Assembly: GCA_021831595.1 (NCBI GenBank) | Contig: JAKBMK010000025.1 | Coordinates: forward strand, 1 to 61,113 | Length of the DNA stretch: 61,113 bases | Direction of reading: 5' to 3' | From: a bacterium | Lineage (GTDB): Bacteria; Patescibacteriota; Minisyncoccia; Phycocordibacterales; UBA9973 | Part shown: positions 1-61,113 of the stretch, in pieces | How positions within the stretch are numbered: position 1 is the first letter of the stretch | Layout: the number at the start of each line of letters is the position of its first letter | The notes under the pieces: model-generated | What the model was told of the DNA's origin: nothing | Database searches by the model: none | What the model saw: the letters and a program-made list of their open reading frames with translations, nothing else | Position numbers and translations under genes: made by a program

Positions 1-1
1 T

Positions 2-973
2 CGCGATGTAGAAGATATAAAGAAAATACCGAACGTAAAAAATGCCTACGGAGCTTCTGTTGGTCAGCAAGTTGTAACATATAAAGGAGTATCAAAGACT
101 GCACTTATCTTTGGCGCACATGCTGCACGTTTTGATATTGATAAGGGTGTCATTGAGAAAGGACGTGGTTATAGTGTACAGGAAGATAAATCCTTGGCTC
201 AAGTAGCGGTTTTGGGGTACAAGATAGCGAATGATTTATTTGGAGATACAAATCCTTTAGGTAAATTGATACGAGTTGGGAATTATAATTTTGAAGTTAT
301 TGGTGTTTATAAAGAAAAGGGGAGCTTTGGTCCAATGAATGAAGATGAGCAGGTATTTATTCCCGTGACAACTTTGCAGAAGAAGATTCAGGGGATTGAT
401 TATCTGATATATTCAGTTGTTGAACTTGTCGACAATGACAAAGCTTCTGCTACCAAGTTAGACATTATCGATGTACTCCGAAAGAATCATTACATTACAG
501 ATCCATCGCGAGATGATTTCAAAGTAAATACTCAAACAGAGAGTTTAAGTGTCTTTAATACAATTCTGAGTGCTGTTACATTTCTTCTCATCGCTATTGC
601 TTCTATCTCTCTTATTGTGGGTGGGGTAGGGGTTATGAATATTATGTATGTAGTTGTAACAGAGAGAATTGGAGAGATAGGTCTCAAGAAAGCTCTCGGA
701 GCAAGAAGTAAAGATATACTTTATGAATTTCTTTTAGAGGCGGTAATTCTCACTATTATCGGTGGAGTTATTGGTATTATCGGAGGGTCTTTCTTTGCCT
801 TTCTAATATCGAAATATGCTCAGAGCACAGGACTCACTTGGAAGTTTATAGTACCTATTTGGGGTATTATTGTCTCTGTTTCAGTGTCTATGATAATAGG
901 TATTATCTTTGGTGTTTTCCCCGCTCGCAACGCCGCTCGACTCGACCCAATCGTAGCCCTCAATCGCGAATAA
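2..973 (+). CDS. ABC transporter permease, MacB/FtsX family (5' end outside window)
   Basis: The frame is open from nt 2. It has the C-terminal motif VGGVGVMNIMYVVVTERIGEIGLKKALGA...FGVFPARNAARLDPIVAL. Confidence 0.92.
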   Translation, partial: RDVEDIKKIPNVKNAYGASVGQQVVTYKGVSKTALIFGAHAARFDIDKGVIEKGRGYSVQEDKSLAQVAVLGYKIANDLFGDTNPLGKLIRVGNYNFEVIGVYKEKGSFGPMNEDEQVFIPVTTLQKKIQGIDYLIYSVVELVDNDKASATKLDIIDVLRKNHYITDPSRDDFKVNTQTESLSVFNTILSAVTFLLIAIASISLIVGGVGVMNIMYVVVTERIGEIGLKKALGARSKDILYEFLLEAVILTIIGGVIGIIGGSFFAFLISKYAQSTGLTWKFIVPIWGIIVSVSVSMIIGIIFGVFPARNAARLDPIVALNRE

Positions 974-1000
974 TTCTCCTAATAATTCTCCTCCGGGTTC

Positions 1001-1072
1001 CCACAGGACTTGCCTGGTGGAACACTTTTCTATATAAAATAAGGGTTATTTTCCACCCAGGCCTTGCCTGGG
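1001..1072. repeat. Two REP-like hairpins with AGG-NCTTG-CCT core (family E)
   Basis: CCACAGG-ACTTG-CCTGGTGG at 1001-1020 and CCCAGG-CCTTG-CCTGGG at 1056-1072. Confidence 0.7.
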
Positions 1073-1136
1073 GGGAGGCTGTGAAAGATTGGAGGGAGGG
1101 TGTGTGAGGAGGCATTTTTTATGTTATACTCATAGG

Positions 1137-1922
1137 ATGGAAACATTTTTAAACAATAAAAAAGTTAGCGTTTCGGTTTTTGTATTATTAATAATTATTT
1201 CGTGTTATTTCGTAGTTAAAACAGTAAGTGAAGTTCGAGATATTGATAACAAGGGCGACAAGCAAGTAAACACAATCACTGTTTCAGGTAAAGGAGAGGT
1301 GACAGCTGTTTCTGATATTGCTTCTTTGTATGTTAATTTAAACAAAGAAGGTAAGACAGCAAAAGAAGCTCAAGACTTGCTCAATACTGAAATTACAAAA
1401 GTTTTGAAATATTTGAAAGATCAAAAAATTGCTGATAAAGATATAAAATCTGAATACGGAGGACTTAACCCAAAGTATTCTTATGAACAACCTACCTGCT
1501 TCACATATCCTTGTCCTACAAGAGATCCAAAGATTATCGGATATACAGCATCACAGTCTATTACTATAAAGATACGTGAAGTTGATAGTGCAAGTGAGAT
1601 CCGCACAGGACTTGCTGGAGTAGGGGTGACAGATATAAGTGGTCCAACATTTGGAATAGATGATGAAGAAGGTTTCAAGGATCAAGCTCGCTCGAAAGCA
1701 ATTCTTGATGCAAGAGAAAAAGCTAAAGTTCTCGCAGGAGAATTGGGTGTCAGACTTGGTCATGTTGTAAGCTTCAATGAGAGTAACGGTGGAGGGTACC
1801 CTATGTACGCAGCAAAAGCAATGATGGCAGATAGTGTATCTGCTTCTGCTCCAGCTCCAACATTGCCAAAGGGGGAGAACAAGATTACTTCAGACGTGAA
1901 TATAACTTACGAGATTAAATAA
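1137..1922 (+). CDS. SIMPL/DUF541 domain protein
   Basis: N-terminal TM segment, then TITVSGKGEV, ARSKAILDAREKAKVLAGELGVRLG and GENKITSDVNITYEI. The start was moved to ATG 1137, just after a TATACT box. Confidence 0.88.
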   Translation: METFLNNKKVSVSVFVLLIIISCYFVVKTVSEVRDIDNKGDKQVNTITVSGKGEVTAVSDIASLYVNLNKEGKTAKEAQDLLNTEITKVLKYLKDQKIADKDIKSEYGGLNPKYSYEQPTCFTYPCPTRDPKIIGYTASQSITIKIREVDSASEIRTGLAGVGVTDISGPTFGIDDEEGFKDQARSKAILDAREKAKVLAGELGVRLGHVVSFNESNGGGYPMYAAKAMMADSVSASAPAPTLPKGENKITSDVNITYEIK

Positions 1923-1929
1923 TGAATAA

Positions 1930-1962
1930 AAATGGGCCCGAAGCAAAGCTTCGGGCCCATTT
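1930..1962. terminator. Intrinsic terminator-like hairpin
   Basis: AAATGGGCCCGAAGC-AAA-GCTTCGGGCCCATTT. Confidence 0.7.
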
Positions 1963-2040
1963 GCTTATTCTTCCATCTAGTGGTATTATATATCTATTAC
2001 ACCCCCGGGGTGTTTTTTAATAGAACTAATCAAATTATAT

Positions 2041-2229
2041 ATGAGCAAAATCACTGAATATTTCAAAGAAGTTTACGCCGAATCAAAGAATATTACTTGG
2101 CCTACACGTAGGCAAGCTCTATTTTTTACAATAGCAGTATTAGCTATTTCTATCTTAATCGCTTACTACCTAGGATTGTTGGATGTATTGTTTAGTACAG
2201 GTCTATCAAAACTATTACTTAATAGATAA
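2041..2229 (+). CDS. secE: Preprotein translocase subunit SecE
   Basis: EVYAESKNITWPTR motif plus one TM helix, directly upstream of nusG. Confidence 0.93.
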   Translation: MSKITEYFKEVYAESKNITWPTRRQALFFTIAVLAISILIAYYLGLLDVLFSTGLSKLLLNR

Positions 2230-2249
2230 CTAATTTTTATAAATAATAT

Positions 2250-2801
2250 ATGGCAAAACAAGAACTAAAAGGGGAGAGGAATTGGTACGCTATTCATACT
2301 TATGCAGGTTATGAAAATGCTGTCATGAGAAATCTCCGTCAGCGTATTGATTCACTAGGGGTCAATGATAAGATTTTTAATGTAATAGTCCCTACAGAAA
2401 AGAAAATCAAAATAAAAGGAGGCAAGAGAGTAGAGAGTGAAGAAAAAGTTTATCCAGGATATGTCTTAGTAGATATGATAGTGGATGACAACTCTTGGTA
2501 CGTAGTTCGTAACACTCCTCGTGTCACAGGATTCGTCGGTGCTGGAGTAAATCCAGTTCCACTCGACAAGAAAGAAGTAGACGACCTCTTTGGAAAGATG
2601 GAGAAGGGCAACAAGACTAACAAACATCAGATGGATATAGAAATTGGAGAAATAGTTCGTATTGCTGATGGTCCATTCAAAGACTTGGAAGGCAAGGTGA
2701 ACGATGTAGATAGTGAGAGAGGTAAGGTCAAGGTTCTCGTTTCAATGTTCGGTCGTGAGACTCCAGTCGAATTAGATTTCTTGCAAATTAAGAAGATATA
2801 A
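2250..2801 (+). CDS. nusG: Transcription antitermination factor NusG
   Basis: WYAIHTYAGYE, YPGYVLV, VRNTPRVTGFVG and the KOW region DGPF...MFGRETPVELDF. Confidence 0.98.
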   Translation: MAKQELKGERNWYAIHTYAGYENAVMRNLRQRIDSLGVNDKIFNVIVPTEKKIKIKGGKRVESEEKVYPGYVLVDMIVDDNSWYVVRNTPRVTGFVGAGVNPVPLDKKEVDDLFGKMEKGNKTNKHQMDIEIGEIVRIADGPFKDLEGKVNDVDSERGKVKVLVSMFGRETPVELDFLQIKKI

Positions 2802-2864
2802 GTATAATCAGTTTATCGTGTTCGGCCAAAGGCCGTGCTTCTCACGACTAACTAAAACAAATTT

Positions 2865-3293
2865 ATGGCAGCTAAAAAAATTACAAAAAAAGTTAAATTA
2901 CAAATACCAGCCGCAAAGGCAACTCCAGCTCCTCCACTAGGTCCAGCACTTGGTCAGGCCGGAGTGAACATCGCAGAATTCTGTCAGAAGTTCAATGCTA
3001 TGACTCAGAAAGATGCAGGGGATATAGTAGGTGTAGTCATCACAGTTTACGAAGATAGAACTTACGATATAAAGGTGAAAACACCTCCAGTATCAGGTCT
3101 TATATTTAAAGCAGCAGGAGTAGAGGGTGGTTCAGGTAAGCCAAACTTGAGTAAAGTAGGTAGTATTACAAAGGCTCAAGTTCGCGCAATTGCCGAGAAG
3201 AAGATGCCAGACCTCAATGCCAAGGATATCGAAGGGGCAATGAAGATAGTAGAAGGAAGTGCTCGTTCAGCTGGTATTAACGTAATAGGATAA
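2865..3293 (+). CDS. rplK: 50S ribosomal protein L11
   Basis: [23 protein letters not shown] and KMPDLNA. Confidence 0.98.
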
Positions 3294-3308
3294 TATTGAT
3301 TCTAGAAG

Positions 3309-3340
3309 GAAAGGCCCCGCGGATTACCGCGGGGCCTTTC
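3309..3340 (+). terminator. Terminator hairpin after rplK
   Basis: GAAAGGCCCCGCGG-ATTA-CCGCGGGGCCTTTC. A related hairpin lies at 35405-35426. Confidence 0.75.
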
Positions 3341-3517
3341 TAATTTGCCCCCAAAATCCTTGATTGACAATAAGCTTATTTTATGATATAATACCCCAAA
3401 ATATATATCAAAATCCGCTTTCTAGGAAAGATGATTTTGGGGGCATCCTTATATGCCTCAAGCCCAAATAAGGAAAGTTTTTTTGACAAAGTTAAATTTA
3501 AATTAAAGTTTGTTTAC

Positions 3518-4933
3518 ATGAATGAAGCAAAATTAAGTCGTGAAGAACAAGTGGAGCTGGGCAAAAAAATTGCCGCACTTGTTGAAAAGGAAGTCGGTTC
3601 AGTATTTGCCGCAGATTCTAATCAAGGAGCTGGCGTAATCGCCATCTTGAAAATCGTTGCTCACAAAGAAGACGTTACGAACAAGATTAAAAAGTTCCTG
3701 AGAGTTGATCTTGGATTAGCCCTTCAAAATGGAAAAGAGAACCACAAAAACCACGGAAGTGGGATGAAGTGTACCGCCCTTGTGAACCTGGCCGAGATTC
3801 GGCTGGATGCTGTGAAAAGGATCGAAAATCTACACAAGTTAACTTGTGTGGAGAAAGTGAAACCGGTTGTGGTGAAGAATGTCAAATCTGAAAACAAAGA
3901 GGTTGCTCCACCTGCACCTGTGATTACCGACTCAGCACCAAAAACCGAAACTGCAATAGAGAAGCGCAAGTATTCACAAAGGATGCAGTCGGGCCAGATG
4001 ACTTTGTCTCTGTACATCTCCTCTCTTCTTTCATTTGGAAAGATGTTGGATAATGGGGGAGAGGAGCCTAAAGACTTCAGTATCAATGACTATTTCAAGT
4101 ACGGCAAAAAGACTGATGATAATTTCGTCACCTTGAGTTGTATTGATGAGAAAATTGCTACAAGTATCGAGCAGCTGGTTTGCTGGCTTATCGGAGCCGA
4201 AGGTGTTTTGAGAGATGAGATGGATGTAACGGTGGATTTGTCCAGAATGAAAAATTTTGAGAACAAAAAACATTACATCCAATTCACTTTACCTCCTAAA
4301 GAAGGAGTAACTGCAGCCAATCTGAAGAAGATGTTGCTGCGGGTTAACTCTGGTGCGAAGCCTAAAAAGGTGATAGCTCACAAAACTATCCCAAACGTAT
4401 TCGTTGTGTCATATGTAAAAAAGACTACAGCAAATACTGTTAAGAATATCATCGTCGGTATGGGGTGGAGTGTCATTGAATCTCCGGAGAACGAAGGATT
4501 CATTTTCATAAATGTCGGACAGAATGTTCCTGCTGTTGAAAAAGAAGCCCAGGTTACTCCTCTGAACGATGTTCAAGCCCACAACGAATCGAATTCTTCC
4601 GAAGAGCTTCCTCCGCCACCGGCAATTGTTTTTCTTCCTGTTGAAGGCGAAAATACTCAGAGTAAACATCTGAACAATTCCGTCGGCACCGTTCCTGATC
4701 AGAAGCCTCATGCTTCTTCTTATGTTTTCCCTGGACTCCAGGTGAACTTTTTCAAAAAGTTGCAAACGAAAGAAGAGGCTTATGCAGAGCTCGAGAAAAT
4801 ATACAATGACCAGGCACTGTTCTCTAAGTTAACAGAAGAGAATCAAAAGCAAATCGTTGATATTCTCGAAGAAGGGTATGCCCAAGCACACCCGAACGAA
4901 TACGTTGAGATGCTTCTCAAAATTTTAAAATAA
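3518..4933 (+). CDS. Hypothetical protein (no family recognised)
   Basis: Long open frame with an upstream TTGACA...TGATAT promoter-like site and a downstream hairpin. The start is uncertain (3431 or 3518). Confidence 0.7.
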   Translation: MNEAKLSREEQVELGKKIAALVEKEVGSVFAADSNQGAGVIAILKIVAHKEDVTNKIKKFLRVDLGLALQNGKENHKNHGSGMKCTALVNLAEIRLDAVKRIENLHKLTCVEKVKPVVVKNVKSENKEVAPPAPVITDSAPKTETAIEKRKYSQRMQSGQMTLSLYISSLLSFGKMLDNGGEEPKDFSINDYFKYGKKTDDNFVTLSCIDEKIATSIEQLVCWLIGAEGVLRDEMDVTVDLSRMKNFENKKHYIQFTLPPKEGVTAANLKKMLLRVNSGAKPKKVIAHKTIPNVFVVSYVKKTTANTVKNIIVGMGWSVIESPENEGFIFINVGQNVPAVEKEAQVTPLNDVQAHNESNSSEELPPPPAIVFLPVEGENTQSKHLNNSVGTVPDQKPHASSYVFPGLQVNFFKKLQTKEEAYAELEKIYNDQALFSKLTEENQKQIVDILEEGYAQAHPNEYVEMLLKILK

Positions 4934-4996
4934 TTTAACTTTATAACCAAAGAAAAGAGACTGCAGGACCTAAAGGACCCTGCAGCTTTTTCGTTT

Positions 4997-5017
4997 TCCA
5001 CAGGACTTGCCTGTGGA
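4997..5017. repeat. REP-like hairpin family E
   Basis: TCCACAGG-ACTTG-CCTGTGGA, a perfect stem. Confidence 0.75.
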
Positions 5018-5048
5018 GTTCCTGTGGGGTTTGGGAGAATTACAGACA

Positions 5049-5080
5049 TAAAATGCGTCGCCGTAAGGCGACGCATTTTA
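5049..5080. terminator. Bidirectional terminator hairpin
   Basis: TAAAATGCGTCGCC-GTAA-GGCGACGCATTTTA between convergent genes. Confidence 0.75.
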
Positions 5081-5091
5081 TATTTACTTGT

Positions 5092-5670
5092 TTATTTACT
5101 GACTCTTTCTACGTATTCGCCGTTTTCGGTGTTTATGACAACTTTGTCGCCCTCTTCTACGAAGAAGGGAACACTTATCTTGATACCGTTTTCGAGAACA
5201 GCAACCTTGCCTCCACCATTGGCAGTATTACCACGGATTGATGGGGGAGCTTCTTTCACAGTGAATTCCATCTTGATAGGAAGCAAAACTTTTATGATTT
5301 TTTCATCATCATCGTCATCCCAGATCATAGCTGTGACCTTCTCGTTGGCCTTCATGTACATAGCCTTATCACCGATAACTTTCTCGTCTATCTTGAAGCG
5401 GTTACTTGCATCATCTAGATCGCAGAACCAGTATTCACCCTTGTTGGAATATAGGAATTTGATATCTCTTTTTATAATATCTGCTTCGTCAGCTTTATCA
5501 GCTGCATGGAAAGTTGCATTCCAAGTACGGCCAGAGAGCAAACTCTTGAGCTTCACTTGGTTTTGAGGCTTTCTCATTTGAGTACGAGCGACGTGATTAT
5601 CGAGCACTTCACAAGGCTCATCTTCATATATAATTATTTTTCCTGTGCGTATTTCACTGTATTCAAGCAT
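5092..5670 (-). CDS. efp: Elongation factor P
   Basis: C-terminal PPSIRGNTANGGGKVAVLENGIKISVPFFVEEGDKVVINTENGEYVER. Confidence 0.95.
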   Translation of the reverse strand: MLEYSEIRTGKIIIYEDEPCEVLDNHVARTQMRKPQNQVKLKSLLSGRTWNATFHAADKADEADIIKRDIKFLYSNKGEYWFCDLDDASNRFKIDEKVIGDKAMYMKANEKVTAMIWDDDDDEKIIKVLLPIKMEFTVKEAPPSIRGNTANGGGKVAVLENGIKISVPFFVEEGDKVVINTENGEYVERVSK

Positions 5671-5748
5671 ATAATTTTAGTTTAACTAATAACAAAGTGA
5701 GTATAACAGAATTGAGTCAAAAACGGAAGGATATTATCCTATAGTCTC

Positions 5749-6819
5749 TTATTCCCCAGCGCTTGCGACCTGTATTTCTCCGAAACGATTGCGAACTTCT
5801 TTTAGTATTTCGTCAGCGAGCTTCTTGTTGTCTCTGAGATATGTGCGAGCGGCATCGTACCCACGGCCGAGCTTTATCTCTTCGACTGGACCTTTCTCTT
5901 TCTGTTTGGCTGTGCCTGTATAGGAGAAGATTGCTCCGCTAGTTTTCGTGATGATACCGAGCTTCTCGCCTAGAGCCATTATTTCTCCTTCACGAGAAAT
6001 TCCTTCACCATAGAGTATATCGAATTCTGTCTGTTTGAATGGGGCAGCGACCTTGTTCTTCACTACCTTCACGCGAGTACGACTTCCGACGACTTCTTCG
6101 CCTTTCTTTATCTGGGCAATTCTTCTTATATCAAGTCTGATAGTTGTATAGAATTTGAGAGCCTTTCCTCCTGGTGTTGTCTCTGGATTGCCGAACATGA
6201 CTCCGATTTGCATTCTGATCTGGTTAATGAATATCACAACTGTCTTTGAATTGTGAACTATTGCAGTGAGCTTGCGGAGAGCTTGCGACATGAGGCGAGC
6301 TTGCTTACCGACATGTGATTGACCCATGTCTCCCTCGATTTCATCCTTTGGGGTGAGGGCAGCGACAGAGTCGACAACGACGACATCTATCTTGCCAGAA
6401 CGAATGAGACTTTCGGTGATCTCAAGTGCTTGTTCTCCATTGTCCGGCTGTGAGATTAGCAATTCTTTGGTATTGACTCCGAGTTTACCAGCATAGTCTG
6501 GATCCATCGCATGCTCTGCGTCGATATAGGCGCAGACTCCACCTTTCTTTTGTGATTCAGCGACGATGTGTAGGGCAAGTGTCGTCTTTCCTGAAGACTC
6601 TGGTCCGAATATTTCTATCATACGGCCACGGGGAACACCACCGACACCGAGTGCCATATCGAGCCCGATTGATCCAGTAGGGACGACGTCGATATCTACC
6701 TTTGGAGCATCTCCGAGCTTCATGATCGCACCTTCACCGAATTTGGTCTGGATAGATTTGATTGTATCTTCTATCGCTCCACCTGTTTCCTTTGGAGCTT
6801 TTTTTGCTTTCTTTTGCAT
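5749..6819 (-). CDS. recA: Recombinase RecA
   Basis: [16 protein letters not shown] and [28 protein letters not shown]. Confidence 0.99.
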
Positions 6820-6842
6820 ATGTATATTTTTTAATTTTTCTA

Positions 6843-6883
6843 CCCAAGGCCTTGCCTTTGGGCTCTCCTTAAGGCAAGGCCTT
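6843..6883. repeat. Degenerate REP-like hairpin pair (AGG-CCTTG-CCT core)
   Basis: CCCAAGG-CCTTG-CCTTTGGG and AAGG-CAAGG-CCTT upstream of recA. Confidence 0.6.
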
Positions 6884-6896
6884 CGTCCGAAAAATT

Positions 6897-7295
6897 TTAA
6901 TAATTGATAATCTCACTACTTTTAAATGCGACTGATGGAGCACCTTCTTGATACATCATCTGGAACTTCTTCTCTCTATTATTTCCAAATTTATCACTTG
7001 CATCGATTGTCACGACAGAGAATCCAGGAATGAGAGCGATCGTTTCTTTGAATGTGCCATCTTTGTCTATGAATATTTCTCTGCCATTGAGACTTATGTA
7101 TGTAGCATTTGGGGCCTTACCAGTAACTACTGCCACAGGGGAGTCGCCGTTCTTTTCTATCTTTGCATTTATCTGGACTCCGTTCATGAGGAAAGACATC
7201 TTCATGTAGCTGAAAATTCCGATGACAATAAATAAAAGAGTACAAGACGTTAATCCTATCCACCACTTTATATTTTTGTTCTTTATCTCTGTCAT
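6897..7295 (-). CDS. Membrane-anchored protein with Ig-like beta-sandwich domain
   Basis: One TM helix, then [36 protein letters not shown]...ASDKFGN. Confidence 0.75.
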
Positions 7296-7299
7296 TTGA

Positions 7300-7387
7300 A
7301 TTAGTGATTAGTGATTAGTGATTAGTGATTAGTGATTAGTGATTAGTGATTAGTGATTAGTGATTAGTGATTAGTGATTAGTGATTA
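7300..7387. repeat. Perfect heptamer tandem repeat (ATTAGTG), 12 full copies plus a partial
   Basis: Read directly from the sequence. Confidence 0.97.
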
Positions 7388-7448
7388 TTCTTAATTATAT
7401 CATATTATACTTGCATTTTACTAGAAACTAGTCACTAGCTACTAGCAC

Positions 7449-9638
7449 CTAACCCACAGCAATATCATCTGTGTGGTCCATAGGTTTTTCAAGCAAATCT
7501 CTAGGTTTTGCGCCATTTTTAGGACCTACGACGCCTCTTTCTTCGAGCATATCTATGAGTTTGGCAGCACGAGCGTATCCGACGCCTAACTTTCTCTGTA
7601 GATATGAAGTCGAAGCTTGCTGATCGCGGATGACTATCTCGCGAGCTTCTTCGAAGAGATCATCATCTCCATCGCTTCCACCCTCTAGACTGTCACTGAA
7701 TAGTCCACCTCCACCTTTCTCTATACTTCCTGAGAGTTCTATTTGATCTGGAATCTCATCCATATAGGCATCTTTTAGATAAGAGACGACTCTCTTGACC
7801 TCTTCTTCTGATATGAAGGCGCTTTGCAATCTTTCTGGCTGTGGGGATTCGGCACTAGTGTAGAGCATGTCTCCGGCACCAAGCAATTTCTCGGCTCCTC
7901 CTTGGTCGAGAATTGTTCTGGAGTCTACTTGTGAGGATACTTGCAATGCGACACGAGTAGGAACATTCGCTTTGATGAGACCGGTAATGACGTTCACTGA
8001 TGGACGCTGGGTCGAGAGTATGAGGTGGATACCGACAGCACGAGACATCTGGGCGAGACGGACGATAGCACTTTCGAGTTCTCTTGGATAGGCTTGCATG
8101 ATATCGGCGAGCTCGTCGATGATGACGACAATGTAAGGCATTCTCTCGGCTTCACCATCTTTGCTCTTTGCGAGAACTTTCGTATGGTAGCTCTCTATGT
8201 TCTGTACAGACTCGGCTTGGAGTATGTCGTAGCGACGATCCATTTCCTTCGCTGCCCATTTGAGAGCGAGGATTGTCTTCTTTGGATCGGTGATGACGGG
8301 AGTGAGTAGATGAGGAATCTTGTTGTACAGAGTGAGCTCGACTCTCTTTGGGTCCACCATGATGAGCTTCATATCTTCTGGTCCATTTCTATAGAGGAGG
8401 GAAGCGATGATGGAGTGGATAGTGACGGACTTACCCGAGCCAGTTGTTCCGGCGATGAGGGCATGAGGCATCTTCGCAAGATTGCCGAAGACAGCCTTAC
8501 CAGAGAGACCACGGCCGAGGGCGACAGTGAGAGGCTTCGGTGAATTCTGGAATTTATCGTCAGCTAGAAGTGTGGCGAGTCCAACTGTGGACTTCACTTT
8601 GTTTGGTATCTCGATACCGACGAGCGACTTGCCAGGGATAGGAGCTTCGATACGGATAGGGTGGGCGGCGAGGGCGAGAGCGAGGTCATTTTGAAGTCCG
8701 ACAATGCGTGAAAGTTTAACCCCTTGGGCAGGCTTCAATGCATAGCGGGTGACAGTAGGACCGACGGTGACCTCATCCATTTCTACTGGTATGCCGAAGT
8801 TGAGGAGTGTGCGCTGGATGATGTTCGTATTGCCTTTCATGTCGCCGATGTTTGGCTTGCCTTTGTCTTTCTCGAGGAGGTCGAGTGGGGGAGGGACATA
8901 GTTCGTCTTGAACTTTTTTTGTGGTGACAACTTTTCTTCTTTTGGAGCTTTTACCGTCACTTCTTCATACTCCAATTCTTGCTCTTTTGGAGATATCTCT
9001 TTCTTCTTCTCGATGATCTCTTCTATCTCCTCTACTGGCATCTCGGAATTTGTGAATGGAGTCGTGACATCTCTACTTAGAAATTCTTTGAGTCTGCGCC
9101 AGAGTGAGAGTAAGTTTGGACGTTCGTTGAAGAGGACGAGTAGGGAAGCGATGAGGGCTGTGCCGAGTAGGAGGATGCCCCCGTAGAGACCGAAGAGTTT
9201 CAAGAATGGCCAAGCTATCATGCTGCCGAGTCTTCCACCGTAAGTGAGGATAGTGGAAGGACCAGAACCATTGCTTGCAAGGTCCATGATACCGAGAGTG
9301 GAGAGCAGTAGTGCGAGCGCCATGATGGCGTGAATTCTCGCAATCCAGAACTTTCCTTCACGCATAAAAGAAACACCGATGATACCTAAAATAATAGGTA
9401 GTAAGTAGTATCCAAAACCAAAGAATGAGCTCAATACTTTGTCTGTAAAATTTCCGACAATTCCTGCTAAATGAAAAATTGATAATAAAATTAAAAGCCC
9501 CAAAACGAGGATTCCGATACCCCAGAGACTCTCGGTAGTTTCTTCTTTTAGCTCTACTTTTTTGCGTCTATTTTTAGTAGATTTCTTGCCTCTTTTTGGT
9601 TCATCAAATTCCTCTTCTTCTATATCTTTTTTGTTCAT
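7449..9638 (-). CDS. ftsK: DNA translocase FtsK/SpoIIIE
   Basis: N-terminal TM domain, AGTTGSGKS, IIDELAD, LSTQRPSV and the gamma domain LQRKLGVGYARAAKLID. The ATG is at 9638. Confidence 0.97.
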   Translation of the reverse strand: MNKKDIEEEEFDEPKRGKKSTKNRRKKVELKEETTESLWGIGILVLGLLILLSIFHLAGIVGNFTDKVLSSFFGFGYYLLPIILGIIGVSFMREGKFWIARIHAIMALALLLSTLGIMDLASNGSGPSTILTYGGRLGSMIAWPFLKLFGLYGGILLLGTALIASLLVLFNERPNLLSLWRRLKEFLSRDVTTPFTNSEMPVEEIEEIIEKKKEISPKEQELEYEEVTVKAPKEEKLSPQKKFKTNYVPPPLDLLEKDKGKPNIGDMKGNTNIIQRTLLNFGIPVEMDEVTVGPTVTRYALKPAQGVKLSRIVGLQNDLALALAAHPIRIEAPIPGKSLVGIEIPNKVKSTVGLATLLADDKFQNSPKPLTVALGRGLSGKAVFGNLAKMPHALIAGTTGSGKSVTIHSIIASLLYRNGPEDMKLIMVDPKRVELTLYNKIPHLLTPVITDPKKTILALKWAAKEMDRRYDILQAESVQNIESYHTKVLAKSKDGEAERMPYIVVIIDELADIMQAYPRELESAIVRLAQMSRAVGIHLILSTQRPSVNVITGLIKANVPTRVALQVSSQVDSRTILDQGGAEKLLGAGDMLYTSAESPQPERLQSAFISEEEVKRVVSYLKDAYMDEIPDQIELSGSIEKGGGGLFSDSLEGGSDGDDDLFEEAREIVIRDQQASTSYLQRKLGVGYARAAKLIDMLEERGVVGPKNGAKPRDLLEKPMDHTDDIAVG

Positions 9639-9755
9639 CCCGTTAGAAGCAGGTCGCGATCTATTTGATAAGAAATACAACCCGCAAGCTTAAAATTATA
9701 AATAATAAAATCAAAAAATGTGTCCAGTTTATCGTGACCGCGGCTTCTAACGGGA
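9638..9755. mobile_element. ~118-bp MITE-like element with terminal inverted repeats at the ftsK start
   Basis: TCCCGTTAGAAGC..GGTCGCGAT (9638-9660) versus ATCGTGACC..GCTTCTAACGGGA (9731-9755). Confidence 0.75.
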
Positions 9756-9829
9756 CCATGTAAATGTATGTATATTATATCACTTATTAAATCATTTTAA
9801 AAATAGAAAAATATAGCAAATATGCTGTA

Positions 9830-9934
9830 TTTGGAATAGTTCCTGAGAAGGAACTTGCGCAAGGCCGACTGGGCCGAGCAGAGGAATTTTTCAGCAGAAA
9901 AATATACGTGTCCTTCGAGGGAAGCTATTCCAAA
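9830..9934. other. ~105-nt structured intergenic element (repeat or ncRNA)
   Basis: Closing stem TTTGGAATAGTTCC/GGAAGCTATTCCAAA with internal hairpins such as ATTTTTC-AGCA-GAAAAAT and GGCC-GACTG-GGCC. Confidence 0.45.
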
Positions 9935-10054
9935 GAAGGCTATAAATTATTTAAAAAATAATACCAGTCTTTTGCTATTGCCAAGAAAAAATATCGGTAT
10001 ATAATGGACGCATTAAAGACATAAATATCTTGTCGTATAGCAAGAAAAAGACAT

Positions 10055-10861
10055 ATGAATAACCAAAAAGACAACCAAAAGACAGGTTTGAATTCATACG
10101 GACAGTCAAATGTCCTAGACGTAAAAACGTTTGGTAATAAGCATGTTTATGAGTTTGCAAACAAAAAGACAGAGAAGCTCGTAACCGCTCTCTACATGGT
10201 TACAGATTGTATGGATACCGACGATGCACTGAAGGGGAAGTTACGCCAACTAGGAGTAGAATTGCTATCGGACATGTACAAACTTTCAACCCTTTCTCCG
10301 ATGGATAAACACATGCATTTGGGTGCCTCAATGTCGCGAGTAGATGAGATACTTTCGTTCGTAGAAATAGCCTACACAATCGGATTCATCTCAGAGATGA
10401 ATACGATGATATTGAAGAAAGAATTTATGATCCTGATAGGGGAGCTCGAGAGTCATCAGAAGAAGGACAAACACTTCACATTTACACTCGACGAAGAGAT
10501 GTTCTCTCTACCAGTTTTGCCAGAAGAAAATATCTCGAATAATGGAAATAATTTGGTAAAGGACAAAAGGACAAACTTCAACAATATGTCCTATACAAAT
10601 CCTGCATTGAGACATTCCATAAACCAAACACCAACAACCAAAAACCATATTCATTCTGTCTCTGATAAGAAAGAAAGAACTGACAAAATTCTTGCCTTGA
10701 TAAAGGACAAAGAAGTTTCCATAAAGGACATCTCAATTGCTTTCACGGACTGCTCAGAAAAGACAATCCAACGCGAACTGAACTCTCTCGTCGCAAAAGG
10801 ACAAATAAAGAAAACTGGATCCAAACGTTGGTCCCGCTACAAGTTAGTGGCTAGTAATTAG
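10055..10861 (+). CDS. Four-helix-bundle-like N-terminal domain plus C-terminal DeoR-type wHTH
   Basis: KTEKLVTALYMVTD...LKGKLR helical N-terminus and VSIKDIS...CSEKTIQRELNSLVAKGQIKKTGSKRWSRY. Confidence 0.75.
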   Translation: MNNQKDNQKTGLNSYGQSNVLDVKTFGNKHVYEFANKKTEKLVTALYMVTDCMDTDDALKGKLRQLGVELLSDMYKLSTLSPMDKHMHLGASMSRVDEILSFVEIAYTIGFISEMNTMILKKEFMILIGELESHQKKDKHFTFTLDEEMFSLPVLPEENISNNGNNLVKDKRTNFNNMSYTNPALRHSINQTPTTKNHIHSVSDKKERTDKILALIKDKEVSIKDISIAFTDCSEKTIQRELNSLVAKGQIKKTGSKRWSRYKLVASN

Positions 10862-11036
10862 TGATTAGTGACTAGTATTAAGCCCCCGAAAGCTTCGCTT
10901 TCGGGGGTGTGTTTTATTGTATTTTTTTCTAAAACCTAGTCACTCACTGCTAATCACTGCCCATTAATCACTAGCTACTAGCCCCTAATCTTGAGCCCCA
11001 TACTAGTCACTATTCACTAGCTACTAGAAGCTAATC
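10844..11036. repeat. Degenerate heptamer (YTAGTGA / reverse complement) arrays flanking a hairpin
   Basis: TTAGTGG CTAGTAA TTAGTGA TTAGTGA CTAGTAT at 10844-10878, with the reverse-orientation array at 10936-11036. Confidence 0.75.
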
Positions 11037-11155
11037 TTTTGGCCCACTTATCCACACCCTTATAGCATAAGGGCTTGCATATAAATGCCCCCCATTATAT
11101 AATCTTATTGTATATTAGTGTATTGGCATTTTTATGCATTTATGCTAGTATATAG

Positions 11156-11844
11156 TATCCCTGTATGTGTGGCTTAAAACCTCGCAAACGGGATAAGATC
11201 ATTGAAAATAAAATACCATTAATTTCTAATACCAAGAAGGTAATGGCCCTTTCGTTTTCATTGGTCAATCCATTTAGTTTCTTACGATTTTCTTTCCGTT
11301 TTCTTTGCTCATTTTTTCTTCTTTAGACCCGACAATTTTTTGATAGAGAAATTTTGTTTGAGGGATAATGAAAGTAGAAGAGCACATTGTGCATTTCTTT
11401 GATATTTATCCGCCAAACAATTTTTTGATAGAGAATAAATTGTGGCGGAGAGAAGAGAAATAGCATAGAGGACTCGCAAGAATATTTTAAAATTCTAAAT
11501 GTGTATCGGCCCTGTCGACAAGGCAGATATGCTTGTCTATATTTGTAAAGAATTCACTAAAAGAATTTTTTATAAATGAAGCAAGCAGATCATGGTTTAT
11601 GAATTTCGTTTACTATTCTAAATTTTGTTCCTAGTCTATATATAACTTTTTTGATAGAGAGAAGTACGTAGATAAGTTTCAAAGTTTAGAAGTTCAGTAA
11701 AAGATTATTCTTTACTATTAAAAAGTATAGAGTAATCAAATATACACACACATTGGTTTTTTCTGGGGAGTATTATTATTTTATTAGTCACTCCACTAGA
11801 CAAGTCGAAATCAATTTAAACGTGTATAAAAAATAATTAAAAAT
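11156..11844 (+). ncRNA. Candidate long structured 5' leader or ncRNA
   Basis: No long ORF, many stems, and three hairpins with loop TTTTTTGATAGAGA. Confidence 0.55.
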
Positions 11845-13638
11845 ATGTTAAAAAAATATTTAATCGGAACATTAGCTGTAGCAGCTTTACTCATAGGAGT
11901 AACAGCAGCAGCAGCTGATTTCGGTACAACAACTTTGAGAGTTGGAAGTAAGGGTGAAGCTGTGAAAGCAGTTCAAACTCTTGTCGGAGCATCTCCAGTT
12001 GATGGAATCTACGGAAGAATAACAGCTGCAAAGGTAAAGGTATGGCAAGCAGCTAACGGCTTAACAGCTGACGGAGTTTTTGGTCCAGCATCAAAAGCTA
12101 AAGCAGGTTCAGTAACAACAGTTCCTACAACACCTGGTACAACAGTAGCAGGATGTCCAGCAGGCGCATTGTTCAATTCATTGACAGGCGCACCATGTAC
12201 ATCAACTACACCTTCAACAGGTACAGTTACAACAACAGGAGCTGAAGGATCAGTTGCAGTATCTTACGATGGAGCACCAGCAAATGGTCTTACTATCAAT
12301 AAAGGTGAGAACAAAGACGTTTTAGCTATCAAAGTTAAAGCTCAAGGTTCAGACATGAAAGTTACACGCGTATGGGTAGATGTCGGTTCACGCGTATGGC
12401 TATCTGCAGATACAGTTACTCTAAAGGATGGTTCAACAGTTCTTGCAACTCTTCCTTTGACAGCTTCTACAGTTACAGAAGTTACAGCTGGATCAGCATA
12501 CAGACTTGAATTCAATGGATTAAACTTCGTAGTTGCAAAAGACACTACAAAAGTTTTGACAATGAATGTTAACCGCCCAACTCTTACAACAAACGATGAT
12601 GACTGGACAGTTTCAGCTATTTCAGTCAGAGCAGTTGACGGAGCAGGTATCACAGATACTTATCCTCTAGCTGGTCGTTCAGTAGTTATGGGAGACACAA
12701 CAGCTGCAACAGGAACAATGACAGTATCTTTGAATGCAAATTCACCACTTGATATGTCAGTTTCTGGTCTAAGTTCAACATCAGGCGTTACAACAAATGT
12801 TAAGTTGATGGACTTTGATGTTAAAGCTACAGACGGACCATTGAATGTTACAGAAATCGTAGGAACACTTACTTCTTCAAGAGCAACAGACGTTGCTTCT
12901 CTAGAACTTCGTGATGGCACAACAGTACTTGATTCAGTAACAGTAGGTGCTAATACATTATTAGCAGCTAATGCGTTTGATTTCACAGAACTAAGTGTTG
13001 ATGTAGCAAAAGACACCACAAAGACATTGTCTGTATATGCTGTTGTAAATAGCATTACAGCTACAACTGGAGTTACAGCAGGAGACTCAATCAAAGCTAC
13101 TGTAACAAAGGTATATGCTACATCTGGCCCAACATTTACATCTAAGAATCAAACAAGCCTATCAGTCGCAGGAAACACAATGCATTTGTTCAAGTATGCT
13201 CCTACACTCACATTGGGTGCAGTTTCAGCAGTACAAGCTGATGAGTCTACTTCAACAACAGTACAAAAGGGTGCTAACTACTCTATTGCATTTACAGTTG
13301 CCGCTCCATCAGGAAGTGACATCTATGTAGATACAACATTGGTTCTTGCTTCAACAGGTAAAACAGTTGATAAAGGAGCAGCAATTCAGACAACTTCAAC
13401 AGTATCAGGGGTAACTTCACAAGGAAGTACAACTCCTGCATCTGATAAGATTGCCGCAGGTACATCAAGAACATTTACTATAACAGGTTATGTTCCACAT
13501 GGTGGATCAGCTGCTGGATTTACAGCTATGTCTCTAGCAAGTATTCCTTGGAGTACAACTGCTGATGATTCAGATCAGATTGCACAAACATGGGGTCTTT
13601 CAGACTTCAAAACAGCTTCAGTATACGTAACTCAATAA
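11845..13638 (+). CDS. Secreted S-layer-like surface protein with peptidoglycan-binding domain
   Basis: Signal peptide, PG-binding motif LRVGSKGEAVKAVQ...DGIYG...WQAANGLTADGVFGPAS, a Cys loop GCPAGALFNSLTGAPC, a Thr/Val/Ser-rich body and strongly biased codons. Confidence 0.8.
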   Translation: MLKKYLIGTLAVAALLIGVTAAAADFGTTTLRVGSKGEAVKAVQTLVGASPVDGIYGRITAAKVKVWQAANGLTADGVFGPASKAKAGSVTTVPTTPGTTVAGCPAGALFNSLTGAPCTSTTPSTGTVTTTGAEGSVAVSYDGAPANGLTINKGENKDVLAIKVKAQGSDMKVTRVWVDVGSRVWLSADTVTLKDGSTVLATLPLTASTVTEVTAGSAYRLEFNGLNFVVAKDTTKVLTMNVNRPTLTTNDDDWTVSAISVRAVDGAGITDTYPLAGRSVVMGDTTAATGTMTVSLNANSPLDMSVSGLSSTSGVTTNVKLMDFDVKATDGPLNVTEIVGTLTSSRATDVASLELRDGTTVLDSVTVGANTLLAANAFDFTELSVDVAKDTTKTLSVYAVVNSITATTGVTAGDSIKATVTKVYATSGPTFTSKNQTSLSVAGNTMHLFKYAPTLTLGAVSAVQADESTSTTVQKGANYSIAFTVAAPSGSDIYVDTTLVLASTGKTVDKGAAIQTTSTVSGVTSQGSTTPASDKIAAGTSRTFTITGYVPHGGSAAGFTAMSLASIPWSTTADDSDQIAQTWGLSDFKTASVYVTQ

Positions 13639-13690
13639 TAGAGGAAGTATAGTAAAGATTGTGAAAAGTTATTACTCTTCAAAAGTATTC

Positions 13691-13720
13691 AAAAAACCAC
13701 CCAGAAATGGGTGGTTTTTT
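13691..13720 (+). terminator. Terminator hairpin (CACCC...GGGTG family)
   Basis: AAAAAACCACCCA-GAAA-TGGGTGGTTTTTT. Related copies lie near 17053, 18109, 40184 and 51021. Confidence 0.75.
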
Positions 13721-13746
13721 GTTGTCTATTTTGGTAATATTGTACT

Positions 13747-15816
13747 ATGAATAAGTTTCTAAAATTATGCTTACTGGCACTTGCTATCACTCCACTCATA
13801 CCAGATAATACGATTTTTACCCCAGAGAATAGTATCTTTTTTATGAGGACTATTTTGGTAATAATTGGTGTTATATTTTTAATAGGGTTTGTTTCATTAA
13901 AAGATTTTCGAACATCAATATCAGAAAGAATAAAGATATTTACTAGAAATCCTCTTTTTGTGTCTTTGGGATTATTTGTCTTATTTTTTACAATAAGTAC
14001 TATATTTGCATCAGATAAATATATAGCACTTTGGAGTAATACTGATCGCTTCGAAGGGCTGGTGGGGATTATGTATCTATTTTGTTTTTCAATTTTTTCT
14101 TTACTTATTTTCAAAAAGGAGGATTATTTTGATTTTTTTAAGTTAAGCCTTTTTGTTTCTTTCATCGTTTTAATTAAAGAATTTTCAGAATCATTCAGCG
14201 GAGCAGTTCGTCCCGATTCGTTTATCGGTAATCCTACCTTCCTTGCCGGATATTTACTCTTTTCAATTTTCTGTTCAATATTGGTATTCAAGGAGACAAA
14301 GAATAATTTCTTCAAATATTTCTCTGTCTTGATTTCTACTCTATCTATTATAGGTATCTTCCTTACACAAACGCGAGGGACTCTTTTAGGACTTGTCGCC
14401 GGAGTTGTCGCTCTCTTGTTCTATGGGGCTATCAAAGGAAGGGGTGTGTCTTTGAATAAACGGAAAATAAATAAACTATCCGTTATTATTCTATGTATAA
14501 TTTTTGTATCCTCTAGTATTTTTATTGCTACTCGCAAGAATGAAGTTTGGCAAAAAGTTCCAGGTTTATCGCGTGTTGCCCAGATAAGTAGTGAAGATAA
14601 TACAACCAAGACCAGATTGATAATGGGTCAGATAAGTATGAAGGCAGTGAACCCAAAGGAAGAGGGGATGAAGAAGTTTCTAATAGGTTGGGGGCCAGAA
14701 AATTTTAGTCTGGCTTATGCAAAATATTTTAATCCAGTTCAATTTAAATATGAAGTTGGTTGGTTTGATAGGTCTCATAATAGACTACTCGATGTATTAG
14801 TTATGACTGGGCTTTTAGGACTTTTGGCCTATCTTTCTATATGGTTTTTATTTTTTAAATTTATTTTTAAGACGAAAGGATTCTCCATTTTAAATATTGG
14901 CCTGATATTTTTTGGAGTTTCTCTTTTTGTTCATTTACTGTTTGTTTTTGACCAGATTACCACATCGGTACCATTTTTCATTGTGCTAGCCTTCTCTATT
15001 TACTTAATAGAGTCAGATAAATTTAAAGAGATTGAAACAAAAAAGAAGATTCACAAGGAAGTCAAAGACAACCTAGTAATTGCAATGGATGTTATATTCT
15101 TAATACAGATTTTGTTTATTGGTTTTGCTTATTTTAAGAATGATTTACCTGCCTTTATCCAAATAAAAGAATATGGTATCTTAAGAAAAGATAGTGAAAT
15201 CAGTAATATTTTACAAAATATAAACACAGTATTTGATCCATTTACATCTGCCCAGATGAGGATTAGATATGATTTTATGGGTTTTATTTCTAAGAATTAT
15301 GATGAGAAAAATGAGAAGATTAAAAAGTTATCAGATATTTCATTAAATAGAGCTGTAGAATATACAAAAAAAGTTCCTTTAGATTTACAATTTTCCAATT
15401 ATTTAGGATTAACATATGTCAATCAAGGTATAGCTACAAACGATTTAGAGAATTATAAAAAAGCTGAAGAAATTTTTAATAGGAATCTTGTTTATGCTCC
15501 AAATAAGTTAGATTTTAATTATGGTTTAGCTGTTAGTTGGTTCTATCAGAAGCGTTATGATGAAGCTTTCAGTAAATTTGAACAAATTTTTGATTTATCT
15601 CCAAGCTATTTTCAACAGAAAGAAGGGAAGGGACCTGAGAAGATTTATACCATGTTTATAAAATACTTTTATGATAAAAGAGACAAGACCAATTTTGTAA
15701 AGACGGCTAAGCGTTTGAAAGACAATGGTTTTGCTAATAGTCAGATCCTAGATCAAATAATCTCAATTATTGACGAGACTGGTACTTGGCCGTATATTAA
15801 TTTCAAAAATGACTGA
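13747..15816 (+). CDS. O-antigen ligase / oligosaccharyltransferase-like membrane protein with C-terminal TPR
   Basis: Multiple TMs, GNPTFLAGYL, TQTRG, GWGPENF and FDRSHN, followed by a helical TPR tail. Confidence 0.88.
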   Translation: MNKFLKLCLLALAITPLIPDNTIFTPENSIFFMRTILVIIGVIFLIGFVSLKDFRTSISERIKIFTRNPLFVSLGLFVLFFTISTIFASDKYIALWSNTDRFEGLVGIMYLFCFSIFSLLIFKKEDYFDFFKLSLFVSFIVLIKEFSESFSGAVRPDSFIGNPTFLAGYLLFSIFCSILVFKETKNNFFKYFSVLISTLSIIGIFLTQTRGTLLGLVAGVVALLFYGAIKGRGVSLNKRKINKLSVIILCIIFVSSSIFIATRKNEVWQKVPGLSRVAQISSEDNTTKTRLIMGQISMKAVNPKEEGMKKFLIGWGPENFSLAYAKYFNPVQFKYEVGWFDRSHNRLLDVLVMTGLLGLLAYLSIWFLFFKFIFKTKGFSILNIGLIFFGVSLFVHLLFVFDQITTSVPFFIVLAFSIYLIESDKFKEIETKKKIHKEVKDNLVIAMDVIFLIQILFIGFAYFKNDLPAFIQIKEYGILRKDSEISNILQNINTVFDPFTSAQMRIRYDFMGFISKNYDEKNEKIKKLSDISLNRAVEYTKKVPLDLQFSNYLGLTYVNQGIATNDLENYKKAEEIFNRNLVYAPNKLDFNYGLAVSWFYQKRYDEAFSKFEQIFDLSPSYFQQKEGKGPEKIYTMFIKYFYDKRDKTNFVKTAKRLKDNGFANSQILDQIISIIDETGTWPYINFKND

Positions 15817-16348
15817 AAGACTTTTTAAATTAATAGAAAAAATAGTTCCAAATAAATGGCATTGGGTTCTTCAGCATGAAGGGCACAAGAGGTACTTTGC
15901 GAATATGAGCTGGATGTTCGGAGGGCAGATGTTCTCGCTTCTCGTTTCTTTCTTCATTGGTGCCTGGGTTGCTCGCTATCTGGGTCCAGAGAATTACGGA
16001 GTACTGAACTATTCTATTGCATTTGTAGGAATATTTGGATTTATCGCTACACTGGGGATAGATAGTATTCTGAACAGGGAACTTGTTAAGACTCCTGAAA
16101 GAAAGGAAGAATTGCTAGGGACATCCTTCCTTTTGAAATTAATAGGTGGAGCTATCGCGTTCTCTCTAGCAATACTAAGTGTATTGATATTTCAATCCGA
16201 GCCACGAATCAAAATACTCGTGTCGTTGTTCGCTTTTTCTTTTATTTTGCAGTCTGTCAATGTCATAAGTATCTACTTTAATGCCGAAGTAAAGTCAAAG
16301 AATAATGTGAGGGCAAGTATTATTGCGACAATTATTTCATCGATATGA
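15809..16348 (+). pseudogene. Wzx-type flippase, N-terminal fragment truncated at a REP
   Basis: ARYLGPENYGVLNYSIAF...LGIDSILNRELVK. It is only ~179 aa and stops 5 nt before the hairpin at 16353. Confidence 0.82.
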
Positions 16349-16352
16349 AATA

Positions 16353-16388
16353 CGCAAGAACCGTTCTTGCGAAATATTCTTGCGAAAT
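16353..16388. repeat. REP-like palindrome family A plus half copy
   Basis: CGCAAGAAC-C-GTTCTTGCG followed by TTCTTGCGAAAT. Confidence 0.88.
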
Positions 16389-17054
16389 ATGGGGGCCACG
16401 GCTTTGCTTATTATCTGTATTTTCATGTTGGTTTTCTTTGTCTATCTGCCTATGGGCAAGGCCGTCTCCTACAATAAACTTATAAGTATGGGTATTGATG
16501 AACGTCCTAGCTATTACAAAGAATTGCTAGGGGGTTCTTCTGTCGGCAGTACGATAGATGCTAGTAGTATGGCCTCTACTGTATATGCTTATTATGCTGC
16601 CAATTTACCCCAGATCAAGAGCGATGTCAGTATGCGACCATATGTAGAAGCCGACTTAAAGGCTCTGACAGAATATTTGGATGAATTGATTTTAAAAAAT
16701 AATACAGATTTCCGCTTATACATTACCGATGTATTTTTGTACAACACTCTTACTACCTTATCTGAAAGACCTTACGATAAAGCTCTGGCCAACTATTTAT
16801 TTTCATTATTAGAAAAGGCTCACCGCCTTTCCCCGGCCAATCCGGAAGTGTATTGGGCGAGGGCCAACATCTATGCTTGGCAAGGGGATTTGAAATCGGC
16901 AGAGAATGCATACAAAGAAGCCGTCGCCTCAGACAGGGAAGCCCCTGGCTCTTACCGCCTCCTTATAAATTTTGCCAAAGTGGTAAAAAACCAAAAATTG
17001 TACGAAGAAACTCTAAAAGAAGTCCAAAAGCATATACCAGATTTTCAGTATTAA
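16389..17054 (+). pseudogene. TM+TPR fragment, probable C-terminal part of a second ligase-like gene
   Basis: Begins right after the REP. It has one TM helix, then LEKAHRLSPANPEVYWARANIYAWQGDLKSAENAYKEAV. Confidence 0.6.
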
Positions 17055-17096
17055 ACACCCATTTATGGGTGTTTTTTGTTTTGTGTTAAATAGTCA

Positions 17097-17139
17097 AACT
17101 TTATAAAGTTACCTTAATTTTGACTAACTTTATAAAGTT
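17097..17139. promoter_or_regulatory. Two perfect palindromic operators AACTTTATAAAGTT
   Basis: At 17097-17110 and 17126-17139, over the TTGACT...GATAAT promoter of the HTH-Fic gene. Confidence 0.7.
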
Positions 17140-17157
17140 TGATAATATATTAGATAT

Positions 17158-18084
17158 ATGAATATAAGGCAAAAACTTGAGATAATTAAGAAAAAATTAG
17201 GATTAACTCAGACAGAATTGGCAGAAAGATTTGGGGTTTCTTTTGTTGCCTTTAATAATTGGTGGCTAGGGAAGTCAATTCCTCGTAAAAAAGCAGAAGC
17301 CCTTATTGAAGATTTATTTTTGGAAGTTACAGGACAAAAAACAATTTCTATTGATAGACTCATAATAAAGAAAGAGAGACTACAAAAGAAATCTCTTGAA
17401 CACAAAAGTATTATAAATGAGATTTTGAATAATAAAGATATCTATGATGAATTTGTTTTAAAGCTTACTTATCATAGTAACAGCATAGAGGGTAGTACTC
17501 TTACAGAAGCTGATACGAAAGCAGTTCTCTTTGATAATGTTGCTTTGCAAAATAAGACATTGATTGAACAGTTGGAAGCAAAAAATCATCAAACGGCCTT
17601 AAATTATCTTTTTGATCATATTTTTAAAAAAAGAGAAATTAATGAAGATTTAATATTAAAACTTCACAGTATTCTTATGAATGGAATTAGACCAGATGCA
17701 GGATTCTATAGGAATCACGGAGTTCGAATTGTAGGAGTTAGCCTACCTACTGCCAATTATATAAGAGTTCCAGAAATAATTAAATCTATTATGATAAGTG
17801 TAAAAGGCATAAATAAAGATATTGTAAGTCTTTCCGCAAATGTGCATAGCCGTTTCGAGCAGGTTCATCCTTTTTCAGATGGGAATGGAAGAATCGGACG
17901 ATTGTTGATGACAGCAATGCTTTTAAAAGCAAACATGGCTCCAGCTGTTATCCATCAACAGCAAAAGCAGCTTTATTATACTTATCTTTATAAATCTCAA
18001 ACAAAAGATGACCAAAGTCAACTTGAGGATTTCTTGTGCGACACAATATTGAGTGGGTTTGATATCTTAGAACGAAATTTCTAA
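17158..18084 (+). CDS. XRE-HTH plus Fic domain protein
   Basis: LTQTELAERFGVSF HTH, SNSIEGS and the Fic motif HPFSDGNGRIGR. Confidence 0.93.
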   Translation: MNIRQKLEIIKKKLGLTQTELAERFGVSFVAFNNWWLGKSIPRKKAEALIEDLFLEVTGQKTISIDRLIIKKERLQKKSLEHKSIINEILNNKDIYDEFVLKLTYHSNSIEGSTLTEADTKAVLFDNVALQNKTLIEQLEAKNHQTALNYLFDHIFKKREINEDLILKLHSILMNGIRPDAGFYRNHGVRIVGVSLPTANYIRVPEIIKSIMISVKGINKDIVSLSANVHSRFEQVHPFSDGNGRIGRLLMTAMLLKANMAPAVIHQQQKQLYYTYLYKSQTKDDQSQLEDFLCDTILSGFDILERNF

Positions 18085-18156
18085 ACAGAATATAAACTCT
18101 CGAACCACAAAAAACACCCGTATGGGTGTTTTTTGTTTTGCCGAATTATCGAATTT

Positions 18157-18288
18157 CCCCCTCTCCAGTAATCTGGAGAGGGGTAGGGGTGAGGTGTATC
18201 GATCCCTCCTCCTCTCTCTCCTTCGATGCGCAAGGACCGTCCTTGCGCATTGCAGGGGGGGGCGGAAGCCTTCGGCTTCCGCCCCCTA
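18157..18288. repeat. Cluster of three different palindromes, including REP family C
   Basis: CCCCTCTCCAG-TAAT-CTGGAGAGGGG, ATGCGCAAGGAC-C-GTCCTTGCGCAT (18226-18250) and GGGGGCGGAAGCC-TTC-GGCTTCCGCCCCC. Confidence 0.8.
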
Positions 18289-18355
18289 TTTTGGTATTTT
18301 ATATGTATTTATGTTATCATTTAGCATATAATATGCGCTTTATTGCATACATTAA

Positions 18356-19135
18356 ATGATTAAAAGACATGAAAATTACAGAGAGTTAGTCTTGCGTCTT
18401 GCCAAGACAGACTTCAAGCTTCGCTACCACGGCAGTGCGCTCGGCTACTTGTGGGCTATCTTGAAGCCACTTCTCATGTTTACCGTTTTGAATTTTGTCT
18501 TCTCTTCACTTTTCAATTTTAGGAATTCTGGGACGCCGTACTACCCCCTAGAGCTCATAACTGCCATACTCCTCTTCCAATTCTTCTCCGAAGGGACGAC
18601 CAGCGGGATGAACTCTCTCGTCTCCAAAGCCCAGCTCGTCACGAAGATATACGTCCCTCGGTGGACTATCGTCTTGGGCTCTACGGTCAATGCACTTTTT
18701 GTTTTCTGTATGAATCTGATAGTGCTCGCTGTCTTCTTGGTCGCGTATAGCAAGCTCCCTAGCCTCCTTGGAGTAGTCATGTTCTTGGTGTATTCTATGC
18801 TCCTATACGTCCTCATCGTCTCATTCTCTTTGATCACGGCACCTCTATTCGTCCGCTTCCGAGACCTCAGTATGATCTGGGAGATCCTCCTATCTGTCTT
18901 GATGTATGCTGCTCCGATCGTCTACCCACTCTCAATGATTCCAGAGAAGTTTCGGCATTTAGTCTTGATAAATCCGCTTTCTTTCATTATCCATTTCGCC
19001 AAGCAAGCCCTCATCTCCAATGATTTTACGAAGTTTAGTCATTTTGCAATTCTCTTTTTGGGAGTGGCCAGTATCGCCACCGTCTCATTCTTAATATTTA
19101 AAAAGTCCGAAAGGAGTGTCGCAGAGCTTATATAG
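18356..19135 (+). CDS. wzm: Polysaccharide ABC transporter permease (Wzm)
   Basis: DFKLRYHGSALGYLWAILKPL, RFRDL, PIVYP and INPL. Confidence 0.92.
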   Translation: MIKRHENYRELVLRLAKTDFKLRYHGSALGYLWAILKPLLMFTVLNFVFSSLFNFRNSGTPYYPLELITAILLFQFFSEGTTSGMNSLVSKAQLVTKIYVPRWTIVLGSTVNALFVFCMNLIVLAVFLVAYSKLPSLLGVVMFLVYSMLLYVLIVSFSLITAPLFVRFRDLSMIWEILLSVLMYAAPIVYPLSMIPEKFRHLVLINPLSFIIHFAKQALISNDFTKFSHFAILFLGVASIATVSFLIFKKSERSVAELI

Positions 19136-19138
19136 TAT

Positions 19139-20449
19139 ATGACAAGCAAAGAGAACAACAAGGAAATACTAAACGCGATTGAAGTCAAGAATATTTCAAA
19201 GAAGTTTACCATTCCGCACGACAAGGTTAGCACTCTGAAAGGAGCTTTTGTGAACCTTTTCAAAAAGAATAATTCCGAGATATTCTACGCCCTAAGCGAC
19301 GTCTCTTTTGAAATTAAAAAAGGAGAATTCTTTGGTATCATCGGGCGTAACGGCAGTGGCAAGTCCACACTGCTGAAGATCTTAGCCGGTATCTACAGGC
19401 CCAACAAGGGGGTAGTGAAGATAAACGGCCGGATCTCGCCATTCCTTGAGCTCGGCATCGGCTTTAATCCGGAACTTTCCGGACGCGACAACGTGTATCT
19501 AAACGCCACTGTCCTCGGACTGACCAAGAAGGAGATTGATAGGAAGTTTGACTCTATCGTTGCCTTCTCAGAGCTTGAGAGATTCATAGACCAAAAGCTC
19601 AAGAATTATTCTTCCGGTATGAACGTCCGCCTTGCCTTCTCTGTCGCCATCCATGCCAATCGTGATATACTCCTTATGGACGAAGTTCTCGCCGTCGGCG
19701 ATGCGAACTTCCAATCCAAATGTCTAGCCGAATTTGCTCACTACAAAGAAATGGGTAAGACCGTCGTACTCGTGACTCACGACATCAGCACAGTCCAGCG
19801 CTACTGCGACCGAGCAATGCTCGTACGCAATGGCCGGATAGAAATGATCGGCAACCCAGAAGAAGTCGGCAATGAGTACATTTACCAAAATATGTCCGAC
19901 GAAGAGAAGAGGATATATAGTGAGGAGAAAAGAAAAATAAACCAAGCCGAAGAAGATTTAGCCAGTCTTAAAGGGCAAGCACTTGAAAATGAATTAAAAA
20001 GAATTGAAGATGAAAAAATAAAATTAGAAGAAGAGAAAAAGAACAAAATAGCGGAAATTACCGAAGTAAAATTCTTAGATAAGGATGGCAAAGAAAAGAA
20101 TGTCTTTGAAACAGGGGAGGATATCACAATTAGAGTTTATTTTAAAAAACGTAAAAATATTGACAAATTAAACTTTGGTATTGCTCTTTTTAATCAAGAA
20201 AATAATTGTATATTTGGTACTAATACATTTATAAATAAAATAAATACCTCCCAAATGTTAAAAAATGGTTTTTTTAACATAAACTATAAAGGAGTATCAC
20301 TGAGAACAAATTCATACTACATTCAAGCTGGAATATGGGGTGATATAGTTACTGTCAATTATGACTTTTTATCAAAATCTAAAATATTTAAAGTGTTTAC
20401 GAAAGATCAGAACATAGGTATAATAAACATTAATCATAGCTGGAATTAA
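19139..20449 (+). CDS. wzt: Polysaccharide ABC transporter ATPase (Wzt) with C-terminal carbohydrate-binding-type domain
   Basis: GRNGSGKST, YSSGM, DEVLAVGD and a Wzt_C-like tail. Confidence 0.93.
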   Translation: MTSKENNKEILNAIEVKNISKKFTIPHDKVSTLKGAFVNLFKKNNSEIFYALSDVSFEIKKGEFFGIIGRNGSGKSTLLKILAGIYRPNKGVVKINGRISPFLELGIGFNPELSGRDNVYLNATVLGLTKKEIDRKFDSIVAFSELERFIDQKLKNYSSGMNVRLAFSVAIHANRDILLMDEVLAVGDANFQSKCLAEFAHYKEMGKTVVLVTHDISTVQRYCDRAMLVRNGRIEMIGNPEEVGNEYIYQNMSDEEKRIYSEEKRKINQAEEDLASLKGQALENELKRIEDEKIKLEEEKKNKIAEITEVKFLDKDGKEKNVFETGEDITIRVYFKKRKNIDKLNFGIALFNQENNCIFGTNTFINKINTSQMLKNGFFNINYKGVSLRTNSYYIQAGIWGDIVTVNYDFLSKSKIFKVFTKDQNIGIININHSWN

Positions 20450-20454
20450 TAAAA

Positions 20455-21114
20455 ATGAACGATTTAAAAAAATATTTTGAAAATAACTACAAAAGCCTAA
20501 TTCATAAATGGAATCATTATTTTGAAATATATGATAATCATTTTTCACGTTTTAGAGGTAAAAATATAACTATTCTTGAAATTGGAGTTTCGCATGGTGG
20601 GTCTTTGCAAATGTGGAAAGATTATTTTGGAGAAAAAGCCACTATTATAGGGGTTGATATTAATCCCGATTGCAAAAAACTTGAAGAGGATGGAATTAAA
20701 ATATACATTGGGTCTCAAGAGGATCGAGCATTTTTAAGAGATCTTAAATATAAAATACCAAAAGTTGATATTTTAATTGATGATGGTGGCCATACTATGA
20801 AACAACAAATCACAACTTTTGAAGAACTATATGATCATGTAAAAGATGATGGAGTTTATCTTTGTGAAGATTTACATACTTCTTATTGGGAAGAATATGG
20901 AGGAGGGTACAAAAAAGATGATTCTTTTATTGAATATAGTAAGAATTTTATTGATTATATAAACTCATGGCATTCACATTCTAAAAATGAATTAGATGTA
21001 AATTTTTTTACAGAATCAGCCAATTCTTTACATTATTATGACAGTATTTTAGTTATTGAAAAAAGAAAAAGAACCGAACCTTATCATGAAATGACAGGAA
21101 ATCCAACAATATAA
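20455..21114 (+). CDS. Class I SAM-dependent methyltransferase (glycan modification)
   Basis: ILEIGVSHGGSLQMW, IIGVDI, LIDDGGH and GVYLCED. Confidence 0.88.
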   Translation: MNDLKKYFENNYKSLIHKWNHYFEIYDNHFSRFRGKNITILEIGVSHGGSLQMWKDYFGEKATIIGVDINPDCKKLEEDGIKIYIGSQEDRAFLRDLKYKIPKVDILIDDGGHTMKQQITTFEELYDHVKDDGVYLCEDLHTSYWEEYGGGYKKDDSFIEYSKNFIDYINSWHSHSKNELDVNFFTESANSLHYYDSILVIEKRKRTEPYHEMTGNPTI

Positions 21115-21118
21115 AAAT

Positions 21119-24100
21119 ATGAACTGGGAATATTACAATCCAAAATTTGAATATGAAGAAATTTTTGAAGATTTATCTTGGCCATGGGCAGGGCATAAAT
21201 ACTTTGCGTATGATTTAATTTCTAACATTAAACCAAAAATTATTGTTGAACTTGGAACACATTATGGCACTTCGTTATGGTCATTCTCGCAAGCCGTTAA
21301 AGACCAAAAACTAAATACAGAGATTAATGCCATAGATACATGGAAGGGGGATAAACATGCTGGTTTCTATGGTGAGGAAATTTATGAAACAGTAAAAGAT
21401 ATAAAAAACAAATTTTATTCAGGAGTAAAAATTAATTTAATTAGAAAAACTTTTGATGAAGCCCTATCCGATTTTAATGATGATTCAATAGATATATTAC
21501 ATATAGATGGTTTACATACATATGAAGCTGTAAAACATGATTTTGAGAATTGGCTTCCAAAAGTAAAAAATAATGGAATTATTATTTTTCATGACACGGT
21601 TGTTTCAAGGGAAGATTTTGGAGTATATAAATTATGGAAAGAACTAAAAAAAACATATCAATCAATAGAATTTTTTCACTCATATGGTCTAGGCGTTTTA
21701 TTTAAAGATGAAAACAATTCAATTTTTGGGCTAAAAGAAGAATTAGAACTTCATTATGCATATTTATTGGAAGACATAGAAAATGGTAAAATTGTTAAGT
21801 TATTTAATGATTTAAATGAAAAAAATAAAATTATTGAAAAAAAGAATCAAGAAATTGAATCAAAAGAATCAATAATTCAAAAAAAAGATTTGGAAATTAA
21901 TTCTAAGATTTTTGAAATTGAGTTTATGAAATCGTCTAGATTCTGGAAAATAAAAACTTTTTATGAAAAATTTAAAAACCCGATTTTAAAAGCTATTAAA
22001 TTAATTAAAAAAGCTATAGTTATTTTGAAAAAAGATGGATTAATTATTTTTACAAAAAAAGTAATTAATTTTATTCTTAATTATAAAACAAACCGTAATA
22101 TTTTTTTAATGCCATGTTTAAATGTTAATAATATTTCCAATGAAATTTTTAATAAACAACAGAACGAATTTTCAAAAGAAGAAATAAAATTACAAATAAA
22201 AAATTTTTCTAAAAAACCACTTATCTCAATAATTGTTCCAGTATATAATACTCCGCCAATATGGCTGAGAAAGGCAATTGATTCTTTATGTAATCAGTAT
22301 TACGAAAATTGGGAGATATGTGCAGTTGATGATTTTTCTACCAATGATAAAACACGATTAATTTTAAAAGAATATGGCAAACTTGATCCGAGGGTAAAAT
22401 TTATTTTTTTAGGAGAAAATGGTGGTATTTCTAATGCGTCAAACATAGCCTTGGAAATGGCAAAAGGAGAATATGTTGCGTTGCTTGATCATGATGATGA
22501 ACTGACAAAAGATGCATTATTTTGGGTGGTTAAGGAGATAAATGATAATCCAACTGCTGATTTTCTCTATTCAGATGAGTGTAAAATAGATGATACCGAG
22601 GAAAGAAAATTATTTGATTTTTTCTTTAAGCCAGACTGGTCCCCAGAATTTTTGTTTAATTTTATGTATACAGGTCATTTTACTATTTATAAGAAAAAAT
22701 TAGTTAATGAAGTTGGAAATTTTCGTAGTGAATATGATTTCTCTCAAGATTATGATTTAGCTTTAAGATGTTCAGAAAAAGCTAAGAACATTGTCCACAT
22801 TGAAAGAGTTTTGTATTTATGGAGGGCAGTAGATGGTTCGGCTGCAAATGGTGGGAAAGATTATGCAAGAAAAACAAATATTGCTGCATTACAGGATTTT
22901 GCACATAGAAAAGGTTTACTTGCTCGTGCAACAATATTACCTAATGCCAATTATTTAAATATTATAAATAACATAAACAAAAAAATTTCAATAATAATAC
23001 CATCAGATTCAATTGATAATATTATTCGATCTATAGAAAATATAATTAAAAAAACAAATTACCCATTGTTTGAAGTAATAGTAGTTTGTAACTCTAATAT
23101 TAAAAATAATCTGGAACAAAAATATAAACAAAAAAATATAATTTTTAAACCATATGATAAGCAATTTAATTTTTCTGATAAATGTAATCAGGGAGCCCAA
23201 AAAGCCTTAGGGGATATATTAGTTTTTTACAATGATGATGTTGTACCTATTAATGATGATTGGTTAGTCAAACTTATTGAATATATAGATATAAATGGTA
23301 TTGGTGGAATATCTCCAAAGTTATTATATGAAGATGGCACTGTGCAATATGCTGGAATGACTACTAATAGCCTCCCTTTTTGTGGAACTTTTCTACATCA
23401 AAAAAATGAATCTGAAACGATGGTAAATTTATTAAGGAATGTTTCTATTTTAAGTGGAGCATGTTTGGCAATTAAAAAAAGTATTTTTTTTGAAGTGGGA
23501 GGATTTGATTCAATTAATACACCAGCGGGACATAGTGATTTGGATTTAAGTTTCAAAATAAGAGATGCTGGTTATAGATGTGTTTACACTCCTTATTCCG
23601 TTCTTTCTCACATAGGAAATCACTCTTGGCATATTAAAAAAGATAAGGCCGATATTTATGTATTAAGTAGGTGGGGTAAATATATATCAAATGACCCATA
23701 TTATACAAAAAGTATGCGTGCCACATATGAAGGTTATTTGCCCGAACAATTTGGTATTTTTTCAAAACAATCAGAATTTTTCAAAAAGAAATTTAATGTA
23801 CTAATAGTTATACACGAGCTAACAATTACTGGTGCTCCAATTATTGCATTTGATATAGCAAAAGCCGTATTAGAACTTGGTGGATACCCAGTGATGTATT
23901 CATATTCTGATGGACCGCTTCGTTTTGAATTAGAAAAATTAAATATACCCGTTATTGTTAATAATATTGCGAAACAAGATGAATTTAGTTTTATAAATTT
24001 TGCCAAAAATTTTGATGTTATAATAGCAAATACTGTTGTTACATATCCAGCTGTTCATATGATACAAGATATTGTACCAACAATATGGTATATACACGAA

Positions 24101-24862
24101 GCCCAAAACATTGAATCATTTTTTATTCCTTATTTTGACAATAATAAAATTAAATTAGAAGATACATTAAAAAATACCAGAGCCACCATTTGTGTTCCAA
24201 GTGAATATTCTTTGAATGTTGTTAAAAAATATAATAAAAATGTCCAATTATTTAGGTATGGTTTTAATGATTTGTATGATAAAGAAATTGATATAAAAAA
24301 AGATATACAGTTTAGTATCATAGGAACGATTGAAGACAGAAAAGCTCAAGATATTTTTGTTGAAGCAATATTATTAATGCCAGAAAAATATCAAAAGAAA
24401 GCAAAATTTAATATTATAGGTAATGATAAAACTTGTCTATCTTTTTCTCAGAAATTAAAAGAAAAAACTAAAAAAATACCATCAGTTGTTTGGCACGGAT
24501 TAATTTTAGATCAGAATAAAAAAAAGAATTTATTCATAAAAACCTCAATTTTAGTTGTGATTTCTCGTGATGATTGTGCTCCGTTGGTGGTTACTGAGGG
24601 AGCAGTATTAATGAAGCCATCAATTATTAGTACAAACGTTGGAACTTGTTTTCCTTTTGATAATGGAAAAACTGGTTTTATTGTTGAAACTGGTAATATT
24701 AAACAGTTAGCAGAAACGATGATGAATATTATTGATAATCCATCTATATTAAATTCTATGGGTGAAGAAGCAAGAAAAAGATATTTAGAAACATCAACTA
24801 TTGATTTATTTAGAAATAAGATCTTATCTTTAATAAAAGAAAAAACGAATTTAAAAATTTAG
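21119..24862 (+). CDS. Multidomain methyltransferase - coiled coil - GT2 - GT2 - GT4 protein
   Basis: VELGTHYG...HIDGLHTYEAVKHD, ISIIVPVYNT...LLDHDD, ISIIIP...FYNDD and VIHELTITGAP...GTIEDRKAQ. Confidence 0.9.
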   Translation: MNWEYYNPKFEYEEIFEDLSWPWAGHKYFAYDLISNIKPKIIVELGTHYGTSLWSFSQAVKDQKLNTEINAIDTWKGDKHAGFYGEEIYETVKDIKNKFYSGVKINLIRKTFDEALSDFNDDSIDILHIDGLHTYEAVKHDFENWLPKVKNNGIIIFHDTVVSREDFGVYKLWKELKKTYQSIEFFHSYGLGVLFKDENNSIFGLKEELELHYAYLLEDIENGKIVKLFNDLNEKNKIIEKKNQEIESKESIIQKKDLEINSKIFEIEFMKSSRFWKIKTFYEKFKNPILKAIKLIKKAIVILKKDGLIIFTKKVINFILNYKTNRNIFLMPCLNVNNISNEIFNKQQNEFSKEEIKLQIKNFSKKPLISIIVPVYNTPPIWLRKAIDSLCNQYYENWEICAVDDFSTNDKTRLILKEYGKLDPRVKFIFLGENGGISNASNIALEMAKGEYVALLDHDDELTKDALFWVVKEINDNPTADFLYSDECKIDDTEERKLFDFFFKPDWSPEFLFNFMYTGHFTIYKKKLVNEVGNFRSEYDFSQDYDLALRCSEKAKNIVHIERVLYLWRAVDGSAANGGKDYARKTNIAALQDFAHRKGLLARATILPNANYLNIINNINKKISIIIPSDSIDNIIRSIENIIKKTNYPLFEVIVVCNSNIKNNLEQKYKQKNIIFKPYDKQFNFSDKCNQGAQKALGDILVFYNDDVVPINDDWLVKLIEYIDINGIGGISPKLLYEDGTVQYAGMTTNSLPFCGTFLHQKNESETMVNLLRNVSILSGACLAIKKSIFFEVGGFDSINTPAGHSDLDLSFKIRDAGYRCVYTPYSVLSHIGNHSWHIKKDKADIYVLSRWGKYISNDPYYTKSMRATYEGYLPEQFGIFSKQSEFFKKKFNVLIVIHELTITGAPIIAFDIAKAVLELGGYPVMYSYSDGPLRFELEKLNIPVIVNNIAKQDEFSFINFAKNFDVIIANTVVTYPAVHMIQDIVPTIWYIHEAQNIESFFIPYFDNNKIKLEDTLKNTRATICVPSEYSLNVVKKYNKNVQLFRYGFNDLYDKEIDIKKDIQFSIIGTIEDRKAQDIFVEAILLMPEKYQKKAKFNIIGNDKTCLSFSQKLKEKTKKIPSVVWHGLILDQNKKKNLFIKTSILVVISRDDCAPLVVTEGAVLMKPSIISTNVGTCFPFDNGKTGFIVETGNIKQLAETMMNIIDNPSILNSMGEEARKRYLETSTIDLFRNKILSLIKEKTNLKI

Positions 24863-24876
24863 ATAAAACAAAAACA

Positions 24877-24958
24877 TAGCAAGAATCGTTTTTGCTACAA
24901 CTTACTACAATTTTTGACATTTTGGGGGAGAAATGACTCGCAAGAACCGTTCTTGCGA
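24877..24958. repeat. REP family A copies upstream of RAYT-1
   Basis: Degenerate TAGCAAGAATCGTTTTTGCTA (24877-24897) and perfect TCGCAAGAACCGTTCTTGCGA (24938-24958). Confidence 0.85.
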
Positions 24959-24987
24959 AAGGAAAACGAGATTGATATAATTAAATT

Positions 24988-25674
24988 ATGTTGAGAAAAG
25001 ATCCATTTATTACTGGTGAGTACTATCATATATATAACAGAGGAATAGACAAAAGAAATATATTTAAACTAGAAAGAGATTATGAGAGATTCATGATGCT
25101 TTTGTATGTTTCTAATTCTACTAATGAAAATTCTTTACGATTAGATGATCTTTTAAATAAACAGCATAAAAGTTTTAAAGAAGTTTTGATTTTAGATAAA
25201 GGTAAGCCACTAGTTTCTATAGGTGCTTGGTGTCTTATGACCAACCATTTTCATTTATTAGTTAGGCAAGAGGTAGACGGAGGGATAACTAAATTTATGA
25301 GAAAAGTGGGGGTAGGGTATTCAATGTTTTTTAATATTAAATATCATAGGCAGGGAGCCTTGTTTGGGGGGCTCTTCAAATCTAAATTAATTGGTAAGAA
25401 TGATAATTATTTAAAAATGCTTTTGGCATATATTCATTTAAATTCACTTGAGATAAATTTCCCAGATTTAGAAAATAAAAAAGGGGAGTATAAAGAGGAT
25501 GAAATGAAAGAATTTTTGGATTCATATCGGTATTCTAGTTATAGGGATTATATGGGAATTAATAGAACAGAGAAGAGTATTTTAAACAGAGAATCTTTCC
25601 CGGAATATTTTCATACAGATCAATCCTTCATTGAATTTGTGGAGAATTTTTATCTTTATAAACAACAGCACTAA
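24988..25674 (+). CDS. REP-associated tyrosine transposase (RAYT-like Y1/HUH) #1
   Basis: YHIYNRG, WCLMTNHFHLL (HUH), YIHLN (catalytic Tyr) and YSSY. REPs flank it on both sides. Confidence 0.9.
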   Translation: MLRKDPFITGEYYHIYNRGIDKRNIFKLERDYERFMMLLYVSNSTNENSLRLDDLLNKQHKSFKEVLILDKGKPLVSIGAWCLMTNHFHLLVRQEVDGGITKFMRKVGVGYSMFFNIKYHRQGALFGGLFKSKLIGKNDNYLKMLLAYIHLNSLEINFPDLENKKGEYKEDEMKEFLDSYRYSSYRDYMGINRTEKSILNRESFPEYFHTDQSFIEFVENFYLYKQQH

Positions 25675-25890
25675 TCTTTCTAACCTTTCGCAAGAACCGT
25701 TCTTGCGACAAAAATCTTTCTAACCTTTCGCAAGAACCGTTCTTGCGACAAAGTTCTTGCGACAAATAAAAAGAAAAGGGCTCCTTAGGTAGTTAACCGT
25801 TCGGATCTCTCTTCGTATTGATATGGGTATTATATATCTTTGTGGTGCTACGGACTCGCAAGAACCGTTCTTGCGACAATCTTGCGACAA
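25673..25890. repeat. REP family A cluster downstream of RAYT-1
   Basis: A 40-bp tandem duplication (25673-25712 and 25713-25752) in which each unit contains TCGCAAGAACCGTTCTTGCGA, another copy at 25856-25876, and half copies. Confidence 0.9.
25768..25836 (-). ncRNA. Candidate small RNA, orphan copy of the NYN-linked motif
   Basis: Minus strand: TATAAT-N-ATATCAATACGAAGAGAGATCC...GGAGCCCTTTTCTTTTT, homologous to 29322-29391. Confidence 0.5.
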
Positions 25891-25940
25891 CAAAGGCAAG
25901 ACCTTTGCACGGACAGCAAATTGCAAAGGTCTTGCCTTTG
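25891..25940. repeat. REP doublet family B (left inverted copy)
   Basis: CAAAGG-CAAGA-CCTTTG ... CAAAGG-TCTTG-CCTTTG, the exact reverse complement of 27001-27050. Confidence 0.92.
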
Positions 25941-25946
25941 CGTCTA

Positions 25947-26906
25947 TTAAGTTTTTATTAGATAAGTTCTTCCTTTGAATATACGATACAGGAATATCAA
26001 GAAGTTGATGATGGATACTCCCACTACGTCCAAGAAAGATAAAGCCCAGCCGATGTAAGCAGGGAGGAAGAGCTTCTTGGTCTTGATAGACTTTTTGAAG
26101 TTTGATCTACTTGTTTTTGTATCTCCTCCTAAGAAATACATGATCCCAAGGCGGAAGTATCCTACGTGGACATAGTTGTATTTTGAATAAAGATCATAAT
26201 GCTTTTGGAAGACGTATTCGGCGTCTTTCACTTTTATCAGCTTGTCCTTTGATGCCTTTGTGATGTTATTCTCATGAAAATAATAGTTGAACAATGGCTC
26301 GTTTATAAAAGTTATATTGTAGCCAAGGCTCATGACCCGTATCCACATATCCCAATCCTCCGAATATTTCATTCGTTCGTCTCTCTTGCCAACAGCGTAG
26401 GCGACTTCGCTTTTCATTAGTACACTGCTGTTGCTGTATATTGGGTTCCTTAGCAGAATTTCTGGGATCGCGACTTTTTCATTGATAGGATTATAAATGC
26501 TAAAGCAGTTGCCTTTGTCATTTATCAAGTTAGCTCCGCAGGAGACAATGCAAAGCTTCTCGTCTTTGGATTCTTCAAAAGCTTTTAATTGTTTTGCCAG
26601 CTTCTCGGGTAGCCACTCGTCGTCGTGGTCTAAGAATGCGATGTACTGGCCCACGGCGCGCTCTACTCCTACATTTTTAGGAGTGGCGGGGCCACCGGAG
26701 TTTTGAGATGTTTGCAAGAGTTTGATCCGTGGATCTTGCCTGATGAATTCGCCGATCAATTCTGTCGTATTGTCAGTAGAGTGGTCGTCCACTATCAAGT
26801 ATTCCCAGTCTGTAAATGTTTGAGCGCGGACGCTCTCAACTGTCCTCTTTATGAAAAGGGAGCTGTTGTAAGTCGGTGTGATGATGGATACTTTAGGGTT
26901 GTTCAT
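25947..26906 (-). CDS. GT2 family glycosyltransferase
   Basis: VSIITPTYN, VDDHSTD, FLDHDDEW and SEDWDMW. Confidence 0.93.
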   Translation of the reverse strand: MNNPKVSIITPTYNSSLFIKRTVESVRAQTFTDWEYLIVDDHSTDNTTELIGEFIRQDPRIKLLQTSQNSGGPATPKNVGVERAVGQYIAFLDHDDEWLPEKLAKQLKAFEESKDEKLCIVSCGANLINDKGNCFSIYNPINEKVAIPEILLRNPIYSNSSVLMKSEVAYAVGKRDERMKYSEDWDMWIRVMSLGYNITFINEPLFNYYFHENNITKASKDKLIKVKDAEYVFQKHYDLYSKYNYVHVGYFRLGIMYFLGGDTKTSRSNFKKSIKTKKLFLPAYIGWALSFLDVVGVSIINFLIFLYRIFKGRTYLIKT

Positions 26907-27000
26907 TCTAGTGCGTTGTTGTTCTACTCATTCTTAATATTCTTTGGCAAACATATCAGCATTCTAGCATAAATAAAGGGCATACGGCAGGGTAAAGCCA

Positions 27001-27050
27001 CAAAGGCAAGACCTTTGCAATTTGCTGTCCGTGCAAAGGTCTTGCCTTTG
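27001..27050. repeat. REP doublet family B (right inverted copy)
   Basis: Exact 50-bp reverse complement of 25891-25940. Confidence 0.92.
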
Positions 27051-27082
27051 TGGGTTATTCTATTTGTATCAAAAGCTTGCCT

Positions 27083-27129
27083 TAATCGTATCATAATGAT
27101 ACGATTAGAGCATATAAATGATACGATTA
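27083..27129. promoter_or_regulatory. Palindromic operator upstream of the wHTH-Fic gene
   Basis: TAATCGTATCAT-A-ATGATACGATTA (27083-27107) plus a third half-site at 27118-27129. Confidence 0.65.
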
Positions 27130-27143
27130 AATATATGAGGGAT

Positions 27144-28187
27144 ATGAGTAAAAGACAAATTAATATATTAGAAAAGTTTCCAGAAGAAGGGAAGATTTCA
27201 TCTTCCGATATTTTAAAAATTTTAGGAGAGAAAGTGTCCTTAATTACGATCAAAAGAGATTTAGAGAGTTTGGTTGTACTAAAGTATTTAGAGAGAAAAG
27301 GAAAGGGTAGATCTACTGTATATGAAAAGACTACCTTAGGAATGTTGCTATCCCCAGTAGATGCTTCCAAGTATAACGCAGTAGACCCCGATGTTCGGAA
27401 TGGAAGAGATAGTTTTAATTTTTCTCTGTTTGAAAATTTTCCTAAAGATGTCTTCATGAGTGATGAAAAAGAATCTCTAGATAATGCGACAAAAAAATAT
27501 CAAAAAAATATTAAAAATATAAGTCAGACAGTACAGTTTAAAGAATTAGAGAGGTTTGTCATAGAACTGTCTTGGAAGTCTTCAAAAATTGAAGGGAACA
27601 CATACACCTTGCTAGATACAGAGAAGCTTATCCGTGAAGGCATTCCCGGAGAAGGACGTACCAAAGATGAAACGACGATGATACTTAATCATAAAAAAGC
27701 TTTTTCTTTTATTATGGATAATCTGGGTGACTTGCATAAAAATGGTGTCAACCTAAAATTCATAGAAAAAGTTCACGAATTACTGACTTCTGGACTAGGG
27801 GTTTCAAGGGGTATCAGGAATGGTTTAGTGGGTGTTATCGGTACTAAATACAAACCACTTGATAATAAGTATCAGATAAATGAAGCGCTAGAGACTCTTT
27901 ATAAGAGAGTGAATCAAATGCAGAATGTGTACAGTAAGGCTTTAACTCTACTTGTTGGAATTTCATATATCCAACCCTTTGAAGATGGGAACAAAAGGAC
28001 TGCTCGTTTGCTTTGCAATGCTATCCTTTTGTCTTTAAAGTGTGCTCCATTGTCGTATCGCAGTGTAGATGAGAATAATTATAGGGAATCCATTCTTGTT
28101 TTTTATGAGAAAAATTCTTTGGTGCCAATGAAAAAAATATTTATAGATCAATATATTTTTTCAACGGAGAACTACTTAGTTAAGTAG
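27144..28187 (+). CDS. wHTH plus Fic domain protein
   Basis: TIKRDLESL...KGKGRSTVY, SWKSSKIEGN and the Fic-like motif QPFEDGNKRTAR. The start is at 27135 or 27144. Confidence 0.88.
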   Translation: MSKRQINILEKFPEEGKISSSDILKILGEKVSLITIKRDLESLVVLKYLERKGKGRSTVYEKTTLGMLLSPVDASKYNAVDPDVRNGRDSFNFSLFENFPKDVFMSDEKESLDNATKKYQKNIKNISQTVQFKELERFVIELSWKSSKIEGNTYTLLDTEKLIREGIPGEGRTKDETTMILNHKKAFSFIMDNLGDLHKNGVNLKFIEKVHELLTSGLGVSRGIRNGLVGVIGTKYKPLDNKYQINEALETLYKRVNQMQNVYSKALTLLVGISYIQPFEDGNKRTARLLCNAILLSLKCAPLSYRSVDENNYRESILVFYEKNSLVPMKKIFIDQYIFSTENYLVK

Positions 28188-28254
28188 GAAATATAATTTG
28201 GCTAATAATACAACAGGCGGAGGCGTAAGCCTCCGCCTGTTGTATATGTATTTT

Positions 28255-28461
28255 CTAATGCGTAAAGATTATTATTATCGTCCTTAGTATTATCCCAAAG
28301 TCGATGAAGATATTTCTATTTTTTATATAATACAAATCATACTCAAATTTTTCTTTTGAGCTCTCGATCGTGTTTGCATAGCGGTACTTGATCTGGGCCC
28401 AGCCGGTGAATCCTGGGCGGATGATATGGCGGAGGTTGTAGTGGGGGATGGTCTCGGACAT
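28255..28461 (-). pseudogene. Duplicated 3' end of the sugar transferase gene
   Basis: The last 64 aa match those of 29421-30716 at all but one residue. Confidence 0.9.
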
Positions 28462-28519
28462 ATGGGTATTCTAGCATAAATAAGGGGGATACGGCAGGGC
28501 AGAGCAGGGTAGCACTCTG

Positions 28520-28712
28520 CAAAGGTCTTGCCTTTGTCGATGCGCAAGGACGGTCCTTGCGATTAATGAAGCAGGGCAAAGCTTTGCTTTGCCCTGCCGG
28601 TCTCTGTATTAACTAATGTGGCATTTTTGTTAATACTATGTTTCTAGTGTAAACCAAAACGCCATGTTGGTTTACACTTTGTCGATGCGCAAGGACCGTC
28701 CTTGCGCATCGA
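28520..28712. repeat. Cluster of REP families B and C plus other palindromes
   Basis: B at 28520-28536, C at 28543-28561 and 28682-28712, and other hairpins at 28571-28597 and 28646-28678. Confidence 0.88.
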
Positions 28713-28814
28713 TATGAGCGTATATATCAGCCTTGTTGGTAAAATTATACAATGGTTTTATGTTTTGTAAATTTTTTGTTTGTCTTTTTGTTTTTTATTT
28801 GAGATAATATAAAT

Positions 28815-29309
28815 ATGGATATGGATGTGAAAAAAGTAAATATTTATATAGATGGGAACAATCTTTATCGTTCAGCAAAAGAGCTCGGTTATGAAATAGA
28901 TTATAAAAAGTTTAGAGTGTGGTTATCTCAAAAATATAATACAAAAAATATATTTCTTTTTATTGGATATTTAGAAAATAGGAAAGATTTTTATAATCAT
29001 TTGAAAAATTGTGGTTTTAATTTGATATTTAAGGAAGCTATTCTTCATGAAGGAAATATTAAAGGTAATTGTGACGCTGAATTAGTATTAAAATCAGTTG
29101 ATGATTATCATTTGAAAAACTTTGATAAATTTATATTGATTTCAAATGATGGTGATTTTGGATGTTTAATAGAATTTTTAATAAATAAAAATTGTTTTGA
29201 TATTATACTATCACCTGATATAAGTAAATGTTCTATATTGTTAAGAAATAAAACAAATAAGATTTTATATTTAAACGAAATTTATAAGAAATTTTCTAAA
29301 AGCAAGTAA
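28815..29309 (+). CDS. NYN domain (LabA/DUF88, PIN-like) nuclease
   Basis: YIDGNNL, KGNCDAELV and LISNDGDF acidic motifs. Confidence 0.9.
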   Translation: MDMDVKKVNIYIDGNNLYRSAKELGYEIDYKKFRVWLSQKYNTKNIFLFIGYLENRKDFYNHLKNCGFNLIFKEAILHEGNIKGNCDAELVLKSVDDYHLKNFDKFILISNDGDFGCLIEFLINKNCFDIILSPDISKCSILLRNKTNKILYLNEIYKKFSKSK

Positions 29310-29321
29310 ATTACTTATCCC

Positions 29322-29391
29322 AAAAGAAAAAGCTCCCGGCATGGGCGCACCCATACAAGGATCTCTTTCATAATGATATAGGTATTATATA
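29322..29391 (-). ncRNA. Candidate small RNA convergent on the NYN gene
   Basis: Minus strand: TATAAT, then GAAAGAGATCC..ATGGG-TGCG-CCCAT..GGAGCTTTTTCTTTT. Confidence 0.55.
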
Positions 29392-29420
29392 CCAACGTGA
29401 CACCAGTGTCAAGACTATTT

Positions 29421-30716
29421 CTAATGCGTAAAGATTATTATTATCGTTCGTAATATTATTCCGAAATCGATGAAGATATTTCTGTTCTTTATATAATATA
29501 AATCGTATTCAAACTTTTCTTTTGAATCTTCGATTGTATTTGCATAGCGGTATTTTATTTGAGCCCAGCCGGTGAATCCTGGGCGGATGATGTGGCGGAG
29601 ATTGTAGTGGGGGATCTTGCCTTCGAGAGGAGTGACGAATTCTGGGCGCTCTGGACGGGGACCGACGAGCGAAAGATCGCCACGGAGTATATTTATCATT
29701 TGCGGAATTTCGTCGATGTGGAGCTTGCGGATGACTCTGCCGACCCGAGTGACACGAGGGTCGGATGCTCCTGTGGCCCAGACGGCGCCATCCTTCTCGG
29801 CGTTTATCGTCATAGAGCGAAGCTTGTAAAGCCTGAATATATTGCCATTGAGTCCAACTCTATTTTGAGTATAGAAGATTGGACCTTTGTCGTTTAGATA
29901 TATGAACACTCCACTGACAAGCAATATAGGTGAGCAGAGTACTAGTATGATGATAGCGAACAACTTATTCACAATAAACGTCATTATATTGTAGGCGACG
30001 TCTTTCTTTATATTTATATTCTCTACAACGAAAGACATATCGATATACCCAACAGGAATTTTGAATAGATATTTCTCATAAGCTTTGGCTGTGTCGATGA
30101 TGGAGCATCCTTGCTTGTATAGTTCCAAAATCTTTTCGTCTGGAGAGTCTATTTTCTTGTCTAGGATTATCACCAAATTTTTTGTAATTTTCTCTACTGA
30201 CTTCATCTCATTCATACTGTCTAGATGACTTACGATCGAGAGCCCGATCTGAGGATTTGCTTTTATCGTATTCTCTAATTCTTTCAGATAAGTAGAAGTC
30301 CCGACGAGAATTACCGGCTGTGTTATGCCCTTGGCGAAAAGGGTATAGATAGTTCTACGAAAGAAGAAAGAAAAGAAACCGAACAGAACGACCTGGATCA
30401 AGAGGTTCATCTTTGGATAAATACCGAATATAGGGGCTAGGTAGAATAGGATCAAGCCGACGACGAAGGAGGAGGCCAGGGCTAGGGCCCATCTCTTCAT
30501 ATAGGGGATAGTAGGCTTTATCGTCACCAAGTCATATAGTCCAAATATATAGAAAATAAGCACCCAGATGAGATATAGGAGGAGGAATGGCACAGTATGA
30601 CTGTCGATAGCAGAAAGGTACTGGTCGGGAGAGAATCTTATGAAAATAAGCAATATAAAAGAGATGAGAAAAGATAGAAAATCTCCGAATATGATAAGCC
30701 AAGTTCTATTCGTCAT
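29421..30716 (-). CDS. Polyprenyl-phosphate sugar-1-phosphate transferase (WcaJ/WbaP-like)
   Basis: FRLYKLRSM, DPRVTRVGRVIRKLHIDEIPQ, SLVGPRPE and PGFTGWAQ. Confidence 0.95.
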   Translation of the reverse strand: MTNRTWLIIFGDFLSFLISFILLIFIRFSPDQYLSAIDSHTVPFLLLYLIWVLIFYIFGLYDLVTIKPTIPYMKRWALALASSFVVGLILFYLAPIFGIYPKMNLLIQVVLFGFFSFFFRRTIYTLFAKGITQPVILVGTSTYLKELENTIKANPQIGLSIVSHLDSMNEMKSVEKITKNLVIILDKKIDSPDEKILELYKQGCSIIDTAKAYEKYLFKIPVGYIDMSFVVENINIKKDVAYNIMTFIVNKLFAIIILVLCSPILLVSGVFIYLNDKGPIFYTQNRVGLNGNIFRLYKLRSMTINAEKDGAVWATGASDPRVTRVGRVIRKLHIDEIPQMINILRGDLSLVGPRPERPEFVTPLEGKIPHYNLRHIIRPGFTGWAQIKYRYANTIEDSKEKFEYDLYYIKNRNIFIDFGIILRTIIIIFTH

Positions 30717-30822
30717 ATGAAGACATTCTAGCACAAAAGGCGGGAATATAGCACCGTTTTGACATTTTGGGATAGAAGGAATATTCTCTATATGAAATCA
30801 AACATTCAAATAAACTCAAGAT

Positions 30823-31170
30823 ATGGAAAGAGATGAAAAAGAACAGAGCGACGAGATTTACCGTGGGTTCATGGAAACAGTTGAAGCCATGGTAAAAGCT
30901 TCGAAAGGCAAGCTCACTCTAGTCATAGAAGAGGACGAACACTTCCTACAGCTTCTTTCTGAAAGAGAGATGCATAGCGTAGAACATTTCGTTCGTCTTT
31001 CCCTAAAAGACAAGATGGGTCGGGCTCTGCCGGAATTCTATCTGATGGTCAATTCATATCAGTACGATTGTCCCAAGGAAGTGGCAGCAGGTAAGGCTCG
31101 TCTAAAAGAGCTCGGCAATGTCATCCTCGATGACAAGTATCAACTAAGCTGGAACCAGCTTTTCCGTTAA
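30823..31170 (+). CDS. Hypothetical protein
   Basis: 115-aa ORF with an upstream TTGACA promoter-like site and a downstream hairpin. Confidence 0.6.
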   Translation: MERDEKEQSDEIYRGFMETVEAMVKASKGKLTLVIEEDEHFLQLLSEREMHSVEHFVRLSLKDKMGRALPEFYLMVNSYQYDCPKEVAAGKARLKELGNVILDDKYQLSWNQLFR

Positions 31171-31231
31171 CAAACATACCCCAGAGGCTAAACCTTTGGG
31201 GTAAATTTGTATGATTTATACCCCGCACTTT

Positions 31232-31250
31232 CCACAGGAATTGCCTGTGG
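31232..31250. repeat. REP-like hairpin family E
   Basis: CCACAGG-AATTG-CCTGTGG. Confidence 0.7.
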
Positions 31251-31339
31251 GGAGGGTGGGGAGACTTGGATTTGACAAAAATGATATTATATAATATAAT
31301 AAGAGCGAGTTAACATTTTTGTTCATTAAATTAAAAGTT

Positions 31340-31870
31340 ATGAGGTACATGGTTTTTTTGTTTGTCTTTATTTTTTCACCAGTTATGAGCATCACAACTG
31401 GAAGTCATGGAAGCCTAAAGACAGATAAACTAATGGAGTTGCGGACTGATATGAAGCCCGTAGCCCCCAAAACTGTAGAGGATAGTATAAAAGAGGTTTT
31501 TTCTAATTGGCAGGTTGCCAGTGCTTCTTTTTATGACAGCAAAGACTCCACGCAAACCAGAGAGGATGCGGATGGGGTAGGTGCTTTTGGACGTACGATA
31601 AAGTCAGGGTCCATAGCACTAGGTTCTTCCTTTGCAGAAATTTTTCGAGATAATGATTTGAGTGTTTATATTCAAATCAAAGATTTCAACATTGTTACAC
31701 CCTATGGAAAAGGAATTTTCCGAGTGGATGATATCATGGCTTCCAAGCACAACAGGAAGGGGAAATTTCGTATTGATTTTAATCAAGACGATCTCAACAC
31801 TCATTACAAGCGGAAAGGACGCTTTAAAGTAAAATTTAGAATCCTTAAAATCGAAACAGTTGGTGAATAG
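31340..31870 (+). CDS. Secreted protein, possible 3D/RlpA-like double-psi beta-barrel domain
   Basis: Signal-like N-terminus, ASASFYD...GAFG...GSIALG...FRVDD...RIDF. Confidence 0.55.
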   Translation: MRYMVFLFVFIFSPVMSITTGSHGSLKTDKLMELRTDMKPVAPKTVEDSIKEVFSNWQVASASFYDSKDSTQTREDADGVGAFGRTIKSGSIALGSSFAEIFRDNDLSVYIQIKDFNIVTPYGKGIFRVDDIMASKHNRKGKFRIDFNQDDLNTHYKRKGRFKVKFRILKIETVGE

Positions 31871-31914
31871 CCAACTGTTTTTTCATTATAAAATAAATAT
31901 GATATAGTATAAAT

Positions 31915-32058
31915 ATGATTAACAAAAGTTCTATTAAGGTTATACTCGCATTCACAGGAATGATATTACTAGGGCTCATATCCCTAGTCGTTTTGGACTC
32001 ATACAAGGGGGATTCGCTCGATAATACTGCCAAAGCGGGGAGTGGTTTGACAAAATAG
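31915..32058 (+). CDS. Small 47-aa membrane protein (not in ORF track)
   Basis: MINKSSIKVILAFTGMILLGLISLVVLDSYKGDSLDNTAKAGSGLTK, with a TATAGT box just upstream. Confidence 0.55.
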   Translation: MINKSSIKVILAFTGMILLGLISLVVLDSYKGDSLDNTAKAGSGLTK

Positions 32059-32082
32059 GATTATTTGATAGTATGGTTTTGT

Positions 32083-32225
32083 AGCCGTAGAAAGCAGGCA
32101 ATCTATGATTGTCCCGACGAAAGGAGGGGTGACATACGATAGAGGTCCTGCCGAGGTCGAAAACGATTTTTTTGATTATATCAAAAAATTGTCTACGCAA
32201 GCGGCCCATAAGGGCCTTTTTTATT
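32083..32225 (+). promoter_or_regulatory. L10 leader (rplJL autoregulatory RNA) with downstream terminator
   Basis: Promoter TTGACA (32047)/TG-TAGTAT, then CCGTAGAAAGCAGG...CCTGCCGAGG and GGCCC-ATAA-GGGCC-TTTTTT, upstream of rplJ. Confidence 0.7.
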
Positions 32226-32265
32226 AGAAATTAATGAAGCCAGCAGGCGATTATAATTTCTTATA

Positions 32266-32551
32266 ACCCTGTTAAATGATTTTAAATCTATGAAGAAGTT
32301 CTATTACATATATGTACTTCGTTCAGGTAAGGATAGTAATTTTTACGTTGGATATACAGAAGATTTAAAATCACGATTTAAGGAACATACAAGCGGTAAC
32401 GTTATCTCGACAAGAGAACGTCGGCCATTAGAAATAATTTATTCTGAGGCGTGTTTAAGTAAGAAAGATGCTCTTCACAGAGAAAAGTACTTAAAAACGT
32501 ATCACGGTAAATTATTTCTAAGGAATAGACTTAAATCGTATTTAACAGGGT
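32266..32551. mobile_element. TIR-bounded GIY-YIG element #1
   Basis: ACCCTGTTAAAT ... ATTTAACAGGGT, a perfect 12-bp IR tightly enclosing the gene. Confidence 0.75.
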
Positions 32552-32553
32552 AA
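32290..32553 (+). CDS. Small GIY-YIG nuclease #1
   Basis: YIYVL...FYVGYT..L..RFKEH...REKYLK. Confidence 0.92.
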   Translation: MKKFYYIYVLRSGKDSNFYVGYTEDLKSRFKEHTSGNVISTRERRPLEIIYSEACLSKKDALHREKYLKTYHGKLFLRNRLKSYLTG

Positions 32554-32592
32554 TGATTTTTATATTTCGTTTCACTTCATTAAAAATTCATT

Positions 32593-33081
32593 ATGCCAAT
32601 TACATTAGAAAAAAAGAAAGAATTAGTAGCTGGTTTAGAGAAAGCACTTAAAGATGCTAAATCTGTTGTTTTTGTGAAATTTGATAAATTGACAGTAGCT
32701 GACAACAACGCACTTCGCCGCACTTTGCAGAAAGAAGATGTAGGTTATACAGTAGCAAAGAAAACTTTGCTCAAGCGCGCACTTTCTACTTTCGGAATTA
32801 CAGGAGACGCTCCAGAGATTCCAGGTCAGATAGCTGTTGCTTATAGTACTGATCTACTAGCAAGTTCACGTGGAATCTTTGACTTCCAAAAGGGGCACAA
32901 AGAGAATGTAGCAATCGTTGGAGGAGTTTTCGAAGGCAAATATATGTCTGCCGCAGAAATGACTTCAATCGCAACTATTCCTCCACTACAAACTTTGCGT
33001 GGAATGTTCGTCAATATCATCAACTCACCAATACAGCGTTTTGCAAGTGTGCTTGATCAAGTCGCACAGACTAAAGGTTAA
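32593..33081 (+). CDS. rplJ: 50S ribosomal protein L10
   Basis: LTV...LRR...VAKKTLLKRAL and GGVFEG, upstream of rplL. Confidence 0.96.
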   Translation: MPITLEKKKELVAGLEKALKDAKSVVFVKFDKLTVADNNALRRTLQKEDVGYTVAKKTLLKRALSTFGITGDAPEIPGQIAVAYSTDLLASSRGIFDFQKGHKENVAIVGGVFEGKYMSAAEMTSIATIPPLQTLRGMFVNIINSPIQRFASVLDQVAQTKG

Positions 33082-33090
33082 ATTTATGGA

Positions 33091-33212
33091 TCCCGTATGA
33101 AATCGCGGACGCGAATAATTCGGGAAACATTGTTATTATTAAAAAATTAATTTAAAAATGGGATTGTTGATTTAATAAATTATTTTAAGTCCGCGTCCTA
33201 TTTCATTCGGGA
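33091..33212. mobile_element. 122-bp MITE-like element at the rplL start codon
   Basis: TCCCGTATGAAAT-CGCGGAC ... GTCCGCG..ATTTCATTCGGGA, with ATGGA on both sides. Confidence 0.82.
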
Positions 33213-33604
33213 TGGAAGAAACAAAAGTAACAGTTCCTGCAAAATTCAAGGACATCGTTGCAACAATCGAAGCAATGTCAGTTATTGATTTACACGAACT
33301 AGTAAAAGTATTAGAAGAAAAGTTTGGAGTTTCAGCACAAGCTGCAGTAGCAGCAGCTCCAGCAGCAGGTGCAGGTGAAGCAGCAGAAGAGAAGAGTACA
33401 TTCACAGTTGAACTTACAGCTGCAGGTGAACAAAAGATTGCAGTTATGAAAGTTGTTAAAGAAGTTTTGGCTCTTGGACTCAAGGAAGCTAAAGACCTCG
33501 TTGACGGCGCACCATCAGTTCTTAAGGATGGTATGAAGAAGGAAGAAGCTGAAGATTTCAAGAAGAAAATCGAAGAAGCAGGTGGTAAAGTGACTTTGAA
33601 GTAA
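33212..33604 (+). CDS. rplL: 50S ribosomal protein L7/L12
   Basis: [19 protein letters not shown] and [14 protein letters not shown]. Confidence 0.98.
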
Positions 33605-33651
33605 TCTTCAAAGTCATCCTGACATCAATAGATGGAAGGGTTACTCATCGG

Positions 33652-33688
33652 AAAGAGCCCCGCAAGCGAAGCTTGCGGGGCTCTTTTT
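33652..33688 (+). terminator. Terminator after rplL
   Basis: AAAGAGCCCCGCAAGC-GAA-GCTTGCGGGGCTCTTTTT. Confidence 0.8.
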
Positions 33689-33716
33689 CTTGGCGTATAC
33701 TATAGGCGGATATGGA

Positions 33717-33991
33717 TCACGTATGAAATTCCTATGTTTTATACTTATGTACTACAGAGTAAAAAAAATGGAAGTTTGTATATCGGATATACGGGTGATT
33801 TACGAAAACGTTTTAAAGAACATAACGATAATAAGTCAACTTATACTCGGAACCGTGGACCATATGAAATTATTTATTACGAGTCGTGTCTAAACAAAGA
33901 TGACGCTCGGTCGAGAGAATTATATTTAAAAACAGGAATGGGAAGACGATATTTAAACGCACGTTTAAAACGTTTTCTATTTCATACGTGA
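33717..33991. mobile_element. TIR-bounded GIY-YIG element #2 at a start codon
   Basis: TCACGTATGAAAT ... ATTTCATACGTGA, a perfect 13-bp IR with ATGGA on both sides. Confidence 0.85.
33734..33991 (+). CDS. Small GIY-YIG nuclease #2
   Basis: MFYTYVLQS...LYIGYT.DL.KRFKEHN...RELYLKTG. Confidence 0.92.
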   Translation: MFYTYVLQSKKNGSLYIGYTGDLRKRFKEHNDNKSTYTRNRGPYEIIYYESCLNKDDARSRELYLKTGMGRRYLNARLKRFLFHT

Positions 33992-34608
33992 TGGAAACAC
34001 TAGCAAAACTTTTCGGGGGTGGGGCACGGGTCAGAATAATGCGCCTATTTTTACTAAACAACGAGACGTCTTTCGAGATCGAGGATGTCGTCAGTCGAAC
34101 CAGAGTGACGAAAGCTAATTCTCGTAAGGAGGTAAACGCTCTTCTGGCTATGAACTTTATAAAGCAGAAAATGGTAACTCATGAAGGTTCTCGTGGTGCC
34201 AAGAAGAAAGTTCCTACATACCAACTCAATCCACACTTCCCTTATATAAATTCTATTCGCGATTTACTCGTAGATCCATCGCTTCTCCTTCGCGAAGATT
34301 TGTCGGCACGATTCAAGCAAGTAGGGAAGATAAAGCTCATGATTGTCTCTGGAATATTCATAGGGAGCGACAAGAGTCGAGCAGATATACTAGTAGTAGG
34401 AGACAAGCTCAAGAAGAACGTCATACAGCAGATCATAAAGGGTCTGGAATCCGAGATAGGCAAAGAGCTCAATTATGTGGTTCTAGAATCGGATGAATTC
34501 AAATATAGAATAGATATGTATGACAAGCTCGTCTGCGACATCCTAGACTGGCCACATGAGAGGATTATAGACAACGGGCAGTTATCCACATATATATCTA
34601 AAAAATAA
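33991..34608 (+). CDS. HTH domain protein with nucleotidyltransferase-like C-terminus (putative regulator)
   Basis: LAKLFGGGARVRIMRLFLLN and SGIF...ADILVVGD...ESEIGKELNY. Confidence 0.65.
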   Translation: METLAKLFGGGARVRIMRLFLLNNETSFEIEDVVSRTRVTKANSRKEVNALLAMNFIKQKMVTHEGSRGAKKKVPTYQLNPHFPYINSIRDLLVDPSLLLREDLSARFKQVGKIKLMIVSGIFIGSDKSRADILVVGDKLKKNVIQQIIKGLESEIGKELNYVVLESDEFKYRIDMYDKLVCDILDWPHERIIDNGQLSTYISKK

Positions 34609-34686
34609 AAGAGATGATATAATAATAAGGTATTCCACTAGGTCGAAACTTTGTGAATACCTTATTATTTTTTTATATAATTTATT

Positions 34687-35376
34687 ATGACATTTTTAGA
34701 AAACTTAGGATTAGTATTTCAAGGTTCACTTTTGGATCTTTGGTATGGCTTTATTAATTTCGTTCCAGGACTATTGCTAGCAATAATTCTATTTATCGTT
34801 GGATGGGTAGTTGGATCAGTATTGGGTAAAGCTGTAGCGCAACTAATCTCTGCGCTCAAAGTTGATAATCTTTTTGAAAGTGCAGGAGCAGAAGAAGTAA
34901 TGACAAGAATGGGAATGAAACTCAATCTTGGAAAATTCTTTGGATTGGTTGTAAAGTGGTTCATCATTATCGTATTCTTGATGGCTTCACTACAAATAGT
35001 CGGACTCACACAAGTTAACGACTTCCTCAAAGAAGCAGTAGTACTCTACTTGTCAAAGGTTATCATTGCAGCTATCGTTCTAATCATTGCTACTATTATT
35101 GCTGACGCAATGCAAAAGCTCGTTGTCGCTTCTTCAAAAGCAGCACATATAACTTCTGCACATATGCTAGGATCAATTACTCGCTACGCTATCTGGGGCT
35201 TTGCAATAATCATTGCTATCTCTGAATTAGGTATCGCTGCAGCATTTATGCAGATACTCTTCACAGGATTAATCGCAGCTCTTGCTCTAGCCTTGGGTCT
35301 TGCATTTGGTCTCGGTGGAAGAGATGCAGCAGCTCGCGCTATCGATGGTATCTCAAAAGAGATGTCTGGCAAGTAA
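34687..35376 (+). CDS. Conserved TM-helix repeat protein (MscS-associated/CmpX-like)
   Basis: FVPGLLLAIILFIVGW and ALGLAFGLGGRDAA. Confidence 0.82.
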   Translation: MTFLENLGLVFQGSLLDLWYGFINFVPGLLLAIILFIVGWVVGSVLGKAVAQLISALKVDNLFESAGAEEVMTRMGMKLNLGKFFGLVVKWFIIIVFLMASLQIVGLTQVNDFLKEAVVLYLSKVIIAAIVLIIATIIADAMQKLVVASSKAAHITSAHMLGSITRYAIWGFAIIIAISELGIAAAFMQILFTGLIAALALALGLAFGLGGRDAAARAIDGISKEMSGK

Positions 35377-35479
35377 AAGATTTTGAAATTAAAGAAGATA
35401 AAAAGCCCGCAGGATTACCGGCGGGCTTTTTAGATGCTATAATAGTATTGTTATATATTAATAATCTAATTTTATTTAC

Positions 35480-36040
35480 ATGAACAAAAACAAAGGATTT
35501 ATAGGTCTCGGTCTAATACTAGTAATTGTTCTAGGAGCACTAGTCGTCGGTGGGGGAGCGTATTATTTGGGGAAGAGTAGTAACAAATTAGAAGTTATAA
35601 AAGAAGAAAATATTCCACCAAATACTGAAAATAAAAATTTGCCAATTGTTGAAAATAAAGTAAAAGATATTCCAGAAGAAACTGGGGAGTATGGGGATGA
35701 TAAGAATGGAAGACATATTGGTTATATAAAAAAGATTGATGAAAAAAACAATTTGTCTATTGATTATGTTCAATGGATTAGCCCTTGTGCTCCAGATGCT
35801 CTAGATTGTCAAAATGGGTTTAAGACTAAAAATAGCAGTAATCAGTTGAGAGTATTTCCAGTATTAGATAATGTACAAATAAAACTACAGACATATGGGC
35901 ATGATAGTTCGGGTAGTCTTATTTGGAATCAAGTTGTTTCTTTCTCTGTGTTTAAAACAGCTCTGAATGTGGATTTATTATATTGGATCACATTAAAGGA
36001 TGGAAAAGTTGTTGAGATTACCGAGCAATACCAAGCATAG
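35480..36040 (+). CDS. Exported protein with pilin-like N-terminus
   Basis: MNKNKG|FIGLGLILVIVLG, a class III-like signal that lacks E5. Confidence 0.65.
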   Translation: MNKNKGFIGLGLILVIVLGALVVGGGAYYLGKSSNKLEVIKEENIPPNTENKNLPIVENKVKDIPEETGEYGDDKNGRHIGYIKKIDEKNNLSIDYVQWISPCAPDALDCQNGFKTKNSSNQLRVFPVLDNVQIKLQTYGHDSSGSLIWNQVVSFSVFKTALNVDLLYWITLKDGKVVEITEQYQA

Positions 36041-36150
36041 ACAAGTAGAAGATGAGATCGGATGATATGATAATTTAAGCTTTAAAATAAAGGGGAATTG
36101 GGGCCGGCGACAGTAGTCGCCGGCCCTTTCCTTTTTCTCCCCAGAAACGC

Positions 36151-36177
36151 TTGACTTTATTTTCACTTTCATATAAT
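36151..36177 (+). promoter_or_regulatory. Sigma70-like promoter of the 23S-5S unit
   Basis: TTGACT...TATAAT directly after a terminator hairpin (about 36100-36135). Confidence 0.6.
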
Positions 36178-36480
36178 ATACGAATCACGATGTTAATGAA
36201 CAAAAATCACCAAGTAAAGCGGTTAAAGTAAGACCAATTGGTTTCGCTTTGTCCGCCAAAAGGCGGATTTTTCTTTTAAAGACATCGAGAATGATATTTG
36301 AAAACTGAATGCTGTTCCGACTCACTGTTATCCTTTATTTTAGAGGGTCTTTTGAATCGAGTCGGAAACAGAACACAACAATAATAGATGTATAAGCACA
36401 GAAGGAAGCGGTTCCTGAGAGTGTTTACATCGGATCATGTTTTGCCCTAGAGACAGAGCATGATCGTTTTTAAATTTCCT

Positions 36481-39945
<3,465 letters not shown>

Positions 39946-40057
39946 GGAAATTTGGAAATTATTATTGTTGTGTCAGCATTCAGTTTTCAGATATTATTTG
40001 TATCTGAGAAAGGTCGCCTTCGCGTAAAGCTACGGCGAACCGAAGTTGAAAATTTTG

Positions 40058-40166
40058 TGTTGGTGATTTGATATGGTGGTCACACCTGTTCTCATTCCGA
40101 ACACAGAAGTTAAGCACCATTATGCCGATGATACTCTTTATGGGGAAAGTAGGTTGTCGCCAGCAC
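40058..40166 (+). rRNA. rrf: 5S rRNA
   Basis: CACCTGTTCTCATTCCGAACACAGAAGTTAAG...GAAAGTAGGTTGTCGCCAGCA, with paired ends. Confidence 0.95.
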
Positions 40167-40294
40167 AAAGTTTTTAACTCACAAAAAACACCTAGAAATA
40201 GGTGTTTTTTGCTACTCATCTTGATTTTTGGAATATTTCGTGTTATTATATGAGTAATTAAGCACATTTGTAAAACAAACAAATATTTTTTTGC

Positions 40295-40765
40295 ATGGCA
40301 AATTTTCGTAAAGCGACTTATGCGACCTGGCAAGAAGCAAGTGATGTAGTAAAGAAATTTAATTTGGAAAGTGGAGATGATTATAGACTTAAATACGATA
40401 AGATAGATCCACTCCTTCCGTCAAATCCAAGAGTTTTTTATCCAGATTTTCCAGGGTGGAAAATATACTTGGGCAATAATTGTTACTGTTCTTGGCAGAA
40501 GTCCAGAGACGTATCAATTGCATCTGGCGTAACAAACTGGAAAGAATATCACGAGTTAAGACACAAAAACCGAAAACTTCGTTCGTGTCCAGCAGATATT
40601 TATTCTGATTTTGTGGGGTATAAGGATGCTTTTGATCCTTTTTCATTTACAAATTTACTGGTGGATTATATTAATCTACCACTTCTAGAAATAGAAGATT
40701 TGGTTTCTGTTGCGGGGAAAAAACTTGTCCTAGAAGAAGCAGAAGAATTTTCGATGTCATATTAG
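40295..40765 (+). CDS. Protein with two phage-integrase-repeat-like units
   Basis: Y.TWQEAS...Y...Y...DPLLPSNP..FY.DF.GW..YLG is repeated in degenerate form and resembles Pfam PF14882. Confidence 0.6.
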   Translation: MANFRKATYATWQEASDVVKKFNLESGDDYRLKYDKIDPLLPSNPRVFYPDFPGWKIYLGNNCYCSWQKSRDVSIASGVTNWKEYHELRHKNRKLRSCPADIYSDFVGYKDAFDPFSFTNLLVDYINLPLLEIEDLVSVAGKKLVLEEAEEFSMSY

Positions 40766-40865
40766 GCATTGTCATAAAATTTAAATGTATAGCACCTGTC
40801 CTATTTATGGATAGGTGTTTTCATTTGCTCTACCAGTTTGAAGTATTTTTTGCTATACTGTTTTT

Positions 40866-41642
40866 ATGACTTGGGCAGGGAAAAGAAAATTACAATATTT
40901 AGCAGGAGTGTTTGGAGTTGTATGTATAATACTCTTTATCTTTCTCTATCCTGTTATTTTTCAAAAGCCAACATGCTCTGATGGCAAAATGAATGGTAAT
41001 GAGACTGGAGTAGACTGTGGAGGATCTTGCCAGCTTATGTGTAAAGAGAAGACTTCAGATCCTGTGATTCTCTGGAGTAGAGGATTCCCCGTGCTCGGCA
41101 GTATGTACAATCTCGTAGCCTATGTCGAGAACCAGAACAAAAATTCTGCAGTTGAAAATATCAATTATCGATTTAATGTTTATGACGAGAAGAATCGTAT
41201 GATAGGAAGCAGAGAGGGTACAACCTTCATCCCTCCTAACAAACAGTTTGCTATTTTCGAACCGACATTTGATGCCGGTTTGAGTAAAGTAAAAAGTGTT
41301 TCTTTTGAATTTACAGGACCTCTCACTTGGGTCAAAAAGGAACCTACGATTAATAATCTAGATATATACGCAGACAAGATAACAATGGGGGATGATGTGA
41401 AAAGCCCTAGCCTCTCTGCTATTATCAAGAATGAATCTATATACGACATCCCTTCATTTGATGTTATCGCAATACTTTATGATGAGAAACACAACGCTAT
41501 AAATGCTTCAAAGACTGTTAAAGATGGACTCTATAGTAATGATTCTCTACCAGTATTTTTCACTTGGCCAGAAGTTTTGACCGCCACTCCTGTCTTGGAG
41601 GATGTTCTGATTTCGATTAATCCTTTCACTGTGTCTTTTTAA
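40866..41642 (+). CDS. Membrane-anchored protein with Cys-rich motif
   Basis: One TM helix, then TCSDGKMNGNETGVDCGGSC and two beta-rich domains. Confidence 0.75.
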   Translation: MTWAGKRKLQYLAGVFGVVCIILFIFLYPVIFQKPTCSDGKMNGNETGVDCGGSCQLMCKEKTSDPVILWSRGFPVLGSMYNLVAYVENQNKNSAVENINYRFNVYDEKNRMIGSREGTTFIPPNKQFAIFEPTFDAGLSKVKSVSFEFTGPLTWVKKEPTINNLDIYADKITMGDDVKSPSLSAIIKNESIYDIPSFDVIAILYDEKHNAINASKTVKDGLYSNDSLPVFFTWPEVLTATPVLEDVLISINPFTVSF

Positions 41643-41648
41643 CTTTTT

Positions 41649-42767
41649 ATGAAATCGCGCTTATTTAGTATAGATTGGCTACTAATTCTTTTTATCTTAC
41701 CTGTCCTCTCTGCAGGACTTATTACGATGAAGTCTTTCACCGAAGAGACTCCTTTCTTCTCGCACCAGTTGATGTGGATTGGTATTTCCTTTGCTGTACT
41801 TTTTGCATTATCTTTTATAGATTTTAGATTTCTGAAAAGGACAAGTATCCTCGTTGCACTATTTGGGATATTTTCTTTTCTATTAATTTTGTTGTTTATA
41901 ATTGGACACACTTCTAATGGGGCGCAGTCCTGGTTTAATCTCGGAGGCTTTTCTTTCCAGCCATCGGATATGATGAAGTTGGTAGTGATACTAATGCTTG
42001 CAAAATACTTTTCTCGTCGCCATGTTGAGATAGATAATTTCAAACACATATTTATATCTGGACTTTATGCTTTTATACCTTTCCTTCTAGTTTTCTTACA
42101 ACCGGACTTTGGTAGTGCTATCATCATATTATTTATCTGGATAGGAATGACTCTAGTATCTGGGATTTCTCGTAAATACTTCTTGTTAGTTCTAGGAGCG
42201 GGAGTTGTCGCCTTCACGATGTTGTGGTTCTTCGTCTTTCAACCTTATCAAAAGGATAGAATTATAAACTTTGTTGACCCAATGAGTGATGTCAGAGGCT
42301 CGGGGTACAATGTCTATCAATCAACGATTGCTGTAGGCTCCGGACAAATGATGGGGAAGGGTGTAGGGTTTGGCACTCAATCAAGATTGAAGTTTCTCCC
42401 CGAGTATCAGACGGACTTTATATTTGCTGCCTTTGTTGAAGAATGGGGTTTCGTCGGGGCTATGCTCCTGTTCCTCCTATTTGGACTCATCCTATGGCGG
42501 ATACTCCATATGGCTCTCCTTGGAGCGACGAATTTTGAAATACTTTATGGTGTAGGACTGTCGATATATTTTATTAGCCACTTGATAGTGAATATCGGTA
42601 TGAATATTGGTATAATGCCTGTGACGGGTATCACACTACCATTCATGAGTTATGGAGGTTCGCATTTACTGACAGAATTCATGGGGCTGGGAATATTGAT
42701 GGGGATGAGTAGATATAGACGCGTTGCACATCGAGACGATATGAAAAACGAGTTTTTAGGAATATAG
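41649..42767 (+). CDS. rodA: SEDS family peptidoglycan polymerase RodA
   Basis: GAQSWF..FQPSD, LQPDFG, LPEYQTDFIFA and PVTGITLPFMSYGGS. Confidence 0.9.
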   Translation: MKSRLFSIDWLLILFILPVLSAGLITMKSFTEETPFFSHQLMWIGISFAVLFALSFIDFRFLKRTSILVALFGIFSFLLILLFIIGHTSNGAQSWFNLGGFSFQPSDMMKLVVILMLAKYFSRRHVEIDNFKHIFISGLYAFIPFLLVFLQPDFGSAIIILFIWIGMTLVSGISRKYFLLVLGAGVVAFTMLWFFVFQPYQKDRIINFVDPMSDVRGSGYNVYQSTIAVGSGQMMGKGVGFGTQSRLKFLPEYQTDFIFAAFVEEWGFVGAMLLFLLFGLILWRILHMALLGATNFEILYGVGLSIYFISHLIVNIGMNIGIMPVTGITLPFMSYGGSHLLTEFMGLGILMGMSRYRRVAHRDDMKNEFLGI

Positions 42768-42776
42768 TAATTTTAG

Positions 42777-42822
42777 TTCTGCAAAGGTCTTGCCTTTGCG
42801 CAAAGGCAAGACCTTTGCAGAA
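42777..42822. repeat. Perfect 46-bp palindrome made of two family B REPs
   Basis: TTCTGCAAAGGTCTTGCCTTTGC|GCAAAGGCAAGACCTTTGCAGAA. Confidence 0.93.
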
Positions 42823-42828
42823 TAATAT

Positions 42829-43671
42829 ATGCAAATTATAGACGGACGAAAAATCAAAGAAGAAATTTTAAACGAACTAAAAGCAAAAGTCGAAGCTTTG
42901 CCTTTTCCGCCTATCTTTTGTGACATCTTGGTAGGGGATGATCCGGTGTCGGCTTCTTATGTTCGTATAAAAGGGAAGGCTGCCGAATCTATTGGTATTA
43001 AATTTAAAGTTGTAAACTTCCCAGAAACTGTCACGACAGAAGAAATAGTAAATGAGATCGATAATCTGAATCGTGTACCTCTTATGTCAGGTATTATAGT
43101 TCAGCTCCCTTTGCCTTCAATTATAAATACTCAAACAGTTCTCGGTGCTATAGACTCAAAGTTGGATGTAGATTGCCTTGGGTCTATCAATAGTACAAAT
43201 TTTTATGATGATAAAGGAGGGATTGGCTATCCGACAGCTCTGGCCTGTATGAAGCTTCTGGATTCACTGAATCTTGATTTGAAAGACAAAAAGATTGCAG
43301 TCATAGGCCGTGGCAAACTTGTAGGGTTACCCGTTACACACATTCTAGAATCAAGAGGCTTCAAGGTAAATGTTGTACATAGTCAGACAGAGAATAGTGA
43401 AGAAATTATTTTAAATGCTGATGTCATTATAACTGCCACAGGGAGAAGTAAATCTATAACAGGGGATATGGTCAAAGAGGGAGTAGTTATTATAGATGCT
43501 GGAACCTCAGAAGATAATGGTGCAGTAGTTGGAGATGTAGATATAGAATCAGTAGAAGGTAAAGCCTCGTTTGTCAGTCCGACACCAGGAGGAGTAGGAC
43601 CTGTCACCGTCGCAATGCTTCTAGAAAACGTTTATCAAGTAGCTTTAAATAAATCACAAAATGATAAATAA
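42829..43671 (+). CDS. folD: Methylenetetrahydrofolate dehydrogenase/cyclohydrolase
   Basis: GIIVQLPLP, GRGKLVGLP and SPTPGGVGPVTVAMLL. Confidence 0.96.
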   Translation: MQIIDGRKIKEEILNELKAKVEALPFPPIFCDILVGDDPVSASYVRIKGKAAESIGIKFKVVNFPETVTTEEIVNEIDNLNRVPLMSGIIVQLPLPSIINTQTVLGAIDSKLDVDCLGSINSTNFYDDKGGIGYPTALACMKLLDSLNLDLKDKKIAVIGRGKLVGLPVTHILESRGFKVNVVHSQTENSEEIILNADVIITATGRSKSITGDMVKEGVVIIDAGTSEDNGAVVGDVDIESVEGKASFVSPTPGGVGPVTVAMLLENVYQVALNKSQNDK

Positions 43672-44218
43672 TATAATTTTTTTAAAAATATTTAGTTTAG
43701 CTCATCAATCTCCATTTCTTGATTGGCTTATAGTTTTCAGTGCGGAAACATTTGGCTACATAATGATAGTGGTTGCTTTCATATATCTACTATTCCATAC
43801 AGACGGAGTTTTCGATTATAAAAATCCATTTCTACAACTAAAGAATAAATTTAGGGAAATATTTTTTGTTTTCTTCACGAGTCTTTTCGCTTGGGGACTT
43901 GAAGCGGTTATGAAGCACCTTATATCTTCTCCTCGACCATTTTTGTATTATCAGAATCTTACACCACTCTTTGTGCACGGAGGTATGGATTCTTTCCCTT
44001 CAGGGCATGCGATGTTCTTCTCGGCTTTGGCAGTGTCGCTTTACTTTGTACACAGAAGAATTGGTATCTTGTATATCTTTGTCGCTCTTATTGTAGGACT
44101 AGCTCGTATCGCAGCCGGGATTCACTTCCCAGTAGATATATTAGCGGGCTATTTAGTGGGTTCCATAATAGCCTTAATTATGAACCTTATTTTCGTAAAA
44201 ATTAAACAAAAAAGATAA
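43661..44218 (+). CDS. PAP2 family phosphatase
   Basis: K......RP, SFPSGHA and ARIAAGIHFPVD. Confidence 0.92.
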   Translation: MINNIIFLKIFSLAHQSPFLDWLIVFSAETFGYIMIVVAFIYLLFHTDGVFDYKNPFLQLKNKFREIFFVFFTSLFAWGLEAVMKHLISSPRPFLYYQNLTPLFVHGGMDSFPSGHAMFFSALAVSLYFVHRRIGILYIFVALIVGLARIAAGIHFPVDILAGYLVGSIIALIMNLIFVKIKQKR

Positions 44219-44277
44219 AATTCCGCCCAAGTAAAAAGCTTGATTTTTAAGGTAAAAAGGGCTAAAATGACCCTATT

Positions 44278-45684
44278 ATGTGGAAAACAAGAATTACAGC
44301 ATTACTCATTTTATTATTAGGCGCAGGTATAGGTTTCTTTGTTTATAAATCAGAATTATCTCACAGAACTCTCGTTGCAAAGAATGCGACAGCAGAGACG
44401 AAGCAAGCACCCACAGGGTTTGCCAAGTGGCCATTCAAGTTAGGCCTCGACCTTTCAGGTGGAACACACTTAGTGTATAGAGCAGATGTCTCAAGAGTTA
44501 ACTCTACTGAGATAAATGATTCAATGTCTTCACTTCGTGATGTTATCGAGAGACGCATAAATATTTTCGGAGTTTCAGAACCTTCAATCCAAGTTCAAGA
44601 TGGCGGCTTTTCTAATCAAGGGGAACAACGTTTGATTGTTGATCTTCCTGGTGTTACTGATGTCTCTCAAGCTATTGAAATGATAGGTCAGACTCCTACT
44701 CTTGATTTCCGTACAGAAAATCCTGTGAAGGATGCTCCACAGACAGCTACTGTTGATAAGAACGGACAAGTTGTATTAGATCCTTATGCTTCAAAATTTG
44801 TTCCTACTGAACTCACTGGTCGTTTCCTTCAAAAGGCAAACTTGGAATTTGATCAGACAACAGGTGAACCAATCGTTGGGCTACAATTCAATCCAGAAGG
44901 AGCGGCTTTGTTTGAAAAAATTACAAGTGAAAATGTTGGAAAGACTGTAGCTATTTTCCTCGATGGATCACCTATTTCAATACCAACAGTTAACGAAGCT
45001 ATAAAGGGTGGCAAGGCTCAAATCTCTGGAAACTTCAAACCACAAGAAGCCAAGACTCTCGTCGGCCGCCTAAATTCTGGCGCTCTTCCTGTGCCTATCG
45101 AACTTATTTCTACAGAAACAATTGGTCCATCTCTCGGAGCTAAGGCAACTACCGCTGGAGTTCAAGCTGCACTTATCGGATTCCTCGCTATAGCACTCTT
45201 CCTTATAATTTGGTACAGACTACCTGGAATGATTGCTGTTATCGCCCTTACTATATATGCAGTCACAATGATGGCTATATTCAAGACGGTGCCTGTGACT
45301 CTAACGGCCGCAGGTATTGCTGGATTTATCATTTCAATAGGTATTGCTGTGGATGCGAATGTGCTTATATTTGAACGTATCAAAGAAGAGCTAAGAGCTG
45401 GAAATAACGTTACAGATTCTATGCATAATGGTTTCAGACGTGCATGGCTCTCAGTTCGTGACTCAAATATTTCAAGTATTATCACAGCTATTATTTTGTA
45501 TTGGTTTGGTACAACTCTCATAAAAGGATTTGCATTGGTATTCTTAATCGGTGTTCTTGTTTCTATGATTTCTGCAATCTCCATCACACGATTGTTCCTC
45601 TATACTCTTAATATTAAGAAGACGAGTAAGTTTACTAATTTCTTGTTCGGGTCGGGCTTTAGTAGTGCTAAATCTCAAAAATAA
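44278..45684 (+). CDS. secD: Protein translocase subunit SecD
   Basis: LGLDLSGG, SGALPVP, IGPSLG and AVDANVLIFERIKEE. Confidence 0.97.
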   Translation: MWKTRITALLILLLGAGIGFFVYKSELSHRTLVAKNATAETKQAPTGFAKWPFKLGLDLSGGTHLVYRADVSRVNSTEINDSMSSLRDVIERRINIFGVSEPSIQVQDGGFSNQGEQRLIVDLPGVTDVSQAIEMIGQTPTLDFRTENPVKDAPQTATVDKNGQVVLDPYASKFVPTELTGRFLQKANLEFDQTTGEPIVGLQFNPEGAALFEKITSENVGKTVAIFLDGSPISIPTVNEAIKGGKAQISGNFKPQEAKTLVGRLNSGALPVPIELISTETIGPSLGAKATTAGVQAALIGFLAIALFLIIWYRLPGMIAVIALTIYAVTMMAIFKTVPVTLTAAGIAGFIISIGIAVDANVLIFERIKEELRAGNNVTDSMHNGFRRAWLSVRDSNISSIITAIILYWFGTTLIKGFALVFLIGVLVSMISAISITRLFLYTLNIKKTSKFTNFLFGSGFSSAKSQK

Positions 45685-45687
45685 TTT

Positions 45688-46569
45688 ATGTTCATAATTA
45701 AACACAAAAAAGTATTCGTTTTAGTTTCAGTTGTCTTGGTTGCCCTCTCTATTGGAGCGATCTCGTTCTTTGGTCTTAATCTAGGTATTGATTTCAAGGG
45801 AGGGTCTCTCACAGAAGTAGAATATGCGACAGTTCGTCCAGATCAGAGTGTAGTTGAGGCTGACTTGAAAAATTTGTCTCTCGGTCAAGCTTTAGTTCAG
45901 CCAATAGGGGACAAAGGTTATAGTATCAAGACTCGTGCTGTGACAGACAAAGAACACCAAGAGTTAGTAAAAGCACTTGGAGCAGATGCAAAAGAAAAGA
46001 GTTTCACTTCTATTGGTCCATCAGTAGGGAAGGAGCTTGCTCGTAAGTCACTCCTATCATTCATTCTTGTATCCCTCGGTATCATTTTCTGGATTGCTTA
46101 TTCTTTCCGTAAAGTTTCAAAGCCTGTCTCTTCTTGGAAGTATGGCCTTGTAGCTATCGTTACTCTTATTCACGATATCATGATTCCTGTTGGAGTCTTT
46201 GCAGTTTTGAGTCACATCTTTGGAGTTGAGATAGATACATTGTTCGTAGTAGCTATCCTTACTGTCCTAGGTCTTTCTGTGTCAGATACAATCGTGGTTT
46301 TCGATAGAATTCGTGAGAATATCCGTGTTGGTCACTTTAAAACTTTTGAAGAGACTGTCGGTAATAGTATTTCACAAGTTTATACTCGTTCTATTGCGAC
46401 TTCAGCAACAGTTATAATCGCATTGCTTGCTCTCGTCTTCTTTGGTCCTACAAGTACAAAAGTGTTCGCAATGATGCTCACAGCTGGTATGTTCTTTGGA
46501 ACTTACTCATCTATATTCCTTGCTTCACCACTTCTTGTTTTTGTAAAAAATTGGCAGAAAAGTAAATAA
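45688..46569 (+). CDS. secF: Protein translocase subunit SecF
   Basis: LGIDFKGG, IHD, DTIVVFDRIRE and GTYSSIFLASP. Confidence 0.97.
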   Translation: MFIIKHKKVFVLVSVVLVALSIGAISFFGLNLGIDFKGGSLTEVEYATVRPDQSVVEADLKNLSLGQALVQPIGDKGYSIKTRAVTDKEHQELVKALGADAKEKSFTSIGPSVGKELARKSLLSFILVSLGIIFWIAYSFRKVSKPVSSWKYGLVAIVTLIHDIMIPVGVFAVLSHIFGVEIDTLFVVAILTVLGLSVSDTIVVFDRIRENIRVGHFKTFEETVGNSISQVYTRSIATSATVIIALLALVFFGPTSTKVFAMMLTAGMFFGTYSSIFLASPLLVFVKNWQKSK

Positions 46570-46675
46570 TATATAGCTAATTAATAAATGCCCCGCCGAC
46601 TTTGTCGGCGGGGCATTTATGCTATAATATACTGACGCCGAAAGTCGGTAAATTAATATTAAAAATAACAATCAT

Positions 46676-47233
46676 ATGTCAATAATATATATAGTTTTGG
46701 GAATAATAGTTGCATTCGTTTTATATCTAATCTTCAAATATAATGGTTTTGTCAGTTTAAAGAATCGTGCACAAGAAGCTTGGGCAGATATCGATGTCCA
46801 GCTAAAACGCCGTTATGATCTCATTCCAAACTTGGTGAATACAGTCAAGGGTTATGCTACACATGAATCAACAGCATTTGAGAAGGTGACAGAGGCTCGT
46901 GCTAAAGCAATGGGTGCAGGTACAAGAGCTGAGAAGGGAGAAGCAGAGAATGCTTTGTCTGGAACTTTGAAATCTTTGTTTGCTATATCGGAAGCTTATC
47001 CAGAATTGAAAGCTAATACAAACTTTATACAATTACAAAACGAACTTGCCGATACAGAGAACAAGATTATGGCTTCACGCCGTTTCTATAATGGTAATGT
47101 CCGTGACTTCAACACAGGTGTACAAACTTTCCCAGGCAATCTCATAGCAGGTATGTTTAAATTCACAGCCTTAGAATTCTTTGAACTTGAAGCCGACAGC
47201 GCCGAGAAGAATCCAGTAGAAGTTAAGTTCTAG
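46676..47233 (+). CDS. lemA: LemA family protein
   Basis: AWADIDVQLKRRYDLIPNLV and EAYPELKAN. Confidence 0.96.
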   Translation: MSIIYIVLGIIVAFVLYLIFKYNGFVSLKNRAQEAWADIDVQLKRRYDLIPNLVNTVKGYATHESTAFEKVTEARAKAMGAGTRAEKGEAENALSGTLKSLFAISEAYPELKANTNFIQLQNELADTENKIMASRRFYNGNVRDFNTGVQTFPGNLIAGMFKFTALEFFELEADSAEKNPVEVKF

Positions 47234-47240
47234 AACGAAA

Positions 47241-48530
47241 ATGATTTCCATCTTTAGAAGAATTAAAAATAAAACAAATTTTATATTTTTAACAAAGATA
47301 TTCATTTTTGTTATCTTTTCATCGTATTCTTCTATAGCTCTTGCTCGAGGTGGAGGGGGAGGATCTGGCGGTGGAGGTGGAGGAGGCGGCGGCGGAGGCT
47401 TTTCTGGTCATGGCTCTGGAAGACCTCTAACTCTTTGGGATATGGCATATGCAGCCTTTTGGGCTCTTCTCATTATTATTCCTGTTGTAATTGCATGGTA
47501 TAAAAAGAAGAAAAAAATTGAAAAGGCAGAAATATTACTAAAAGAGGCTAAGTCTACAGATTCAAAATGGGATAAAGATTTGCTGAAAAATAAGGTGACG
47601 GAAACTTTCCTAAAATTTCAAGAAGATTGGAGTAATTTCAATGTTGAGAGAATGAAAGAATATCTGACAGAGGATTATTACAAAAGAATGGTTCTCGAGA
47701 TGAATGTTCTAAAAAATGAGAATAGACAGAATATTATGTCTGGTGTATCTATAAGTAGTTTGAACTTTTTAGAAATCCAAGACGAGAGTGACAATAATAA
47801 AGACAACTTCACAATTGAAGTTAATGCTATGGCACAAGATTCTCTGTATGATACAACAAATAATAGTTTATTATACAGAGACTCAAATCCTTTTTCTGAA
47901 TACTGGAATTTTTTGAGACAGGGAGATGATTGGAAACTTAATCTGATAAAACAAGTAACAGAAGATGCACAAAGCATAGAAAATGATATTGTGGATTTTG
48001 CCAAGAGAAATAATTTTTACTATGATCCAGATTTTGGCTGGCTTATGATGCCAAACAAAGGAGTTATTTTCAGTAAAAATAATTTTAAAACTTCCGATAT
48101 TAACAATCATGTGGTTGGATATTTTAGAGATAAAATTGTTGAATTTTATACATTTATTCCAAATGCTCAAAGTAGAGCGTCGCAAAATTTTCTTGTTGCA
48201 CAAATGGTTCTTCCAATACGATATAACGATATCTTGGTTAGGAGGAAGAGAGCTCTGATTAATATCGGTCCGTGGGGAATGAGAAGAATTAAAACGGAAA
48301 GTAATGATTTTGAGAGGAAGTTTTGTCTATGGGCTGATCCTTCAGATCAAATAAGTTCTTTTGAGCTTTTGTCTCCGGATTTTATGGAAAAAATATATGA
48401 ATTACCGTTTGAGCTAAATATAGAAATAGTTGGTAACTTTCTATACTTCTATTCTGAGAAGAGGTCTGGTGTGAATTATGATAAAATGTTAGAAATATTG
48501 TCTTGGGCATTTGACGAGATGAAAATGTAA
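47241..48530 (+). CDS. Membrane protein with Gly-rich linker and Tim44-like domain
   Basis: ARGGGGG..., a TM helix, FLKFQEDWS and FSEYWNFLRQGDDWKL. Confidence 0.7.
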   Translation: MISIFRRIKNKTNFIFLTKIFIFVIFSSYSSIALARGGGGGSGGGGGGGGGGGFSGHGSGRPLTLWDMAYAAFWALLIIIPVVIAWYKKKKKIEKAEILLKEAKSTDSKWDKDLLKNKVTETFLKFQEDWSNFNVERMKEYLTEDYYKRMVLEMNVLKNENRQNIMSGVSISSLNFLEIQDESDNNKDNFTIEVNAMAQDSLYDTTNNSLLYRDSNPFSEYWNFLRQGDDWKLNLIKQVTEDAQSIENDIVDFAKRNNFYYDPDFGWLMMPNKGVIFSKNNFKTSDINNHVVGYFRDKIVEFYTFIPNAQSRASQNFLVAQMVLPIRYNDILVRRKRALINIGPWGMRRIKTESNDFERKFCLWADPSDQISSFELLSPDFMEKIYELPFELNIEIVGNFLYFYSEKRSGVNYDKMLEILSWAFDEMKM

Positions 48531-48552
48531 TTTTATTTATTATTTTAATTTT

Positions 48553-49443
48553 ATGGCAACTTTATATACGCAGCAATCAAATAATGTAGCGAAGACTTGG
48601 ATGCTCATGAGCGCCTTCTTGGTCATCGTCATAGGGCTTGGTTTTTTGTTTTCAAGGATGTACAACAATCCTAGTATTCTTTATATTTTCGTAATATTTT
48701 CTATTGTTATGAATATTATGAGTTATTGGTATTCCGACAAGATTGCTTTGTCTCTTGCGAAGGCCAAGCCTGCCACAAGGGAACAGTATTTTGATTTCTA
48801 TACTCTTGTCGAGAATTTATCTATCACGGCTGGACTACCGATGCCAAAAATTTATGTTATAGAAGATCCTTCCCCAAATGCTTTTGCTACAGGTAGAGAC
48901 AAGAACCACTCCGTTGTCGCAGTGACGACAGGTCTCCTAGCTATTATGAACAAGACTGAGCTTGAGGGTGTGATTGCTCATGAAATGAGTCACATTGGGA
49001 ATAAGGACATGCTTCTCTCTACTGTAGCTGTTGTTCTCGTCGGATTCGTGGCTATTATCTCTGATATGATGCTCCGCATGTCTCTCTTTGGTGGTAATCG
49101 TGATGACAGAGAAGGAAACAACCTATTTATGATTATAGGTATTATTGTGGCTATTCTTGCTCCTATCGCTGCGACTCTTATACAACTAGCTATTTCAAGG
49201 AAAAGAGAGTACCTCGCGGATGCTTCCGGTGCTCTCCTTACACGTTATCCTGAAGGGCTGGCAAGGGCACTTGAGAAGATTTCCCAATATGGAAGACCTA
49301 TGCAATCTCAATCGACTGCTATTGCGCATCTGTATATAGCAAACCCACTTGGATCTGGTAATTTCGCTAAAAAAGCTAGTAATTTGTTCTCGACCCACCC
49401 CCCAGTAGAAGAGAGAATTAAGAAACTTCGAGGAAGTTTATAA
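48553..49443 (+). CDS. htpX: Zinc metalloprotease HtpX (M48)
   Basis: PNAFATGR, HEMSH, SRKREYLAD and FSTHPP. Confidence 0.96.
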   Translation: MATLYTQQSNNVAKTWMLMSAFLVIVIGLGFLFSRMYNNPSILYIFVIFSIVMNIMSYWYSDKIALSLAKAKPATREQYFDFYTLVENLSITAGLPMPKIYVIEDPSPNAFATGRDKNHSVVAVTTGLLAIMNKTELEGVIAHEMSHIGNKDMLLSTVAVVLVGFVAIISDMMLRMSLFGGNRDDREGNNLFMIIGIIVAILAPIAATLIQLAISRKREYLADASGALLTRYPEGLARALEKISQYGRPMQSQSTAIAHLYIANPLGSGNFAKKASNLFSTHPPVEERIKKLRGSL

Positions 49444-49578
49444 TTTTACTTGGTAAAAAATTAAATATTTAGTATGATACACTCAGATGTTCTTTTTAGA
49501 GCGTAGCTTTTTATTTTTAATTAAAGGCTATGTGTATCCCATATCCACTTTACTCACGTAAGGTGGATATTGGGATAT

Positions 49579-49665
49579 GGATGGTTCGCATAGTGGTCGA
49601 GTGCGCAGTCCTGGAAAGACTGTATACCTGAAAGGGTATCGAGGGTTCGAATCCCTCACCATCCG
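49579..49665 (+). tRNA. tRNA-Ser(GGA)
   Basis: Acceptor stem GGATGGT/ACCATCC-G, anticodon arm CAGTC-CTGGAAA-GACTG, a long variable arm and T-loop GTTCGAATC. No CCA is encoded. Confidence 0.96.
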
Positions 49666-49708
49666 CAATTGTCTATCAGATATTTAAAATATTTGATACA
49701 ATAGACCT

Positions 49709-50371
49709 ATGAAAAAATATATTAAACTCTTGATGACTTTTAGGAAGAAACTAAAAACATGGCTAGCTAAAAAGAAAAATTTTAAATCAGCTTTAATCGT
49801 TGTAATCTTCGGGATTTTTATATTGCTGATAACAAATATGAATCCAGGAATTTTGAATAATCCAAAAACAGAAATTTCTAGTTTTATTCCATCAATAATG
49901 ATAGATGGTCTAAAACTTGATAGAGTAGAAAATCTATCAACTCCAGATGATCAAGGCTATGTACAAAAAGGGTTTGCCTTTTTTAATGTAGATGGAGAGG
50001 AGGTAGTTAGTTCTATTAATGACAAGGGGGAATTAATTGTTCAAACTAAACCAATTATATTAACAGTCTTCGTTTGTAATAGGGGGAATGCAGCTCACTG
50101 TCAGGAATATCTAAGTAATGGAGTAGTAGAAGTAAATAAAGGAGTTACTAACAAAAAAACATCAATTCATAATAGGAAGGTATTTCTAGCTTCATTTGAA
50201 GAGAGTAACCAGGATACAGACCCAAATTTTGATAAAACAAAATTAAGTTCGACTAGTTATTTGTGGTGCGAAGGGAAGCACTGTTTCCAGGTATTTTCAT
50301 ATAAAGAATTTAGTGATGTGACCGAGAAGCTAATAAATTCAATAATAGAAAACTATTCGAACAAAAAGTAG
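49709..50371 (+). CDS. Hypothetical membrane-anchored protein
   Basis: 220-aa ORF with one TM helix. Confidence 0.65.
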   Translation: MKKYIKLLMTFRKKLKTWLAKKKNFKSALIVVIFGIFILLITNMNPGILNNPKTEISSFIPSIMIDGLKLDRVENLSTPDDQGYVQKGFAFFNVDGEEVVSSINDKGELIVQTKPIILTVFVCNRGNAAHCQEYLSNGVVEVNKGVTNKKTSIHNRKVFLASFEESNQDTDPNFDKTKLSSTSYLWCEGKHCFQVFSYKEFSDVTEKLINSIIENYSNKK

Positions 50372-50597
50372 ATATTTGTACTAGAATAATTCATTGACTT
50401 AAATTCTATCAAGTTATAGAATTGTATTGCGAACGTCTCTAAAATTTAATAGCAATCCTTTCGACTTATATTATATAAGTCTTGTGTTTTGGGTCTCTTT
50501 GTGAGATTTCACCAAAGATAGATCCTCGTTTAGTAAAATTTTAACAATTTAATTAAGATTGAAGTTGCTTTTTAAACGACTTCAATTAGAAAATAGT

Positions 50598-51008
50598 ATG
50601 AATAAAAAAATAATTGTTCCGATAATAGTAGTTATTGTTGTAGTTGCTTCTTCGGTGTTTTTAATGGCTAGAGGTAACTCTTCATCTAAAAATGTTACAA
50701 GCAATGTCCCAGCCAAAGAGTTCTCTATGACCTCCTATACAGACATTGTAGATGGGAATTACCATCCTAATTTCTCAGTAAAAGAAATTACTGTAAAAAA
50801 GGGCGATAGAGTTAGAATTAAAATAACAGAAATAAGTGGAATGCACAATTTCAATATCGATGAATATGGAGTTCACATAGATACACCTCTCAATAAAGAA
50901 GTCGTCGCCGAGTTTGTCGCCGATAAGGCGGGGGAATTCATCTACTATTGTTCAAAGCCTGGGCATAGAGCAAATGGTCATTGGGGGACTCTTAAGGTCT
51001 TGGAATAG
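50598..51008 (+). CDS. Cupredoxin domain protein
   Basis: Signal anchor, ITVKKGDRV, MHNF and YYCSKPGHRANG. Confidence 0.88.
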   Translation: MNKKIIVPIIVVIVVVASSVFLMARGNSSSKNVTSNVPAKEFSMTSYTDIVDGNYHPNFSVKEITVKKGDRVRIKITEISGMHNFNIDEYGVHIDTPLNKEVVAEFVADKAGEFIYYCSKPGHRANGHWGTLKVLE

Positions 51009-51097
51009 AATATAAAAAATAAAAGCACCCATTATGGGTGCTTTTAAGTTCTATGGTTTTAGTCTGTATTTGTGCTAGTATTTATATATAAACTTAT

Positions 51098-52306
51098 ATG
51101 CTGGACGTAAATAAAATAAGAGAAGATTTCAGTGTTTTGAACAGAAGGGGGTCTTATATTCCTATTTATTTTGACAGTGCCTGTATGAGCCTCAAGCCTG
51201 ATCAGGTTGTAAAAGTGATGGATGACTATTATAAGGAAGGCTTTGCTTGTGTTGGTAGGAGCGCTCATCGTTCTGGTGTACAAGCTACTAAAAAAGTAAA
51301 AGAAGTGAGGGGTATTGTAGCCAAGTTCATAAATGCAAAAAACGAGAATGAAATCATCTTTACTCGTAACACAACTGAAAGTATAAATTTATTTGCAAAT
51401 TCTGTAGGGCTATCGAAAGGGGACATAGTTTTGATAACTGACAAAGAGCACAATTCCAATCTAATTCCTTGGCTTTTTCTTCGTGATAAGATAGGCATAA
51501 TAGTCAAAATAATCCCTTGCAATGGAGATGGAACTTTTTCCATAGATAATTTTTCAGAAATGATAAGTGGTGCGAAGATTGTTTCAGTTGTTCATACTTC
51601 CAACTTGGATGGAGTAACAAATCCAATAAAAGAAATATCACAAATTGCACACAAGAATGGAGCTCTAATCTTTGTGGATGGAGCTCAAGGTATGGCACAC
51701 AAGAAGATAGATGTTAGAGATTTAGATATAGATTTTCTAGCCTTTTCTGGGCATAAAATGCTAGGTCCTACTGGGACAGGAGTGCTCTATGGCAAGGCTT
51801 CATTATTAGAAAAGCTAACGCCATTTATGGTAGGAGGGAACACAGTTTCAAATTCAACTTATACTAATTATGAGTTTCTAGGAGTGCCAGACAAATTCGA
51901 GGCTGGATTGCAAGACTATGCAGGTATTCTAGGTCTTGGTGAAGCAATAAAATATTTGAATAACTTGGACTGGGAGGAGATAGAAGAGCATGAGCTTAAG
52001 CTGAATACTTATCTGACAGAAGAATTAAAAAAGATTTCCAAAATAAAAATTATAGGACCAGAAAATGGAGCGGAGAGATCAAGCGTAGTTAACTTCTACA
52101 TAGAAGGGGTAGATATGAACAAGATAGCTATAATGCTAGATGAGATGGCGAATGTAGAAGTCCGTTCGGGCCGTCACTGTGTTCATTCTTGGTTTGAAGA
52201 TAAGAAGATTTATAATTCTCTACGTGTTTCTTTTTCTATTTATAACACTATGGAAGAGGCCGAAATATTTATTACAAACTTGAATAAAATAATGAAGATA
52301 TTGTAA
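51098..52306 (+). CDS. Cysteine desulfurase, SufS-like (class V aminotransferase)
   Basis: EHNSN, VDGAQ, FSGHKMLGPTGTG, FEAG and RSGRHC. Confidence 0.9.
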   Translation: MLDVNKIREDFSVLNRRGSYIPIYFDSACMSLKPDQVVKVMDDYYKEGFACVGRSAHRSGVQATKKVKEVRGIVAKFINAKNENEIIFTRNTTESINLFANSVGLSKGDIVLITDKEHNSNLIPWLFLRDKIGIIVKIIPCNGDGTFSIDNFSEMISGAKIVSVVHTSNLDGVTNPIKEISQIAHKNGALIFVDGAQGMAHKKIDVRDLDIDFLAFSGHKMLGPTGTGVLYGKASLLEKLTPFMVGGNTVSNSTYTNYEFLGVPDKFEAGLQDYAGILGLGEAIKYLNNLDWEEIEEHELKLNTYLTEELKKISKIKIIGPENGAERSSVVNFYIEGVDMNKIAIMLDEMANVEVRSGRHCVHSWFEDKKIYNSLRVSFSIYNTMEEAEIFITNLNKIMKIL

Positions 52307-52309
52307 TTT

Positions 52310-53248
52310 ATGCCTTGTGTCATAGCCTTAATAATATTTGGAATAATAGGAATATTTAGTGCTTCTCATAGAGACCTAGCGAAGGAAGCTTTCAGTTGTG
52401 TATTTAAACGCATAACTCTTAGACCTTGTGATACCGGTTTTAAGGAAAAGATAAAGGGTAAAGTCTTATCCAAGATTATTAATCGTTCTACATTTCTGGC
52501 CCGTATGGTAAACAGGCATTATGAAGTATTGTCTTGGGTTTTCTTTGTATTAATGATAGGGAGCACTTTTTGGGTATTTAGTGGTGTATATAAATTCTAT
52601 GTCTATGGGAGTTGCAATGGATTGAACCAAAGTGGATTTTGTGCCTTTGATCCAAGTGGCGAGAATAACAAAGTAACTACCCTAGGAGATAATTCGACTT
52701 GTGGTATTACACCTGCAACAGAATCAAGTCTCACATTAAAGGGTGTTGATCTTTCTAGCTTTGTCAGAAAAACTAACATAGGGAAAGATGAAGTTGTTGT
52801 TATTGGTTGCTATGCTTGCGACTATAGTAGAAAAGTTTATCCTGATATTCTGAAATTAATTGAAAACAAAAAAGCCAATTATACTTTTGCTAGTTATCCA
52901 GCAAAAGGTGATACGACATTCTTGGCCGAAGCCGGATACTGTGTAAATAAAATTTATGGTGAGAAATATTGGGAGTTCAATAAATATTTGCTTGAGGGTG
53001 AGAAGGATTTTATTTTAGACAAATCTAATTTAAATAAGATACTAGAAATTTTTAATTTTGATATTAAAAAGGTAAATGAATGTAGTAATAGTACAGAGGT
53101 GAAAACTATAGTTGAAAATCAGGCCAAAGAATTGAAAAAGACAAATATATATGGTACTCCTACTATATTTATAAATGGCAAAGCTTTTGTCGGTCCAAAA
53201 CCATACAGAGTCTATAGAAGCGCTATGAATAAGTATATTTTCTTCTAA
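52310..53248 (+). CDS. Membrane-anchored DsbA-like thioredoxin-fold protein
   Basis: CYACDYS (CxxC) and IYGTPTIFING. Confidence 0.8.
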   Translation: MPCVIALIIFGIIGIFSASHRDLAKEAFSCVFKRITLRPCDTGFKEKIKGKVLSKIINRSTFLARMVNRHYEVLSWVFFVLMIGSTFWVFSGVYKFYVYGSCNGLNQSGFCAFDPSGENNKVTTLGDNSTCGITPATESSLTLKGVDLSSFVRKTNIGKDEVVVIGCYACDYSRKVYPDILKLIENKKANYTFASYPAKGDTTFLAEAGYCVNKIYGEKYWEFNKYLLEGEKDFILDKSNLNKILEIFNFDIKKVNECSNSTEVKTIVENQAKELKKTNIYGTPTIFINGKAFVGPKPYRVYRSAMNKYIFF

Positions 53249-53296
53249 AAAGTTATGCACTTGCCAAGAATAATACCTTCTGGTATTATTCTTCTT

Positions 53297-53371
53297 ATGT
53301 TTAGGTTAAATTATTATTCAAATAAAATTGGGAGAGAGACCATTATGTAAACCGCGGAGAGCGGTTTTTTT
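53297..53371 (+). promoter_or_regulatory. Leader peptide plus intrinsic terminator (attenuator)
   Basis: ORF MFRLNYYSNKIGRETIM (53297-53350), whose stop overlaps AACCGC-GGAGA-GCGGTT-TTTTT. Confidence 0.6.
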
Positions 53372-53382
53372 AGTACAAATTT

Positions 53383-55200
53383 ATGGAAAAATATAAAGAA
53401 AAACTATTGAATAGTCTTAAATTGCATATCGATTTTGTTCGTAGAAAAATAAAAGAAAACTTAGAGAAAACTAAGGTTATAGCTAGTAAGAGTTTGCGAG
53501 ATATATCGAAGATGAGACCTGAAGATCAAATGGTCCAAATGCAGCTAGTTGCTAATGCTCAAAATAGAATAGTTGAACTAGAGAACCTAGACAGCTCACC
53601 ATATTTTATTAAATGCTCTATAAAAGATGAAAACGGAGAGGACAAAGATTATTTCTTTTCAAAACATCAATTATCTGAAGAATCTATCTACTCATGGGTA
53701 GCACCTGTTGCCTCTATTCGTTTTGAAAGTCCTGGAGAGGCAACTTATAGACTTCCTGATGGTACTTTCAAAAAAGTTTTGATAAAAGAAAAAGAGCAAT
53801 ATATGATCGTAGATGGAAAAGTAATTTTCTTTGCCAGAGAAACGAAAGATAAACCCAGAGAATTAATATATCAGGAACATTTTACTAGACAAAAAAGTGA
53901 ATTTGCTCTTCCTGAAATTGTAGCTCAGATAGAAAAAGCTCAGGATCAGGTCATCCGTGCAAGCCACAAGGGCCCGCTTGTTATCTCGGGGCCCGCTGGA
54001 TCTGGTAAGACAACTCTAGCTCTACACCGTGTCGCTTATCTCACTCAGGCTCCTGATACAGCTTTATTTTATCCACCACGATCTATTATTGTTTTTGTCC
54101 AAGATATTGGAACGAAAGAGTATTTTGGAACTCTTTTGCCAGGGCTTGGTATAAACGATGTGAGTATTGTGACTTTCCATGAATGGGGGATGAAGGTTTT
54201 AGGATTAGACGAATACACATACGTAGAACGATATGGGCAAACAGAGGAAGAGAAAGATATCTATGAATATCAGAAACTCAGGGCAATGAGAGAAAAGCCG
54301 TCACCTAAATGGAGTCGCAATATCTTTAGTTTATTGAGCATAAAATATGATTCATATTTATTGAATAACAAAAAATTATTTGAAAAACAGAAAAAAGAAA
54401 AGAAACTAGACCGCTTTGATTTGAGTATATTATTGCAATCGCATTTTGAAAAGTACGGGAAATTTGAAACAAAAAGGGAGTATAAAACTTTTGTGAAAGA
54501 TAAAATCGTAAAGAAAATAGAGAAGACACTTGCCTCGTATTCGCTAATGATTGTTGATGAATTCCAGAACTACTTACCCGAACAACTGAATATATTTAAG
54601 AGTTGCCAGCAAGAAGACACCAAGTCGGTAGTATATGTCGGTGACATAGCCCAACAAGTAAAGCTTGGAACTATAAGAAGTTTTGATGAGCTGAATGAGA
54701 CTATATCACCAGATAGGAATATTAGACTCAACAAGGTCTACAGAAATACAAAAAATATTTTGTCTTTCATTGAAAATCTTGGTTATAAAGTCGAAATACC
54801 AGAAGGTGCCAAAACTGGTCCTAATGTAGTTGAAATTATTACAAATACAACTGATGAAGAAATAGAGCATATCAGAAAACACATATCAAAATACGAAGAG
54901 GGTAGTATAGGAATTCTGTCGAAGAGTGAATCGTATCTTTCTCCATTCAAAAAAGAGTTTAGAGAGAAGAAGAATATTCATATTTTAACTATGCTAGAAT
55001 CTCAGGGGGTTGAATTTGATTTAGTGATCATTGTAGGAGTAGATGCAGATTCATTTGAAGTTAAGCACAATATAGATGTATTACCTGCACACCTAGAAGA
55101 GAGGAGAAGGATTCAAAAAGATTTGCTATACGTGGCACTCACTAGAGCTATTACGGAGTTACATATCCTCGGTTCAACTAGATTAAAAAGTATCTTTTAG
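53383..55200 (+). CDS. HelD-like SF1 helicase/ATPase
   Basis: SPYF, W.APVA, Q..VIR....[33 protein letters not shown] and LYVALTRA. Confidence 0.85.
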   Translation: MEKYKEKLLNSLKLHIDFVRRKIKENLEKTKVIASKSLRDISKMRPEDQMVQMQLVANAQNRIVELENLDSSPYFIKCSIKDENGEDKDYFFSKHQLSEESIYSWVAPVASIRFESPGEATYRLPDGTFKKVLIKEKEQYMIVDGKVIFFARETKDKPRELIYQEHFTRQKSEFALPEIVAQIEKAQDQVIRASHKGPLVISGPAGSGKTTLALHRVAYLTQAPDTALFYPPRSIIVFVQDIGTKEYFGTLLPGLGINDVSIVTFHEWGMKVLGLDEYTYVERYGQTEEEKDIYEYQKLRAMREKPSPKWSRNIFSLLSIKYDSYLLNNKKLFEKQKKEKKLDRFDLSILLQSHFEKYGKFETKREYKTFVKDKIVKKIEKTLASYSLMIVDEFQNYLPEQLNIFKSCQQEDTKSVVYVGDIAQQVKLGTIRSFDELNETISPDRNIRLNKVYRNTKNILSFIENLGYKVEIPEGAKTGPNVVEIITNTTDEEIEHIRKHISKYEEGSIGILSKSESYLSPFKKEFREKKNIHILTMLESQGVEFDLVIIVGVDADSFEVKHNIDVLPAHLEERRRIQKDLLYVALTRAITELHILGSTRLKSIF

Positions 55201-56006
55201 AATACGTCTAGGACTAATATTAGGATGTAGATTATTATTAAGAATGAAAAGATAAGGACGCCGCCATATAATTTCTCTGGGGCGTATTTATGTTCACGGA
55301 AGAAGTCAGAAATAATTTCGTATTTCTCATTAAGCTTGATGAACCATTTCTGACGACTTAGACGATTAAGAAAGACTAAACTATTTTCTCTAAATGAGCT
55401 TGTGAGAGTATGTCCTTTCTTTTTTATAACCCAATAGAAAGAAGCAACAATAAAAGATAATATTAATATGTAAGTTATTCCTTTTGACCATCTTTTGAAG
55501 ATGGTTACGATTAGGGACCCAGAGAAGTAACCAGCTCCCACATTGAGCATTGCCCAGCCTATAGCACTTATAATATTCCATAAAATGAAAGGTCTTCTCT
55601 TCATACGAAGAAGTCCTGCAATGAAAGGTATGATAGCACGAATCGGACCAAAGAAACGTCCCCAGAGTATACTTTTGTTCCCGTATTTGTAGAAGAACTG
55701 TTCACCGTGGAGTAGTATGCTGTGATTGATTATTTTCTTTTCTTTAATCCAAGCACCGCCCCACCTGCCGAGAGAGTAGCTGAAAAAGTCACCCAGTATT
55801 GCTCCCAGGGTAGCAAAGAATACGATATCCCAAGCATGGAGATATCCCTGAGAAGACAGGAATCCTCCTATAGTGACAAGTGTTGCCCCGGGTATGAACA
55901 TACCTACAAGAGGGGCAGATTCGATAAAGGCCAACACGAAAAATAGCCAGTTTCCAAGCCAAGAAAATTTTGTTAACAAACCTAAAAGTAAATTAATATC
56001 TGGCAT
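55197..56006 (-). CDS. DedA family membrane protein
   Basis: ESAPLVGMFIPG, GAILGD..SYSLGR and GRFFGPIRAIIPFIAG. Confidence 0.92.
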   Translation of the reverse strand: MPDINLLLGLLTKFSWLGNWLFFVLAFIESAPLVGMFIPGATLVTIGGFLSSQGYLHAWDIVFFATLGAILGDFFSYSLGRWGGAWIKEKKIINHSILLHGEQFFYKYGNKSILWGRFFGPIRAIIPFIAGLLRMKRRPFILWNIISAIGWAMLNVGAGYFSGSLIVTIFKRWSKGITYILILSFIVASFYWVIKKKGHTLTSSFRENSLVFLNRLSRQKWFIKLNEKYEIISDFFREHKYAPEKLYGGVLIFSFLIIIYILILVLDVF

Positions 56007-56157
56007 ATATTAAAACATCAACCAACGAATTATATCATTTTATTTATATATTATAAACATTTTTGATTATTGATGGTTTTCATGCTATAATATGGGTACA
56101 TAATTTTGGCCTTACTTTTTGGGGCCTCTTTATTTTATAGGATAATAATAAACATAT

Positions 56158-57573
56158 ATGATTAAAAAAACAAAAATAGTAGCAACAATAGGCCCTGTGA
56201 CGACTTCCGTAGAAATGCTTTCGAAGCTCCTTAGGGCCGGGATGAATGTTGTTCGTCTAAATTTCTCACATGGTGATTTTGCTGAACACCAAGAGAAGGT
56301 AAACAATTTTAAGATTGCCATGAAAGAGACTGGTATAGGTGGTGCTATCTTGCAAGATCTTTCAGGTCCTAAAATCCGTTTGGGTGAGTTTTCTACAGAG
56401 AGAGTAGAACTTGTCGCTGGGAAGAATATAACTATTACTACCAAGAAAATAATTGGTAGTGAGAAAATTGTCTCAATTAATTATCTACCTTTTCCAAAAG
56501 AAGTTAAAAAGGGAGACAAAATAATGGTAGATGATGGTAAAAAGAAATTCGAAGTTTTAAATGTAAAAGGGGATGAAGTTCTTTGTAAGATTCTTATAGG
56601 CGGAGATACGAAAGGGCGTCGTGGAGTTAACCTCCCAGATTCTGACCTTTCTATTAAATCACTTACAGAAAAGGATAAAAAAGATATAGAATTTGGTATC
56701 AAGAATAATGTAGATTTCTTTGCTTTTTCTTTTGTTCGTACACATGAAGATGTGAAAGAACTACGAAGTATTTTAAATAAGAAAAAATCTAAAGCTAAAA
56801 TCATTGCCAAGATAGAGACACCACAAGCTGTTAATAACATTGATGCTATACTAGAGCTTTGTGATGGACTTATGGTTGCTCGTGGAGATTTGGCGATAGA
56901 AGTGCCAGCAGAAAAAGTTCCAATGATACAGAAAATGCTTATAAAGAAATGCAATGATGCTGGAAAGATTGTTATAACTGCTACTCAAATGCTCGAATCT
57001 ATGATAAAGAGCCCTGTGCCTACTCGCGCTGAAGTTTCAGATATTGCCAATGCGATACTTGATGGCACAGATGCTGTGATGCTTTCAGAAGAGACAACAC
57101 TAGGGAGTTACCCAGTTGAGGCTGTGAAGATGATGAGTAAGGTTGCCTATGATATTGAACACAACTACCCAGAAAGAAAAGTTATACCAGTAGTGGGTAG
57201 AGGGGAAAGATGTGTCACAGATTCTGTCACTGGATCTGTGGTCAAGATTGCTCACGACTTAGACGCGAAAATAATTATCGCATTGACGAAGACAGGGTAT
57301 ACAGCTCGTATGATTTCTCGTCATAAACCAGAATCTCCTATAATCGCTGTCACTTCAGATGTTATCACTTCGCATCAACTCAATCTTTCTTTTGGTTGCT
57401 TGCCAGTACTCATAGATTCATACAAAGAAATTCCGGAAGCGTTTAAAAATGTCAGAGAATATTGCCTAAAGAACAAGATAGTAAACAAGGGAGACAAAGT
57501 GGTGATAGTCGCTTGTTCTTCTACAGAAAAAAAGGATAATTCCGCAAATTCTATAACAGTAGAAACAGTATAG
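56158..57573 (+). CDS. pyk: Pyruvate kinase
   Basis: TKIVATIGP, RLNFSHG, IIAKIE, MVARGDL and ATQMLESM. Confidence 0.98.
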   Translation: MIKKTKIVATIGPVTTSVEMLSKLLRAGMNVVRLNFSHGDFAEHQEKVNNFKIAMKETGIGGAILQDLSGPKIRLGEFSTERVELVAGKNITITTKKIIGSEKIVSINYLPFPKEVKKGDKIMVDDGKKKFEVLNVKGDEVLCKILIGGDTKGRRGVNLPDSDLSIKSLTEKDKKDIEFGIKNNVDFFAFSFVRTHEDVKELRSILNKKKSKAKIIAKIETPQAVNNIDAILELCDGLMVARGDLAIEVPAEKVPMIQKMLIKKCNDAGKIVITATQMLESMIKSPVPTRAEVSDIANAILDGTDAVMLSEETTLGSYPVEAVKMMSKVAYDIEHNYPERKVIPVVGRGERCVTDSVTGSVVKIAHDLDAKIIIALTKTGYTARMISRHKPESPIIAVTSDVITSHQLNLSFGCLPVLIDSYKEIPEAFKNVREYCLKNKIVNKGDKVVIVACSSTEKKDNSANSITVETV

Positions 57574-57596
57574 TAAAAGTGCTAGAATAAAATTAT

Positions 57597-58283
57597 ATGG
57601 CACACCAAGGCAATGCGTGGGATAGGGAATACAGGAATCCACTACTAGTGACTAAGAATGATGGTCCGCAAAAAGACACTTTGCGATTTTTGAAGTATCT
57701 GAAAAAAGTAGAGAAGTATAGAGTGGAAGAAAAGAATATTCTGGATCTTGGTTGTGGCACAGGCAGGAATTCAAATTATTTAGCAGATTTATACAATAAA
57801 GTTATTGGCATAGAAATATCAAAGACAGCCTTAGATATTGCGAAAACTCGCGCACACAACATGGGCGTGTCTGTAGACTATAGACTAGGGGATATAGGGG
57901 AGAAGTATGATATACCAGATAATTCTATCGATGTAGTACTAGATATCACATCTTCGAATTCTCTTGATGAAAAAGGAAGAGAAGTTTACTTGGAAGAGGT
58001 ACAGAGAGTAATGAAAAAAGGTGGGTACTTTTTTGTCCGGGCGCTTTGTAAAGACGGCAATCAGAATGTGAAGAATCTCCTCAAGATGAGCCCCGGCAAG
58101 GAATATGATACTTATATAATGAAAGATATAGGACTTACAGAGCGCGTATTCTCTAGGACTGATTTCTTGGCTATGTATGGCAAATATTTTAAAATTTTGA
58201 ATTTAGAAAAGAAAACAAGTTATACTACTTTCAATAATCGTATCTACAAACGCGATTACTGGCTCGCTTATATGCAGAAGTAG
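57597..58283 (+). CDS. Class I SAM-dependent methyltransferase
   Basis: ILDLGCGTGRN and IGIEIS. Confidence 0.9.
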   Translation: MAHQGNAWDREYRNPLLVTKNDGPQKDTLRFLKYLKKVEKYRVEEKNILDLGCGTGRNSNYLADLYNKVIGIEISKTALDIAKTRAHNMGVSVDYRLGDIGEKYDIPDNSIDVVLDITSSNSLDEKGREVYLEEVQRVMKKGGYFFVRALCKDGNQNVKNLLKMSPGKEYDTYIMKDIGLTERVFSRTDFLAMYGKYFKILNLEKKTSYTTFNNRIYKRDYWLAYMQK

Positions 58284-58290
58284 TATGAGT

Positions 58291-58323
58291 AAAACAGAGT
58301 AAGGCAAGACCTTACTCTGTTTT
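58291..58323. repeat. REP family D
   Basis: AAAACAGAGTAAGG-CAAGA-CCTTACTCTGTTTT. Confidence 0.92.
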
Positions 58324-59183
58324 TGTTTTGTAGTTTTGTATGAAAATACCTACAAATATAAACAATAGTCCAATAATAGAAGATATTAAAATGGTTTCGT
58401 GGAGCAGGAAATATATATAAACAAGAGAGAAGAATGGGGTTAAGAAAGCAATGTTTGCTATTTTTGCTGTATCTCCATATTTGAGAGCAAGAAACCATAA
58501 AAGAAAAGCTCCTCCACTCGTAAATATTCCAGTCCAAATAAGGCCTAGGATTTGCATCCCCTCAATTTTAGGAATAAAACTAAATGAAGTTACTGCTATC
58601 AATGTAAAAATAAAAGTAAATAAATAGTAAAAAAACATACTGGTCGTCTTGTCGTAATTTTGTCTTTTTCCTAGAACAGAGAATAATCCATATGACATAG
58701 CCGCTATAATTGCGAATATTACACCAATAGGTTTTTCAAAATGTAGTTGTTGCAGATTGCCTTGGGTTGCAATAATTATGACTCCTATAAAAGAAAAAAT
58801 AACAGCCAGTATTTTTTTATAAGTAAATTTTTCTCCCAATATTGGAATAGCAAATAAAACTATCATAATGGGCCATAAATAGTTAATAACGAAAGCTTCT
58901 TGAGCCTTTAGATAAGAGATGGCTATATATAAAAATAGATAATAAATAAAAACACCCACGAATCCCATATAAATAAAACGCCAATAATCTTTTAATCCAT
59001 AGGATTTTATTATCGAGATTTTTTCTGTATTAAAACAATTATGAATAAACTTAGTGATGCGAAAAATGAAGCGAAAAGTAAAATTTGTAGACTATTTAAA
59101 TTTTTTAATAACAGTTTTACTACTGCGGCAGTAGATCCCCATAAAAGGGTAGCTGACAGTGCATATATGTATGCTTTGTTCAT
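58312..59183 (-). pseudogene. EamA/DMT transporter split by a 1-nt frameshift
   Basis: N-part MNKAYIYALSATLLWGST (59183) and C-part MGFVG...INYLWP. They join in frame if one base is added to the T6 run at 59019-59024. Confidence 0.85.
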
Positions 59184-59217
59184 GATGTAGATTATAACAT
59201 AGAATGTTTTCAATATA

Positions 59218-59244
59218 ACAGAGTAAGGTCTTGCCTTACTCTGT
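59218..59244. repeat. REP family D (opposite orientation)
   Basis: ACAGAGTAAGG-TCTTG-CCTTACTCTGT. Confidence 0.92.
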
Positions 59245-59265
59245 CGGAGGAATATAATGTAATAT

Positions 59266-59931
59266 ATGTCTTTAAGAAAAGTTAATTTTGTAAAAGGAGA
59301 ATATTATCACATTTATAATCGCGGAAATAGTAAACAGAAAATATTTCATGATAAATATGATTATTTTCATTTTGTGAAATTAATGTTTATTTGCAACAAT
59401 ATAGATAATGTAAGAATTTTTAATGATGATCGGTATGGCATTAATGTATTTGATAGAGAGGTAGAGAATATTGTATCTATTGGAGCATATTGTTTAATGC
59501 CGAATCACTTTCATATATTAATTACAGAAAAAATGGAAAGTGGCATAAGTAAGTTTATGCAAAAATTATCAACTGCGTATTCTATGTATTACAATAAAAA
59601 ACATAATCACACGGGTGGATTATTTGAAGGGAAGTTTAAGTCTGTGCATATTGATGGAGATATTCAGATGAAATATTTGTTTTCGTATATTCATTTGAAT
59701 CCAATAAAACTAATATATAAAGATTGGAAAGAATTTGGTATCAAAGATAAAAAACAAGCATTAGATTATCTAGGGGAATATGATTATTCTAGTTATAAAG
59801 ATTTTATATTAAATGAAAGAATACAAAGTAAAATACTAAATATTAAAGATTTTCCCAATTATTTTCATATTAAAGAAAAGTTTCAGAAAGAGATAATTGA
59901 ATGGTTGTCTTTTAAAGACAAAACAGAGTAA
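59266..59931 (+). CDS. REP-associated tyrosine transposase (RAYT-like Y1/HUH) #2
   Basis: YHIYNRG, YCLMPNHFHIL, YIHLNP and YSSY. Inverted family D REPs flank it. Confidence 0.92.
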   Translation: MSLRKVNFVKGEYYHIYNRGNSKQKIFHDKYDYFHFVKLMFICNNIDNVRIFNDDRYGINVFDREVENIVSIGAYCLMPNHFHILITEKMESGISKFMQKLSTAYSMYYNKKHNHTGGLFEGKFKSVHIDGDIQMKYLFSYIHLNPIKLIYKDWKEFGIKDKKQALDYLGEYDYSSYKDFILNERIQSKILNIKDFPNYFHIKEKFQKEIIEWLSFKDKTE

Positions 59932-59951
59932 GGCAAGACCTTACTCTGTTT
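59921..59951. repeat. REP family D
   Basis: AAACAGAGTAAGG-CAAGA-CCTTACTCTGTTT, which contains the RAYT stop codon. Confidence 0.92.
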
Positions 59952-59956
59952 ATAAC

Positions 59957-60000
59957 CGTATCTACAAACGCGATTACTGGCTCGCTTATATGCAGAAGTA
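59957..60000 (+). repeat. 44-bp exact direct repeat of the methyltransferase 3' end (58239-58282)
   Basis: CGTATCTACAAACGCGATTACTGGCTCGCTTATATGCAGAAGTA occurs at both sites. Confidence 0.95.
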
Positions 60001-60020
60001 AATTATGCTAATATAAGTAT

Positions 60021-60803
60021 ATGAATAAAGGCAGTATTGGGGTATTTGATTCAGGACTGGGTGGACTTTGGGTACTTAAACACTTAAAAGACAAGCTTCC
60101 GGAATATAATTATGTTTTTCTTGGCGACCAGGCGAATGTACCATTTGGAGGGAAAACTCCAGATGAACTTTTTGCTATTGCGACGAAGGCATTAGATTAT
60201 CTGTATGGAGAGAAAAATTGTATGGGAGTAGTGCTTGCTTGTAATACTATCAGCTCGACTATTTATGATAGACTACGTGACTGGAAAGATGAAAAATATC
60301 TTGGCCGAATACTTTTCGGTATTGTACGTCCAACTGTAGAGTCGATAGATAAAGGAAATCCGGTTGTTGTATTTGCAACTCCTAGAACTTGTCTCTCAGA
60401 AGTCTATGAAAAATTTCTGAAAGAGAATGTAAAGAATTATATTAAAATACCACTTCCCCAATTAGCATACTTGATAGAGAACGGGGGAGATGCGCTTGCT
60501 TATATAAAATATTTTAAAGATATGATCGGGAGTGACATAGAAAGTGCAGCGCTTCTCTGTACTCATTATGGAATTGTCCGTGATGATTTCAAAAAAGTTT
60601 TTCCTGCTATAAAAAGTTGGGTTTATCAAGAAGATTTAATTCCTAAATATTTAGCTGATTATTTTGTTGAGTTCCCGGAGAGAGAAGCTTTCTTTGAGCA
60701 CGGCAAAACAGTCTCTATCTTTGTAACAAAAGAAAGTGAAAACTTCAACAAATTTAGTCAAGAATGGTTCCCTGGTATTACACCTAAGACTATTAATTTA
60801 TAA
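60021..60803 (+). CDS. murI: Glutamate racemase
   Basis: IGVFDSGLGG, LACNT and LCTHY. Confidence 0.9.
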   Translation: MNKGSIGVFDSGLGGLWVLKHLKDKLPEYNYVFLGDQANVPFGGKTPDELFAIATKALDYLYGEKNCMGVVLACNTISSTIYDRLRDWKDEKYLGRILFGIVRPTVESIDKGNPVVVFATPRTCLSEVYEKFLKENVKNYIKIPLPQLAYLIENGGDALAYIKYFKDMIGSDIESAALLCTHYGIVRDDFKKVFPAIKSWVYQEDLIPKYLADYFVEFPEREAFFEHGKTVSIFVTKESENFNKFSQEWFPGITPKTINL

Positions 60804-60819
60804 ATGATATAATACCAAT

Positions 60820-61113
60820 ATGGATAAATCTATTTACGACGAAGCATACAAAAAGTTAAATAAAGCCCAAAAAGAAGCCGTAGAAACGATAGACGGCCCT
60901 GTGATGGTGGTAGCTGGTCCTGGAACGGGGAAAACTCAGATTCTAGCTCTGCGTATAGGGAATATTCTAAAGAAGACCGATACAACAGCTGATAGTATCC
61001 TTTGTCTTACTTTCACTAATTCTGGTGTCAGTGCGATGAAGAATAGATTAGAAGACTATATAGGCCCTCTAGCTAGAAATGTCAGTATATCTACCTTTCA
61101 CTCTTTTGCTTAC
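60820..61113 (+). CDS. UvrD/PcrA-like helicase (runs off window end)
   Basis: LNKAQKEAVETIDGPVMVVAGPGTGKTQIL, LCLTFTN and STFHSF. Confidence 0.92.
   Translation, partial: MDKSIYDEAYKKLNKAQKEAVETIDGPVMVVAGPGTGKTQILALRIGNILKKTDTTADSILCLTFTNSGVSAMKNRLEDYIGPLARNVSISTFHSFAY

Follow-up and report, generated by a model that had tools for sequence, protein, structure and literature searches.

Terminal inverted repeats together with a 3–4-bp target duplication are a hallmark of DDE transposition. In IS200/IS605 and REP/RAYT elements the hairpins at the two ends differ, the orientation relative to a short asymmetric target is fixed, and small derivatives without a gene occur; transposition relies on HUH tyrosine transposases and duplicates no target bases. 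Rickettsia palindromic elements (RPEs) are inserted in frame within coding sequences, Correia stems are cut by RNase III, and translational bypassing is known in T4 gene 60. GIY-YIG homing endonucleases (I-TevI, the T4 Seg proteins) are intron-encoded or free-standing, and we know of no lone GIY-YIG domain that carries out transposition.

Chenal et al. (2025, PMC11893778) describe the Ssn nucleases (CDD cd10448), which are site-specific, and the NTS/SRM hairpin repeats that go with them; SsnA is a single-domain GIY-YIG protein of 94 aa. Ssn enzymes act on single-stranded DNA only and cleave a few nt away from the hairpin. In the available text of that paper the authors call the layout of gene and repeat “identical to” insertion sequences, and the terms “Patescibacteria” and “start codon” are absent from it. 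In the available part of a preprint (10.64898/2026.09.22.753630) SsnA repeats serve only as a benchmark. Our literature search found no description of start-codon-inserting MITEs or of GIY-YIG transposons.

The element on the ftsK start codon

We analysed a 61,113-nt stretch of DNA (the window) from a genome of 807 kb that is 91% coding (G000). On the minus strand, at window positions 9638–9755, an element of 118 bp lies on the start codon of ftsK. The locus has the following features:

7449..9638, minus strand: ftsK, 729 aa, with domains FtsK_4TM, alpha, SpoIIIE and gamma (domain search)
9636..9638, minus strand: rebuilt ftsK start codon, made of the element's A and the target's TG (sequence and gene call)
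9638..9755, minus strand: gene-less (MITE-like) element of the TCCCGTTAGAAG-end subfamily with the CGCGGTC inner stem, 118 bp; arms match 28 other subfamily copies
9638..9649, minus strand: gene-proximal terminal inverted repeat CTTCTAACGGGA; its final A (9638) serves as the first base of the ftsK ATG
9655..9661, minus strand: 3′ half of the inner stem, GATCGCG (sequence, covariation)
9736..9742, minus strand: 5′ half of the inner stem, CGCGGTC (sequence, fold, covariation)
9744..9755, minus strand: gene-distal terminal inverted repeat TCCCGTTAGAAG (sequence)
9756..9759, minus strand: retained original start ATGG, left copy of the duplicated target; matches the ftsK start ATGG(CA) of relatives
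9661..9759, minus strand: 32-codon uORF opened by the retained ATG (ORF list)
9774..9801, minus strand: promoter-like site TTTAAA-16-TATAAT with TG before the −10 (consensus scan)

The outer 12 nt of the element are perfect reverse complements (12/12), and the 11-mer core of the arms occurs exactly twice in the window, once per strand, as the two arms. Of the seven pairs of the inner stem six are Watson-Crick and one is G-T; an unpaired ACCTG follows the GATCGCG half-stem, and CTR before the terminal 12 nt is kept in 77/80 family copies. On the minus strand the junctions read ...TTTACATGG joined to TCCCGTTAGAAGCCGCGGTCACGAT... at the gene-distal end and ...ATCGCGACCTGCTTCTAACGGGA joined to TGAACAAAAAAG at the gene-proximal end. 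The predicted RNA fold of a 171-nt stretch reaches −41 kcal/mol, compared with −27.1 ± 3.7 for 200 shuffled sequences (0/200 as stable), and in the predicted hairpin the A of the start codon is paired. The middle of the element is AT-rich. Its interior could be aligned neither to other copies nor to the nuclease gene described below, and only AT-rich matches of 18–23 nt, to four other copies, were seen. At gathering level Rfam recognized only 23S, 5S and one tRNA in the window; at E ≤ 1 it gave only two matches far below threshold, the better one with 24.5 bits against a gathering score of 228.9.

The target duplication at this copy is imperfect (TGG vs. TGA), the left flank being ATGG and the right one TGAA. 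Relative to empty alleles, the G000 junction has two extra bases left of ATGG; on the right TGAA replaces TGG and the A-run is one base shorter. This junction is not a clean insertion event. An earlier note made from the sequence had proposed a 118-bp element with terminal inverted repeats at the ftsK ATG, an inner inverted repeat, an AT-rich middle, a terminal A completing the ATG, a 32-aa ORF from the upstream ATG and an imperfect duplication. All of these are present: the ends are perfect over 12 bp and recur at other start codons, and the ORF list contains the ORF with the peptide that the note gave.

That note had also set a comparison of ftsK 5′ regions in relatives as its test, and the inverted repeat proved not to be universal there. 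Among 30 ftsK orthologues from the same genus, 24 are empty at this site and 4 are occupied; of the other two, one is masked and one carries an unrelated spacer. In the FtsK tree every occupied genome has an empty sister, with four separate occupied positions read by eye: occupied G000 groups with empty G064 and G003 (support 100/98), G031 with empty G081 (100/100) and G080 with empty G012 (100/100). The last pair is clean, the empty allele reading ...TTTATGGCAAAA and the occupied one ...TTTATGG, element, TGGCAAAA. Metagenome run X2 contains both states, an occupied contig at depth 11.2 and an empty allele at depth 13.6, and run X8 contains an empty allele from a strain about 95% alike, with the same promoter. 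The ftsK copy is a recent gain: ATGGCA... stands without the element in the nearest species and in two near-identical strains.

The family, its target and its nuclease

The source genome holds 14 copies, consisting of 13 pairs of ends (≤1 mismatch) and the dnaX copy. All 14 adjoin an ATG that opens an ORF of 58–729 codons; the host genes are ftsK, dnaX, priA, rplL, rplI, a sodA-like and a pheT-like gene, and others. The dnaX copy is in frame and open. In the genus we found 258 subfamily pairs in 46/93 genomes, while a reversed control pattern gave 0 matches; in a sample of the phylum 24/301 Patescibacteria genomes had matches, vs. 2 control matches. The exact 20-mer end followed by ATG occurs in at least 122 stretches, and the 80 titles listed for such matches all belong to a Patescibacteria lineage or an unnamed bacterium. 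Phage records that were searched gave no match.

For a detailed sample we took 80 distinct copies from 30 genomes. Every one has A plus TG at one end (80/80), and in 77 the ATG opens an ORF of 54 codons or more, or one still open at the end of the fetched DNA; behind L058 and L106 the ORFs are just 29 and 4 codons long. When orientation is scored with a strict motif rule, 77 copies agree, one is inverted and the other two are ambiguous. The family inserts at ATG, nearly always a gene start codon, and in one orientation. Orthologous sites are repeatedly occupied in related genomes (ftsK, topA, ssb). Most copies contain stops in the host reading frame. Gene-less copies measure 117–121 nt in 62/74 cases, and at gaps of 30–420 nt the size classes are 99–140 nt and 277–278 nt, plus one tandem pair of 243 nt. 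The arms are conserved and the interior drifts among copies; in 29 subfamily copies the stem pairs covary (position 18: GC 21, AT 6, GT 2; position 12: GC 22, AT 5). By its terminal inverted repeats, small size, many copies, lack of a mobility gene and site polymorphism, the ftsK copy is MITE-like.

Where the left flank is ATGNN (40 copies), NN equals the right-hand NN in 31, against a mean of 11.5 after shuffling; 0/10,000 shuffles reach 31. Where it is ATGN (21 copies), N matches the right side in 18. The family duplicates 3–4 bp of its target (TGN/TGNN), with an exact duplication absent in 26/79 copies. From the 52 copies with exact duplication the target consensus is T(30/52)-A-T-G-R(47/52)-A(41/52). 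As every element ends in ...CGGGA, its final A and the duplicated TG leave an intact ATG before an unchanged host frame.

Further family features on the plus strand of the window are:

33091..33212, plus strand: gene-less family member at the rplL ATG, 122 bp; flanks ATGGA / TGGA
33717..33991, plus strand: full-length family member, 275 bp, on the ATG of a gene for 205 aa; ends TCACGTATGAAAT, flanks ATGGA / TGGA
33734..33991, plus strand: GIY-YIG nuclease ORF, 85 aa; the TGA that ends it shares bases with the rebuilt host ATG

The CGCGGTC inner stem is common to the ftsK, dnaX and priA copies, and at rplL the end is TATGAAAT and the stem a different one, in line with the second subfamily that the earlier note had postulated. 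In the 275-bp member the nuclease ORF is the sole gene. Full-length forms of 277–278 bp, with the same ends as the ftsK subfamily, account for 5/80 copies, and all five contain only an 84-aa GIY-YIG ORF (element positions 18/19 to 269/270), which ends with a TAA within the terminal repeat, 4 nt upstream of the host ATG. Thus a partner with the same ends as the gene-less copies exists, and its sole product is a GIY-YIG nuclease. Both the additional copies and the linked GIY-YIG genes that the note had advised looking for were therefore found.

The GIY-YIG assignment (Pfam PF01541) has an E-value of 4e-16, with scores of 59.5 and 57.7 bits vs. a cut-off of 22.6. The window nuclease is 61% identical to those of the 277–278-bp forms, and Y3, Y5, Y16, G18, R26, H30, E50, R61 and E62 are invariant in 7 nuclease sequences. 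Among proteins of solved structure, the closest in sequence belong to UPF0213 (1zg2 at 1.2e-8, 1ywl at 7e-4). A group I intron or homing endonuclease was rejected; the sole NCBIfam match, TIGR01453, is sub-threshold at 23.5 bits vs. a cut-off of 56.05. In G000 we found no nuclease gene bounded by TCCCGTTAGA ends, so the ftsK copy may be stranded; the ends of the sole full-length G000 member agree with the ftsK copy at 9/12 terminal positions.

Promoter and translation of ftsK

The −10 of the promoter-like site ends 14 nt upstream of the retained ATG, and empty relatives have the same arrangement. No promoter was found by consensus scan inside the element on the gene strand, and no terminator-like site was found between the promoter-like site and ftsK. 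The 16S rRNA 3′ end is without the CCUCC anti-Shine-Dalgarno, so the insertion costs no Shine-Dalgarno spacing. The genome contains rnc. Two other ftsK starts were considered: a fusion from the retained ATG was rejected, being out of frame with ftsK, with a TAA in the ftsK frame inside the element, and an in-frame TTG at 9680 would add 14 residues present in no relative.

Across the family, the uORFs opened by the retained ATG have 8–39 codons and are similar only where the inverted repeat encodes them. Most of those in gene-less copies end early (median 18 codons), and 18/79 copies are without an upstream start. Judged by these sequences, the 32-codon mini-ORF is not conserved and is a by-product of the retained host ATG, which agrees with the suggestion in the earlier note that the peptide may be incidental. 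Since uORFs are mostly short, termination-reinitiation cannot be the general route of host translation.

At the ftsK copy, transcription would continue from the gene's own promoter and through the element. Ribosomes would still initiate at the retained 5′-proximal ATG and read the uORF, and this translation would melt the 12+7-bp hairpin. They would stop at its TAG, 22 nt upstream of the rebuilt ATG, and ftsK could be initiated there. Alternatively, cleavage of the stem by RNase III may restore a short leader. Bypassing of the T4 gene 60 kind was considered as well.

Explanations and comparison with known systems

We consider it highly probable (about 0.85) that the ftsK element is a non-autonomous, gene-less copy from a Patescibacteria family of very small mobile elements, in which full-length members of about 277 bp encode only an 84–85-aa GIY-YIG nuclease. 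In the proposed mechanism the nuclease of a full-length relative would cut the element ends and the target, perhaps recognizing hairpins in single-stranded DNA in the manner of Ssn nucleases, and host repair would complete the movement. A further reading, tentative and with the odds slightly against it, is that the family is a new autonomous class of mobile DNA, “start-codon parasites”, with an Ssn-like 84-aa GIY-YIG protein as sole gene and mobility enzyme, which captures the host promoter and ATG and gives the ribosomes back. Such an element would land on a host start codon, use the host promoter and first ATG for its nuclease and return ribosomes to the host gene through a stop-N4-ATG (or TGATG) coupling of its own; in the gene-less ftsK copy this scheme would persist with a meaningless uORF. 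The T-ATG-R-A preference would have evolved as a mimic of the start context in bacteria without Shine-Dalgarno pairing.

A different account of the target, which we think unlikely, keeps the element and the family but lets insertion occur at any (T)ATGRA, with survival only at start codons because only those leave genes intact in so densely coding a genome. In its favor, the target consensus is the usual start context here, L058 and L106 precede very short ORFs, and in a tandem pair in G086 (L093) the rebuilt ATGAA was struck again, which points to targeting at the sequence level. However, G000 has 320 ATGRA sites elsewhere in non-coding DNA against 299 at called starts (299/833, with T preceding in 200 of the 299), yet 77/80 copies lie at starts. 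The probability of this is about 5e-21, a value obtained from crude ORF calls, with G000 as proxy for the genus and copies that are partly orthologous. Sequence preference plus lethality inside genes is thus insufficient to explain the target choice, although part of the difference could be due to selection against insertions into promoters and terminators. It is more doubtful still that an unrelated transposase encoded elsewhere moves the gene-less copies and that the GIY-YIG gene is a passenger between the same ends. Such an enzyme would fit the terminal inverted repeats and 3–4-bp duplication that are typical of DDE transposition, and the search for forms with these ends covered lengths of up to 440 bp. 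It would also fit the pair-rich genomes without a close nuclease, namely G086 (26 pairs), G062 (25) and G112 (10), which are MAGs 89–98% complete. Against it, only two size classes appear at the gaps searched and the nuclease ORF fills the larger one in 5/5 cases, and forms of 270–292 bp with a GIY-YIG-like N-terminus, read by eye, occur in distant families of the phylum. The close nuclease also goes with the pairs: at least one pair is found in 22/23 genomes with it vs. 24/70 without, an association that includes related, non-independent genomes and in which full-length copies enter both sides of the comparison.

The hairpin could instead be a host cis-regulatory structure for ftsK translation, domesticated or never mobile. 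It folds strongly and pairs the A of the start codon, and the family keeps its arms and a narrow range of lengths while the interior drifts. This origin is largely refuted and very improbable, given that most ftsK orthologues and near-identical strains are without the element, the same ends with flanking duplications stand at unrelated genes, and no Rfam match came near threshold. As for a chance inverted repeat beside ftsK, one of 12 bp within about 100 nt is expected ~0.4 times per 61 kb of random sequence, but the recurrence of identical ends throughout the genus, the empty control and the shuffled folds make chance negligible.

If a lone ~84-aa GIY-YIG domain does move these elements, we know of no autonomous DNA transposon that is smaller, and mobility would be due to an enzyme class outside the listed transposases. 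The Ssn nucleases, whose natural role is debated, would gain a testable one as mobility enzymes. In some of the smallest genomes known, the elements sit on start codons of essential genes (ftsK, dnaX, priA, topA, ssb, ribosomal proteins) and must therefore be nearly harmless there, which makes them a natural experiment on translation start without an anti-Shine-Dalgarno. Gene callers can be expected to misplace starts or add false N-terminal extensions at element sites, and the exact recurrent ends are a handy marker of strain-level variation in Patescibacteria.

Among known systems, RPEs are likewise palindromic mini-elements tolerated in or at the edge of essential genes, as in the open dnaX copy; they lie inside coding sequence, whereas the present family lies on the start codon, mostly with stops in the host frame. 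With GIY-YIG homing endonucleases the family shares a nuclease as the sole gene of a selfish insert and the reoccupation of orthologous sites. It differs in that homing enzymes have an extra DNA-binding domain, need long homologous flanks and are not known to have terminal inverted repeats or target duplications. Hairpin ends, fixed orientation and gene-less derivatives recall IS200/IS605 and REP/RAYT (see also PMC11893778). An IS200/IS605-derived PATE is ruled out, as a duplication is present and the full-length form holds only GIY-YIG.

Correia/NEMIS and other bacterial MITEs are similar in being elements of 100–150 bp with terminal inverted repeats, a short duplication and many copies, and Correia/NEMIS also in co-transcription with neighboring genes and long RNA hairpins (available text of PMC3184786). 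Correia differs in its TA target, not tied to start codons, compared with TGN/TGNN here; the ends are unrelated, and no autonomous partner is known for it, whereas the full-length partner in this family encodes a nuclease in place of a transposase. Neisseria REP2 and Borrelia IR repeats are also dispersed, lie directly upstream of ORFs and supply an ATG. They carry their own promoter, RBS and ATG, whereas the present family supplies one base of the ATG, and as described in the available text they are without its terminal inverted repeats and target duplication (PMC3184786).

The Ssn NTS is a single 30-nt hairpin, unlike the two-ended element here, and the available text describes no terminal inverted pair, target duplication, start-codon link or mobility (PMC11893778). 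The likeness lies in a ~90-aa single-domain GIY-YIG gene between hairpin repeats, with the repeat also present in many gene-less copies, and in TCCCG.../...CGGGA, which occurs in the NTS stem as in the family ends. Furthermore, the essential Y6, Y17 and E64 of SsnA have a spacing similar to that of the invariant Y5, Y16 and E62 here and probably correspond to them, a match made by position and not by alignment (PMC11893778).

The ftsK element and its empty sites

The element sits on the ftsK start codon, where its two junctions read ...TTTACATGG / TCCCGTTAGAAGCCGCGGTCACGAT ... ATCGCGACCTGCTTCTAACGGGA / TGAACAAAAAAG on the minus strand (slashes mark the element boundaries).

9755 down to 9638, minus strand: ftsK element, 118 bp
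From ATG 9759, minus strand: uORF (opened by the retained upstream ATG), 32 codons

The outermost 12 nt at each end are reverse complements without a mismatch; inside them lie one unpaired base on the left and five (ACCTG) on the right, an inner 7-bp GC-rich stem and then an AT-rich middle. An 11-nt core has exactly two matches in the window, which are the two arms of the element. The last A of the element and the next TG together make the ATG of a 729-aa protein in which the FtsK domain set is complete. The earlier note had described a 118-bp TIR element whose terminal A supplies the ftsK ATG, and a 32-codon ORF opening at 9759; junctions and arms bear this out in every detail, so that the finding is real and its first reading supported. 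The predicted RNA fold of the element region has −41 kcal/mol (z = −3.7), and none of 200 shuffles folded as well.

The note had also allowed that the peptide is incidental. When uORFs from the retained starts of family copies were compared, the only common residues were those that the repeat itself specifies (M-x-PVR... or M-x-PLE...), and beyond these they differed in sequence and length. A Pfam search with the 32-codon ftsK peptide gave no match. The hydrophobic character of the ftsK peptide is due to a T-rich interior, with a G+C content of 22.5% versus 49% in the arms. The ftsK uORF is probably translated, its peptide being incidental.

A comparison of ftsK 5′ regions showed that the repeat is not universal there. 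Among 30 same-genus orthologues, 24 have an empty site, with a TGnTATAAT-like −10 box followed by ATGGCAAAAAAAGAT after about 10–12 nt (30–57 nt in three). A TCCCGTTAGA element occupies the ATG in four: G000, the genome holding the window, and its relatives G031, G080 and G084. One of the remaining two is N-masked and the other has an unrelated ~150-nt spacer. Outside this set, the site is also occupied in G087 (locus L117). In G062 (L053), a genome with 25 pairs of the TTAG type, the subfamily with ends like those of the ftsK element, the stretch from ftsK promoter to gene is N-masked. TAGT-rich imperfect repeat runs (TTAGTGACTAGT-like) are seen at window 10844–11034, and similar ones upstream of ftsK in several relatives.

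In a maximum-likelihood FtsK tree the sister of every occupied genome is empty: G000 groups with G064 and G003 (100/98), G031 with G081 (100/100) and G080 with G012 (100/100), while G084 adjoins the G080/G012 pair (97/94). By our reading, the tree requires four gains or losses. As the occupying elements come from different subfamilies, the site has been struck repeatedly. The cleanest pair is empty G012 (...AAATTTATGGCAAAAAAAG) versus occupied G080 (...AAATTTATGG / element / TGGCAAAAAAAG), with a 3-bp TGG duplication.

For a comparison between strains, we aligned contigs from four public metagenome runs to window 9000–10400; the runs listed for this stretch included no RNA run. In run X2, possibly the source sample, one contig (depth 11.2) is occupied and colinear with the window, and another (depth 13.6) carries an empty allele joining 9632 to 9794 via 38 other letters, which on the gene strand gives a different −10 region and then ATGGCA. 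In run X8 a contig from a ~95%-alike strain joins 9632 to 9761 via five letters (...CATTTATGGCAAAAAAAG); its promoter is the same as in G000 and the element is absent. Since these strains carry empty alleles, the ftsK insertion is younger than the strain divergence.

Family copies at start codons

A search for paired ends in G000 (807 kb, 33 contigs, 35.6% G+C) yielded 13 pairs with at most one mismatch, and a copy at dnaX, with one extra base (A) in the right arm, is one more. Three end types are present, TCCCGTTAGAAG, TCCCGTAYGAAR and TCACGTAYGAAA. In every copy a ...GGGA or ...GTGA terminus lies directly 5′ of TG, and the rebuilt ATGs open ORFs of 58 to 729 codons; hosts named by Pfam include ftsK, dnaX, priA, rplL, rplI and a superoxide dismutase. 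The ftsK element is thus one of several copies, and because the ftsK, dnaX and priA copies share an inner stem that differs from that of the rplL copy (window 33091–33212), the note was right to call it a second subfamily. The dnaX copy (G000 contig C29, 10094–10173) is only 80 nt long and is in frame and stop-free from the retained ATG; read this way, DnaX may carry a 28-residue N-terminal extension.

We searched 93 genus genomes for TCCCGTTAGA...TCTAACGGGA pairs 30–420 nt apart and found 258 in 46 genomes, with as many as 31 in one genome; the reversed control pattern gave no match. The TACG/TATG type was found in 7 of 61 relatives and extends to another family of the order. A degenerate pattern including the ATG matched 24 of 301 evenly drawn phylum genomes (19 of 248 genera) versus two control matches, and at least 122 stretches of public genomes contain the exact 20-mer made up of the right end and ATG. 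The 80 titles listed include Nomurabacteria, Kaiserbacteria, Moranbacteria, Buchananbacteria, Taylorbacteria, Sungbacteria, Zambryskibacteria and Paceibacterota, as well as MAGs labelled Saccharibacteria and unnamed bacteria. Exact ends across such different lineages, together with the patchy spread, point to horizontal movement of the family.

Position was assessed in 80 distinct TTAG-type copies from 30 genomes. A script took for each copy the strand that gave a start codon at the junction and the longest ORF. On that strand all 80 have an A+TG junction, and in 77 the ORF either has 54 or more codons or is still open where the fetched DNA ends; copies L058 (29 codons), L106 (4 codons) and L093 (second element in tandem) fall short of this. 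Orientation was read by a strict rule, CTR before the terminal 12 nt on the gene side and not on the other: 77 of the 80 point in one direction, one is inverted (L056) and two are ambiguous. Of 79 copies, 31 have flank ends that agree over 4 nt, 18 over 3 nt, three over 5 nt and one over 2 nt, and in 26 they are not identical. Where the left flank is ATGNN (n = 40), NN equals the right NN in 31 (shuffled mean 11.5, maximum 22; 0 of 10,000 reach 31), and for left ATGN (n = 21) N matches in 18. These matches lie far above the shuffles, so the duplication is genuine and not a composition effect. The reconstructed target consensus is T-ATG-R-A. The copies show insertion at ATG, a target duplication and a rebuilt ATG. 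In G086 (L093 and L090) two tandem elements have the same TGAA in common, a rebuilt ATGAA having been struck a second time.

A target motif plus selection could also place copies at starts, the start-codon position then being only what survives. In crude ORF calls of G000, which stands in for the genus (833 ORFs, 9% non-coding), ATGRA occurs 299 times at called starts, 320 times elsewhere in non-coding DNA and 5,236 times inside ORFs. If all non-coding sites were tolerated, ~48% of copies would be expected at starts, against 77 of 80 observed (P ∼5e-21); requiring a T in front gives P ∼7e-11, with the counted copies partly orthologous. For that reason, because G000 is a proxy, and because selection may also act against insertions in promoters, we retain this explanation as a rival, though an unlikely one. 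Host starts themselves favour T-ATG-R-A, with T preceding ATGRA at 200 of the 299 starts versus 101 of the 320 non-coding sites elsewhere, so the element's preference mirrors host start context.

The G000 junction itself admits two histories. Relative to the empty alleles it has two extra bases (CA) 5′ of ATGG and, consistent with the imperfect duplication claimed earlier, TGAA in place of the expected TGG; an A-run one base shorter keeps the frame (ATG AAC AAA versus ATG GCA AAA). Either a clean event was followed by several later changes, or an imprecise event brought donor flank along. The second history would agree with a copy-by-repair mechanism and also with the recurrent non-matching left flank ATGTC, found in five copies (L072, L087, L103, L137, L138) at three or more different genes with TGGA or TGAA on the right, a pattern suggesting that flank bases may move together with the element.

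Full-length copies and small GIY-YIG genes

Five of the 80 copies are 277–278 bp long and are the full-length form, whose only gene is a GIY-YIG ORF, as the note's proposed link to such genes would have it. This 84-codon ORF spans element positions 18/19 to 269/270 and stops within the terminal repeat at a TAA 4 bases before the host ATG; a 3-bp duplication puts the retained host start in frame with it (L069). The window also has a full-length family member:

33717–33991: full-length family member, 275 bp, 85-codon ORF; ends TCACGTATGAAAT, flanks ATGGA/TGGA

The TGA of its 85-aa GIY-YIG ORF overlaps the rebuilt ATG, which starts a 205-aa gene (METLAKLFGG...) with no Pfam match. In G086 and G072 this gene is host to a gene-less copy of the TTAG type (L059, L108).

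The 84- and 85-codon proteins match Pfam GIY-YIG with E 4e-16 and 1.4e-15 and share 61% identity over 77 residues. Y3, Y5, Y16, G18, R26, H30, E50, R61 and E62 are invariant in seven nuclease sequences, and the nearest solved structures by sequence are two UPF0213 proteins, then Slx1. A homologue at E ≤ 1e-8 is present in 73 of the 93 genus genomes. At least one TTAG pair was found in 22 of 23 genomes with a close nuclease (E ≤ 1e-35) versus 24 of 70 others (Fisher P 1e-7, with kin not independent and full-length copies counted on both sides). G086, G062 and G112 have many gene-less copies without a close nuclease. As G000 has no nuclease bounded by TTAG ends, its ftsK copy may be stranded.

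A second small GIY-YIG ORF (87 aa) lies at window 32290–32553, 40 nt upstream of rplJ and off any start codon, with a different 11-nt inverted repeat (CCCTGTTAAAT / ATTTAACAGGG), and may represent a sister family with another target. Two more lie beside tRNA-like sequence on G000 contig C18 (19350–20150), one apparently after a split or duplicated tRNA 5′ part. The 23S rRNA gene (36480–39947) measures 3468 nt against the 2925-nt Rfam model and contains a palindrome with 59-nt arms (39164–39283), which suggests one or more insertions. Other repeat families in the window (28537–28712; 25688–25876; 6833, 25891, 26995 and 42777) comprise a 25-nt perfect inverted pair 126 nt apart, the palindrome TCGCAAGAACCGTTCTTGCGA in three copies and the hairpin GCAAAGGCAAGACCTTTGC in four.

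Proposed mechanism and known systems

We propose that the nuclease recognises the element ends. Beyond 12 nt these differ: the gene side has a hairpin and then CTR, and at the far end a CGGG 21–39 nt inside, pairable with the terminus, occurs in 20 of 74 copies versus 2 of 74 at the mirror position. This asymmetry recalls the strand-specific, hairpin-guided cutting shown for Ssn on single-stranded DNA (PMC11893778).

The ftsK promoter-like site is intact, with the −10 ending at 9774, and a scan between it and ftsK found no terminator-like site. The 16S rRNA 3′ end (contig C16, about 17850–17902, L140) reads ...GTGGAATAATTCAATTT and lacks the CCTCC anti-Shine-Dalgarno, so the insertion loses no Shine-Dalgarno spacing; a published survey found CCTCC in only 48% of Parcubacteria (PMC9297842). 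A TAnAAT box is present in 31 of 80 copies, mostly ending 11–15 nt before the element, which implies that many hosts have very short leaders and that the retained ATG keeps its privileged place. Ribosomes on the ftsK uORF would cross the left arm and loop and stop 22 nt before the rebuilt ATG, so that a terminating ribosome would have melted the stem. This cannot be the general answer, since most other uORFs are shorter (median 18 codons, range 8–39). Alternatively, RNase III, which cuts the stems of Correia elements, might cut the stem and recreate a short leader; rnc is present in G000.

A full-text literature search found no account of start-codon-targeting MITEs or GIY-YIG-only transposons. 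Correia elements have MITE anatomy and hairpin RNA in common with the ftsK family. REP2 and Borrelia IR likewise provide an ATG (PMC3184786). Ssn with its NTS/SRM hairpins (PMC11893778) is the closest system, alike in protein size, fold class, repeat-gene-repeat layout and TCCCG/CGGGA stem; a TIR pair, duplication, start-codon link and mobility are not reported for it, and that paper names neither Patescibacteria nor start codons. Against this published record the ftsK family looks like a new form of small TIR elements; should the nuclease turn out to drive its mobility, the family may be a new class.

Follow-up and report, generated by a model that had tools for sequence, protein, structure and literature searches.

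Fully complementary hairpin loops of 7 to 8 nt make the first RNA-RNA contact in the ColE1 RNAI/RNAII and R1 CopA/CopT pairs, whose two members are transcribed from the opposite strands of a single locus and match each other along their full length. CsrB, RsmY, and RsmZ are built of many hairpins that share one short loop motif and vary in number between relatives, and the consensus of the sites bound by CsrA has a GGA core. Staphylococcus aureus RNAIII encodes delta-haemolysin. According to an excerpt of PMC2837412, this RNA uses repeated hairpin loops of the same sequence to contact hairpins in the 5' regions of the rot, coa, and spa mRNAs, and ColE1 is mentioned there as well. For Lactobacillus S-layer mRNAs, long 5' untranslated regions (UTRs) that form stabilizing structures are described in an excerpt of PMC3666127, among them the slpA leaders of Lactobacillus acidophilus and L. 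crispatus.

Here, we describe a locus in a Patescibacteria genome at which, judged by comparison of related sequences, an intergenic gap encodes a conserved, highly structured plus-strand RNA of about 700 to 735 nt. It shares with the slpA leaders, as far as the excerpt of PMC3666127 portrays them, a long folded leader, a hairpin at the 5' end, and an association with an abundant surface protein. However, the leader described here is several times longer (about 700 nt), is not expected to be related to them in sequence, has a conserved multidomain scaffold in which a 20-nt core is invariant and identical loops occur in varying number, and precedes the gene of what is at most a putative S-layer protein. 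The proposed likeness to RNAIII, in those respects covered by the excerpt of PMC2837412, consists of a small-peptide-encoding RNA, loop-loop contacts, and surface-protein mRNAs among the targets. In our case, however, it appears to be the mRNA leader that bears the repeated loops, with one complementary loop on the terminator of the small RNA, the loop sequences are unrelated to those of RNAIII, and no Shine-Dalgarno sequence is involved. Compared with CsrB, RsmY, and RsmZ, the loop motif is GAUAGAG and not GGA, the RNA abuts a start codon, and neither a csrA gene nor an Rfam match was found. Finally, in contrast to the ColE1 and R1 pairs, the two loci are unlinked and the loops alone match.

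The window, meaning the whole stretch of DNA that was analyzed (61,113 nt), corresponds to contig C32:1-61113 of genome G000, which comprises 807 kb in 33 contigs and is 95% complete. The gap extends from 10862 to 11844 (983 nt) and contains open reading frames (ORFs) of only 42 to 56 aa, in agreement with the long ORF-free stretch described in the initial annotation. Its features are listed in Table 1. The match of the upstream protein to Pfam HTH_DeoR (E = 0.002) falls under the cut-off, and Atlas clustering groups the protein with Minisyncoccota hypothetical proteins; by tblastn, its gene lies upstream of the RNA on the same strand in 25 of 27 relatives' loci and on the opposite strand in one (L034). 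In the downstream protein, PF01471 (PG_binding_1; E = 2.2e-8) and the signal-peptide-like N terminus were the only surface features found; the gene was located in 22 of the 27 syntenic relatives' loci, with a conserved N terminus, and the product is probably a major envelope protein, of which the S-layer character named in the initial annotation is putative. The corresponding gap measures 622 to 1,078 nt in relatives. The left end previously assigned to the leader, 11156, is near the RNA start that we predict, with promoter elements immediately upstream (11048-11151). The TTATCCACA box among them is also present at many other promoters in G000, and P1 was absent from the list produced by the promoter scan because its first hexamer matches at 3 of 6 positions only.

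Table 1. Features of the leader locus (window coordinates)
Feature	Position	Strand	Description
Upstream gene	10055-10861	+	268-aa protein, weak C-terminal DeoR-type winged-helix match
Intrinsic terminator of upstream gene	10882-10908	+	12-bp stem with 8 G-C pairs, T-rich tail
TTATCCACA box, DnaA-box-like	11048-11056	+	Upstream of promoter; kept in relatives
Promoter-like site P1	11075-11103	+	TTGCAT, 17 nt, TATAAT; read from sequence; arrangement kept in relatives
Promoter-like site P2	11123-11151	+	TTGGCA, 17 nt, TAGTAT; TG precedes second hexamer; counterpart in relatives
5'-terminal hairpin	11157-11196	+	UAUCCCUG...CGGGAUA; predicted fold
Block A	11197-11266	+	Stem GAUCAUUGAAAA / UUUUCAUUGGUC; inner hairpin with conserved loop UUCUAAUACCAAGAAG (11224-11239)
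GAUAGAG hairpin, copy 1	11326-11362	+	Motif 11342-11348; weak local stem, -4.8 kcal/mol
GAUAGAG hairpin, copy 2	11409-11449	+	Motif 11427-11433; stem CCGCC..ACAAUUU / AAAUUGUGGCGG
Block B	11505-11528	+	AUCGGCCCUGUCGACAAGGCAGAU; small hairpin with two 1x1 mismatches and UCGA loop (RNAalifold)
Long hairpin after block B	11530-11590	+	GCUUGUCU...AAGCAAGC; in relatives, arms vary and loops are often GNRA-like
GAUAGAG hairpin, copy 3	11616-11691	+	Motif 11653-11659; outer stem UUCUAAAUUUUG / CAAAGUUUAGAA
Block C	11742-11827	+	Three helices, AUACAC/GUGUAU, AUUGGUUU/AAAUCAAU, and CUGGGGAGU/ACUCC.CUAG; invariant GUCGAA
A/U-rich spacer and start codon (ATG at 11845)	11828-11847	+	Predicted unpaired, mean P(unpaired) 0.79
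Downstream gene	11845-13638	+	597-aa protein, signal-peptide-like N terminus and peptidoglycan-binding domain

The segment from 11156 to 11844 has a minimum free energy of -200.9 kcal/mol, compared with -131.1 ± 4.5 kcal/mol for 20 shuffled versions (z = -15.7). When 60 relatives were searched, 31 of the 36 genomes of the same genus gave some DNA match, a few of them to a dispersed repeat only, and 27 syntenic same-genus loci were taken for comparison. These share a scaffold composed of the TTATCCACA box, two promoter-like sites, the 5' hairpin, block A, block B, a variable hairpin, and block C. The arms of the 5'-terminal hairpin are different but complementary in L036, L041, L045, and L047, and GATCATTGA[AC]AA is present in 76 of 79 non-identical relatives' leaders (no more than 450 nt upstream of block B, where there was room for the flank). 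The palindrome UGUCGACA is part of block B, whose 20-nt core GGCCCTGTCGACAAGGCAGA shows no variation among 26 of the 27 same-genus loci; the remaining one (L050) ends before block B. A 19-mer of this core was found in 84 stretches of public genomes, in records from Paceibacteria, "Candidatus Nomurabacteria," and Parcubacteria RAAC4_OD1_1, and block B was absent from all 200 other genomes of the order that were searched. Ten same-genus genomes are without block B: two of these (G031 and G010) have a variant leader in which GATAGAG hairpins are retained and block B is replaced, and in two others (G012 and G001) the contigs end at the leader position. Since some genomes of the genus do without it, the invariance of block B stems in part from the way in which the loci were found. 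The GCTTG/CAAGC pair flanks the hairpin that follows position 11528.

Compensatory changes were counted in block C, for which a hand-derived three-helix structure was used. In an alignment of 66 sequences, 80.5% of cells were paired, compared with 20 to 49% when the partners were slid; 18 of the 23 pairs change on both sides, one of them being represented by G-C in 29 and by A-U in 26 sequences, and the covariation score was reached by none of 500 shuffles. RNAalifold, run on the gapped block C alignment, predicted zero pairs. The GGAGT/ACTCC stem lies within this block (11767-11771 and 11790-11794), and the outer helix stops 17 nt upstream of the ATG. With the fold statistics, the conserved synteny, and the compensatory changes in block C, the view that the region is a large structured RNA is supported. 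The covariation proposed as its check was seen in block C but was weak in the hairpin downstream of block B, where a fixed-register count over 63 aligned copies gave 64.4% paired cells versus 56.9% after shuffling and a slide by +1 was equally good; many closing stems consist of a U-run facing a purine-run, which can pair in several registers.

All of the repeats on which the initial annotation was built are present in the sequence. ACAATTTTTTGATAGAGAA occurs at 11332-11350 and 11417-11435 with 100% identity and, as a 79% copy, at 11643-11661, and the 14-mer TTTTTTGATAGAGA is found exactly at 11336, 11421, and 11647. From base composition, about 0.003 exact copies of this 14-mer would be expected in the window by our own arithmetic; elsewhere in the 807-kb genome, it occurs once (C8:34199, minus strand). 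A shuffle test that tolerated up to 2 mismatches yielded 5 copies versus 2.62 expected, which is not significant, and the signal thus resides in the exact copies. The proposal that each copy caps a different stem holds for copies 2 and 3, but the local stem of copy 1 is weak. CCGCCA...TGGCGG surrounds copy 2 (local fold of 11405-11452, -14.8 kcal/mol), and copy 3 is carried by the stem TTCTAAATTTTG...CAAAGTTTAGAA, with arms at 11616-11638 and 11669-11691 (local fold, -22.2 kcal/mol).

In same-genus relatives, the gap holds between 1 and 5 GATAGAG copies, whose flanks are complementary yet unrelated between copies (e.g., cccgatt/attggg, cccg/cggg, cttac/gtgag, gttgctt/aagcgg, ttgat/atcaa, and ggg/ccc), and most relatives have a copy 80 to 300 nt downstream of block B. 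For a wider count, 106 leaders were fetched, and removal of duplicates left 80 non-identical sequences with 202 GATAGAG copies. At least 5 contiguous pairs close 136 of these copies, with 75 distinct 5-bp closing helices among them; closure by the same measure was seen at 235 of 1,600 random positions and at 20 of 167 GATAGAG sites elsewhere in G000 (12 to 15%). Inside the closing stems, G.U pairs number 188 and A.C pairs 50, an excess which indicates that the plus strand is the folded RNA. In most loops, one or two U residues precede GAUAGAG; in this genus, the loop is (U)UGAUAGAG. Thirteen of the 80 leaders are without GATAGAG, and all of these except L061 carry GAUAGGA or GAUAGGU hairpin loops.

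A genome scan of hairpins pointed to a candidate partner for these loops. G000 has 1,730 hairpins with a stem of at least 8 bp and a loop of 7 to 9 nt; CTCTATC would be expected in 0.21 of them and was seen in two, one of which has an 8-bp stem and is antisense inside a long ORF. The other, the sole strong hairpin with a complementary loop, has a 14-bp stem (C16:~21114-21149), lies on the strand of the flanking genes, and forms the intrinsic terminator of an ORF for a 23-aa lysine-rich peptide. This locus (G000:C16:21024-21150) is on another contig than the leader and is flanked by secA and the gene for RNase P RNA. Its promoter is laid out like that of the leader, with TTGCAT, 17 nt, and GATAAT behind a TTATCCACA box. 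The terminator loop UCUCUAUC is the exact complement of GAUAGAGA and, with both sequences on hairpins, matches GAUAGAG(A/G) over at least 6 nt. The locus was matched in 34 of 41 genomes. In the same genus, the loop is (U)CUCUAUC at all 30 loci, while its 5' arms come in 22 versions that include the change from CCCC/GGGG to CCTC/GAGG. The initial annotation had named kissing loops as one alternative, and these 30 of 30 loci supply a candidate for the complementary side. The partner loop is predicted to be fully unpaired (P[unpaired], 1.0), and an 8-bp loop-loop helix is predicted at -9.2 kcal/mol, with a range of 7 to 9 bp and copy 3 able to reach 9 nt. Same-genus genomes that have the partner and are without block B show the variant GATAGAG-hairpin leader wherever the contig permits a view. 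Neither loop varies within the genus, which leaves no covariation between them there. In the energy model of the full G000 leader, the three motifs are only 55 to 59% unpaired, which counts against kissing, and copy 1 pairs with the flanks of copy 2 and vice versa; duplexfold, applied to the whole leader and the whole partner RNA, returned meaningless long-range pairings.

In four other lineages, a terminator or a small RNA carries a loop complementary to that of the leader; the leader loop is the same in one of these lineages and altered in three. The leader loop UGAUAGGA of G065 has its complement in the terminator loop UUCCUAUCGA, and the leader loop GAUAGGU of G067 has its complement in the terminator loop ACCUAUC. 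Leaders of the L053 type, with the loop GAUAGGA(U), are matched by the first loop of a small RNA of about 130 nt with its own promoter and terminator; this loop is AUCCUAUC in G069 and G073 and UUCCUAUC in G072 and G074, deviates in G070, and gave no match in G071. In G078, the complement of the leader loop GGAUAGAG is the rplL terminator loop, again UCUCUAUC. It is of note that, across lineages, the complementary loops sit in the terminators of unrelated genes and the partners are not mutually homologous, which counts against kissing, and that the search is biased in that it looked for complements. The complement pattern identified no partner in G066, G068, G075, G076, or G077, and a relaxed pattern gave as many hits as the control. 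When the G065 terminator region was used as a DNA query against six other genomes, the matches were all short and fell on ordinary terminators; the one in G076, which is at most putatively homologous, has a different loop. The partner pattern had five chance hits in 200 further genomes of the order, all in coding DNA without a hairpin, and neither RNase P RNA synteny in distant genomes nor a query with the lysine-rich peptide as a protein located a partner.

Comparison with known RNA families agrees with the earlier impression that the RNA belongs to none of them. With Rfam 15, a cmscan search of 10000-13000 (E ≤ 1) returned nothing but a chance hit to a microRNA (11065-11145; 23.7 bits versus a gathering score of 100), and the scan of the whole window at the gathering score reported 23S rRNA, 5S rRNA, and one tRNA only. 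A signal recognition particle (SRP) RNA or 6S RNA hidden in the region found no support, as RF00169, RF01854, and RF00013 had no match at E ≤ 1 in G000, this region included. Block B was also considered as SRP domain IV, which is marked by a GNRA loop and AGCA/CAGG motifs; it has neither. The RNase P RNA and transfer-messenger RNA of G000 are located elsewhere.

A scan from 10908 to the ATG revealed no terminator-like site, conserved promoter-like sites lie upstream, and structure extends to 17 nt before the ATG. The absence of a terminator before the start codon suggests that the RNA is a leader, and the position of the covarying helix of block C argues that upstream transcripts reach at least 11827. 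Two metatranscriptome runs contain a small share of the stretch. One RNA-library contig from a relative (548 nt; depth, 4.45) covers 11128-11320 and 11500-11702, with 116 nt between the covered blocks compared with 179 nt in G000; it starts about 20 to 25 nt after the predicted P1 start, extends about 37 nt past 11702, and ends near 11739, before the ORF. This evidence is weak, since such contigs show neither RNA ends nor strand and DNA may be in the library, and, as they come from a relative, their lack of cover at 11339-11480 and from 11765 onward is uninformative. No Shine-Dalgarno sequence precedes the ATG at 11845, and the genome has almost no such motifs (of 472 upstream regions, 21 contain GGAG). 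Instead, TATAAT-like -10 hexamers show a sharp maximum 6 nt upstream of start codons (63 of 467 ATGs), which is the hallmark of leaderless mRNAs, and the majority of genes in this organism appear to lack a leader.

In light of this, the region might be a separate noncoding RNA, with the surface-protein gene served by its own promoter beside the ATG as a leaderless or near-leaderless gene. The genome-wide hexamer peak and scarcity of Shine-Dalgarno motifs, an AATAAT 7 nt before the ATG at 11845, and the end of the RNA-library contig near 11739 would all fit. We nevertheless consider this unlikely, as contig ends differ from RNA ends, the stretch between 10908 and the ATG is free of terminator-like sites, and covariation in the outer helix of block C continues up to 17 nt from the start codon. 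If the RNA is a leader, its role could also be purely in cis, the fold shielding the mRNA of an abundant surface protein from nucleases and the loops being local duplications or tertiary contacts. The stabilizing long 5' UTRs reported for Lactobacillus S-layer mRNAs (PMC3666127, excerpt) offer a precedent, a 5'-terminal hairpin directly follows the predicted start, and the 19 identical nt common to copies 1 and 2, which lie 85 nt apart, suggest a recent duplication. However, stabilization requires neither an invariant 20-nt core nor an invariant 7-nt loop over about 200 copies with unrelated stems, and it leaves the complementary loop elsewhere in the genome unexplained; a role in cis alone is therefore, in our view, quite improbable.

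The loops could instead be binding sites for one RNA-binding protein that represses or stabilizes the mRNA or that is titrated by the RNA, as CsrA is by CsrB/RsmZ. Identical loops on unrelated stems, in a number that changes from 1 to 5 or more between genomes, would fit such a protein, a winged-helix-domain gene always adjoins, and the GAUAGGA loops of other lineages contain the GGA core of CsrA sites. Yet the loop of this genus is without GGA, and CsrA (PF02599) did not exceed the cut-off in any of 13 relatives, G000 among them, or in any of 12 other leader-bearing genomes, although the controls were detected. A CsrB/RsmZ-type sponge was rejected for these reasons. For any protein that reads single-stranded GAUAGAG, the exact complement in 30 of 30 terminator loops would be left unexplained, and we judge protein binding to be somewhat unlikely. 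A reading of GATAGAG at the DNA level, as an operator array recognized in either orientation by a regulator such as the neighboring winged-helix protein, would account for the adjacent gene and for the fact that two loci sharing one promoter architecture carry the motif in opposite orientations. Against it stand the complementary flanks with their strand-specific preference for G.U over A.C, the nature of the second locus as a plain RNA terminator, and the lack of an obvious genome-wide enrichment (170 sites versus roughly 100 expected by our own estimate), so that an operator array appears very improbable.

The best reading of these sequence data, which we hold tentatively, is that of a long structured leader whose loops kiss an RNA encoded in trans. 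Transcription would begin at one or both of the sigma-70-type promoters (11075-11151) behind the TTATCCACA box and would proceed, with no terminator on the way, as far as the ATG of the gene for the peptidoglycan-binding surface protein. The scaffold carries a variable number of hairpins with the (U)UGAUAGAG loop, three of them in G000, and these may serve as docking sites for loop-loop pairing with UCUCUAUC, presented by the terminator hairpin of a separately transcribed small RNA, the mRNA of the 23-aa lysine-rich peptide. A single leader could capture more than one partner molecule, or the partner could hold the leader, and docking would link how stable the surface-protein mRNA is, or how well it is translated, to a small transcript of high abundance; stabilization, translational control, and mutual titration are all conceivable outcomes. 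The nearest working precedent is the use of repeated loops by RNAIII for contacts with mRNA hairpins (PMC2837412, excerpt). A broader form of this reading, which is possible but doubtful, is that a multivalent array of identical leader loops captures the terminator loop of an abundant small transcript and that lineages independently placed the complement on different transcripts, i.e., the lysine-rich-peptide mRNA, the rplL terminator, or a dedicated small RNA.

In summary, we identified a structured RNA family that appears undescribed in the literature on structured RNAs, S-layers, and UTRs of Patescibacteria, Parcubacteria, and the candidate phyla radiation (subscription journals and supplements lying outside the survey), and a term look-up in 2026 preprints on intergenic elements gave no trace of it. 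What seems to be new, in addition, is the complementary partner loop together with the variant leaders. Patescibacteria have tiny genomes and few regulators, and, to our knowledge, very little is known about RNA-based regulation in them. In an organism in which most genes are seemingly leaderless and without Shine-Dalgarno sequences, a conserved folded leader of 700 nt in front of what is probably a major envelope-protein gene is exceptional. Even without a partner, this is a large uncatalogued family whose core occurs in 84 public stretches. Should the loops indeed dock on the terminator loop of a second RNA, multivalent RNA-RNA recognition in trans could be tested on this case, a terminator loop would be under sequence selection, and the pair would constitute a docking system that links surface-protein synthesis to another cellular RNA.

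The leader, the structured RNA upstream of the peptidoglycan-binding protein gene, occurs in a variant form at two loci in relatives, L232 (genome G031) and L233 (genome G010), where ...AAGGCCUUUUUUC... stands in place of the "invariant" block B, and block A, the GATAGAG hairpins and GTCGAAG are all retained. A small RNA with its own promoter and terminator is conserved in another Patescibacteria lineage. Its first hairpin bears the loop (A/U)UCCUAUC and its second, whose stems covary, the loop GUCGAU; the latter loop could pair with GUCGAC of the leader's block B.

The tiny gene that carries the candidate partner terminator for the GATAGAG hairpins is preceded by a promoter in which a TTATCCACA box is followed by TTGCAT, a 17-nt spacer, and GATAAT. 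Downstream of this promoter lie a leader of ~110 nt, a 23-amino-acid lysine-rich open reading frame (MAAKKKAKKVVKKVAKKAKKGKK), and a 14-bp terminator. The gene is kept across the genus, with AKK-type repeats that vary.

Features and their positions (window coordinates, or contig:position in the source genome)
Feature	Position	Remarks
CTAGTCACT/TAGTGATTAG-like short repeat runs	10844-11040	both orientations; flanking the upstream gene's terminator
Perfect DnaA-box sequence TTATCCACA(G)	11048-11056	tens of bases 5' of a promoter-like site
23S rRNA match	36480-39947	3,468 nt
Tiny gene (L144)	C16:20861-21150	outside the window; RNase P RNA gene on one side, secA on the other
Further TTATCCACA(G) sites (examples)	C6:30276, C6:37262, C8:29482, C16:20861, C18:474, C28:31173, C32:34582	
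Small RNA, ~130 nt	L191, L209-L212	loci in another Patescibacteria lineage; TAATCCACAG-box promoter

Stretches of 30 to 40 nt similar to the short repeats around the upstream gene's terminator match many other places in genomes of the same genus. With regard to housekeeping RNAs, RNase P RNA and tmRNA were both detected in the source genome, and neither SRP RNA (RF00169 and RF01854) nor 6S RNA (RF00013) gave a match at an E value of ≤1 in this 95% complete assembly. The 23S rRNA match exceeds the 2,925 positions of the model, and the gene therefore contains insertions.

Shine-Dalgarno motifs are nearly absent from the whole genome, and TATAAT-like hexamers peak exactly 6 nt 5' of the start codon (63 of 467 long open reading frames), which suggests that leaderless mRNAs are widespread in this organism. 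The DnaA-box-like sequence TTATCCACA(G) recurs at ~15 further intergenic sites, a few tens of bases 5' of promoter-like sites, and the pattern [TA][TA]ATCCACA has 53 matches in total in the genome. This sequence could be an element that generally accompanies promoters on their 5' side, or it may serve as the site of a global regulator.

Follow-up and report, generated by a model that had tools for sequence, protein, structure and literature searches.

REP hairpins as probable passengers, rather than shuffling machinery, of a mosaic surface-glycan cluster

Introduction

O-antigen and capsule clusters lie between conserved genes, as exemplified by rfb of E. coli (galF–gnd) and cps of pneumococci (dexB–aliA). 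In Pseudomonas and E. coli, REPs are present in hundreds per genome. We know of no report of a RAYT moving passenger genes. REP/BIME sequences were reportedly found at the join-points of rearrangements in E. coli and Salmonella by Shyamala et al. in 1990. Here, we analyse a glycan locus in which hairpins of this kind are concentrated. The window, the whole stretch of DNA under study, is 61,113 nt long; the features discussed are collected in Table 1. Relatives are designated by G numbers, their loci by L numbers and sequencing runs by X numbers.

Organization of the locus

Conserved flanks enclose a mosaic cluster of glycan genes. Matches of 85–95% to its left-hand terminator T1 occupy the same place in G008, G024, G004 and G015, and the T1-related copies T2 (17053–17083) and T3 (18110–18140) bracket Fic-1. 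W1 is 42–47% identical to its orthologs in G019 and G020 and only 25% identical to the G050 protein. The flippase gene is truncated: its homology to the full-length proteins of relatives (427–429 aa) stops at about residues 165–181. The fragment is 58% identical to residues 2–165 of the 429-aa G023 protein, with the match ending at 16312, and 74% identical to residues 1–168 of the 427-aa G050 protein. Searches with the flippases of G023 and G019 brought up no further part of it elsewhere in the genome. W2 is 37% identical to residues 458–688 of its G023 counterpart and 64% identical to residues 456–672 of that in G050, where the W and flippase genes are adjacent in the order W then flippase, opposite to that of the fragments in the window. 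Orthologs of Fic-1 (79–81% identical) are placed differently: that of G024 adjoins the left anchor and that of G006 adjoins Bac_transf.

Judging from its base composition, wzt is a chimera, with a GC content of 0.43–0.49 in the ATPase domain and 0.27 in the Wzt_C domain. The GT2 glycosyltransferase is 68% identical to a G016 ortholog that adjoins wzm–wzt in that genome. The start of Fic-2 was placed from its G016 ortholog (71% identical), and a search of the protein for the catalytic histidine motif (H.[FY]) found none. The Fic and NYN genes of the locus are not glycan genes. The Bac_transf remnant covers Pfam profile positions 117–178 of 179, is 81% identical to the C-terminus of the G020 protein and corresponds to repeats D1 and D12; the segment 28252–28449 is a 198-nt, 88% copy of the Bac_transf 3' end at 29418–29615. 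The 3' 300 nt of Bac_transf are the best-conserved DNA across the relatives.

Table 1. Features of the glycan locus and related elements elsewhere in the window.
Feature	Coordinates	Strand	Evidence or context
Terminator hairpin T1 after PG_binding gene (left anchor)	13690..13721		Repeat family D6, terminator scan
W1, Wzy_C + TPR protein, 689 aa, full length	13747..15816	+	Pfam Wzy_C 4.5e-13
Wzx-type flippase, N-terminal fragment	15770..16348	+	Pfam Polysacc_synt, profile positions 3–149 of 274
REP-A unit: hairpin 16353–16371 and half-site TTCTTGCGA 16377–16385	16349..16389		Precisely between two gene fragments
W2, C-terminal third of second Wzy_C + TPR protein (~685 aa); one TM helix + TPR	16390..17054 (ORF 16323–17054)	+	TPR Pfam
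Fic-1, HTH-Fic protein; intact HPFSDGNGRIGR motif and SNSIEG inhibitory-type motif	17158..18084	+	
REP-B palindrome	18223..18250		Between Fic-1/T3 and wzm; GC step 0.30 to 0.45
wzm + wzt	18356..20449	+	Pfam
Methyltransferase + 1247-aa MT-GT2-GT2-GT4 protein	20455..24862	+	GC 0.17–0.33
Degenerate REP-A 24874–24897 and REP-A 24935–24958	24874..24958		Upstream of RAYT-A
RAYT-A, Y1 HUH enzyme, 228 aa	24988..25674	+	Pfam Y1_Tnp 26.6 bits (cut-off 23)
REP-A units 25685–25708, 25725–25748, 25853–25876 and 56-nt REPIN-C 25890–25945	25685..25945		
GT2 glycosyltransferase	25947..26906	-	GC 0.38–0.48
Bac_transf-type promoter copy (CTTTAC ... TGCTAGAAT) 26951–26998, then REPIN-C 26996–27051	26951..27051	-	
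Fic-2, 350 aa	27135..28187	+	Pfam Fic 7.1e-12
Bac_transf remnant, last 66 codons (28255–28461), fused to second promoter copy (28458–28505)	28255..28505	-	
REP-C 28519–28536 abutting REP-B 28537–28562, other hairpins, REP-B 28685–28712	28519..28712		
NYN-domain protein	28815..29309	+	Pfam NYN 1.7e-15; GC 0.20–0.23
Full Bac_transf, initiating sugar transferase (right anchor)	29421..30734	-	
REPIN-C doublet	42781..42818		Between FtsW/RodA and FolD, a housekeeping context
RAYT-D paralog	59266..59931	+	Inverted hairpins 58295, 59219, 59924 at flanks

Hairpin families and RAYT genes

Three families of hairpin are present. Family A (CGCAAGAACCGTTCTTGCG) has sites at 16353, 24939, 25689, 25729 and 25857 as well as the degenerate copy listed in Table 1. 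Family B (CGCAAGGACSGTCCTTGCG), which extends to a palindrome of 27–29 nt, is found at 18229, 28543 and 28688, and family C (CAAAGGCAAGACCTTTGC) at 25891/25923, 27001/27033 and 28519. Hairpins thus stand at all six sites named in an initial annotation of this DNA, whose gene calls (truncated flippase, headless TPR, wzm-wzt-GT, RAYT, GT2, Fic, NYN and duplicated gene end) were also correct; family C occurs in addition at 42781/42801, beyond the range stated there. The window contains eight A/B and seven C matches against 0.01 expected, and none of the 100 shuffles made for each reached these counts. Folded as ssDNA, every A, B or C site is a hairpin (z from −3.5 to −10), and the C doublets form REPIN-like stems of 19–22 bp.

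The REPIN-C at 25890–25945 comes to within 1 nt of the GT2 stop codon and the copy at 26996–27051 is inverted relative to it, such that GT2 and its promoter are flanked on both sides by 56-nt copies that are 96% complementary. This promoter copy was recognised through repeats I1 and D12 and by aligning it to the DNA upstream of Bac_transf in relatives. The unit of promoter and REP-C is present twice, in the 26951–27051 region and beside the Bac_transf fragment.

The gene at 24988–25674 is an HUH/Tyr Y1 enzyme, which bears out its earlier designation as a RAYT. In an alignment with 11 homologs NHFH and Y148/N152 are invariant, and the top Foldseek match of the model (pLDDT 82) is the E. coli RAYT–REP complex (4er8_A, E 0.011, probability 1.00). 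The genome carries five RAYT paralogs, each with its own hairpin family at its flanks and with pairwise identities of about 35–68% (40–68% or 35–68% depending on the alignment); the four other than RAYT-A sit among housekeeping genes. The hairpins flanking RAYT-D have the loop GGCAAGACC of family C, which makes this paralog the likely trans-acting partner of that family, and in G050 and G054 there are RAYTs with C-like variants at their flanks. RAYT-A, RAYT-B and RAYT-D would serve families A, B and C, respectively. The hairpins of the locus belong to three families with three different RAYTs, two of which lie outside it. Read along the coding strand, both REP-A copies beside RAYT-A share their central loop base, and RAYT-A with its REP-A flanks is also present intact in G008.

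Across the genus, the recurrence of RAYT genes at the edges of the glycan locus is supported: of 23 genomes, 5 have a RAYT within 1 kb of Bac_transf, where a rough estimate gives 0.3 expected, and several RAYT subtypes are involved. In G021 and G050 a RAYT comes immediately after PG_binding. Such recurrence exceeds what a neutral sink would obviously produce.

Density of hairpins in the genome

REPs cluster in the locus above chance. Within the 807-kb genome, 13 of the 37 hairpin copies (families A–F, up to 2–3 mismatches) fall within 12.4 kb (16.3–28.7 kb), or 1.5% of the genome. Ten of the 415 gaps of at least 40 nt belong to the locus, and these ten include 4 of the 15 REP-holding gaps (hypergeometric P = 2e-4); the test used crude ORF calls, and five further locus sites are missing from it because spurious ORFs overran them. 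Each REP family has 2–15 copies in the genome. To describe the hairpins as lying at module boundaries is partly trivial, since REPs survive between genes only, and the operon-internal gaps of the locus measure just 3–5 nt.

At least 118 stretches of public genomes, most of them from Patescibacteria, contain the A/B 19-mer. Among 80 of these sites examined, a glycan-gene homolog lies within 3 kb in two, leaving 78 with no glycan gene nearby, and a RAYT lies within 200 nt in six. In the genus the A/B hairpin is patchily distributed (14 of 61 genomes).

Relatives and breakpoints

The flanks are conserved in G008, G019, G020, G021, G023, G004, G016, G015 and G050, with 9–24 kb of differing glycan genes of either Wzx/Wzy or wzm/wzt type between them. 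In every relative examined the locus is rearranged, and common modules appear in changed order (GT2 next to wzm in G016; Fic-1 moved in G024 and G006). Variant contigs from the same samples also diverge inside the locus. The cassette-like mosaic proposed earlier, with Fic and NYN genes as cargo, is borne out by the variation both between species and within samples. It also holds for this genome that many borders of the locus are marked by REPs of three families and by a RAYT.

A screen of 11 loci of relatives that are wholly or partly syntenic (G004 counting as two stretches) revealed no dispersed REPs. In L018, L023, L024, L027 and L029 the repeated hairpins are only local RAYT flanks or terminator-like, and the same screen found none in L016, L017, L021 and L026. 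By genome, repeated hairpins are absent from the loci of G008, G019, G023 and the C9 part of G015. In three further loci, the G050 copies are all within ~0.6 kb of the RAYT, and G066 and G041 each have copies 4–5 kb away, so that relatives are not wholly free of dispersed hairpins. The species-level relatives share 65–80% nucleotide identity and are too distant for placing breakpoints inside spacers.

The proposal that synteny breakpoints coincide with REPs runs mostly against these data. Four of the eight GC steps (15.75, 17.05, 19.95 and 29.4 kb) have no REP and the other four carry one. The sharpest breakpoint, inside wzt at ~19.9–20.05 kb, has none; it is supported by the GC step, by the end of the G016 homology (77%) at 19879 and by loose contig ends at 20028 and 20043 in runs X1, X5 and X6. 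Among the 24 variant-contig loose ends listed (66 more exist), 20 are inside genes at least 440 nt from any REP, the remaining four being 18158, 18199, 25578 and 25611; two variant-contig ends lie 30–70 nt from REP-B. None of the joints listed is a contig joining one REP to another. Across the REP-A unit at 16349–16389 a single contig runs through in X1 only, a possible source of the window; contigs of X5, X6 and X7 stop at this unit.

Some features speak against a passenger role of the hairpins. A REP-A unit sits exactly at the fragment join, for which random landing within 40 nt in ~1.3 kb of dead DNA has an estimated chance of ~6%. The REPIN-C bracketing of GT2 and its promoter, the doubled promoter and REP-C unit, and the GC steps with a REP point the same way.

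Origin of the hairpin pattern

We consider it probable that the REPs are passengers in a hypervariable glycan cluster and not its shuffling machinery. The segment from 13.7 to 30.8 kb would be such a cluster in a small (807 kb) Patescibacteria-like genome, anchored by the PG_binding gene and terminator on the left and by Bac_transf and the downstream genes on the right. Its content would turn over through import of foreign DNA and recombination, as is known for O-antigen and capsule loci, with crossovers in the conserved anchors and gene segments (the wzt ATPase domain, the Bac_transf 3' end) and occasional illegitimate joins. Such events may leave gene fragments, GC steps and Fic/NYN genes with no glycan function. 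With five RAYT/REP systems in the genome, and one RAYT with flanking REPs within the locus, REPs and REPINs of three families would pile up in dead gene remnants and the small number of long spacers, having either inserted into DNA that tolerates them or come in with imported blocks. REPs would then mark borders because borders are the sole non-coding DNA available, without being their cause. What the data show directly is the anatomy of the locus, its enrichment in hairpins, its variability and the absence of REPs from most independent breakpoints; we infer that the REPs are inserted or carried along without recombining. Three families with three RAYTs in one locus fit a sink better than one local system.

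Possible, but rather unlikely, is a more active part, in which REPs, with or without RAYT cleavage, occasionally promote rearrangement in a locus that varies mainly by ordinary recombination. As ectopic recombination sites or ssDNA break/join points they would have made the 16.35 kb join, displaced the REPIN-bracketed GT2 unit from wzm and initiated the insertion next to the Bac_transf fragment. Such a role agrees with the precise placement of REP-A between the flippase N-terminal and W2 C-terminal fragments, a join that, given the opposite gene order in G050, resembles an illegitimate join, the junction of a circle or the join-point of a duplication. It also agrees with the inverted REPIN-C around GT2 and its promoter, where the G016 GT2 abuts wzm, with REP-C and REP-B at the end of the stretch 28450–29420 lying between the Bac_transf fragment and the full gene, with the contig ends near REP-B and with the RAYTs recurring at locus edges; E. 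coli BIME/REP clusters have been linked to recombination according to PMC3184786. However, most independent breakpoints have no REP, relatives are equally variable with few or no dispersed REPs, REP-to-REP contigs are absent among the joints listed, the tiny copy numbers leave few partners for ectopic exchange and the flanks of the copies bear no sign of reciprocal exchange. Far less credible, and largely refuted, is the dedicated integron-like system of the initial annotation, with REPs as attC-equivalents and the RAYT as recombinase for glycan and toxin/defence cassettes. Many gene units are indeed hairpin-bounded, a RAYT lies inside the array and the promoter and REP-C unit is repeated, but a scan of 19 ORFs within the locus and next to it revealed no tyrosine-recombinase/integrase domain, and attC-like uniform sites and promoterless one-way cassettes are likewise missing. 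Both strands carry genes, which have promoters and terminators of their own, several units have no REP on one or both sides, the three hairpin families go with three RAYT genes of which two are outside the locus, and hairpins are mostly beside a RAYT in relatives and unlinked to glycan genes in other genomes (2/80). Only marginally more plausible is that some REP-bounded junctions, especially around RAYT and GT2 (24.9–27.05 kb), are assembly joins via repeats, the real order or orientation being different or variable in the population. Logan contigs in four runs do break at 24933–24962, 25683–25742, 25911–25919 and 27022–27030 with overlaps of just 9–30 nt, no listed contig spans REP-A or REPIN-C at either flank of the RAYT, nor the REPIN-C at 25.9 kb, and position 16352 is T, not A, in 4/4 runs. 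Against this, the X1 pieces tile the window order gap-free, the window is part of a 178-kb contig, RAYT-A and its flanks are intact in G008, and contigs span REP-B at 18229 (X5, 16353–23077), REPIN-C at 27001–27050 (X7, 26556–28185) and the segment 28519–28712 (X6, 27001–30131; X1, 27022–32000).

Comparison with known systems

Like integrons, the locus looks like a row of short gene units with imperfect, ssDNA-folding palindromes between them. Unlike them, it has no IntI, attI or single Pc, its cassettes have promoters and run in both directions, its hairpins belong to three unrelated families and relatives show no uniform cassette structure. A Y1 HUH enzyme with sub-terminal hairpins is shared with IS200/IS605 and its passenger-carrying derivatives, and the common loop base of the two REP-A beside RAYT-A is what left and right IS ends would have. 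However, there are no repeated identical copies (paralogs are about 35–68% identical), and the sequence beyond the hairpins is inverted (I3, I5) rather than direct, clearly so at the D and F flanks. As at REP/BIME join-points, a REP coincides exactly with a new junction between unrelated pieces of two genes (16349–16389). In the classical case two existing REPs recombine, whereas here the ends are inside genes, where a REP is unexpected, and there is one such join only.

The RAYT/REP(IN) systems of Enterobacteria and Pseudomonas (E. coli TnpA-REP, PDB entry 4ER8; P. fluorescens REPINs) share the HUH/Tyr Y1 enzyme, with 4er8 as best structural match, a gene flanked by cognate hairpins with dispersed extra copies, inverted REP doublets that make long hairpins, and single-copy paralogs in place of a set of identical IS copies. 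The proteins described here differ in their length (~220–230 aa), in a conserved N-terminal YHxYNRG block and in scoring far under the NCBIfam RAYT cut-off (23.6 versus 80 bits). Five paralogs occur in 0.8 Mb, where one RAYT per genome is typical according to bioRxiv 10.1101/119735; copies per REP family number 2–15, and the A/B hairpin is patchy in the genus. A GTAG-type 5' tag, as given for REPs in PMC3733652, was not seen at the hairpins examined. O-antigen and capsule clusters differ in that the host here is of CPR type, the mobile load is RAYT/REP and not classical IS, and Fic, NYN, GIY-YIG and HicA genes are interspersed. They resemble the locus in their conserved flanks, in atypical, stepped GC content, in pathway types swapped whole (Wzx/Wzy versus wzm/wzt), in a Wzt C-terminal domain exchanged along with the downstream transferases, and in gene remnants and mobile-element genes.

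The variable glycan island

The window makes up the first 61 kb of a 178 kb contig in an 807 kb genome (33 contigs, completeness 95%). The gene order between 13.7 and 30.8 kb was obtained from ORF calls and Pfam and is given in the table together with the other features discussed here. GC content along this stretch swings between 0.17 and 0.53, and the traits of a hypervariable glycan locus are recognized by Pfam: Bac_transf, GT2 and GT4 domains, wzm/wzt with Wzt_C, and Wzy_C. We infer that the product of the locus is exposed at the cell surface.

Features of the glycan locus and RAYT-like genes (window positions unless a contig, C, of the same genome is given)
Feature	Position	Strand	Remark
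10055-homolog, PG_binding gene, Wzy_C+TPR gene			left flank, conserved in relatives
W1, full Wzy_C+TPR protein			first in gene order, 13.7–30.8 kb locus
Wzx-type flippase fragment, first ~181 codons			after W1
W2 fragment, last ~215 codons of second Wzy_C+TPR protein			after flippase fragment
Fic-1 (HTH-Fic)	17158–18084		after W2 fragment
wzm, wzt, methyltransferase, 1247-aa MT-GT2-GT2-GT4 protein			after Fic-1
Y1_Tnp gene (RAYT-A)	24988–25674		after 1247-aa MT-GT2-GT2-GT4 gene
GT2		minus	after Y1_Tnp gene
Fic-2, without catalytic motif	27135–28187		after GT2
Bac_transf fragment, last 66 codons			after Fic-2
NYN			after Bac_transf fragment
Full Bac_transf gene		minus	end of locus
Bac_transf, genes at 32.6–34.6 kb			right flank, conserved in relatives
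RAYT-like paralog (RAYT-D)	59266–59931		
RAYT-like paralog	C20:3706–4371		
RAYT-like paralog	C24:20348–21013		
RAYT-like paralog	C31:40321–41037		
REP-A unit	16349–16389		flippase–W2 join
Family C doublets	25890–25945, 26996–27051, 42781–42818		REPIN-like
Related terminator hairpins	13690–13721, 17053–17083, 18110–18140		
Spacer before wzm	18141–18300		
Palindrome	27061–27129		just upstream of Fic-2

The flanks are shared by nine species of the genus, which have 9–24 kb of differing glycan genes in between. Most relatives use a Wzx/Wzy export route, and wzm/wzt is found in the window and in four other genomes of the genus (G020, G016, G015 and G041). In G016 the GT2 gene adjoins wzm (68–77% amino-acid identity) and Fic-2 faces Bac_transf directly, while Fic-1 lies after the left terminator in G024 and beside Bac_transf in G006. 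G050 has a full-length W gene (64% identical to the fragment in the window) followed directly by a full flippase gene (74%). Genes unrelated to glycans also occur in the loci of the relatives, namely RAYT, Fic, GIY-YIG and HicA with an AAA_14 protein. Since both content and module placement differ between shared flanks, the 13.7–30.8 kb stretch is a variable glycan island of the classical kind. The initial annotation was right about cassette shuffling in that relatives share the flanks but place the shared modules differently.

A scan of metagenome contigs with Bac_transf found nothing closer than 73% amino-acid identity. Two candidate parallels to the window were rejected: the 3' fragments of Bac_transf in G050 (contig C9) and G052 (contig C11) are genes cut by contig ends, and the interval between RAYT and Bac_transf in G041, considered as a cargo island like that of the window, contains PhoH-PIN, UVR-domain and Smr genes.

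Fic genes and terminators

Fic-1 keeps the catalytic motif HPFSDGNGRIGR and has an SNSIEG motif of the inhibitory type. Fic-2 lacks any H.[FY] motif and is probably not an active AMPylase. The palindrome upstream of Fic-2 consists of ATGATACGATTA-type half-sites; it is 94% conserved before Fic-2 of G016 and 87% beside Fic-1 of G006, and is possibly an operator of the Fic genes. The three related terminator hairpins are 71–84% alike. The first is kept after the PG_binding gene in relatives, and the other two bracket Fic-1, as though this gene and its terminator had travelled as a unit. Besides REP-B, two more GC-rich hairpins lie in the spacer before wzm. The first of these ends at 18186 and is carried in other sequence contexts by contigs of sequencing run X7 (loose ends of variant contigs at 18158 and 18199); the second (18257–18287, 14 pairs) scores as a terminator.

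RAYT-like enzymes

RAYT-A (228 amino acids) scores 26.6 bits against Pfam Y1_Tnp (cut-off 23); it falls far below NCBIfam REP_Tyr_transpos (NF047646; 23.6 bits against a cut-off of 80) and has no sequence-level match among PDB chains. The motifs YHxYNRG, NHFH and Y...N are common to 11 homologs, in which NHFH, Tyr148 and Asn152 (the HUH motif and catalytic tyrosine of the Y1 fold) are invariant. The AlphaFold model has a pLDDT of 82. Its top Foldseek match is the E. coli RAYT–REP complex (4er8_A; E = 0.011, probability 1.00, TM-target 0.59), with no match passing E = 0.001, and the TnpA proteins of IS608 and ISDra2 rank behind it (E = 0.2–0.3).

Five RAYT-like paralogs are present in the 807 kb genome. 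The other four are 40–68% identical to RAYT-A and adjoin housekeeping genes (S6/SSB, TatD, S1/Pth/GyrA and EamA), and none of the five is duplicated. Each is flanked on both sides by a hairpin family of its own, different for each paralog. Inversion of the flanks is clear from the loop sequence for families D and F; for family A the sequence outside the stem is inverted (inverted repeats I3 and I5), while the lone base at the loop centre does not differ between the two sides. By their anatomy these five systems are RAYT/REP systems, and by curated sequence thresholds the proteins are classed as a distant, undescribed branch. Bertels et al. and Quentin et al. may already include a protein of the RAYT-A type in their lists of RAYT groups. 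In the family E system a hairpin copy (C31:40507–40531) lies inside the frame called for the RAYT; the tblastn match to this gene ends at residue 164, and the gene may be interrupted. Genomes of the genus contain 0–7 RAYT-like genes each (about 140 hits in all), with at least one in 53 of 61.

Hairpin families

The hairpins that the initial annotation had placed at module borders are present at the sites it named and belong to three families. There are eight matches to A/B in the window and seven to C, against 0.01 expected, and the hairpins of all three families fold as ssDNA. REP-A units carry an additional half-site, TCTTGCGA, 4–5 nt beyond the stem. The doublets of family C show the REPIN trait, with two inverted REPs close together giving one long hairpin (stems of 19–22 bp, −25 to −32 kcal/mol). 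A REPIN-type population of tens to hundreds of copies was not found: genome-wide, at two or fewer mismatches, family C amounts to ten single hairpins, which make up three doublets.

With up to 2–3 mismatches tolerated, the six families have 37 copies in the genome (A/B 15, C 10, D 3, E 7, F 2), 13 of which fall within 16.3–28.7 kb. REPs are held by 15 of 415 gaps of at least 40 nt, and four of those 15 are among the ten gaps of the locus (P = 2e-4); these counts derive from crude ORF calls, and five more REP sites in the locus were missed under spurious ORFs. Copies away from a RAYT are found for families A/B, C and E, and none for D and F. Family B is assigned to a paralog encoded on a second contig. 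No RAYT is specific to family C; its loop GGCAAGACC is common to the hairpins of RAYT-D, and RAYTs of G050 and G054 have C-like variants at their flanks.

Within the genus, 14 of the 61 genomes have the A/B hairpin, with the highest number in the genome of the window. It is mostly found as one pair about 730–960 nt apart, a spacing that places it around a RAYT. The exact 19 nt REP-A/B hairpin is widespread in Patescibacteria, in at least 118 stretches of public genomes, most of them from MAGs labelled Nomurabacteria, Taylorbacteria, Paceibacterota, Minisyncoccia, Zambryskibacteria or Saccharibacteria. This spread is unusually wide for a REP sequence, yet patchy within the genus.

Breakpoints and contig support

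Most of the independent breakpoints examined (GC steps, the join in wzt and loose ends) carry no REP, which speaks against the proposal that REPs act as recombination points. A REP is present at four of the eight GC steps (18.2, 25.7, 27.0 and 28.7 kb), the other four (15.75, 17.05, 19.95 and 29.4 kb) having none. The sharpest join of all is within wzt, at the border of its ATPase and Wzt_C domains: here the GC content steps, homology to G016 ends (19879) and contigs of runs X1, X5 and X6 have loose ends (20028 and 20043). In this gene, chimeric across 19880–20050, the ATPase domain has a GC content of 0.43–0.49 and is 77% identical to G016, and the Wzt_C domain has a GC content of 0.27. Seven runs from two studies contain the searched stretch at 21.5–31 kb, and loose ends were listed for four of them. 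Of the 24 listed (66 more exist), 20 are inside genes at least 440 nt from a REP and four are 30–110 nt from one (18158, 18199, 25578 and 25611). No joint among those listed links two REPs.

In the first screening set of relatives' loci, repeated hairpins flank the local RAYT only, and four stretches are without any. Every hairpin copy in G050 is within about 0.6 kb of its own RAYT, and G066 and G041 each have copies 4–5 kb away. Among 80 fetched loci with the 19-mer, a glycan homolog is found within 3 kb in two, both wzt-like ABC ATPases (tblastn with the glycan proteins of the window, E = 1e-6), and a RAYT within 200 nt in six.

REP-B at 18229 is bridged by assembled contigs of X5, REPIN-C at 27.0 kb by those of X7, and the cluster of REPs at 28.5–28.7 kb by those of X6 and X1; at 16353 bridging is confined to X1, a run that may be the source of the window. 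Among the contigs listed, none bridges the REPs on either side of RAYT-A or REPIN-C at 25.9 kb, where Logan contigs break with overlaps of 9–30 nt, so that the order RAYT–GT2 rests on the original assembly. Contigs of X7 (95–99% identity) cover 12.8–20.3, 26.6–28.2 and 29.8–32 kb, leave 20312–24868 and 28775–29425 uncovered, and give next to no cover over 24869–25519. An X7 strain without NYN and the block of methyltransferase, giant transferase and RAYT was set aside because uncovered contig stretches prove nothing. Two joints were also too weak: 28449 to 30001 in X7, with 26 nt on one side, and 21824 to 24288 in X5 (depth 624), in an AT-rich internal repeat. At 16352, one base before the REP-A stem, all four runs checked, including the possible source run, have T where the window has A, and an X7 contig is missing 13 nt at 16364, inside the hairpin.

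RAYTs and REPs at joins and borders

The REP-A unit occupies the whole join of the flippase fragment, in which homology ends at 16312 and the stop is at 16348, with the W2 fragment, which starts at about 16390. For neither gene was the missing half found anywhere in the genome. A tblastn protein alignment running through 16353–16389 was taken as chance because the stretch is identical to other REP-A copies. In G050 the W and flippase genes are neighbours in the order opposite to that of the fragments, and the 16.35 kb join thus resembles the join-point of a duplication, the junction of a circle or an illegitimate join that followed import. Shyamala et al. (1990) reportedly dealt with REP sequences at rearrangement join-points. 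Two inverted 56 nt copies of REPIN-C bracket GT2 and its promoter. GT2 and the Bac_transf fragment are each preceded by a Bac_transf-type promoter (CTTTAC ... TGCTAGAAT) with REP-C after it, and this promoter is kept upstream of Bac_transf in relatives.

A RAYT lies within 1 kb of Bac_transf in five (G011, 58 nt; G004, 371 nt; G066, 680 nt; G015, 935 nt; G020, 950 nt) of the 23 genomes with a Bac_transf ortholog of at least 50% identity. From the 59 RAYT hits in these genomes, roughly 0.3 would be expected by chance, itself a rough estimate. Three more genomes (that of the window, G041 and G050) have one within 10 kb, and in G021 and G050 a RAYT directly follows the PG_binding gene. The block 5' of Bac_transf is conserved in G015 (contig C12), G066 (contig C12) and G041 (contig C7) and comprises a large Ig-like surface protein, a 215–220-amino-acid protein, and an E-type RAYT with REPs on both sides. 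As this one block is common to them, the three genomes count as one event. At least four RAYT subtypes, on either side of Bac_transf, indicate that several arrivals were independent.

Discussion

The simplest account is a variable island that would both import DNA and tolerate insertions, and that would in this way have gathered a RAYT plus REPs of three systems. A low-GC block (about 20.0–25.7 kb) stops at RAYT-A and its REP cluster, which agrees with co-import of RAYT-A and the giant transferase gene. REPs may have had a causal part in a few joins, for which the REP-filled 16.35 kb join, the bracketed GT2 gene and the four GC steps with a REP would speak; weighed against the wzt join and the loose ends inside genes, such a part seems unlikely. 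Beyond this, RAYT/REP systems might really and repeatedly be drawn to the borders of the glycan locus in the genus, in that different species have RAYTs of several subtypes beside either the initiating transferase or the left anchor. Predicted ssDNA cleavage at REPs would then occasionally make breaks and joins, as at 16.35 kb and around GT2, that aid cassette swaps, and 'domesticated' RAYTs would have a host-beneficial role in the surface variation of ultra-small bacteria. Taken whole, we find this distinctly improbable. An island that imports DNA and tolerates insertions remains our preferred reading.

The function of RAYTs and REPINs is a long-standing question. Our background sources (bioRxiv 10.1101/119735, PMC6006769 and PMC3184786) include the proposal that RAYTs/REPINs are domesticated for an unknown host benefit (bioRxiv 10.1101/119735) and an association of E. 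coli BIME clusters with recombination (PMC3184786); PMC6006769 contains no CPR terms. Among the papers listed in a search of the RAYT/REPIN literature none mentions Patescibacteria, and among those listed in one on Patescibacteria, glycosyltransferases, hypervariable loci and episymbionts none deals with such a locus. Here a 0.8 Mb genome with little room for spare DNA retains five RAYT/REP systems, one third of its REP copies lie within its most variable locus, and RAYTs recur at the edges of this locus across the genus. A causal link would give RAYTs a part in diversifying the surface of CPR bacteria. More likely the link is not causal, and the locus is then still a clear, testable case of a glycan island as a sink for small mobile DNA. 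The case is also a caution that repeats at gene borders should not be read as mechanism.

Comparison with known systems

A dedicated integron-like system, as the initial annotation suggested from hairpins at many module boundaries, is very unlikely. In an integron the cassettes lack promoters, point in a single direction from Pc and are followed by uniform attC sites, whereas the window has three hairpin families and genes on both strands with their own promoters and terminators, and no IntI-type tyrosine recombinase or integrase domain was found in the 19 ORFs between 11.8 and 31.9 kb. The RAYT-like genes also differ from IS200/IS605 elements, for which several near-identical copies of the whole element are expected, whereas here the best paralog is only 68% identical.

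What the first reader, a model, noticed from the sequence alone, without database searches (positions are those of the whole stretch)
28255..29615. Second duplicated 3' end: synonymous-diverged 195-bp copy of the sugar transferase tail
Seen: 28255-28449 parallels 29421-29615, with many third-position changes but only one amino-acid change in 64 (IED versus IES). The NYN gene and REP cluster lie between the copies. The layout (intact gene, cargo, REP, displaced tail) matches 58-60 kb. Inference: an incoming allele from another strain replaced the gene end and brought cargo, using homology on one side and a REP on the other.
Basis: partly seen in the sequence, partly recalled or inferred. Interest (0 to 1): 0.7.

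Follow-up and report, generated by a model that had tools for sequence, protein, structure and literature searches.

The report
Displaced gene tail left by cassette insertion
A leftover copy of the last 64 codons of a sugar-transferase gene marks where a small mobile gene block, carrying its own replacement gene end, was recombined into an ultra-small bacterium; related species show the same kind of scar at the same gene.

Summary
Bases 28252-28449 and 29418-29615 are a 198-nt direct repeat at 88% identity. It is the 3' end of a Bac_transf sugar transferase (PF02397). Of 24 differences, 20 lie at third codon positions, with 1 amino-acid change in 64. pS is 0.57, pN 0.013, dN/dS about 0.01.

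The two tails therefore diverged as working alleles before they were brought together. This is not a local duplication followed by decay.

The NYN gene between them is a portable module. Three other species carry it at 83-85% nt identity in unrelated contexts. The displaced tail abuts a REP-containing repeat unit.

The pattern recurs. One other species of the genus has an intact gene, a Fic cargo gene and a displaced tail. Another has four tail pieces among toxin-antitoxin and Fic genes. REP-like hairpins lie 0-6 nt from 5 of 7 junctions.

k-mer contigs from two studies reproduce the arrangement. Another sample holds a form lacking the whole block.

The closest known parallel is C-terminal displacement at Rhs and T6SS loci. 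Which tail was the incoming one is inferred, not shown.

The parts
29421..30734 (-). Intact polyprenyl-phosphate sugar transferase gene (Bac_transf). The likely start is the Met at 30716, giving 431 aa.
   Evidence: ORF. PF02397 at 1.1e-59. Homologues are 430-431 aa.
29418..29615 (-). Repeat copy that forms the working 3' end (last 64 codons, the stop, and 3 nt beyond) of the intact gene
28252..28449 (-). Displaced copy of the same 64 codons plus stop. It is still an open frame (ORF 28255..28461, with four new codons and its own ATG).
28450..28505 (-). Junction (about 8 nt) followed by a promoter-like repeat 'X_B' (28458-28505). It is 85% identical to 26951-26998, which sits upstream of the GT2 gene. 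On the minus strand its TGCTAGAAT box points into the displaced tail.
   Evidence: (D10) and the alignment. The promoter reading is by eye only.
28506..28740 (.). REP cluster. It holds one hairpin of the type-1 family (28520-28536), an inverted pair of type-2 hairpins (about 28537-28561 and 28682-28712, REPIN-like) and two further hairpins between them.
28815..29309 (+). NYN-domain gene (PIN-like RNase fold), the cargo, convergent with the transferase gene
   Evidence: PF01936 at 1.7e-15. Portable.
29310..29390 (.). Conserved non-coding 3' block of the NYN module, nearly invariant in four species. On the minus strand it reads as a TATAAT box, a hairpin and a T-run.
28208..28245 (.). Perfect hairpin between the displaced tail and the Fic gene, terminator-like in both directions
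27135..28187 (+). Fic/DOC-family gene, convergent with the displaced tail. On the favoured reading this is the gene's former downstream neighbour.
   Evidence: PF02661. A 71% aa homologue lies convergent with the transferase gene in G016.
26951..27051 (.). X_A repeat plus REP_A (double type-1 hairpin). In a variant form seen in run X7, 27051 is joined to 29419 with 5 other bases between.
24988..25674 (+). RAYT-like Y1 (HUH) transposase gene flanked by REP hairpins
   Evidence: PF01797 at 7e-6. Flanking inverted repeats I2 and I12.
57597..58283 (+). Methyltransferase gene of the second case. Its last 49 nt (58234-58282) are the first repeat copy.
58291..59951 (.). Inserted block of the second case: REP, an EamA gene split into two ORFs (58312-58968 and 59010-59213, minus strand), REP, a RAYT-like gene (59266-59931, plus strand), REP
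59952..60000 (+). Displaced methyltransferase tail (98% identical; one synonymous change and TAG vs TAA). It begins directly after a REP hairpin and lies 20 nt upstream of the next gene, as in relatives.

Best explanation
The 195-bp piece is the former 3' end of the sugar-transferase gene. It was pushed downstream when a block of about 1.17 kb was added inside the gene's last 64 codons. The block consists of a replacement tail from a diverged allele, the portable NYN module, and a REP-containing unit. The gene stayed whole because the incoming DNA supplied its own tail.

The most economical mechanism is additive ('ends-in', Campbell-type) homologous recombination within the conserved tail. The incoming DNA's far end had been cut or closed at the end of a REP unit.

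The conserved end of this gene borders a variable region. In this genus it acts as a repeated docking place for small toxin-like and addiction-type genes (NYN, Fic, HicA, AbiEii). Each addition leaves the previous tail behind.

Shown: the repeat; its purifying-selection signature; the portability of the cargo; the REP units at junctions; recurrence in other species; and presence/absence variation in nature.

Inferred: which tail came in, the circular or ends-in intermediate, and any catalytic role of the RAYT-like transposases.
For: (a) The alleles had diverged before they met. Differences fall 3/1/20 by codon position, with pS 0.574 and pN 0.013. The fragment has no stop or frameshift in 64 codons. 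With 2 non-synonymous changes in 153.7 sites, neutral drift since displacement is at most about 4% (my Poisson bound), against dS of about 1.

(b) The cargo is mobile. NYN homologues at 91-95% aa and 83-85% nt occur in G069, G104 and G095 with unrelated flanks. Homology always stops near 28833 and 29390.

(c) REP at the junctions. The window's junction is at most 8 nt from the end of a REP+X unit that recurs at 26951-27051. Of 7 displaced-tail junctions examined (window x2, G095 x1, G043 x4), 5 have a hairpin with a GCAAGRCC-type core, or a close variant of it, 0-6 nt upstream. Such hairpins are rare: 46 with a stem of 4 or more in 807 kb, about 30 strict REP copies.

(d) Recurrence.
- G095 has an intact gene, a convergent Fic gene, and a 93-codon displaced tail. 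Differences fall 6/2/34 by codon position, with pS 0.60 and pN 0.053.
- G043 has four tail pieces (81-91% nt) downstream of the intact gene. They are interleaved with HicA, RhuM-Fic, Fic, AbiEii and Panacea-antitoxin genes.

(e) Polarity by analogy. In the second window case the displaced tail sits 20 nt from the next gene. In 12 of the 29 relatives' loci examined, the aligned gap between the methyltransferase and that next gene is 20-39 nt.

(f) The gene's stop is where conservation ends. In the 13 relatives' loci printed, unrelated downstream genes start at or within a few bases of the stop. Neither of the window's two downstream contexts matched the downstream sequence of any of the 89 relatives' loci where it could be extracted (best E 0.01). 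Body and tail also give different nearest relatives.

(g) It is not an assembly artefact. Single k-mer contigs from run X1 (27022-31200) and from run X2 of another study (27001-30131) match with 0 differences.

(h) Natural variation. Run X7 has a contig joining 27051 to 29419, skipping 2367 nt, with 56 nt on the shorter side and depth 10.7.
Against: - No donor haplotype was found. The best non-conspecific homologues are 73-77% aa identical. No full-length protein among 688 hits carries the fragment's exact tail; the best is the genome's own gene at 98%, the next 94%.
- The tree of tails cannot separate the two window tails. It gives (intact,(fragment,L053)), but an AU test does not reject intact+fragment as a clade (p = 0.32). 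In G095 the two tails are sisters (100/96). This is also what a long-lived local duplicate under selection would give.
- The window's own junction is 70 nt from the nearest REP hairpin. Only the composite unit abuts it.
- No microhomology is visible at the junctions.
- Run X7 also lacks Fic and the fragment, so the form predicted to precede the insertion (fragment-type tail on a whole gene followed by Fic) has not been seen. That joint was called at 85% likeness and could come from a related organism.
- None of 90 other loci of this gene showed a second tail, so the process is occasional.
Confidence: 0.6

Rival explanations
1. Reverse polarity. The resident arrangement was transferase-NYN-REP unit. 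The Fic gene came in from another genome, dragging with it the last 64 codons of that donor's transferase gene. The fragment is then donor DNA, not the displaced resident end.
For: The data on the two tails are symmetrical (15 vs 9 sites match the majority of relatives). Fic next to this gene is seen in only 1 of 90 other loci, so Fic is itself accessory. The X7 variant lacks Fic, the fragment and NYN together.
Against: In the second window case the polarity is clear, and the REP end lies on the incoming side. In G095 and G043 the REP hairpin likewise sits between cargo and displaced tail. NYN is demonstrably portable.
Confidence: 0.15
2. One-anchor (homology-facilitated) illegitimate recombination of a linear fragment, exactly. 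No circular or ends-in intermediate is involved.
For: The process is known in transformable bacteria, and has been proposed for arrays of displaced gene ends (passages read in PMC5361080; abstract of PMC3240628 in the listing). Here there is homology on one side only, and a heterologous end at a REP unit.
Against: The usual outcome is replacement or deletion, not a direct duplication whose inner edge coincides with the start of homology. No microhomology is seen at the joint. This is a variant of the favoured reading rather than a true rival. It shares the favoured polarity and cargo and differs only in the intermediate.
Confidence: 0.15
3. An old local duplication in which the 68-codon ORF is itself a selected mini-protein gene. 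Both copies then diverged in place under purifying selection.
For: The frame is open, with an ATG directly after a promoter-like box. The G095 fragment is also an open 93-codon ORF. The within-genome tails are nearest relatives.
Against: The fragment lacks the part of the domain upstream of profile position 117. The arrangement is not shared by relatives: 0 of 90 loci. The three species differ in breakpoint and cargo. The G043 pieces are only 52-103 nt long and are truncated differently. The second case is 98% identical, hence young. A variant without the block coexists.
Confidence: 0.06
4. Assembly chimera of two co-occurring strains in a metagenome-assembled genome.
For: The genome is a 33-contig assembly. 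Strain variants of this gene coexist in run X7, where listed contigs over parts of 29598-30303 have 0-71 differences.
Against: Uninterrupted k-mer contigs from runs of two studies carry the whole arrangement with 0 differences, although both runs may be source samples. The same architecture occurs in two other species' assemblies.
Confidence: 0.03

Closest known systems
C-terminal displacement at rhs loci, and 'sequential displacement' of T6SS effector-immunity modules (Jackson et al. 2009, PMC2935791, abstract read; Kirchberger et al. 2017, PMC5361080, passages read)
   Same: A constant gene acquires a new 3' end plus downstream genes. The old 3' end is shifted downstream and kept as an orphan piece. 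Repeated rounds build arrays (G043 here). The proposed mechanisms are homologous recombination with circular intermediates (rhs) or homology-facilitated illegitimate recombination (T6SS).
   Different: There the displaced tips are the variable toxin domains, with their immunity genes. Here the displaced and new ends encode almost the same peptide (1 change in 64) of a housekeeping-type glycan-initiating enzyme. The novelty lies in the unrelated genes that ride behind it. REP hairpins sit at the junctions. The organism is a Patescibacteria/CPR bacterium.
Homology-facilitated illegitimate recombination in naturally transformable bacteria (de Vries and Wackernagel 2002; Prudhomme et al. 2002; seen only as references cited in PMC5361080)
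   Same: Foreign DNA is added next to a single homologous anchor.
   Different: No microhomology is seen at the joints. The product is a duplication of the anchor rather than a deletion. Nothing can be tested experimentally here.
REP / REPIN-RAYT systems (Bertels and Rainey 2011, PMC3116915, and later papers; abstracts seen in the listing)
   Same: Low-copy Y1 (IS200-like) transposase genes are flanked by short palindromes. The same palindromes are scattered singly, and as inverted pairs, in intergenic DNA.
   Different: Here there are only about 30-46 hairpins per genome, falling into several stem families that share a loop core. There are four RAYT-like genes rather than one. The hairpins mark the ends of acquired gene blocks. 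To my knowledge that is not a described property of REPINs. A search for RAYT together with Patescibacteria/CPR terms found no relevant paper.
Integrative elements that duplicate the 3' end of their target gene (tRNA, tmRNA or protein-gene att sites). This comparison is recalled, not searched.
   Same: The element carries a copy of the target's 3' end, so the gene stays intact. The old end remains at the far border.
   Different: There is no integrase or other recombinase between the copies. The copies are 88% identical throughout rather than sharing an identical core. Breakpoints differ between cases.

Membership tests
Bacterial sugar transferase (Pfam PF02397, Bac_transf) | Match to the family profile above the curated cut-off | tested here: met
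   The intact gene scores 201.4 bits over profile positions 4-178. The fragment scores 56.5 bits over profile positions 117-178 only. The cut-off is 27 bits.
Local duplication followed by neutral decay | Differences spread evenly over codon positions, with dN/dS near 1 and frame damage | tested here: not met
   Differences fall 3/1/20 by codon position, dN/dS is 0.012 and the frame is open.
3'-end (C-terminal) displacement arrays (rhs / CDI / T6SS type) | An intact gene followed, on the same strand, by orphan copies of its own 3' part, separated by acquired genes | tested here: met
   The window has 1 orphan, G095 has 1 and G043 has 4.
3'-end (C-terminal) displacement arrays (rhs / CDI / T6SS type) | The displaced tips are variable toxin domains paired with immunity genes | tested here: not met
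   The tails are 98% identical in protein and form the conserved end of PF02397. The cargo consists of separate genes: NYN, Fic, HicA, AbiEii.
3'-end (C-terminal) displacement arrays (rhs / CDI / T6SS type) | The histories of the core and of the 3' end are decoupled | tested here: inconclusive
   The body's nearest non-conspecific relatives are P0003 and P0002 (74% aa). The tail groups with L053/P0008 (body 70%) with 94/96 support in the earlier build (not re-printed). The tail alignment has only 192 columns.
Homology-facilitated illegitimate recombination | A homologous anchor on one side only | tested here: met
   Homology covers 198 nt and ends sharply on both sides. Nothing beyond it is similar.
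Homology-facilitated illegitimate recombination | Short microhomology at the illegitimate joint | tested here: not met
   No bases are shared across the boundary in the 7 junctions printed.
REP/RAYT (REPIN) system | A Y1 HUH transposase gene flanked by its palindromes, with the palindromes also dispersed and forming inverted pairs | tested here: met
   PF01797 hits at 24988-25674 and 59266-59931. Flanking hairpins are (I2, I12, D7). An inverted pair lies at 28537-28561 / 28682-28712.
REP/RAYT (REPIN) system | The transposase cleaves and joins DNA at the palindromes | not testable with these tools
   Only positional association is available: 5 of 7 junctions lie within 6 nt of a hairpin.
Site-specific integrative element with att duplication | A recombinase gene inside the inserted segment and an identical core in both att copies | tested here: not met
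   Between 28450 and 29417 the only gene is NYN. The copies are 88% identical with differences throughout.

The most novel reading that the evidence does not exclude
The REP hairpins and their RAYT-like HUH transposases in this Patescibacteria genus form an integron-like capture system. A block ending in a REP hairpin is cut out, or closed into a single-stranded or double-stranded circle, together with the end of the conserved gene it sat behind. It is then docked into the same gene end in another cell. Conserved gene tails would thus serve as landing pads, and would accumulate toxin-antitoxin and defence cassettes, with old tails left as spacers.
Probability: 0.15. Interest if true: 0.8.

Novelty: new variant of a known kind. 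Interest (0 to 1): 0.5.

Why it matters
Ultra-small CPR/Patescibacteria genomes are thought to exchange DNA mainly by uptake and recombination. How they add new genes without classical mobile elements is poorly documented.

This locus shows a concrete route. Small addiction-type or defence-type genes are added behind a conserved envelope-glycan gene. The previous gene ends are kept as dated scars. Palindromic REP units sit at the joints.

The scars give a direct readout of the order of acquisitions. If the REP association holds up, they point to a new role for domesticated HUH transposases.

For annotation, such fragments should be called gene remnants, not small genes.

Tried and rejected
- **Donor search.** I looked for a donor or conspecific haplotypes in several places: 41 relatives; 80 metagenome loci (best 73% aa); 5.8 billion proteins; and the genus by DNA (best 82% to the fragment apart from the genome's own intact tail). 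No donor was found.
- **GC3 as a polarity test.** Fragment 0.56, intact tail 0.44, upstream body 0.45-0.75, genome mean 0.284. With 64 codons this is not decisive.
- **Polarising the 24 differences with outgroups.** The split is 15 vs 9 against the majority of relatives, and 9 vs 12 against L053. There is no clear direction.
- **Rfam scan of 24.5-31.5 kb.** It returned only sub-threshold microRNA-model hits on the hairpins.
- **Further tail remnants in the window.** Sensitive searches found none.
- **Order-wide scan.** 261 of 301 genomes have the tail (the tally includes the unpublished G342, on which no claim rests). Five genomes other than G000 had two matches. The four second matches I could see (G363, G366) lie in full-length frames. 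Those of G265, G298 and G310 were not listed and not examined.
- **Weak joints in run X7.** 28449->30001, 26823->29418 and 27020->28517 have 20-26 nt on the shorter side, too little to interpret. In X6 the contigs break at 28227-28230 and at 29159-29273. Contig depth cannot be read as a share of cells.
- **REP-core resemblance.** The GGCAAG just upstream of the boundary in the intact gene resembles the REP loop core. The other junctions show nothing similar, so I treat it as chance.
- **Technical errors.** The first tree call failed on a row name. The second had the G095 fragment one codon out of register; this was corrected. One literature search failed on a badly formed term and was not repeated.
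- **Supplements.** None were read for any paper.
Full report
**1. Setting**

The window is the first 61 kb of contig C32 of an 807-kb, 33-contig genome. Source names of several homologues agree.

On the minus strand, 29421..30734 encodes a polyprenyl-phosphate sugar transferase (PF02397, 1.1e-59). Reading downstream in gene sense, the order is:
- a convergent NYN-domain gene (28815..29309);
- a hairpin-rich cluster (28506-28740);
- a 48-nt promoter-like repeat (28458-28505);
- the 64-codon copy of the gene's own end (28255-28449);
- a perfect hairpin (28208-28245);
- a convergent Fic gene (27135..28187);
- a double REP hairpin (26996-27051);
- the first copy of the promoter-like repeat (26951-26998);
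- a GT2 glycosyltransferase gene.

**2. The observation**

The repeat is 198 nt at 88% identity. Its edges are sharp: nothing aligns upstream of 28449/29615 or more than 3-5 nt past the stop.

Twenty-one of the 64 codons differ. Twenty are synonymous and one is Ser/Asp. The 24 base differences fall 3/1/20 on codon positions (p = 6.6e-7 for the third-position excess). pS is 0.574, pN 0.013, and dN/dS is about 0.012.

With only two non-synonymous changes in about 154 sites and no frame damage, the copy can have drifted neutrally for at most a few percent divergence. Synonymous divergence is near saturation. So nearly all the divergence predates the moment the two tails came to lie in one genome.

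**3. Is it real DNA?**

Single k-mer contigs from public runs of two different studies carry the whole arrangement without a single difference: X1 over 27022-31200 and X2 over 27001-30131. Both runs may be sources of the assembly, so this excludes a binning or scaffolding chimera rather than giving independent biology.

Another sample (X7) holds diverged alleles of the transferase gene. Listed contigs over parts of 29598-30303 have 0-71 differences. X7 also holds a contig that joins 27051 to 29419 with five other bases between. In that form the REP hairpin follows the gene's stop directly, and Fic, the fragment, the REP cluster and NYN are all missing (depth 10.7, 56 nt on the shorter side). 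This was called at 85% likeness, so it could belong to a close relative.

The region just past the stop codon is therefore variable in nature.

**4. The cargo**

NYN-family genes occur in 92 of 93 genomes of the genus. Close copies (91-95% aa, 83-85% nt) are found in only three: G069, G104 and G095. Each has different neighbours.

Nucleotide homology always runs from about the start codon to 29390. It includes a block of about 80 nt of non-coding sequence that is nearly invariant. By contrast the transferase is at most 70-77% aa identical to any homologue outside its own 99% cluster. The NYN module is thus a small portable unit.

**5. The junction and REPs**

Two RAYT-like Y1 transposase genes lie in the window (PF01797), and two more lie elsewhere in the genome. 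Each of the window's two genes is flanked by short palindromes.

The palindromes fall into several stem families that share a loop core (GCAAGRCC or its complement). They are scarce: about 30 strict copies, or 46 core-bearing hairpins with a stem of 4 or more, in 807 kb.

The displaced tail begins at most 8 nt after the end of a composite unit made of a type-1 hairpin plus the promoter-like repeat. That unit occurs a second time at 26951-27051.

In the second case in the window, the 49-nt methyltransferase tail at 59952-60000 starts directly after a REP hairpin.

Genome-wide, these are the only two places where a long ORF's exact 3' end is duplicated nearby.

**6. Polarity**

For the second case, the relatives settle the question. 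In 12 of the 29 relatives' loci examined, the methyltransferase gene is followed within 20-39 aligned nt by the same next gene. The displaced tail sits 20 nt from that gene.

So the displaced tail is the resident one. The block tail'-REP-EamA (split)-REP-RAYT-REP is the insertion, with its REP end on the incoming side. Relatives that have a RAYT-like gene at this site show no tail duplication (4 loci examined).

For the transferase case the same polarity is inferred by analogy. It also fits one relative (G016) in which a 71% aa identical Fic gene is convergent with the transferase gene, although a small extra gene lies between them.

GC3 and outgroup polarisation were uninformative.

**7. Recurrence**

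A DNA search of the genus with the fragment found matches in 39 of 93 genomes. Besides the window's genome, four had more than one match. In two of these (G095, G043) the extra matches are long pieces on the same contig as the gene. In the other two (G020, G021), and for G016's extra hit, they are short weak hits on other contigs.

*G095.* The layout is intact gene, convergent Fic gene, a 5-bp-stem hairpin with the same loop core, then, 3 nt later, an open 93-codon tail. It is 84% nt identical to that genome's own tail. Differences fall 6/2/34 by codon position, with pS 0.60 and pN 0.053.

*G043.* Four tail pieces (81-91% nt) lie on the gene's strand over 9 kb. They are interleaved with HicA-type, RhuM-Fic, Fic, AbiEii and Panacea-antitoxin genes and a RAYT fragment. 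Three of the four are preceded within 0-6 nt by a core-bearing hairpin. Two start at the same codon behind near-identical hairpins whose upstream flanks are unrelated.

Taken together, 5 of 7 junctions have a hairpin within 6 nt.

Outside these genomes the pattern was not seen. None of 90 further loci had a second tail at E <= 1e-3. No clear case appeared in 300 genomes of the order (three second matches were not examined).

**8. Why this gene end?**

In the relatives' loci printed, the next gene starts at or overlapping the transferase stop and differs from genome to genome. Neither of the window's two downstream contexts is found in any of them.

The body and the tail of the gene have different nearest relatives. 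The conserved tail is thus the last stretch of homology before a variable region, which makes it a natural crossover zone.

**9. Phylogeny of the tails**

With 57 sequences and 192 columns, the window's two tails and one metagenome sequence (L053) form a clade, with 94/96 support in the earlier build (one search does not re-print this node). The fragment pairs with L053 (96/89).

An AU test does not reject the two window tails as sisters (p = 0.32). The G095 pair are sisters (100/96). At protein level the fragment's best match among 688 hits is the genome's own gene (98%, next 94%).

Donors were therefore close relatives. That is expected if homologous pairing is required. It also keeps alive, at low probability, the reading that the fragments are long-lived selected mini-genes.

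**10. Mechanism**

The structure has a direct duplication of the homologous segment. Its inner edge coincides with the start of homology, and its outer edge coincides with the end of conservation at the stop codon. This is what a single crossover with a circular or ends-in molecule carrying tail-cargo-REP produces.

That is the model proposed for rhs C-terminal displacement (PMC2935791, abstract). One-anchor illegitimate recombination, proposed for T6SS immunity arrays (PMC5361080, passages), is the close alternative.

The REP unit at the heterologous end suggests that breaks, or HUH-transposase nicks, at REP hairpins define the ends of the transferred blocks. That step is inference from position only.

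**11. Novelty**

Displacement of gene 3' ends with orphan arrays is known for polymorphic toxin loci. Four things differ here:
- the target is a conserved envelope-glycan gene, and once a methyltransferase gene;
- old and new ends are near-identical in protein;
- the riders are toxin-antitoxin, Fic and NYN genes;
- the joints carry REP hairpins, and the host is a CPR bacterium.

A search for RAYT together with CPR terms returned no relevant paper. I did not search exhaustively for REP-bounded gene blocks in other phyla.

Noticed in passing
window 29310-29390 (and L043, L044, L045): The roughly 80 nt after the NYN stop are almost invariant in four species, although the ORFs differ at 15-17% of bases. 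On the minus strand the block reads as a TATAAT box, a short hairpin and a T-run. It could also encode an 18-aa peptide. In a distant homologue (G072) the hairpin stem differs on both sides. This may be a small convergent RNA or peptide gene partnered with NYN, in a toxin-antitoxin-like layout.
   Followed up: partly
L045 4140-5650; L050 (G062:C15) 1-6000; L049 4790-5750: In sister species the NYN gene sits in a one-orientation array of cassettes, most about 0.7 kb, separated by a structured repeat of about 110 nt (GGTTCGAAC...GCTCCGAACYTGGGAG...GTTCGAA). G062 has six copies in one locus, next to RelB/YafQ and other small gene pairs. No integrase was seen in the 9.4 kb read. The array looks integron-like (attC-like). 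The window's own genome lacks the repeat.
   Followed up: partly
window 58312-59213: The EamA transporter gene inside the second inserted block is split into two ORFs (218 and 67 aa), so it is probably broken. G069 has a 75% aa identical EamA match beside the RAYT-like gene at the same methyltransferase locus, but in a different order.
   Followed up: partly
window 29421-30734: The transferase gene has GC3 of roughly 0.5 averaged over the 20-codon windows. The genome mean is 0.284 (sd 0.058; 300 ORFs over 300 aa). The gene is compositionally atypical along most of its length.
   Followed up: no
window 7286-7397, 10843-11046, 39182-39267: Runs of a 7-nt unit (ATTAGTG), with related inverted copies about 32 kb apart. 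They are not related to the finding.
   Followed up: no
genome contigs C13 vs C19, C15 vs C26, C30 vs C31: Kilobase-scale stretches at 77-91% identity lie on different contigs. They are either paralogous islands or a second strain in the bin.
   Followed up: no
L021, L022, L023, L053, L055, L060, L067, L069, L073, L085: RAYT-like genes lie within about 1.7 kb of the transferase gene in 10 of 90 relatives' loci, either upstream or downstream. The association of these transposase genes with this locus is therefore widespread.
   Followed up: partly
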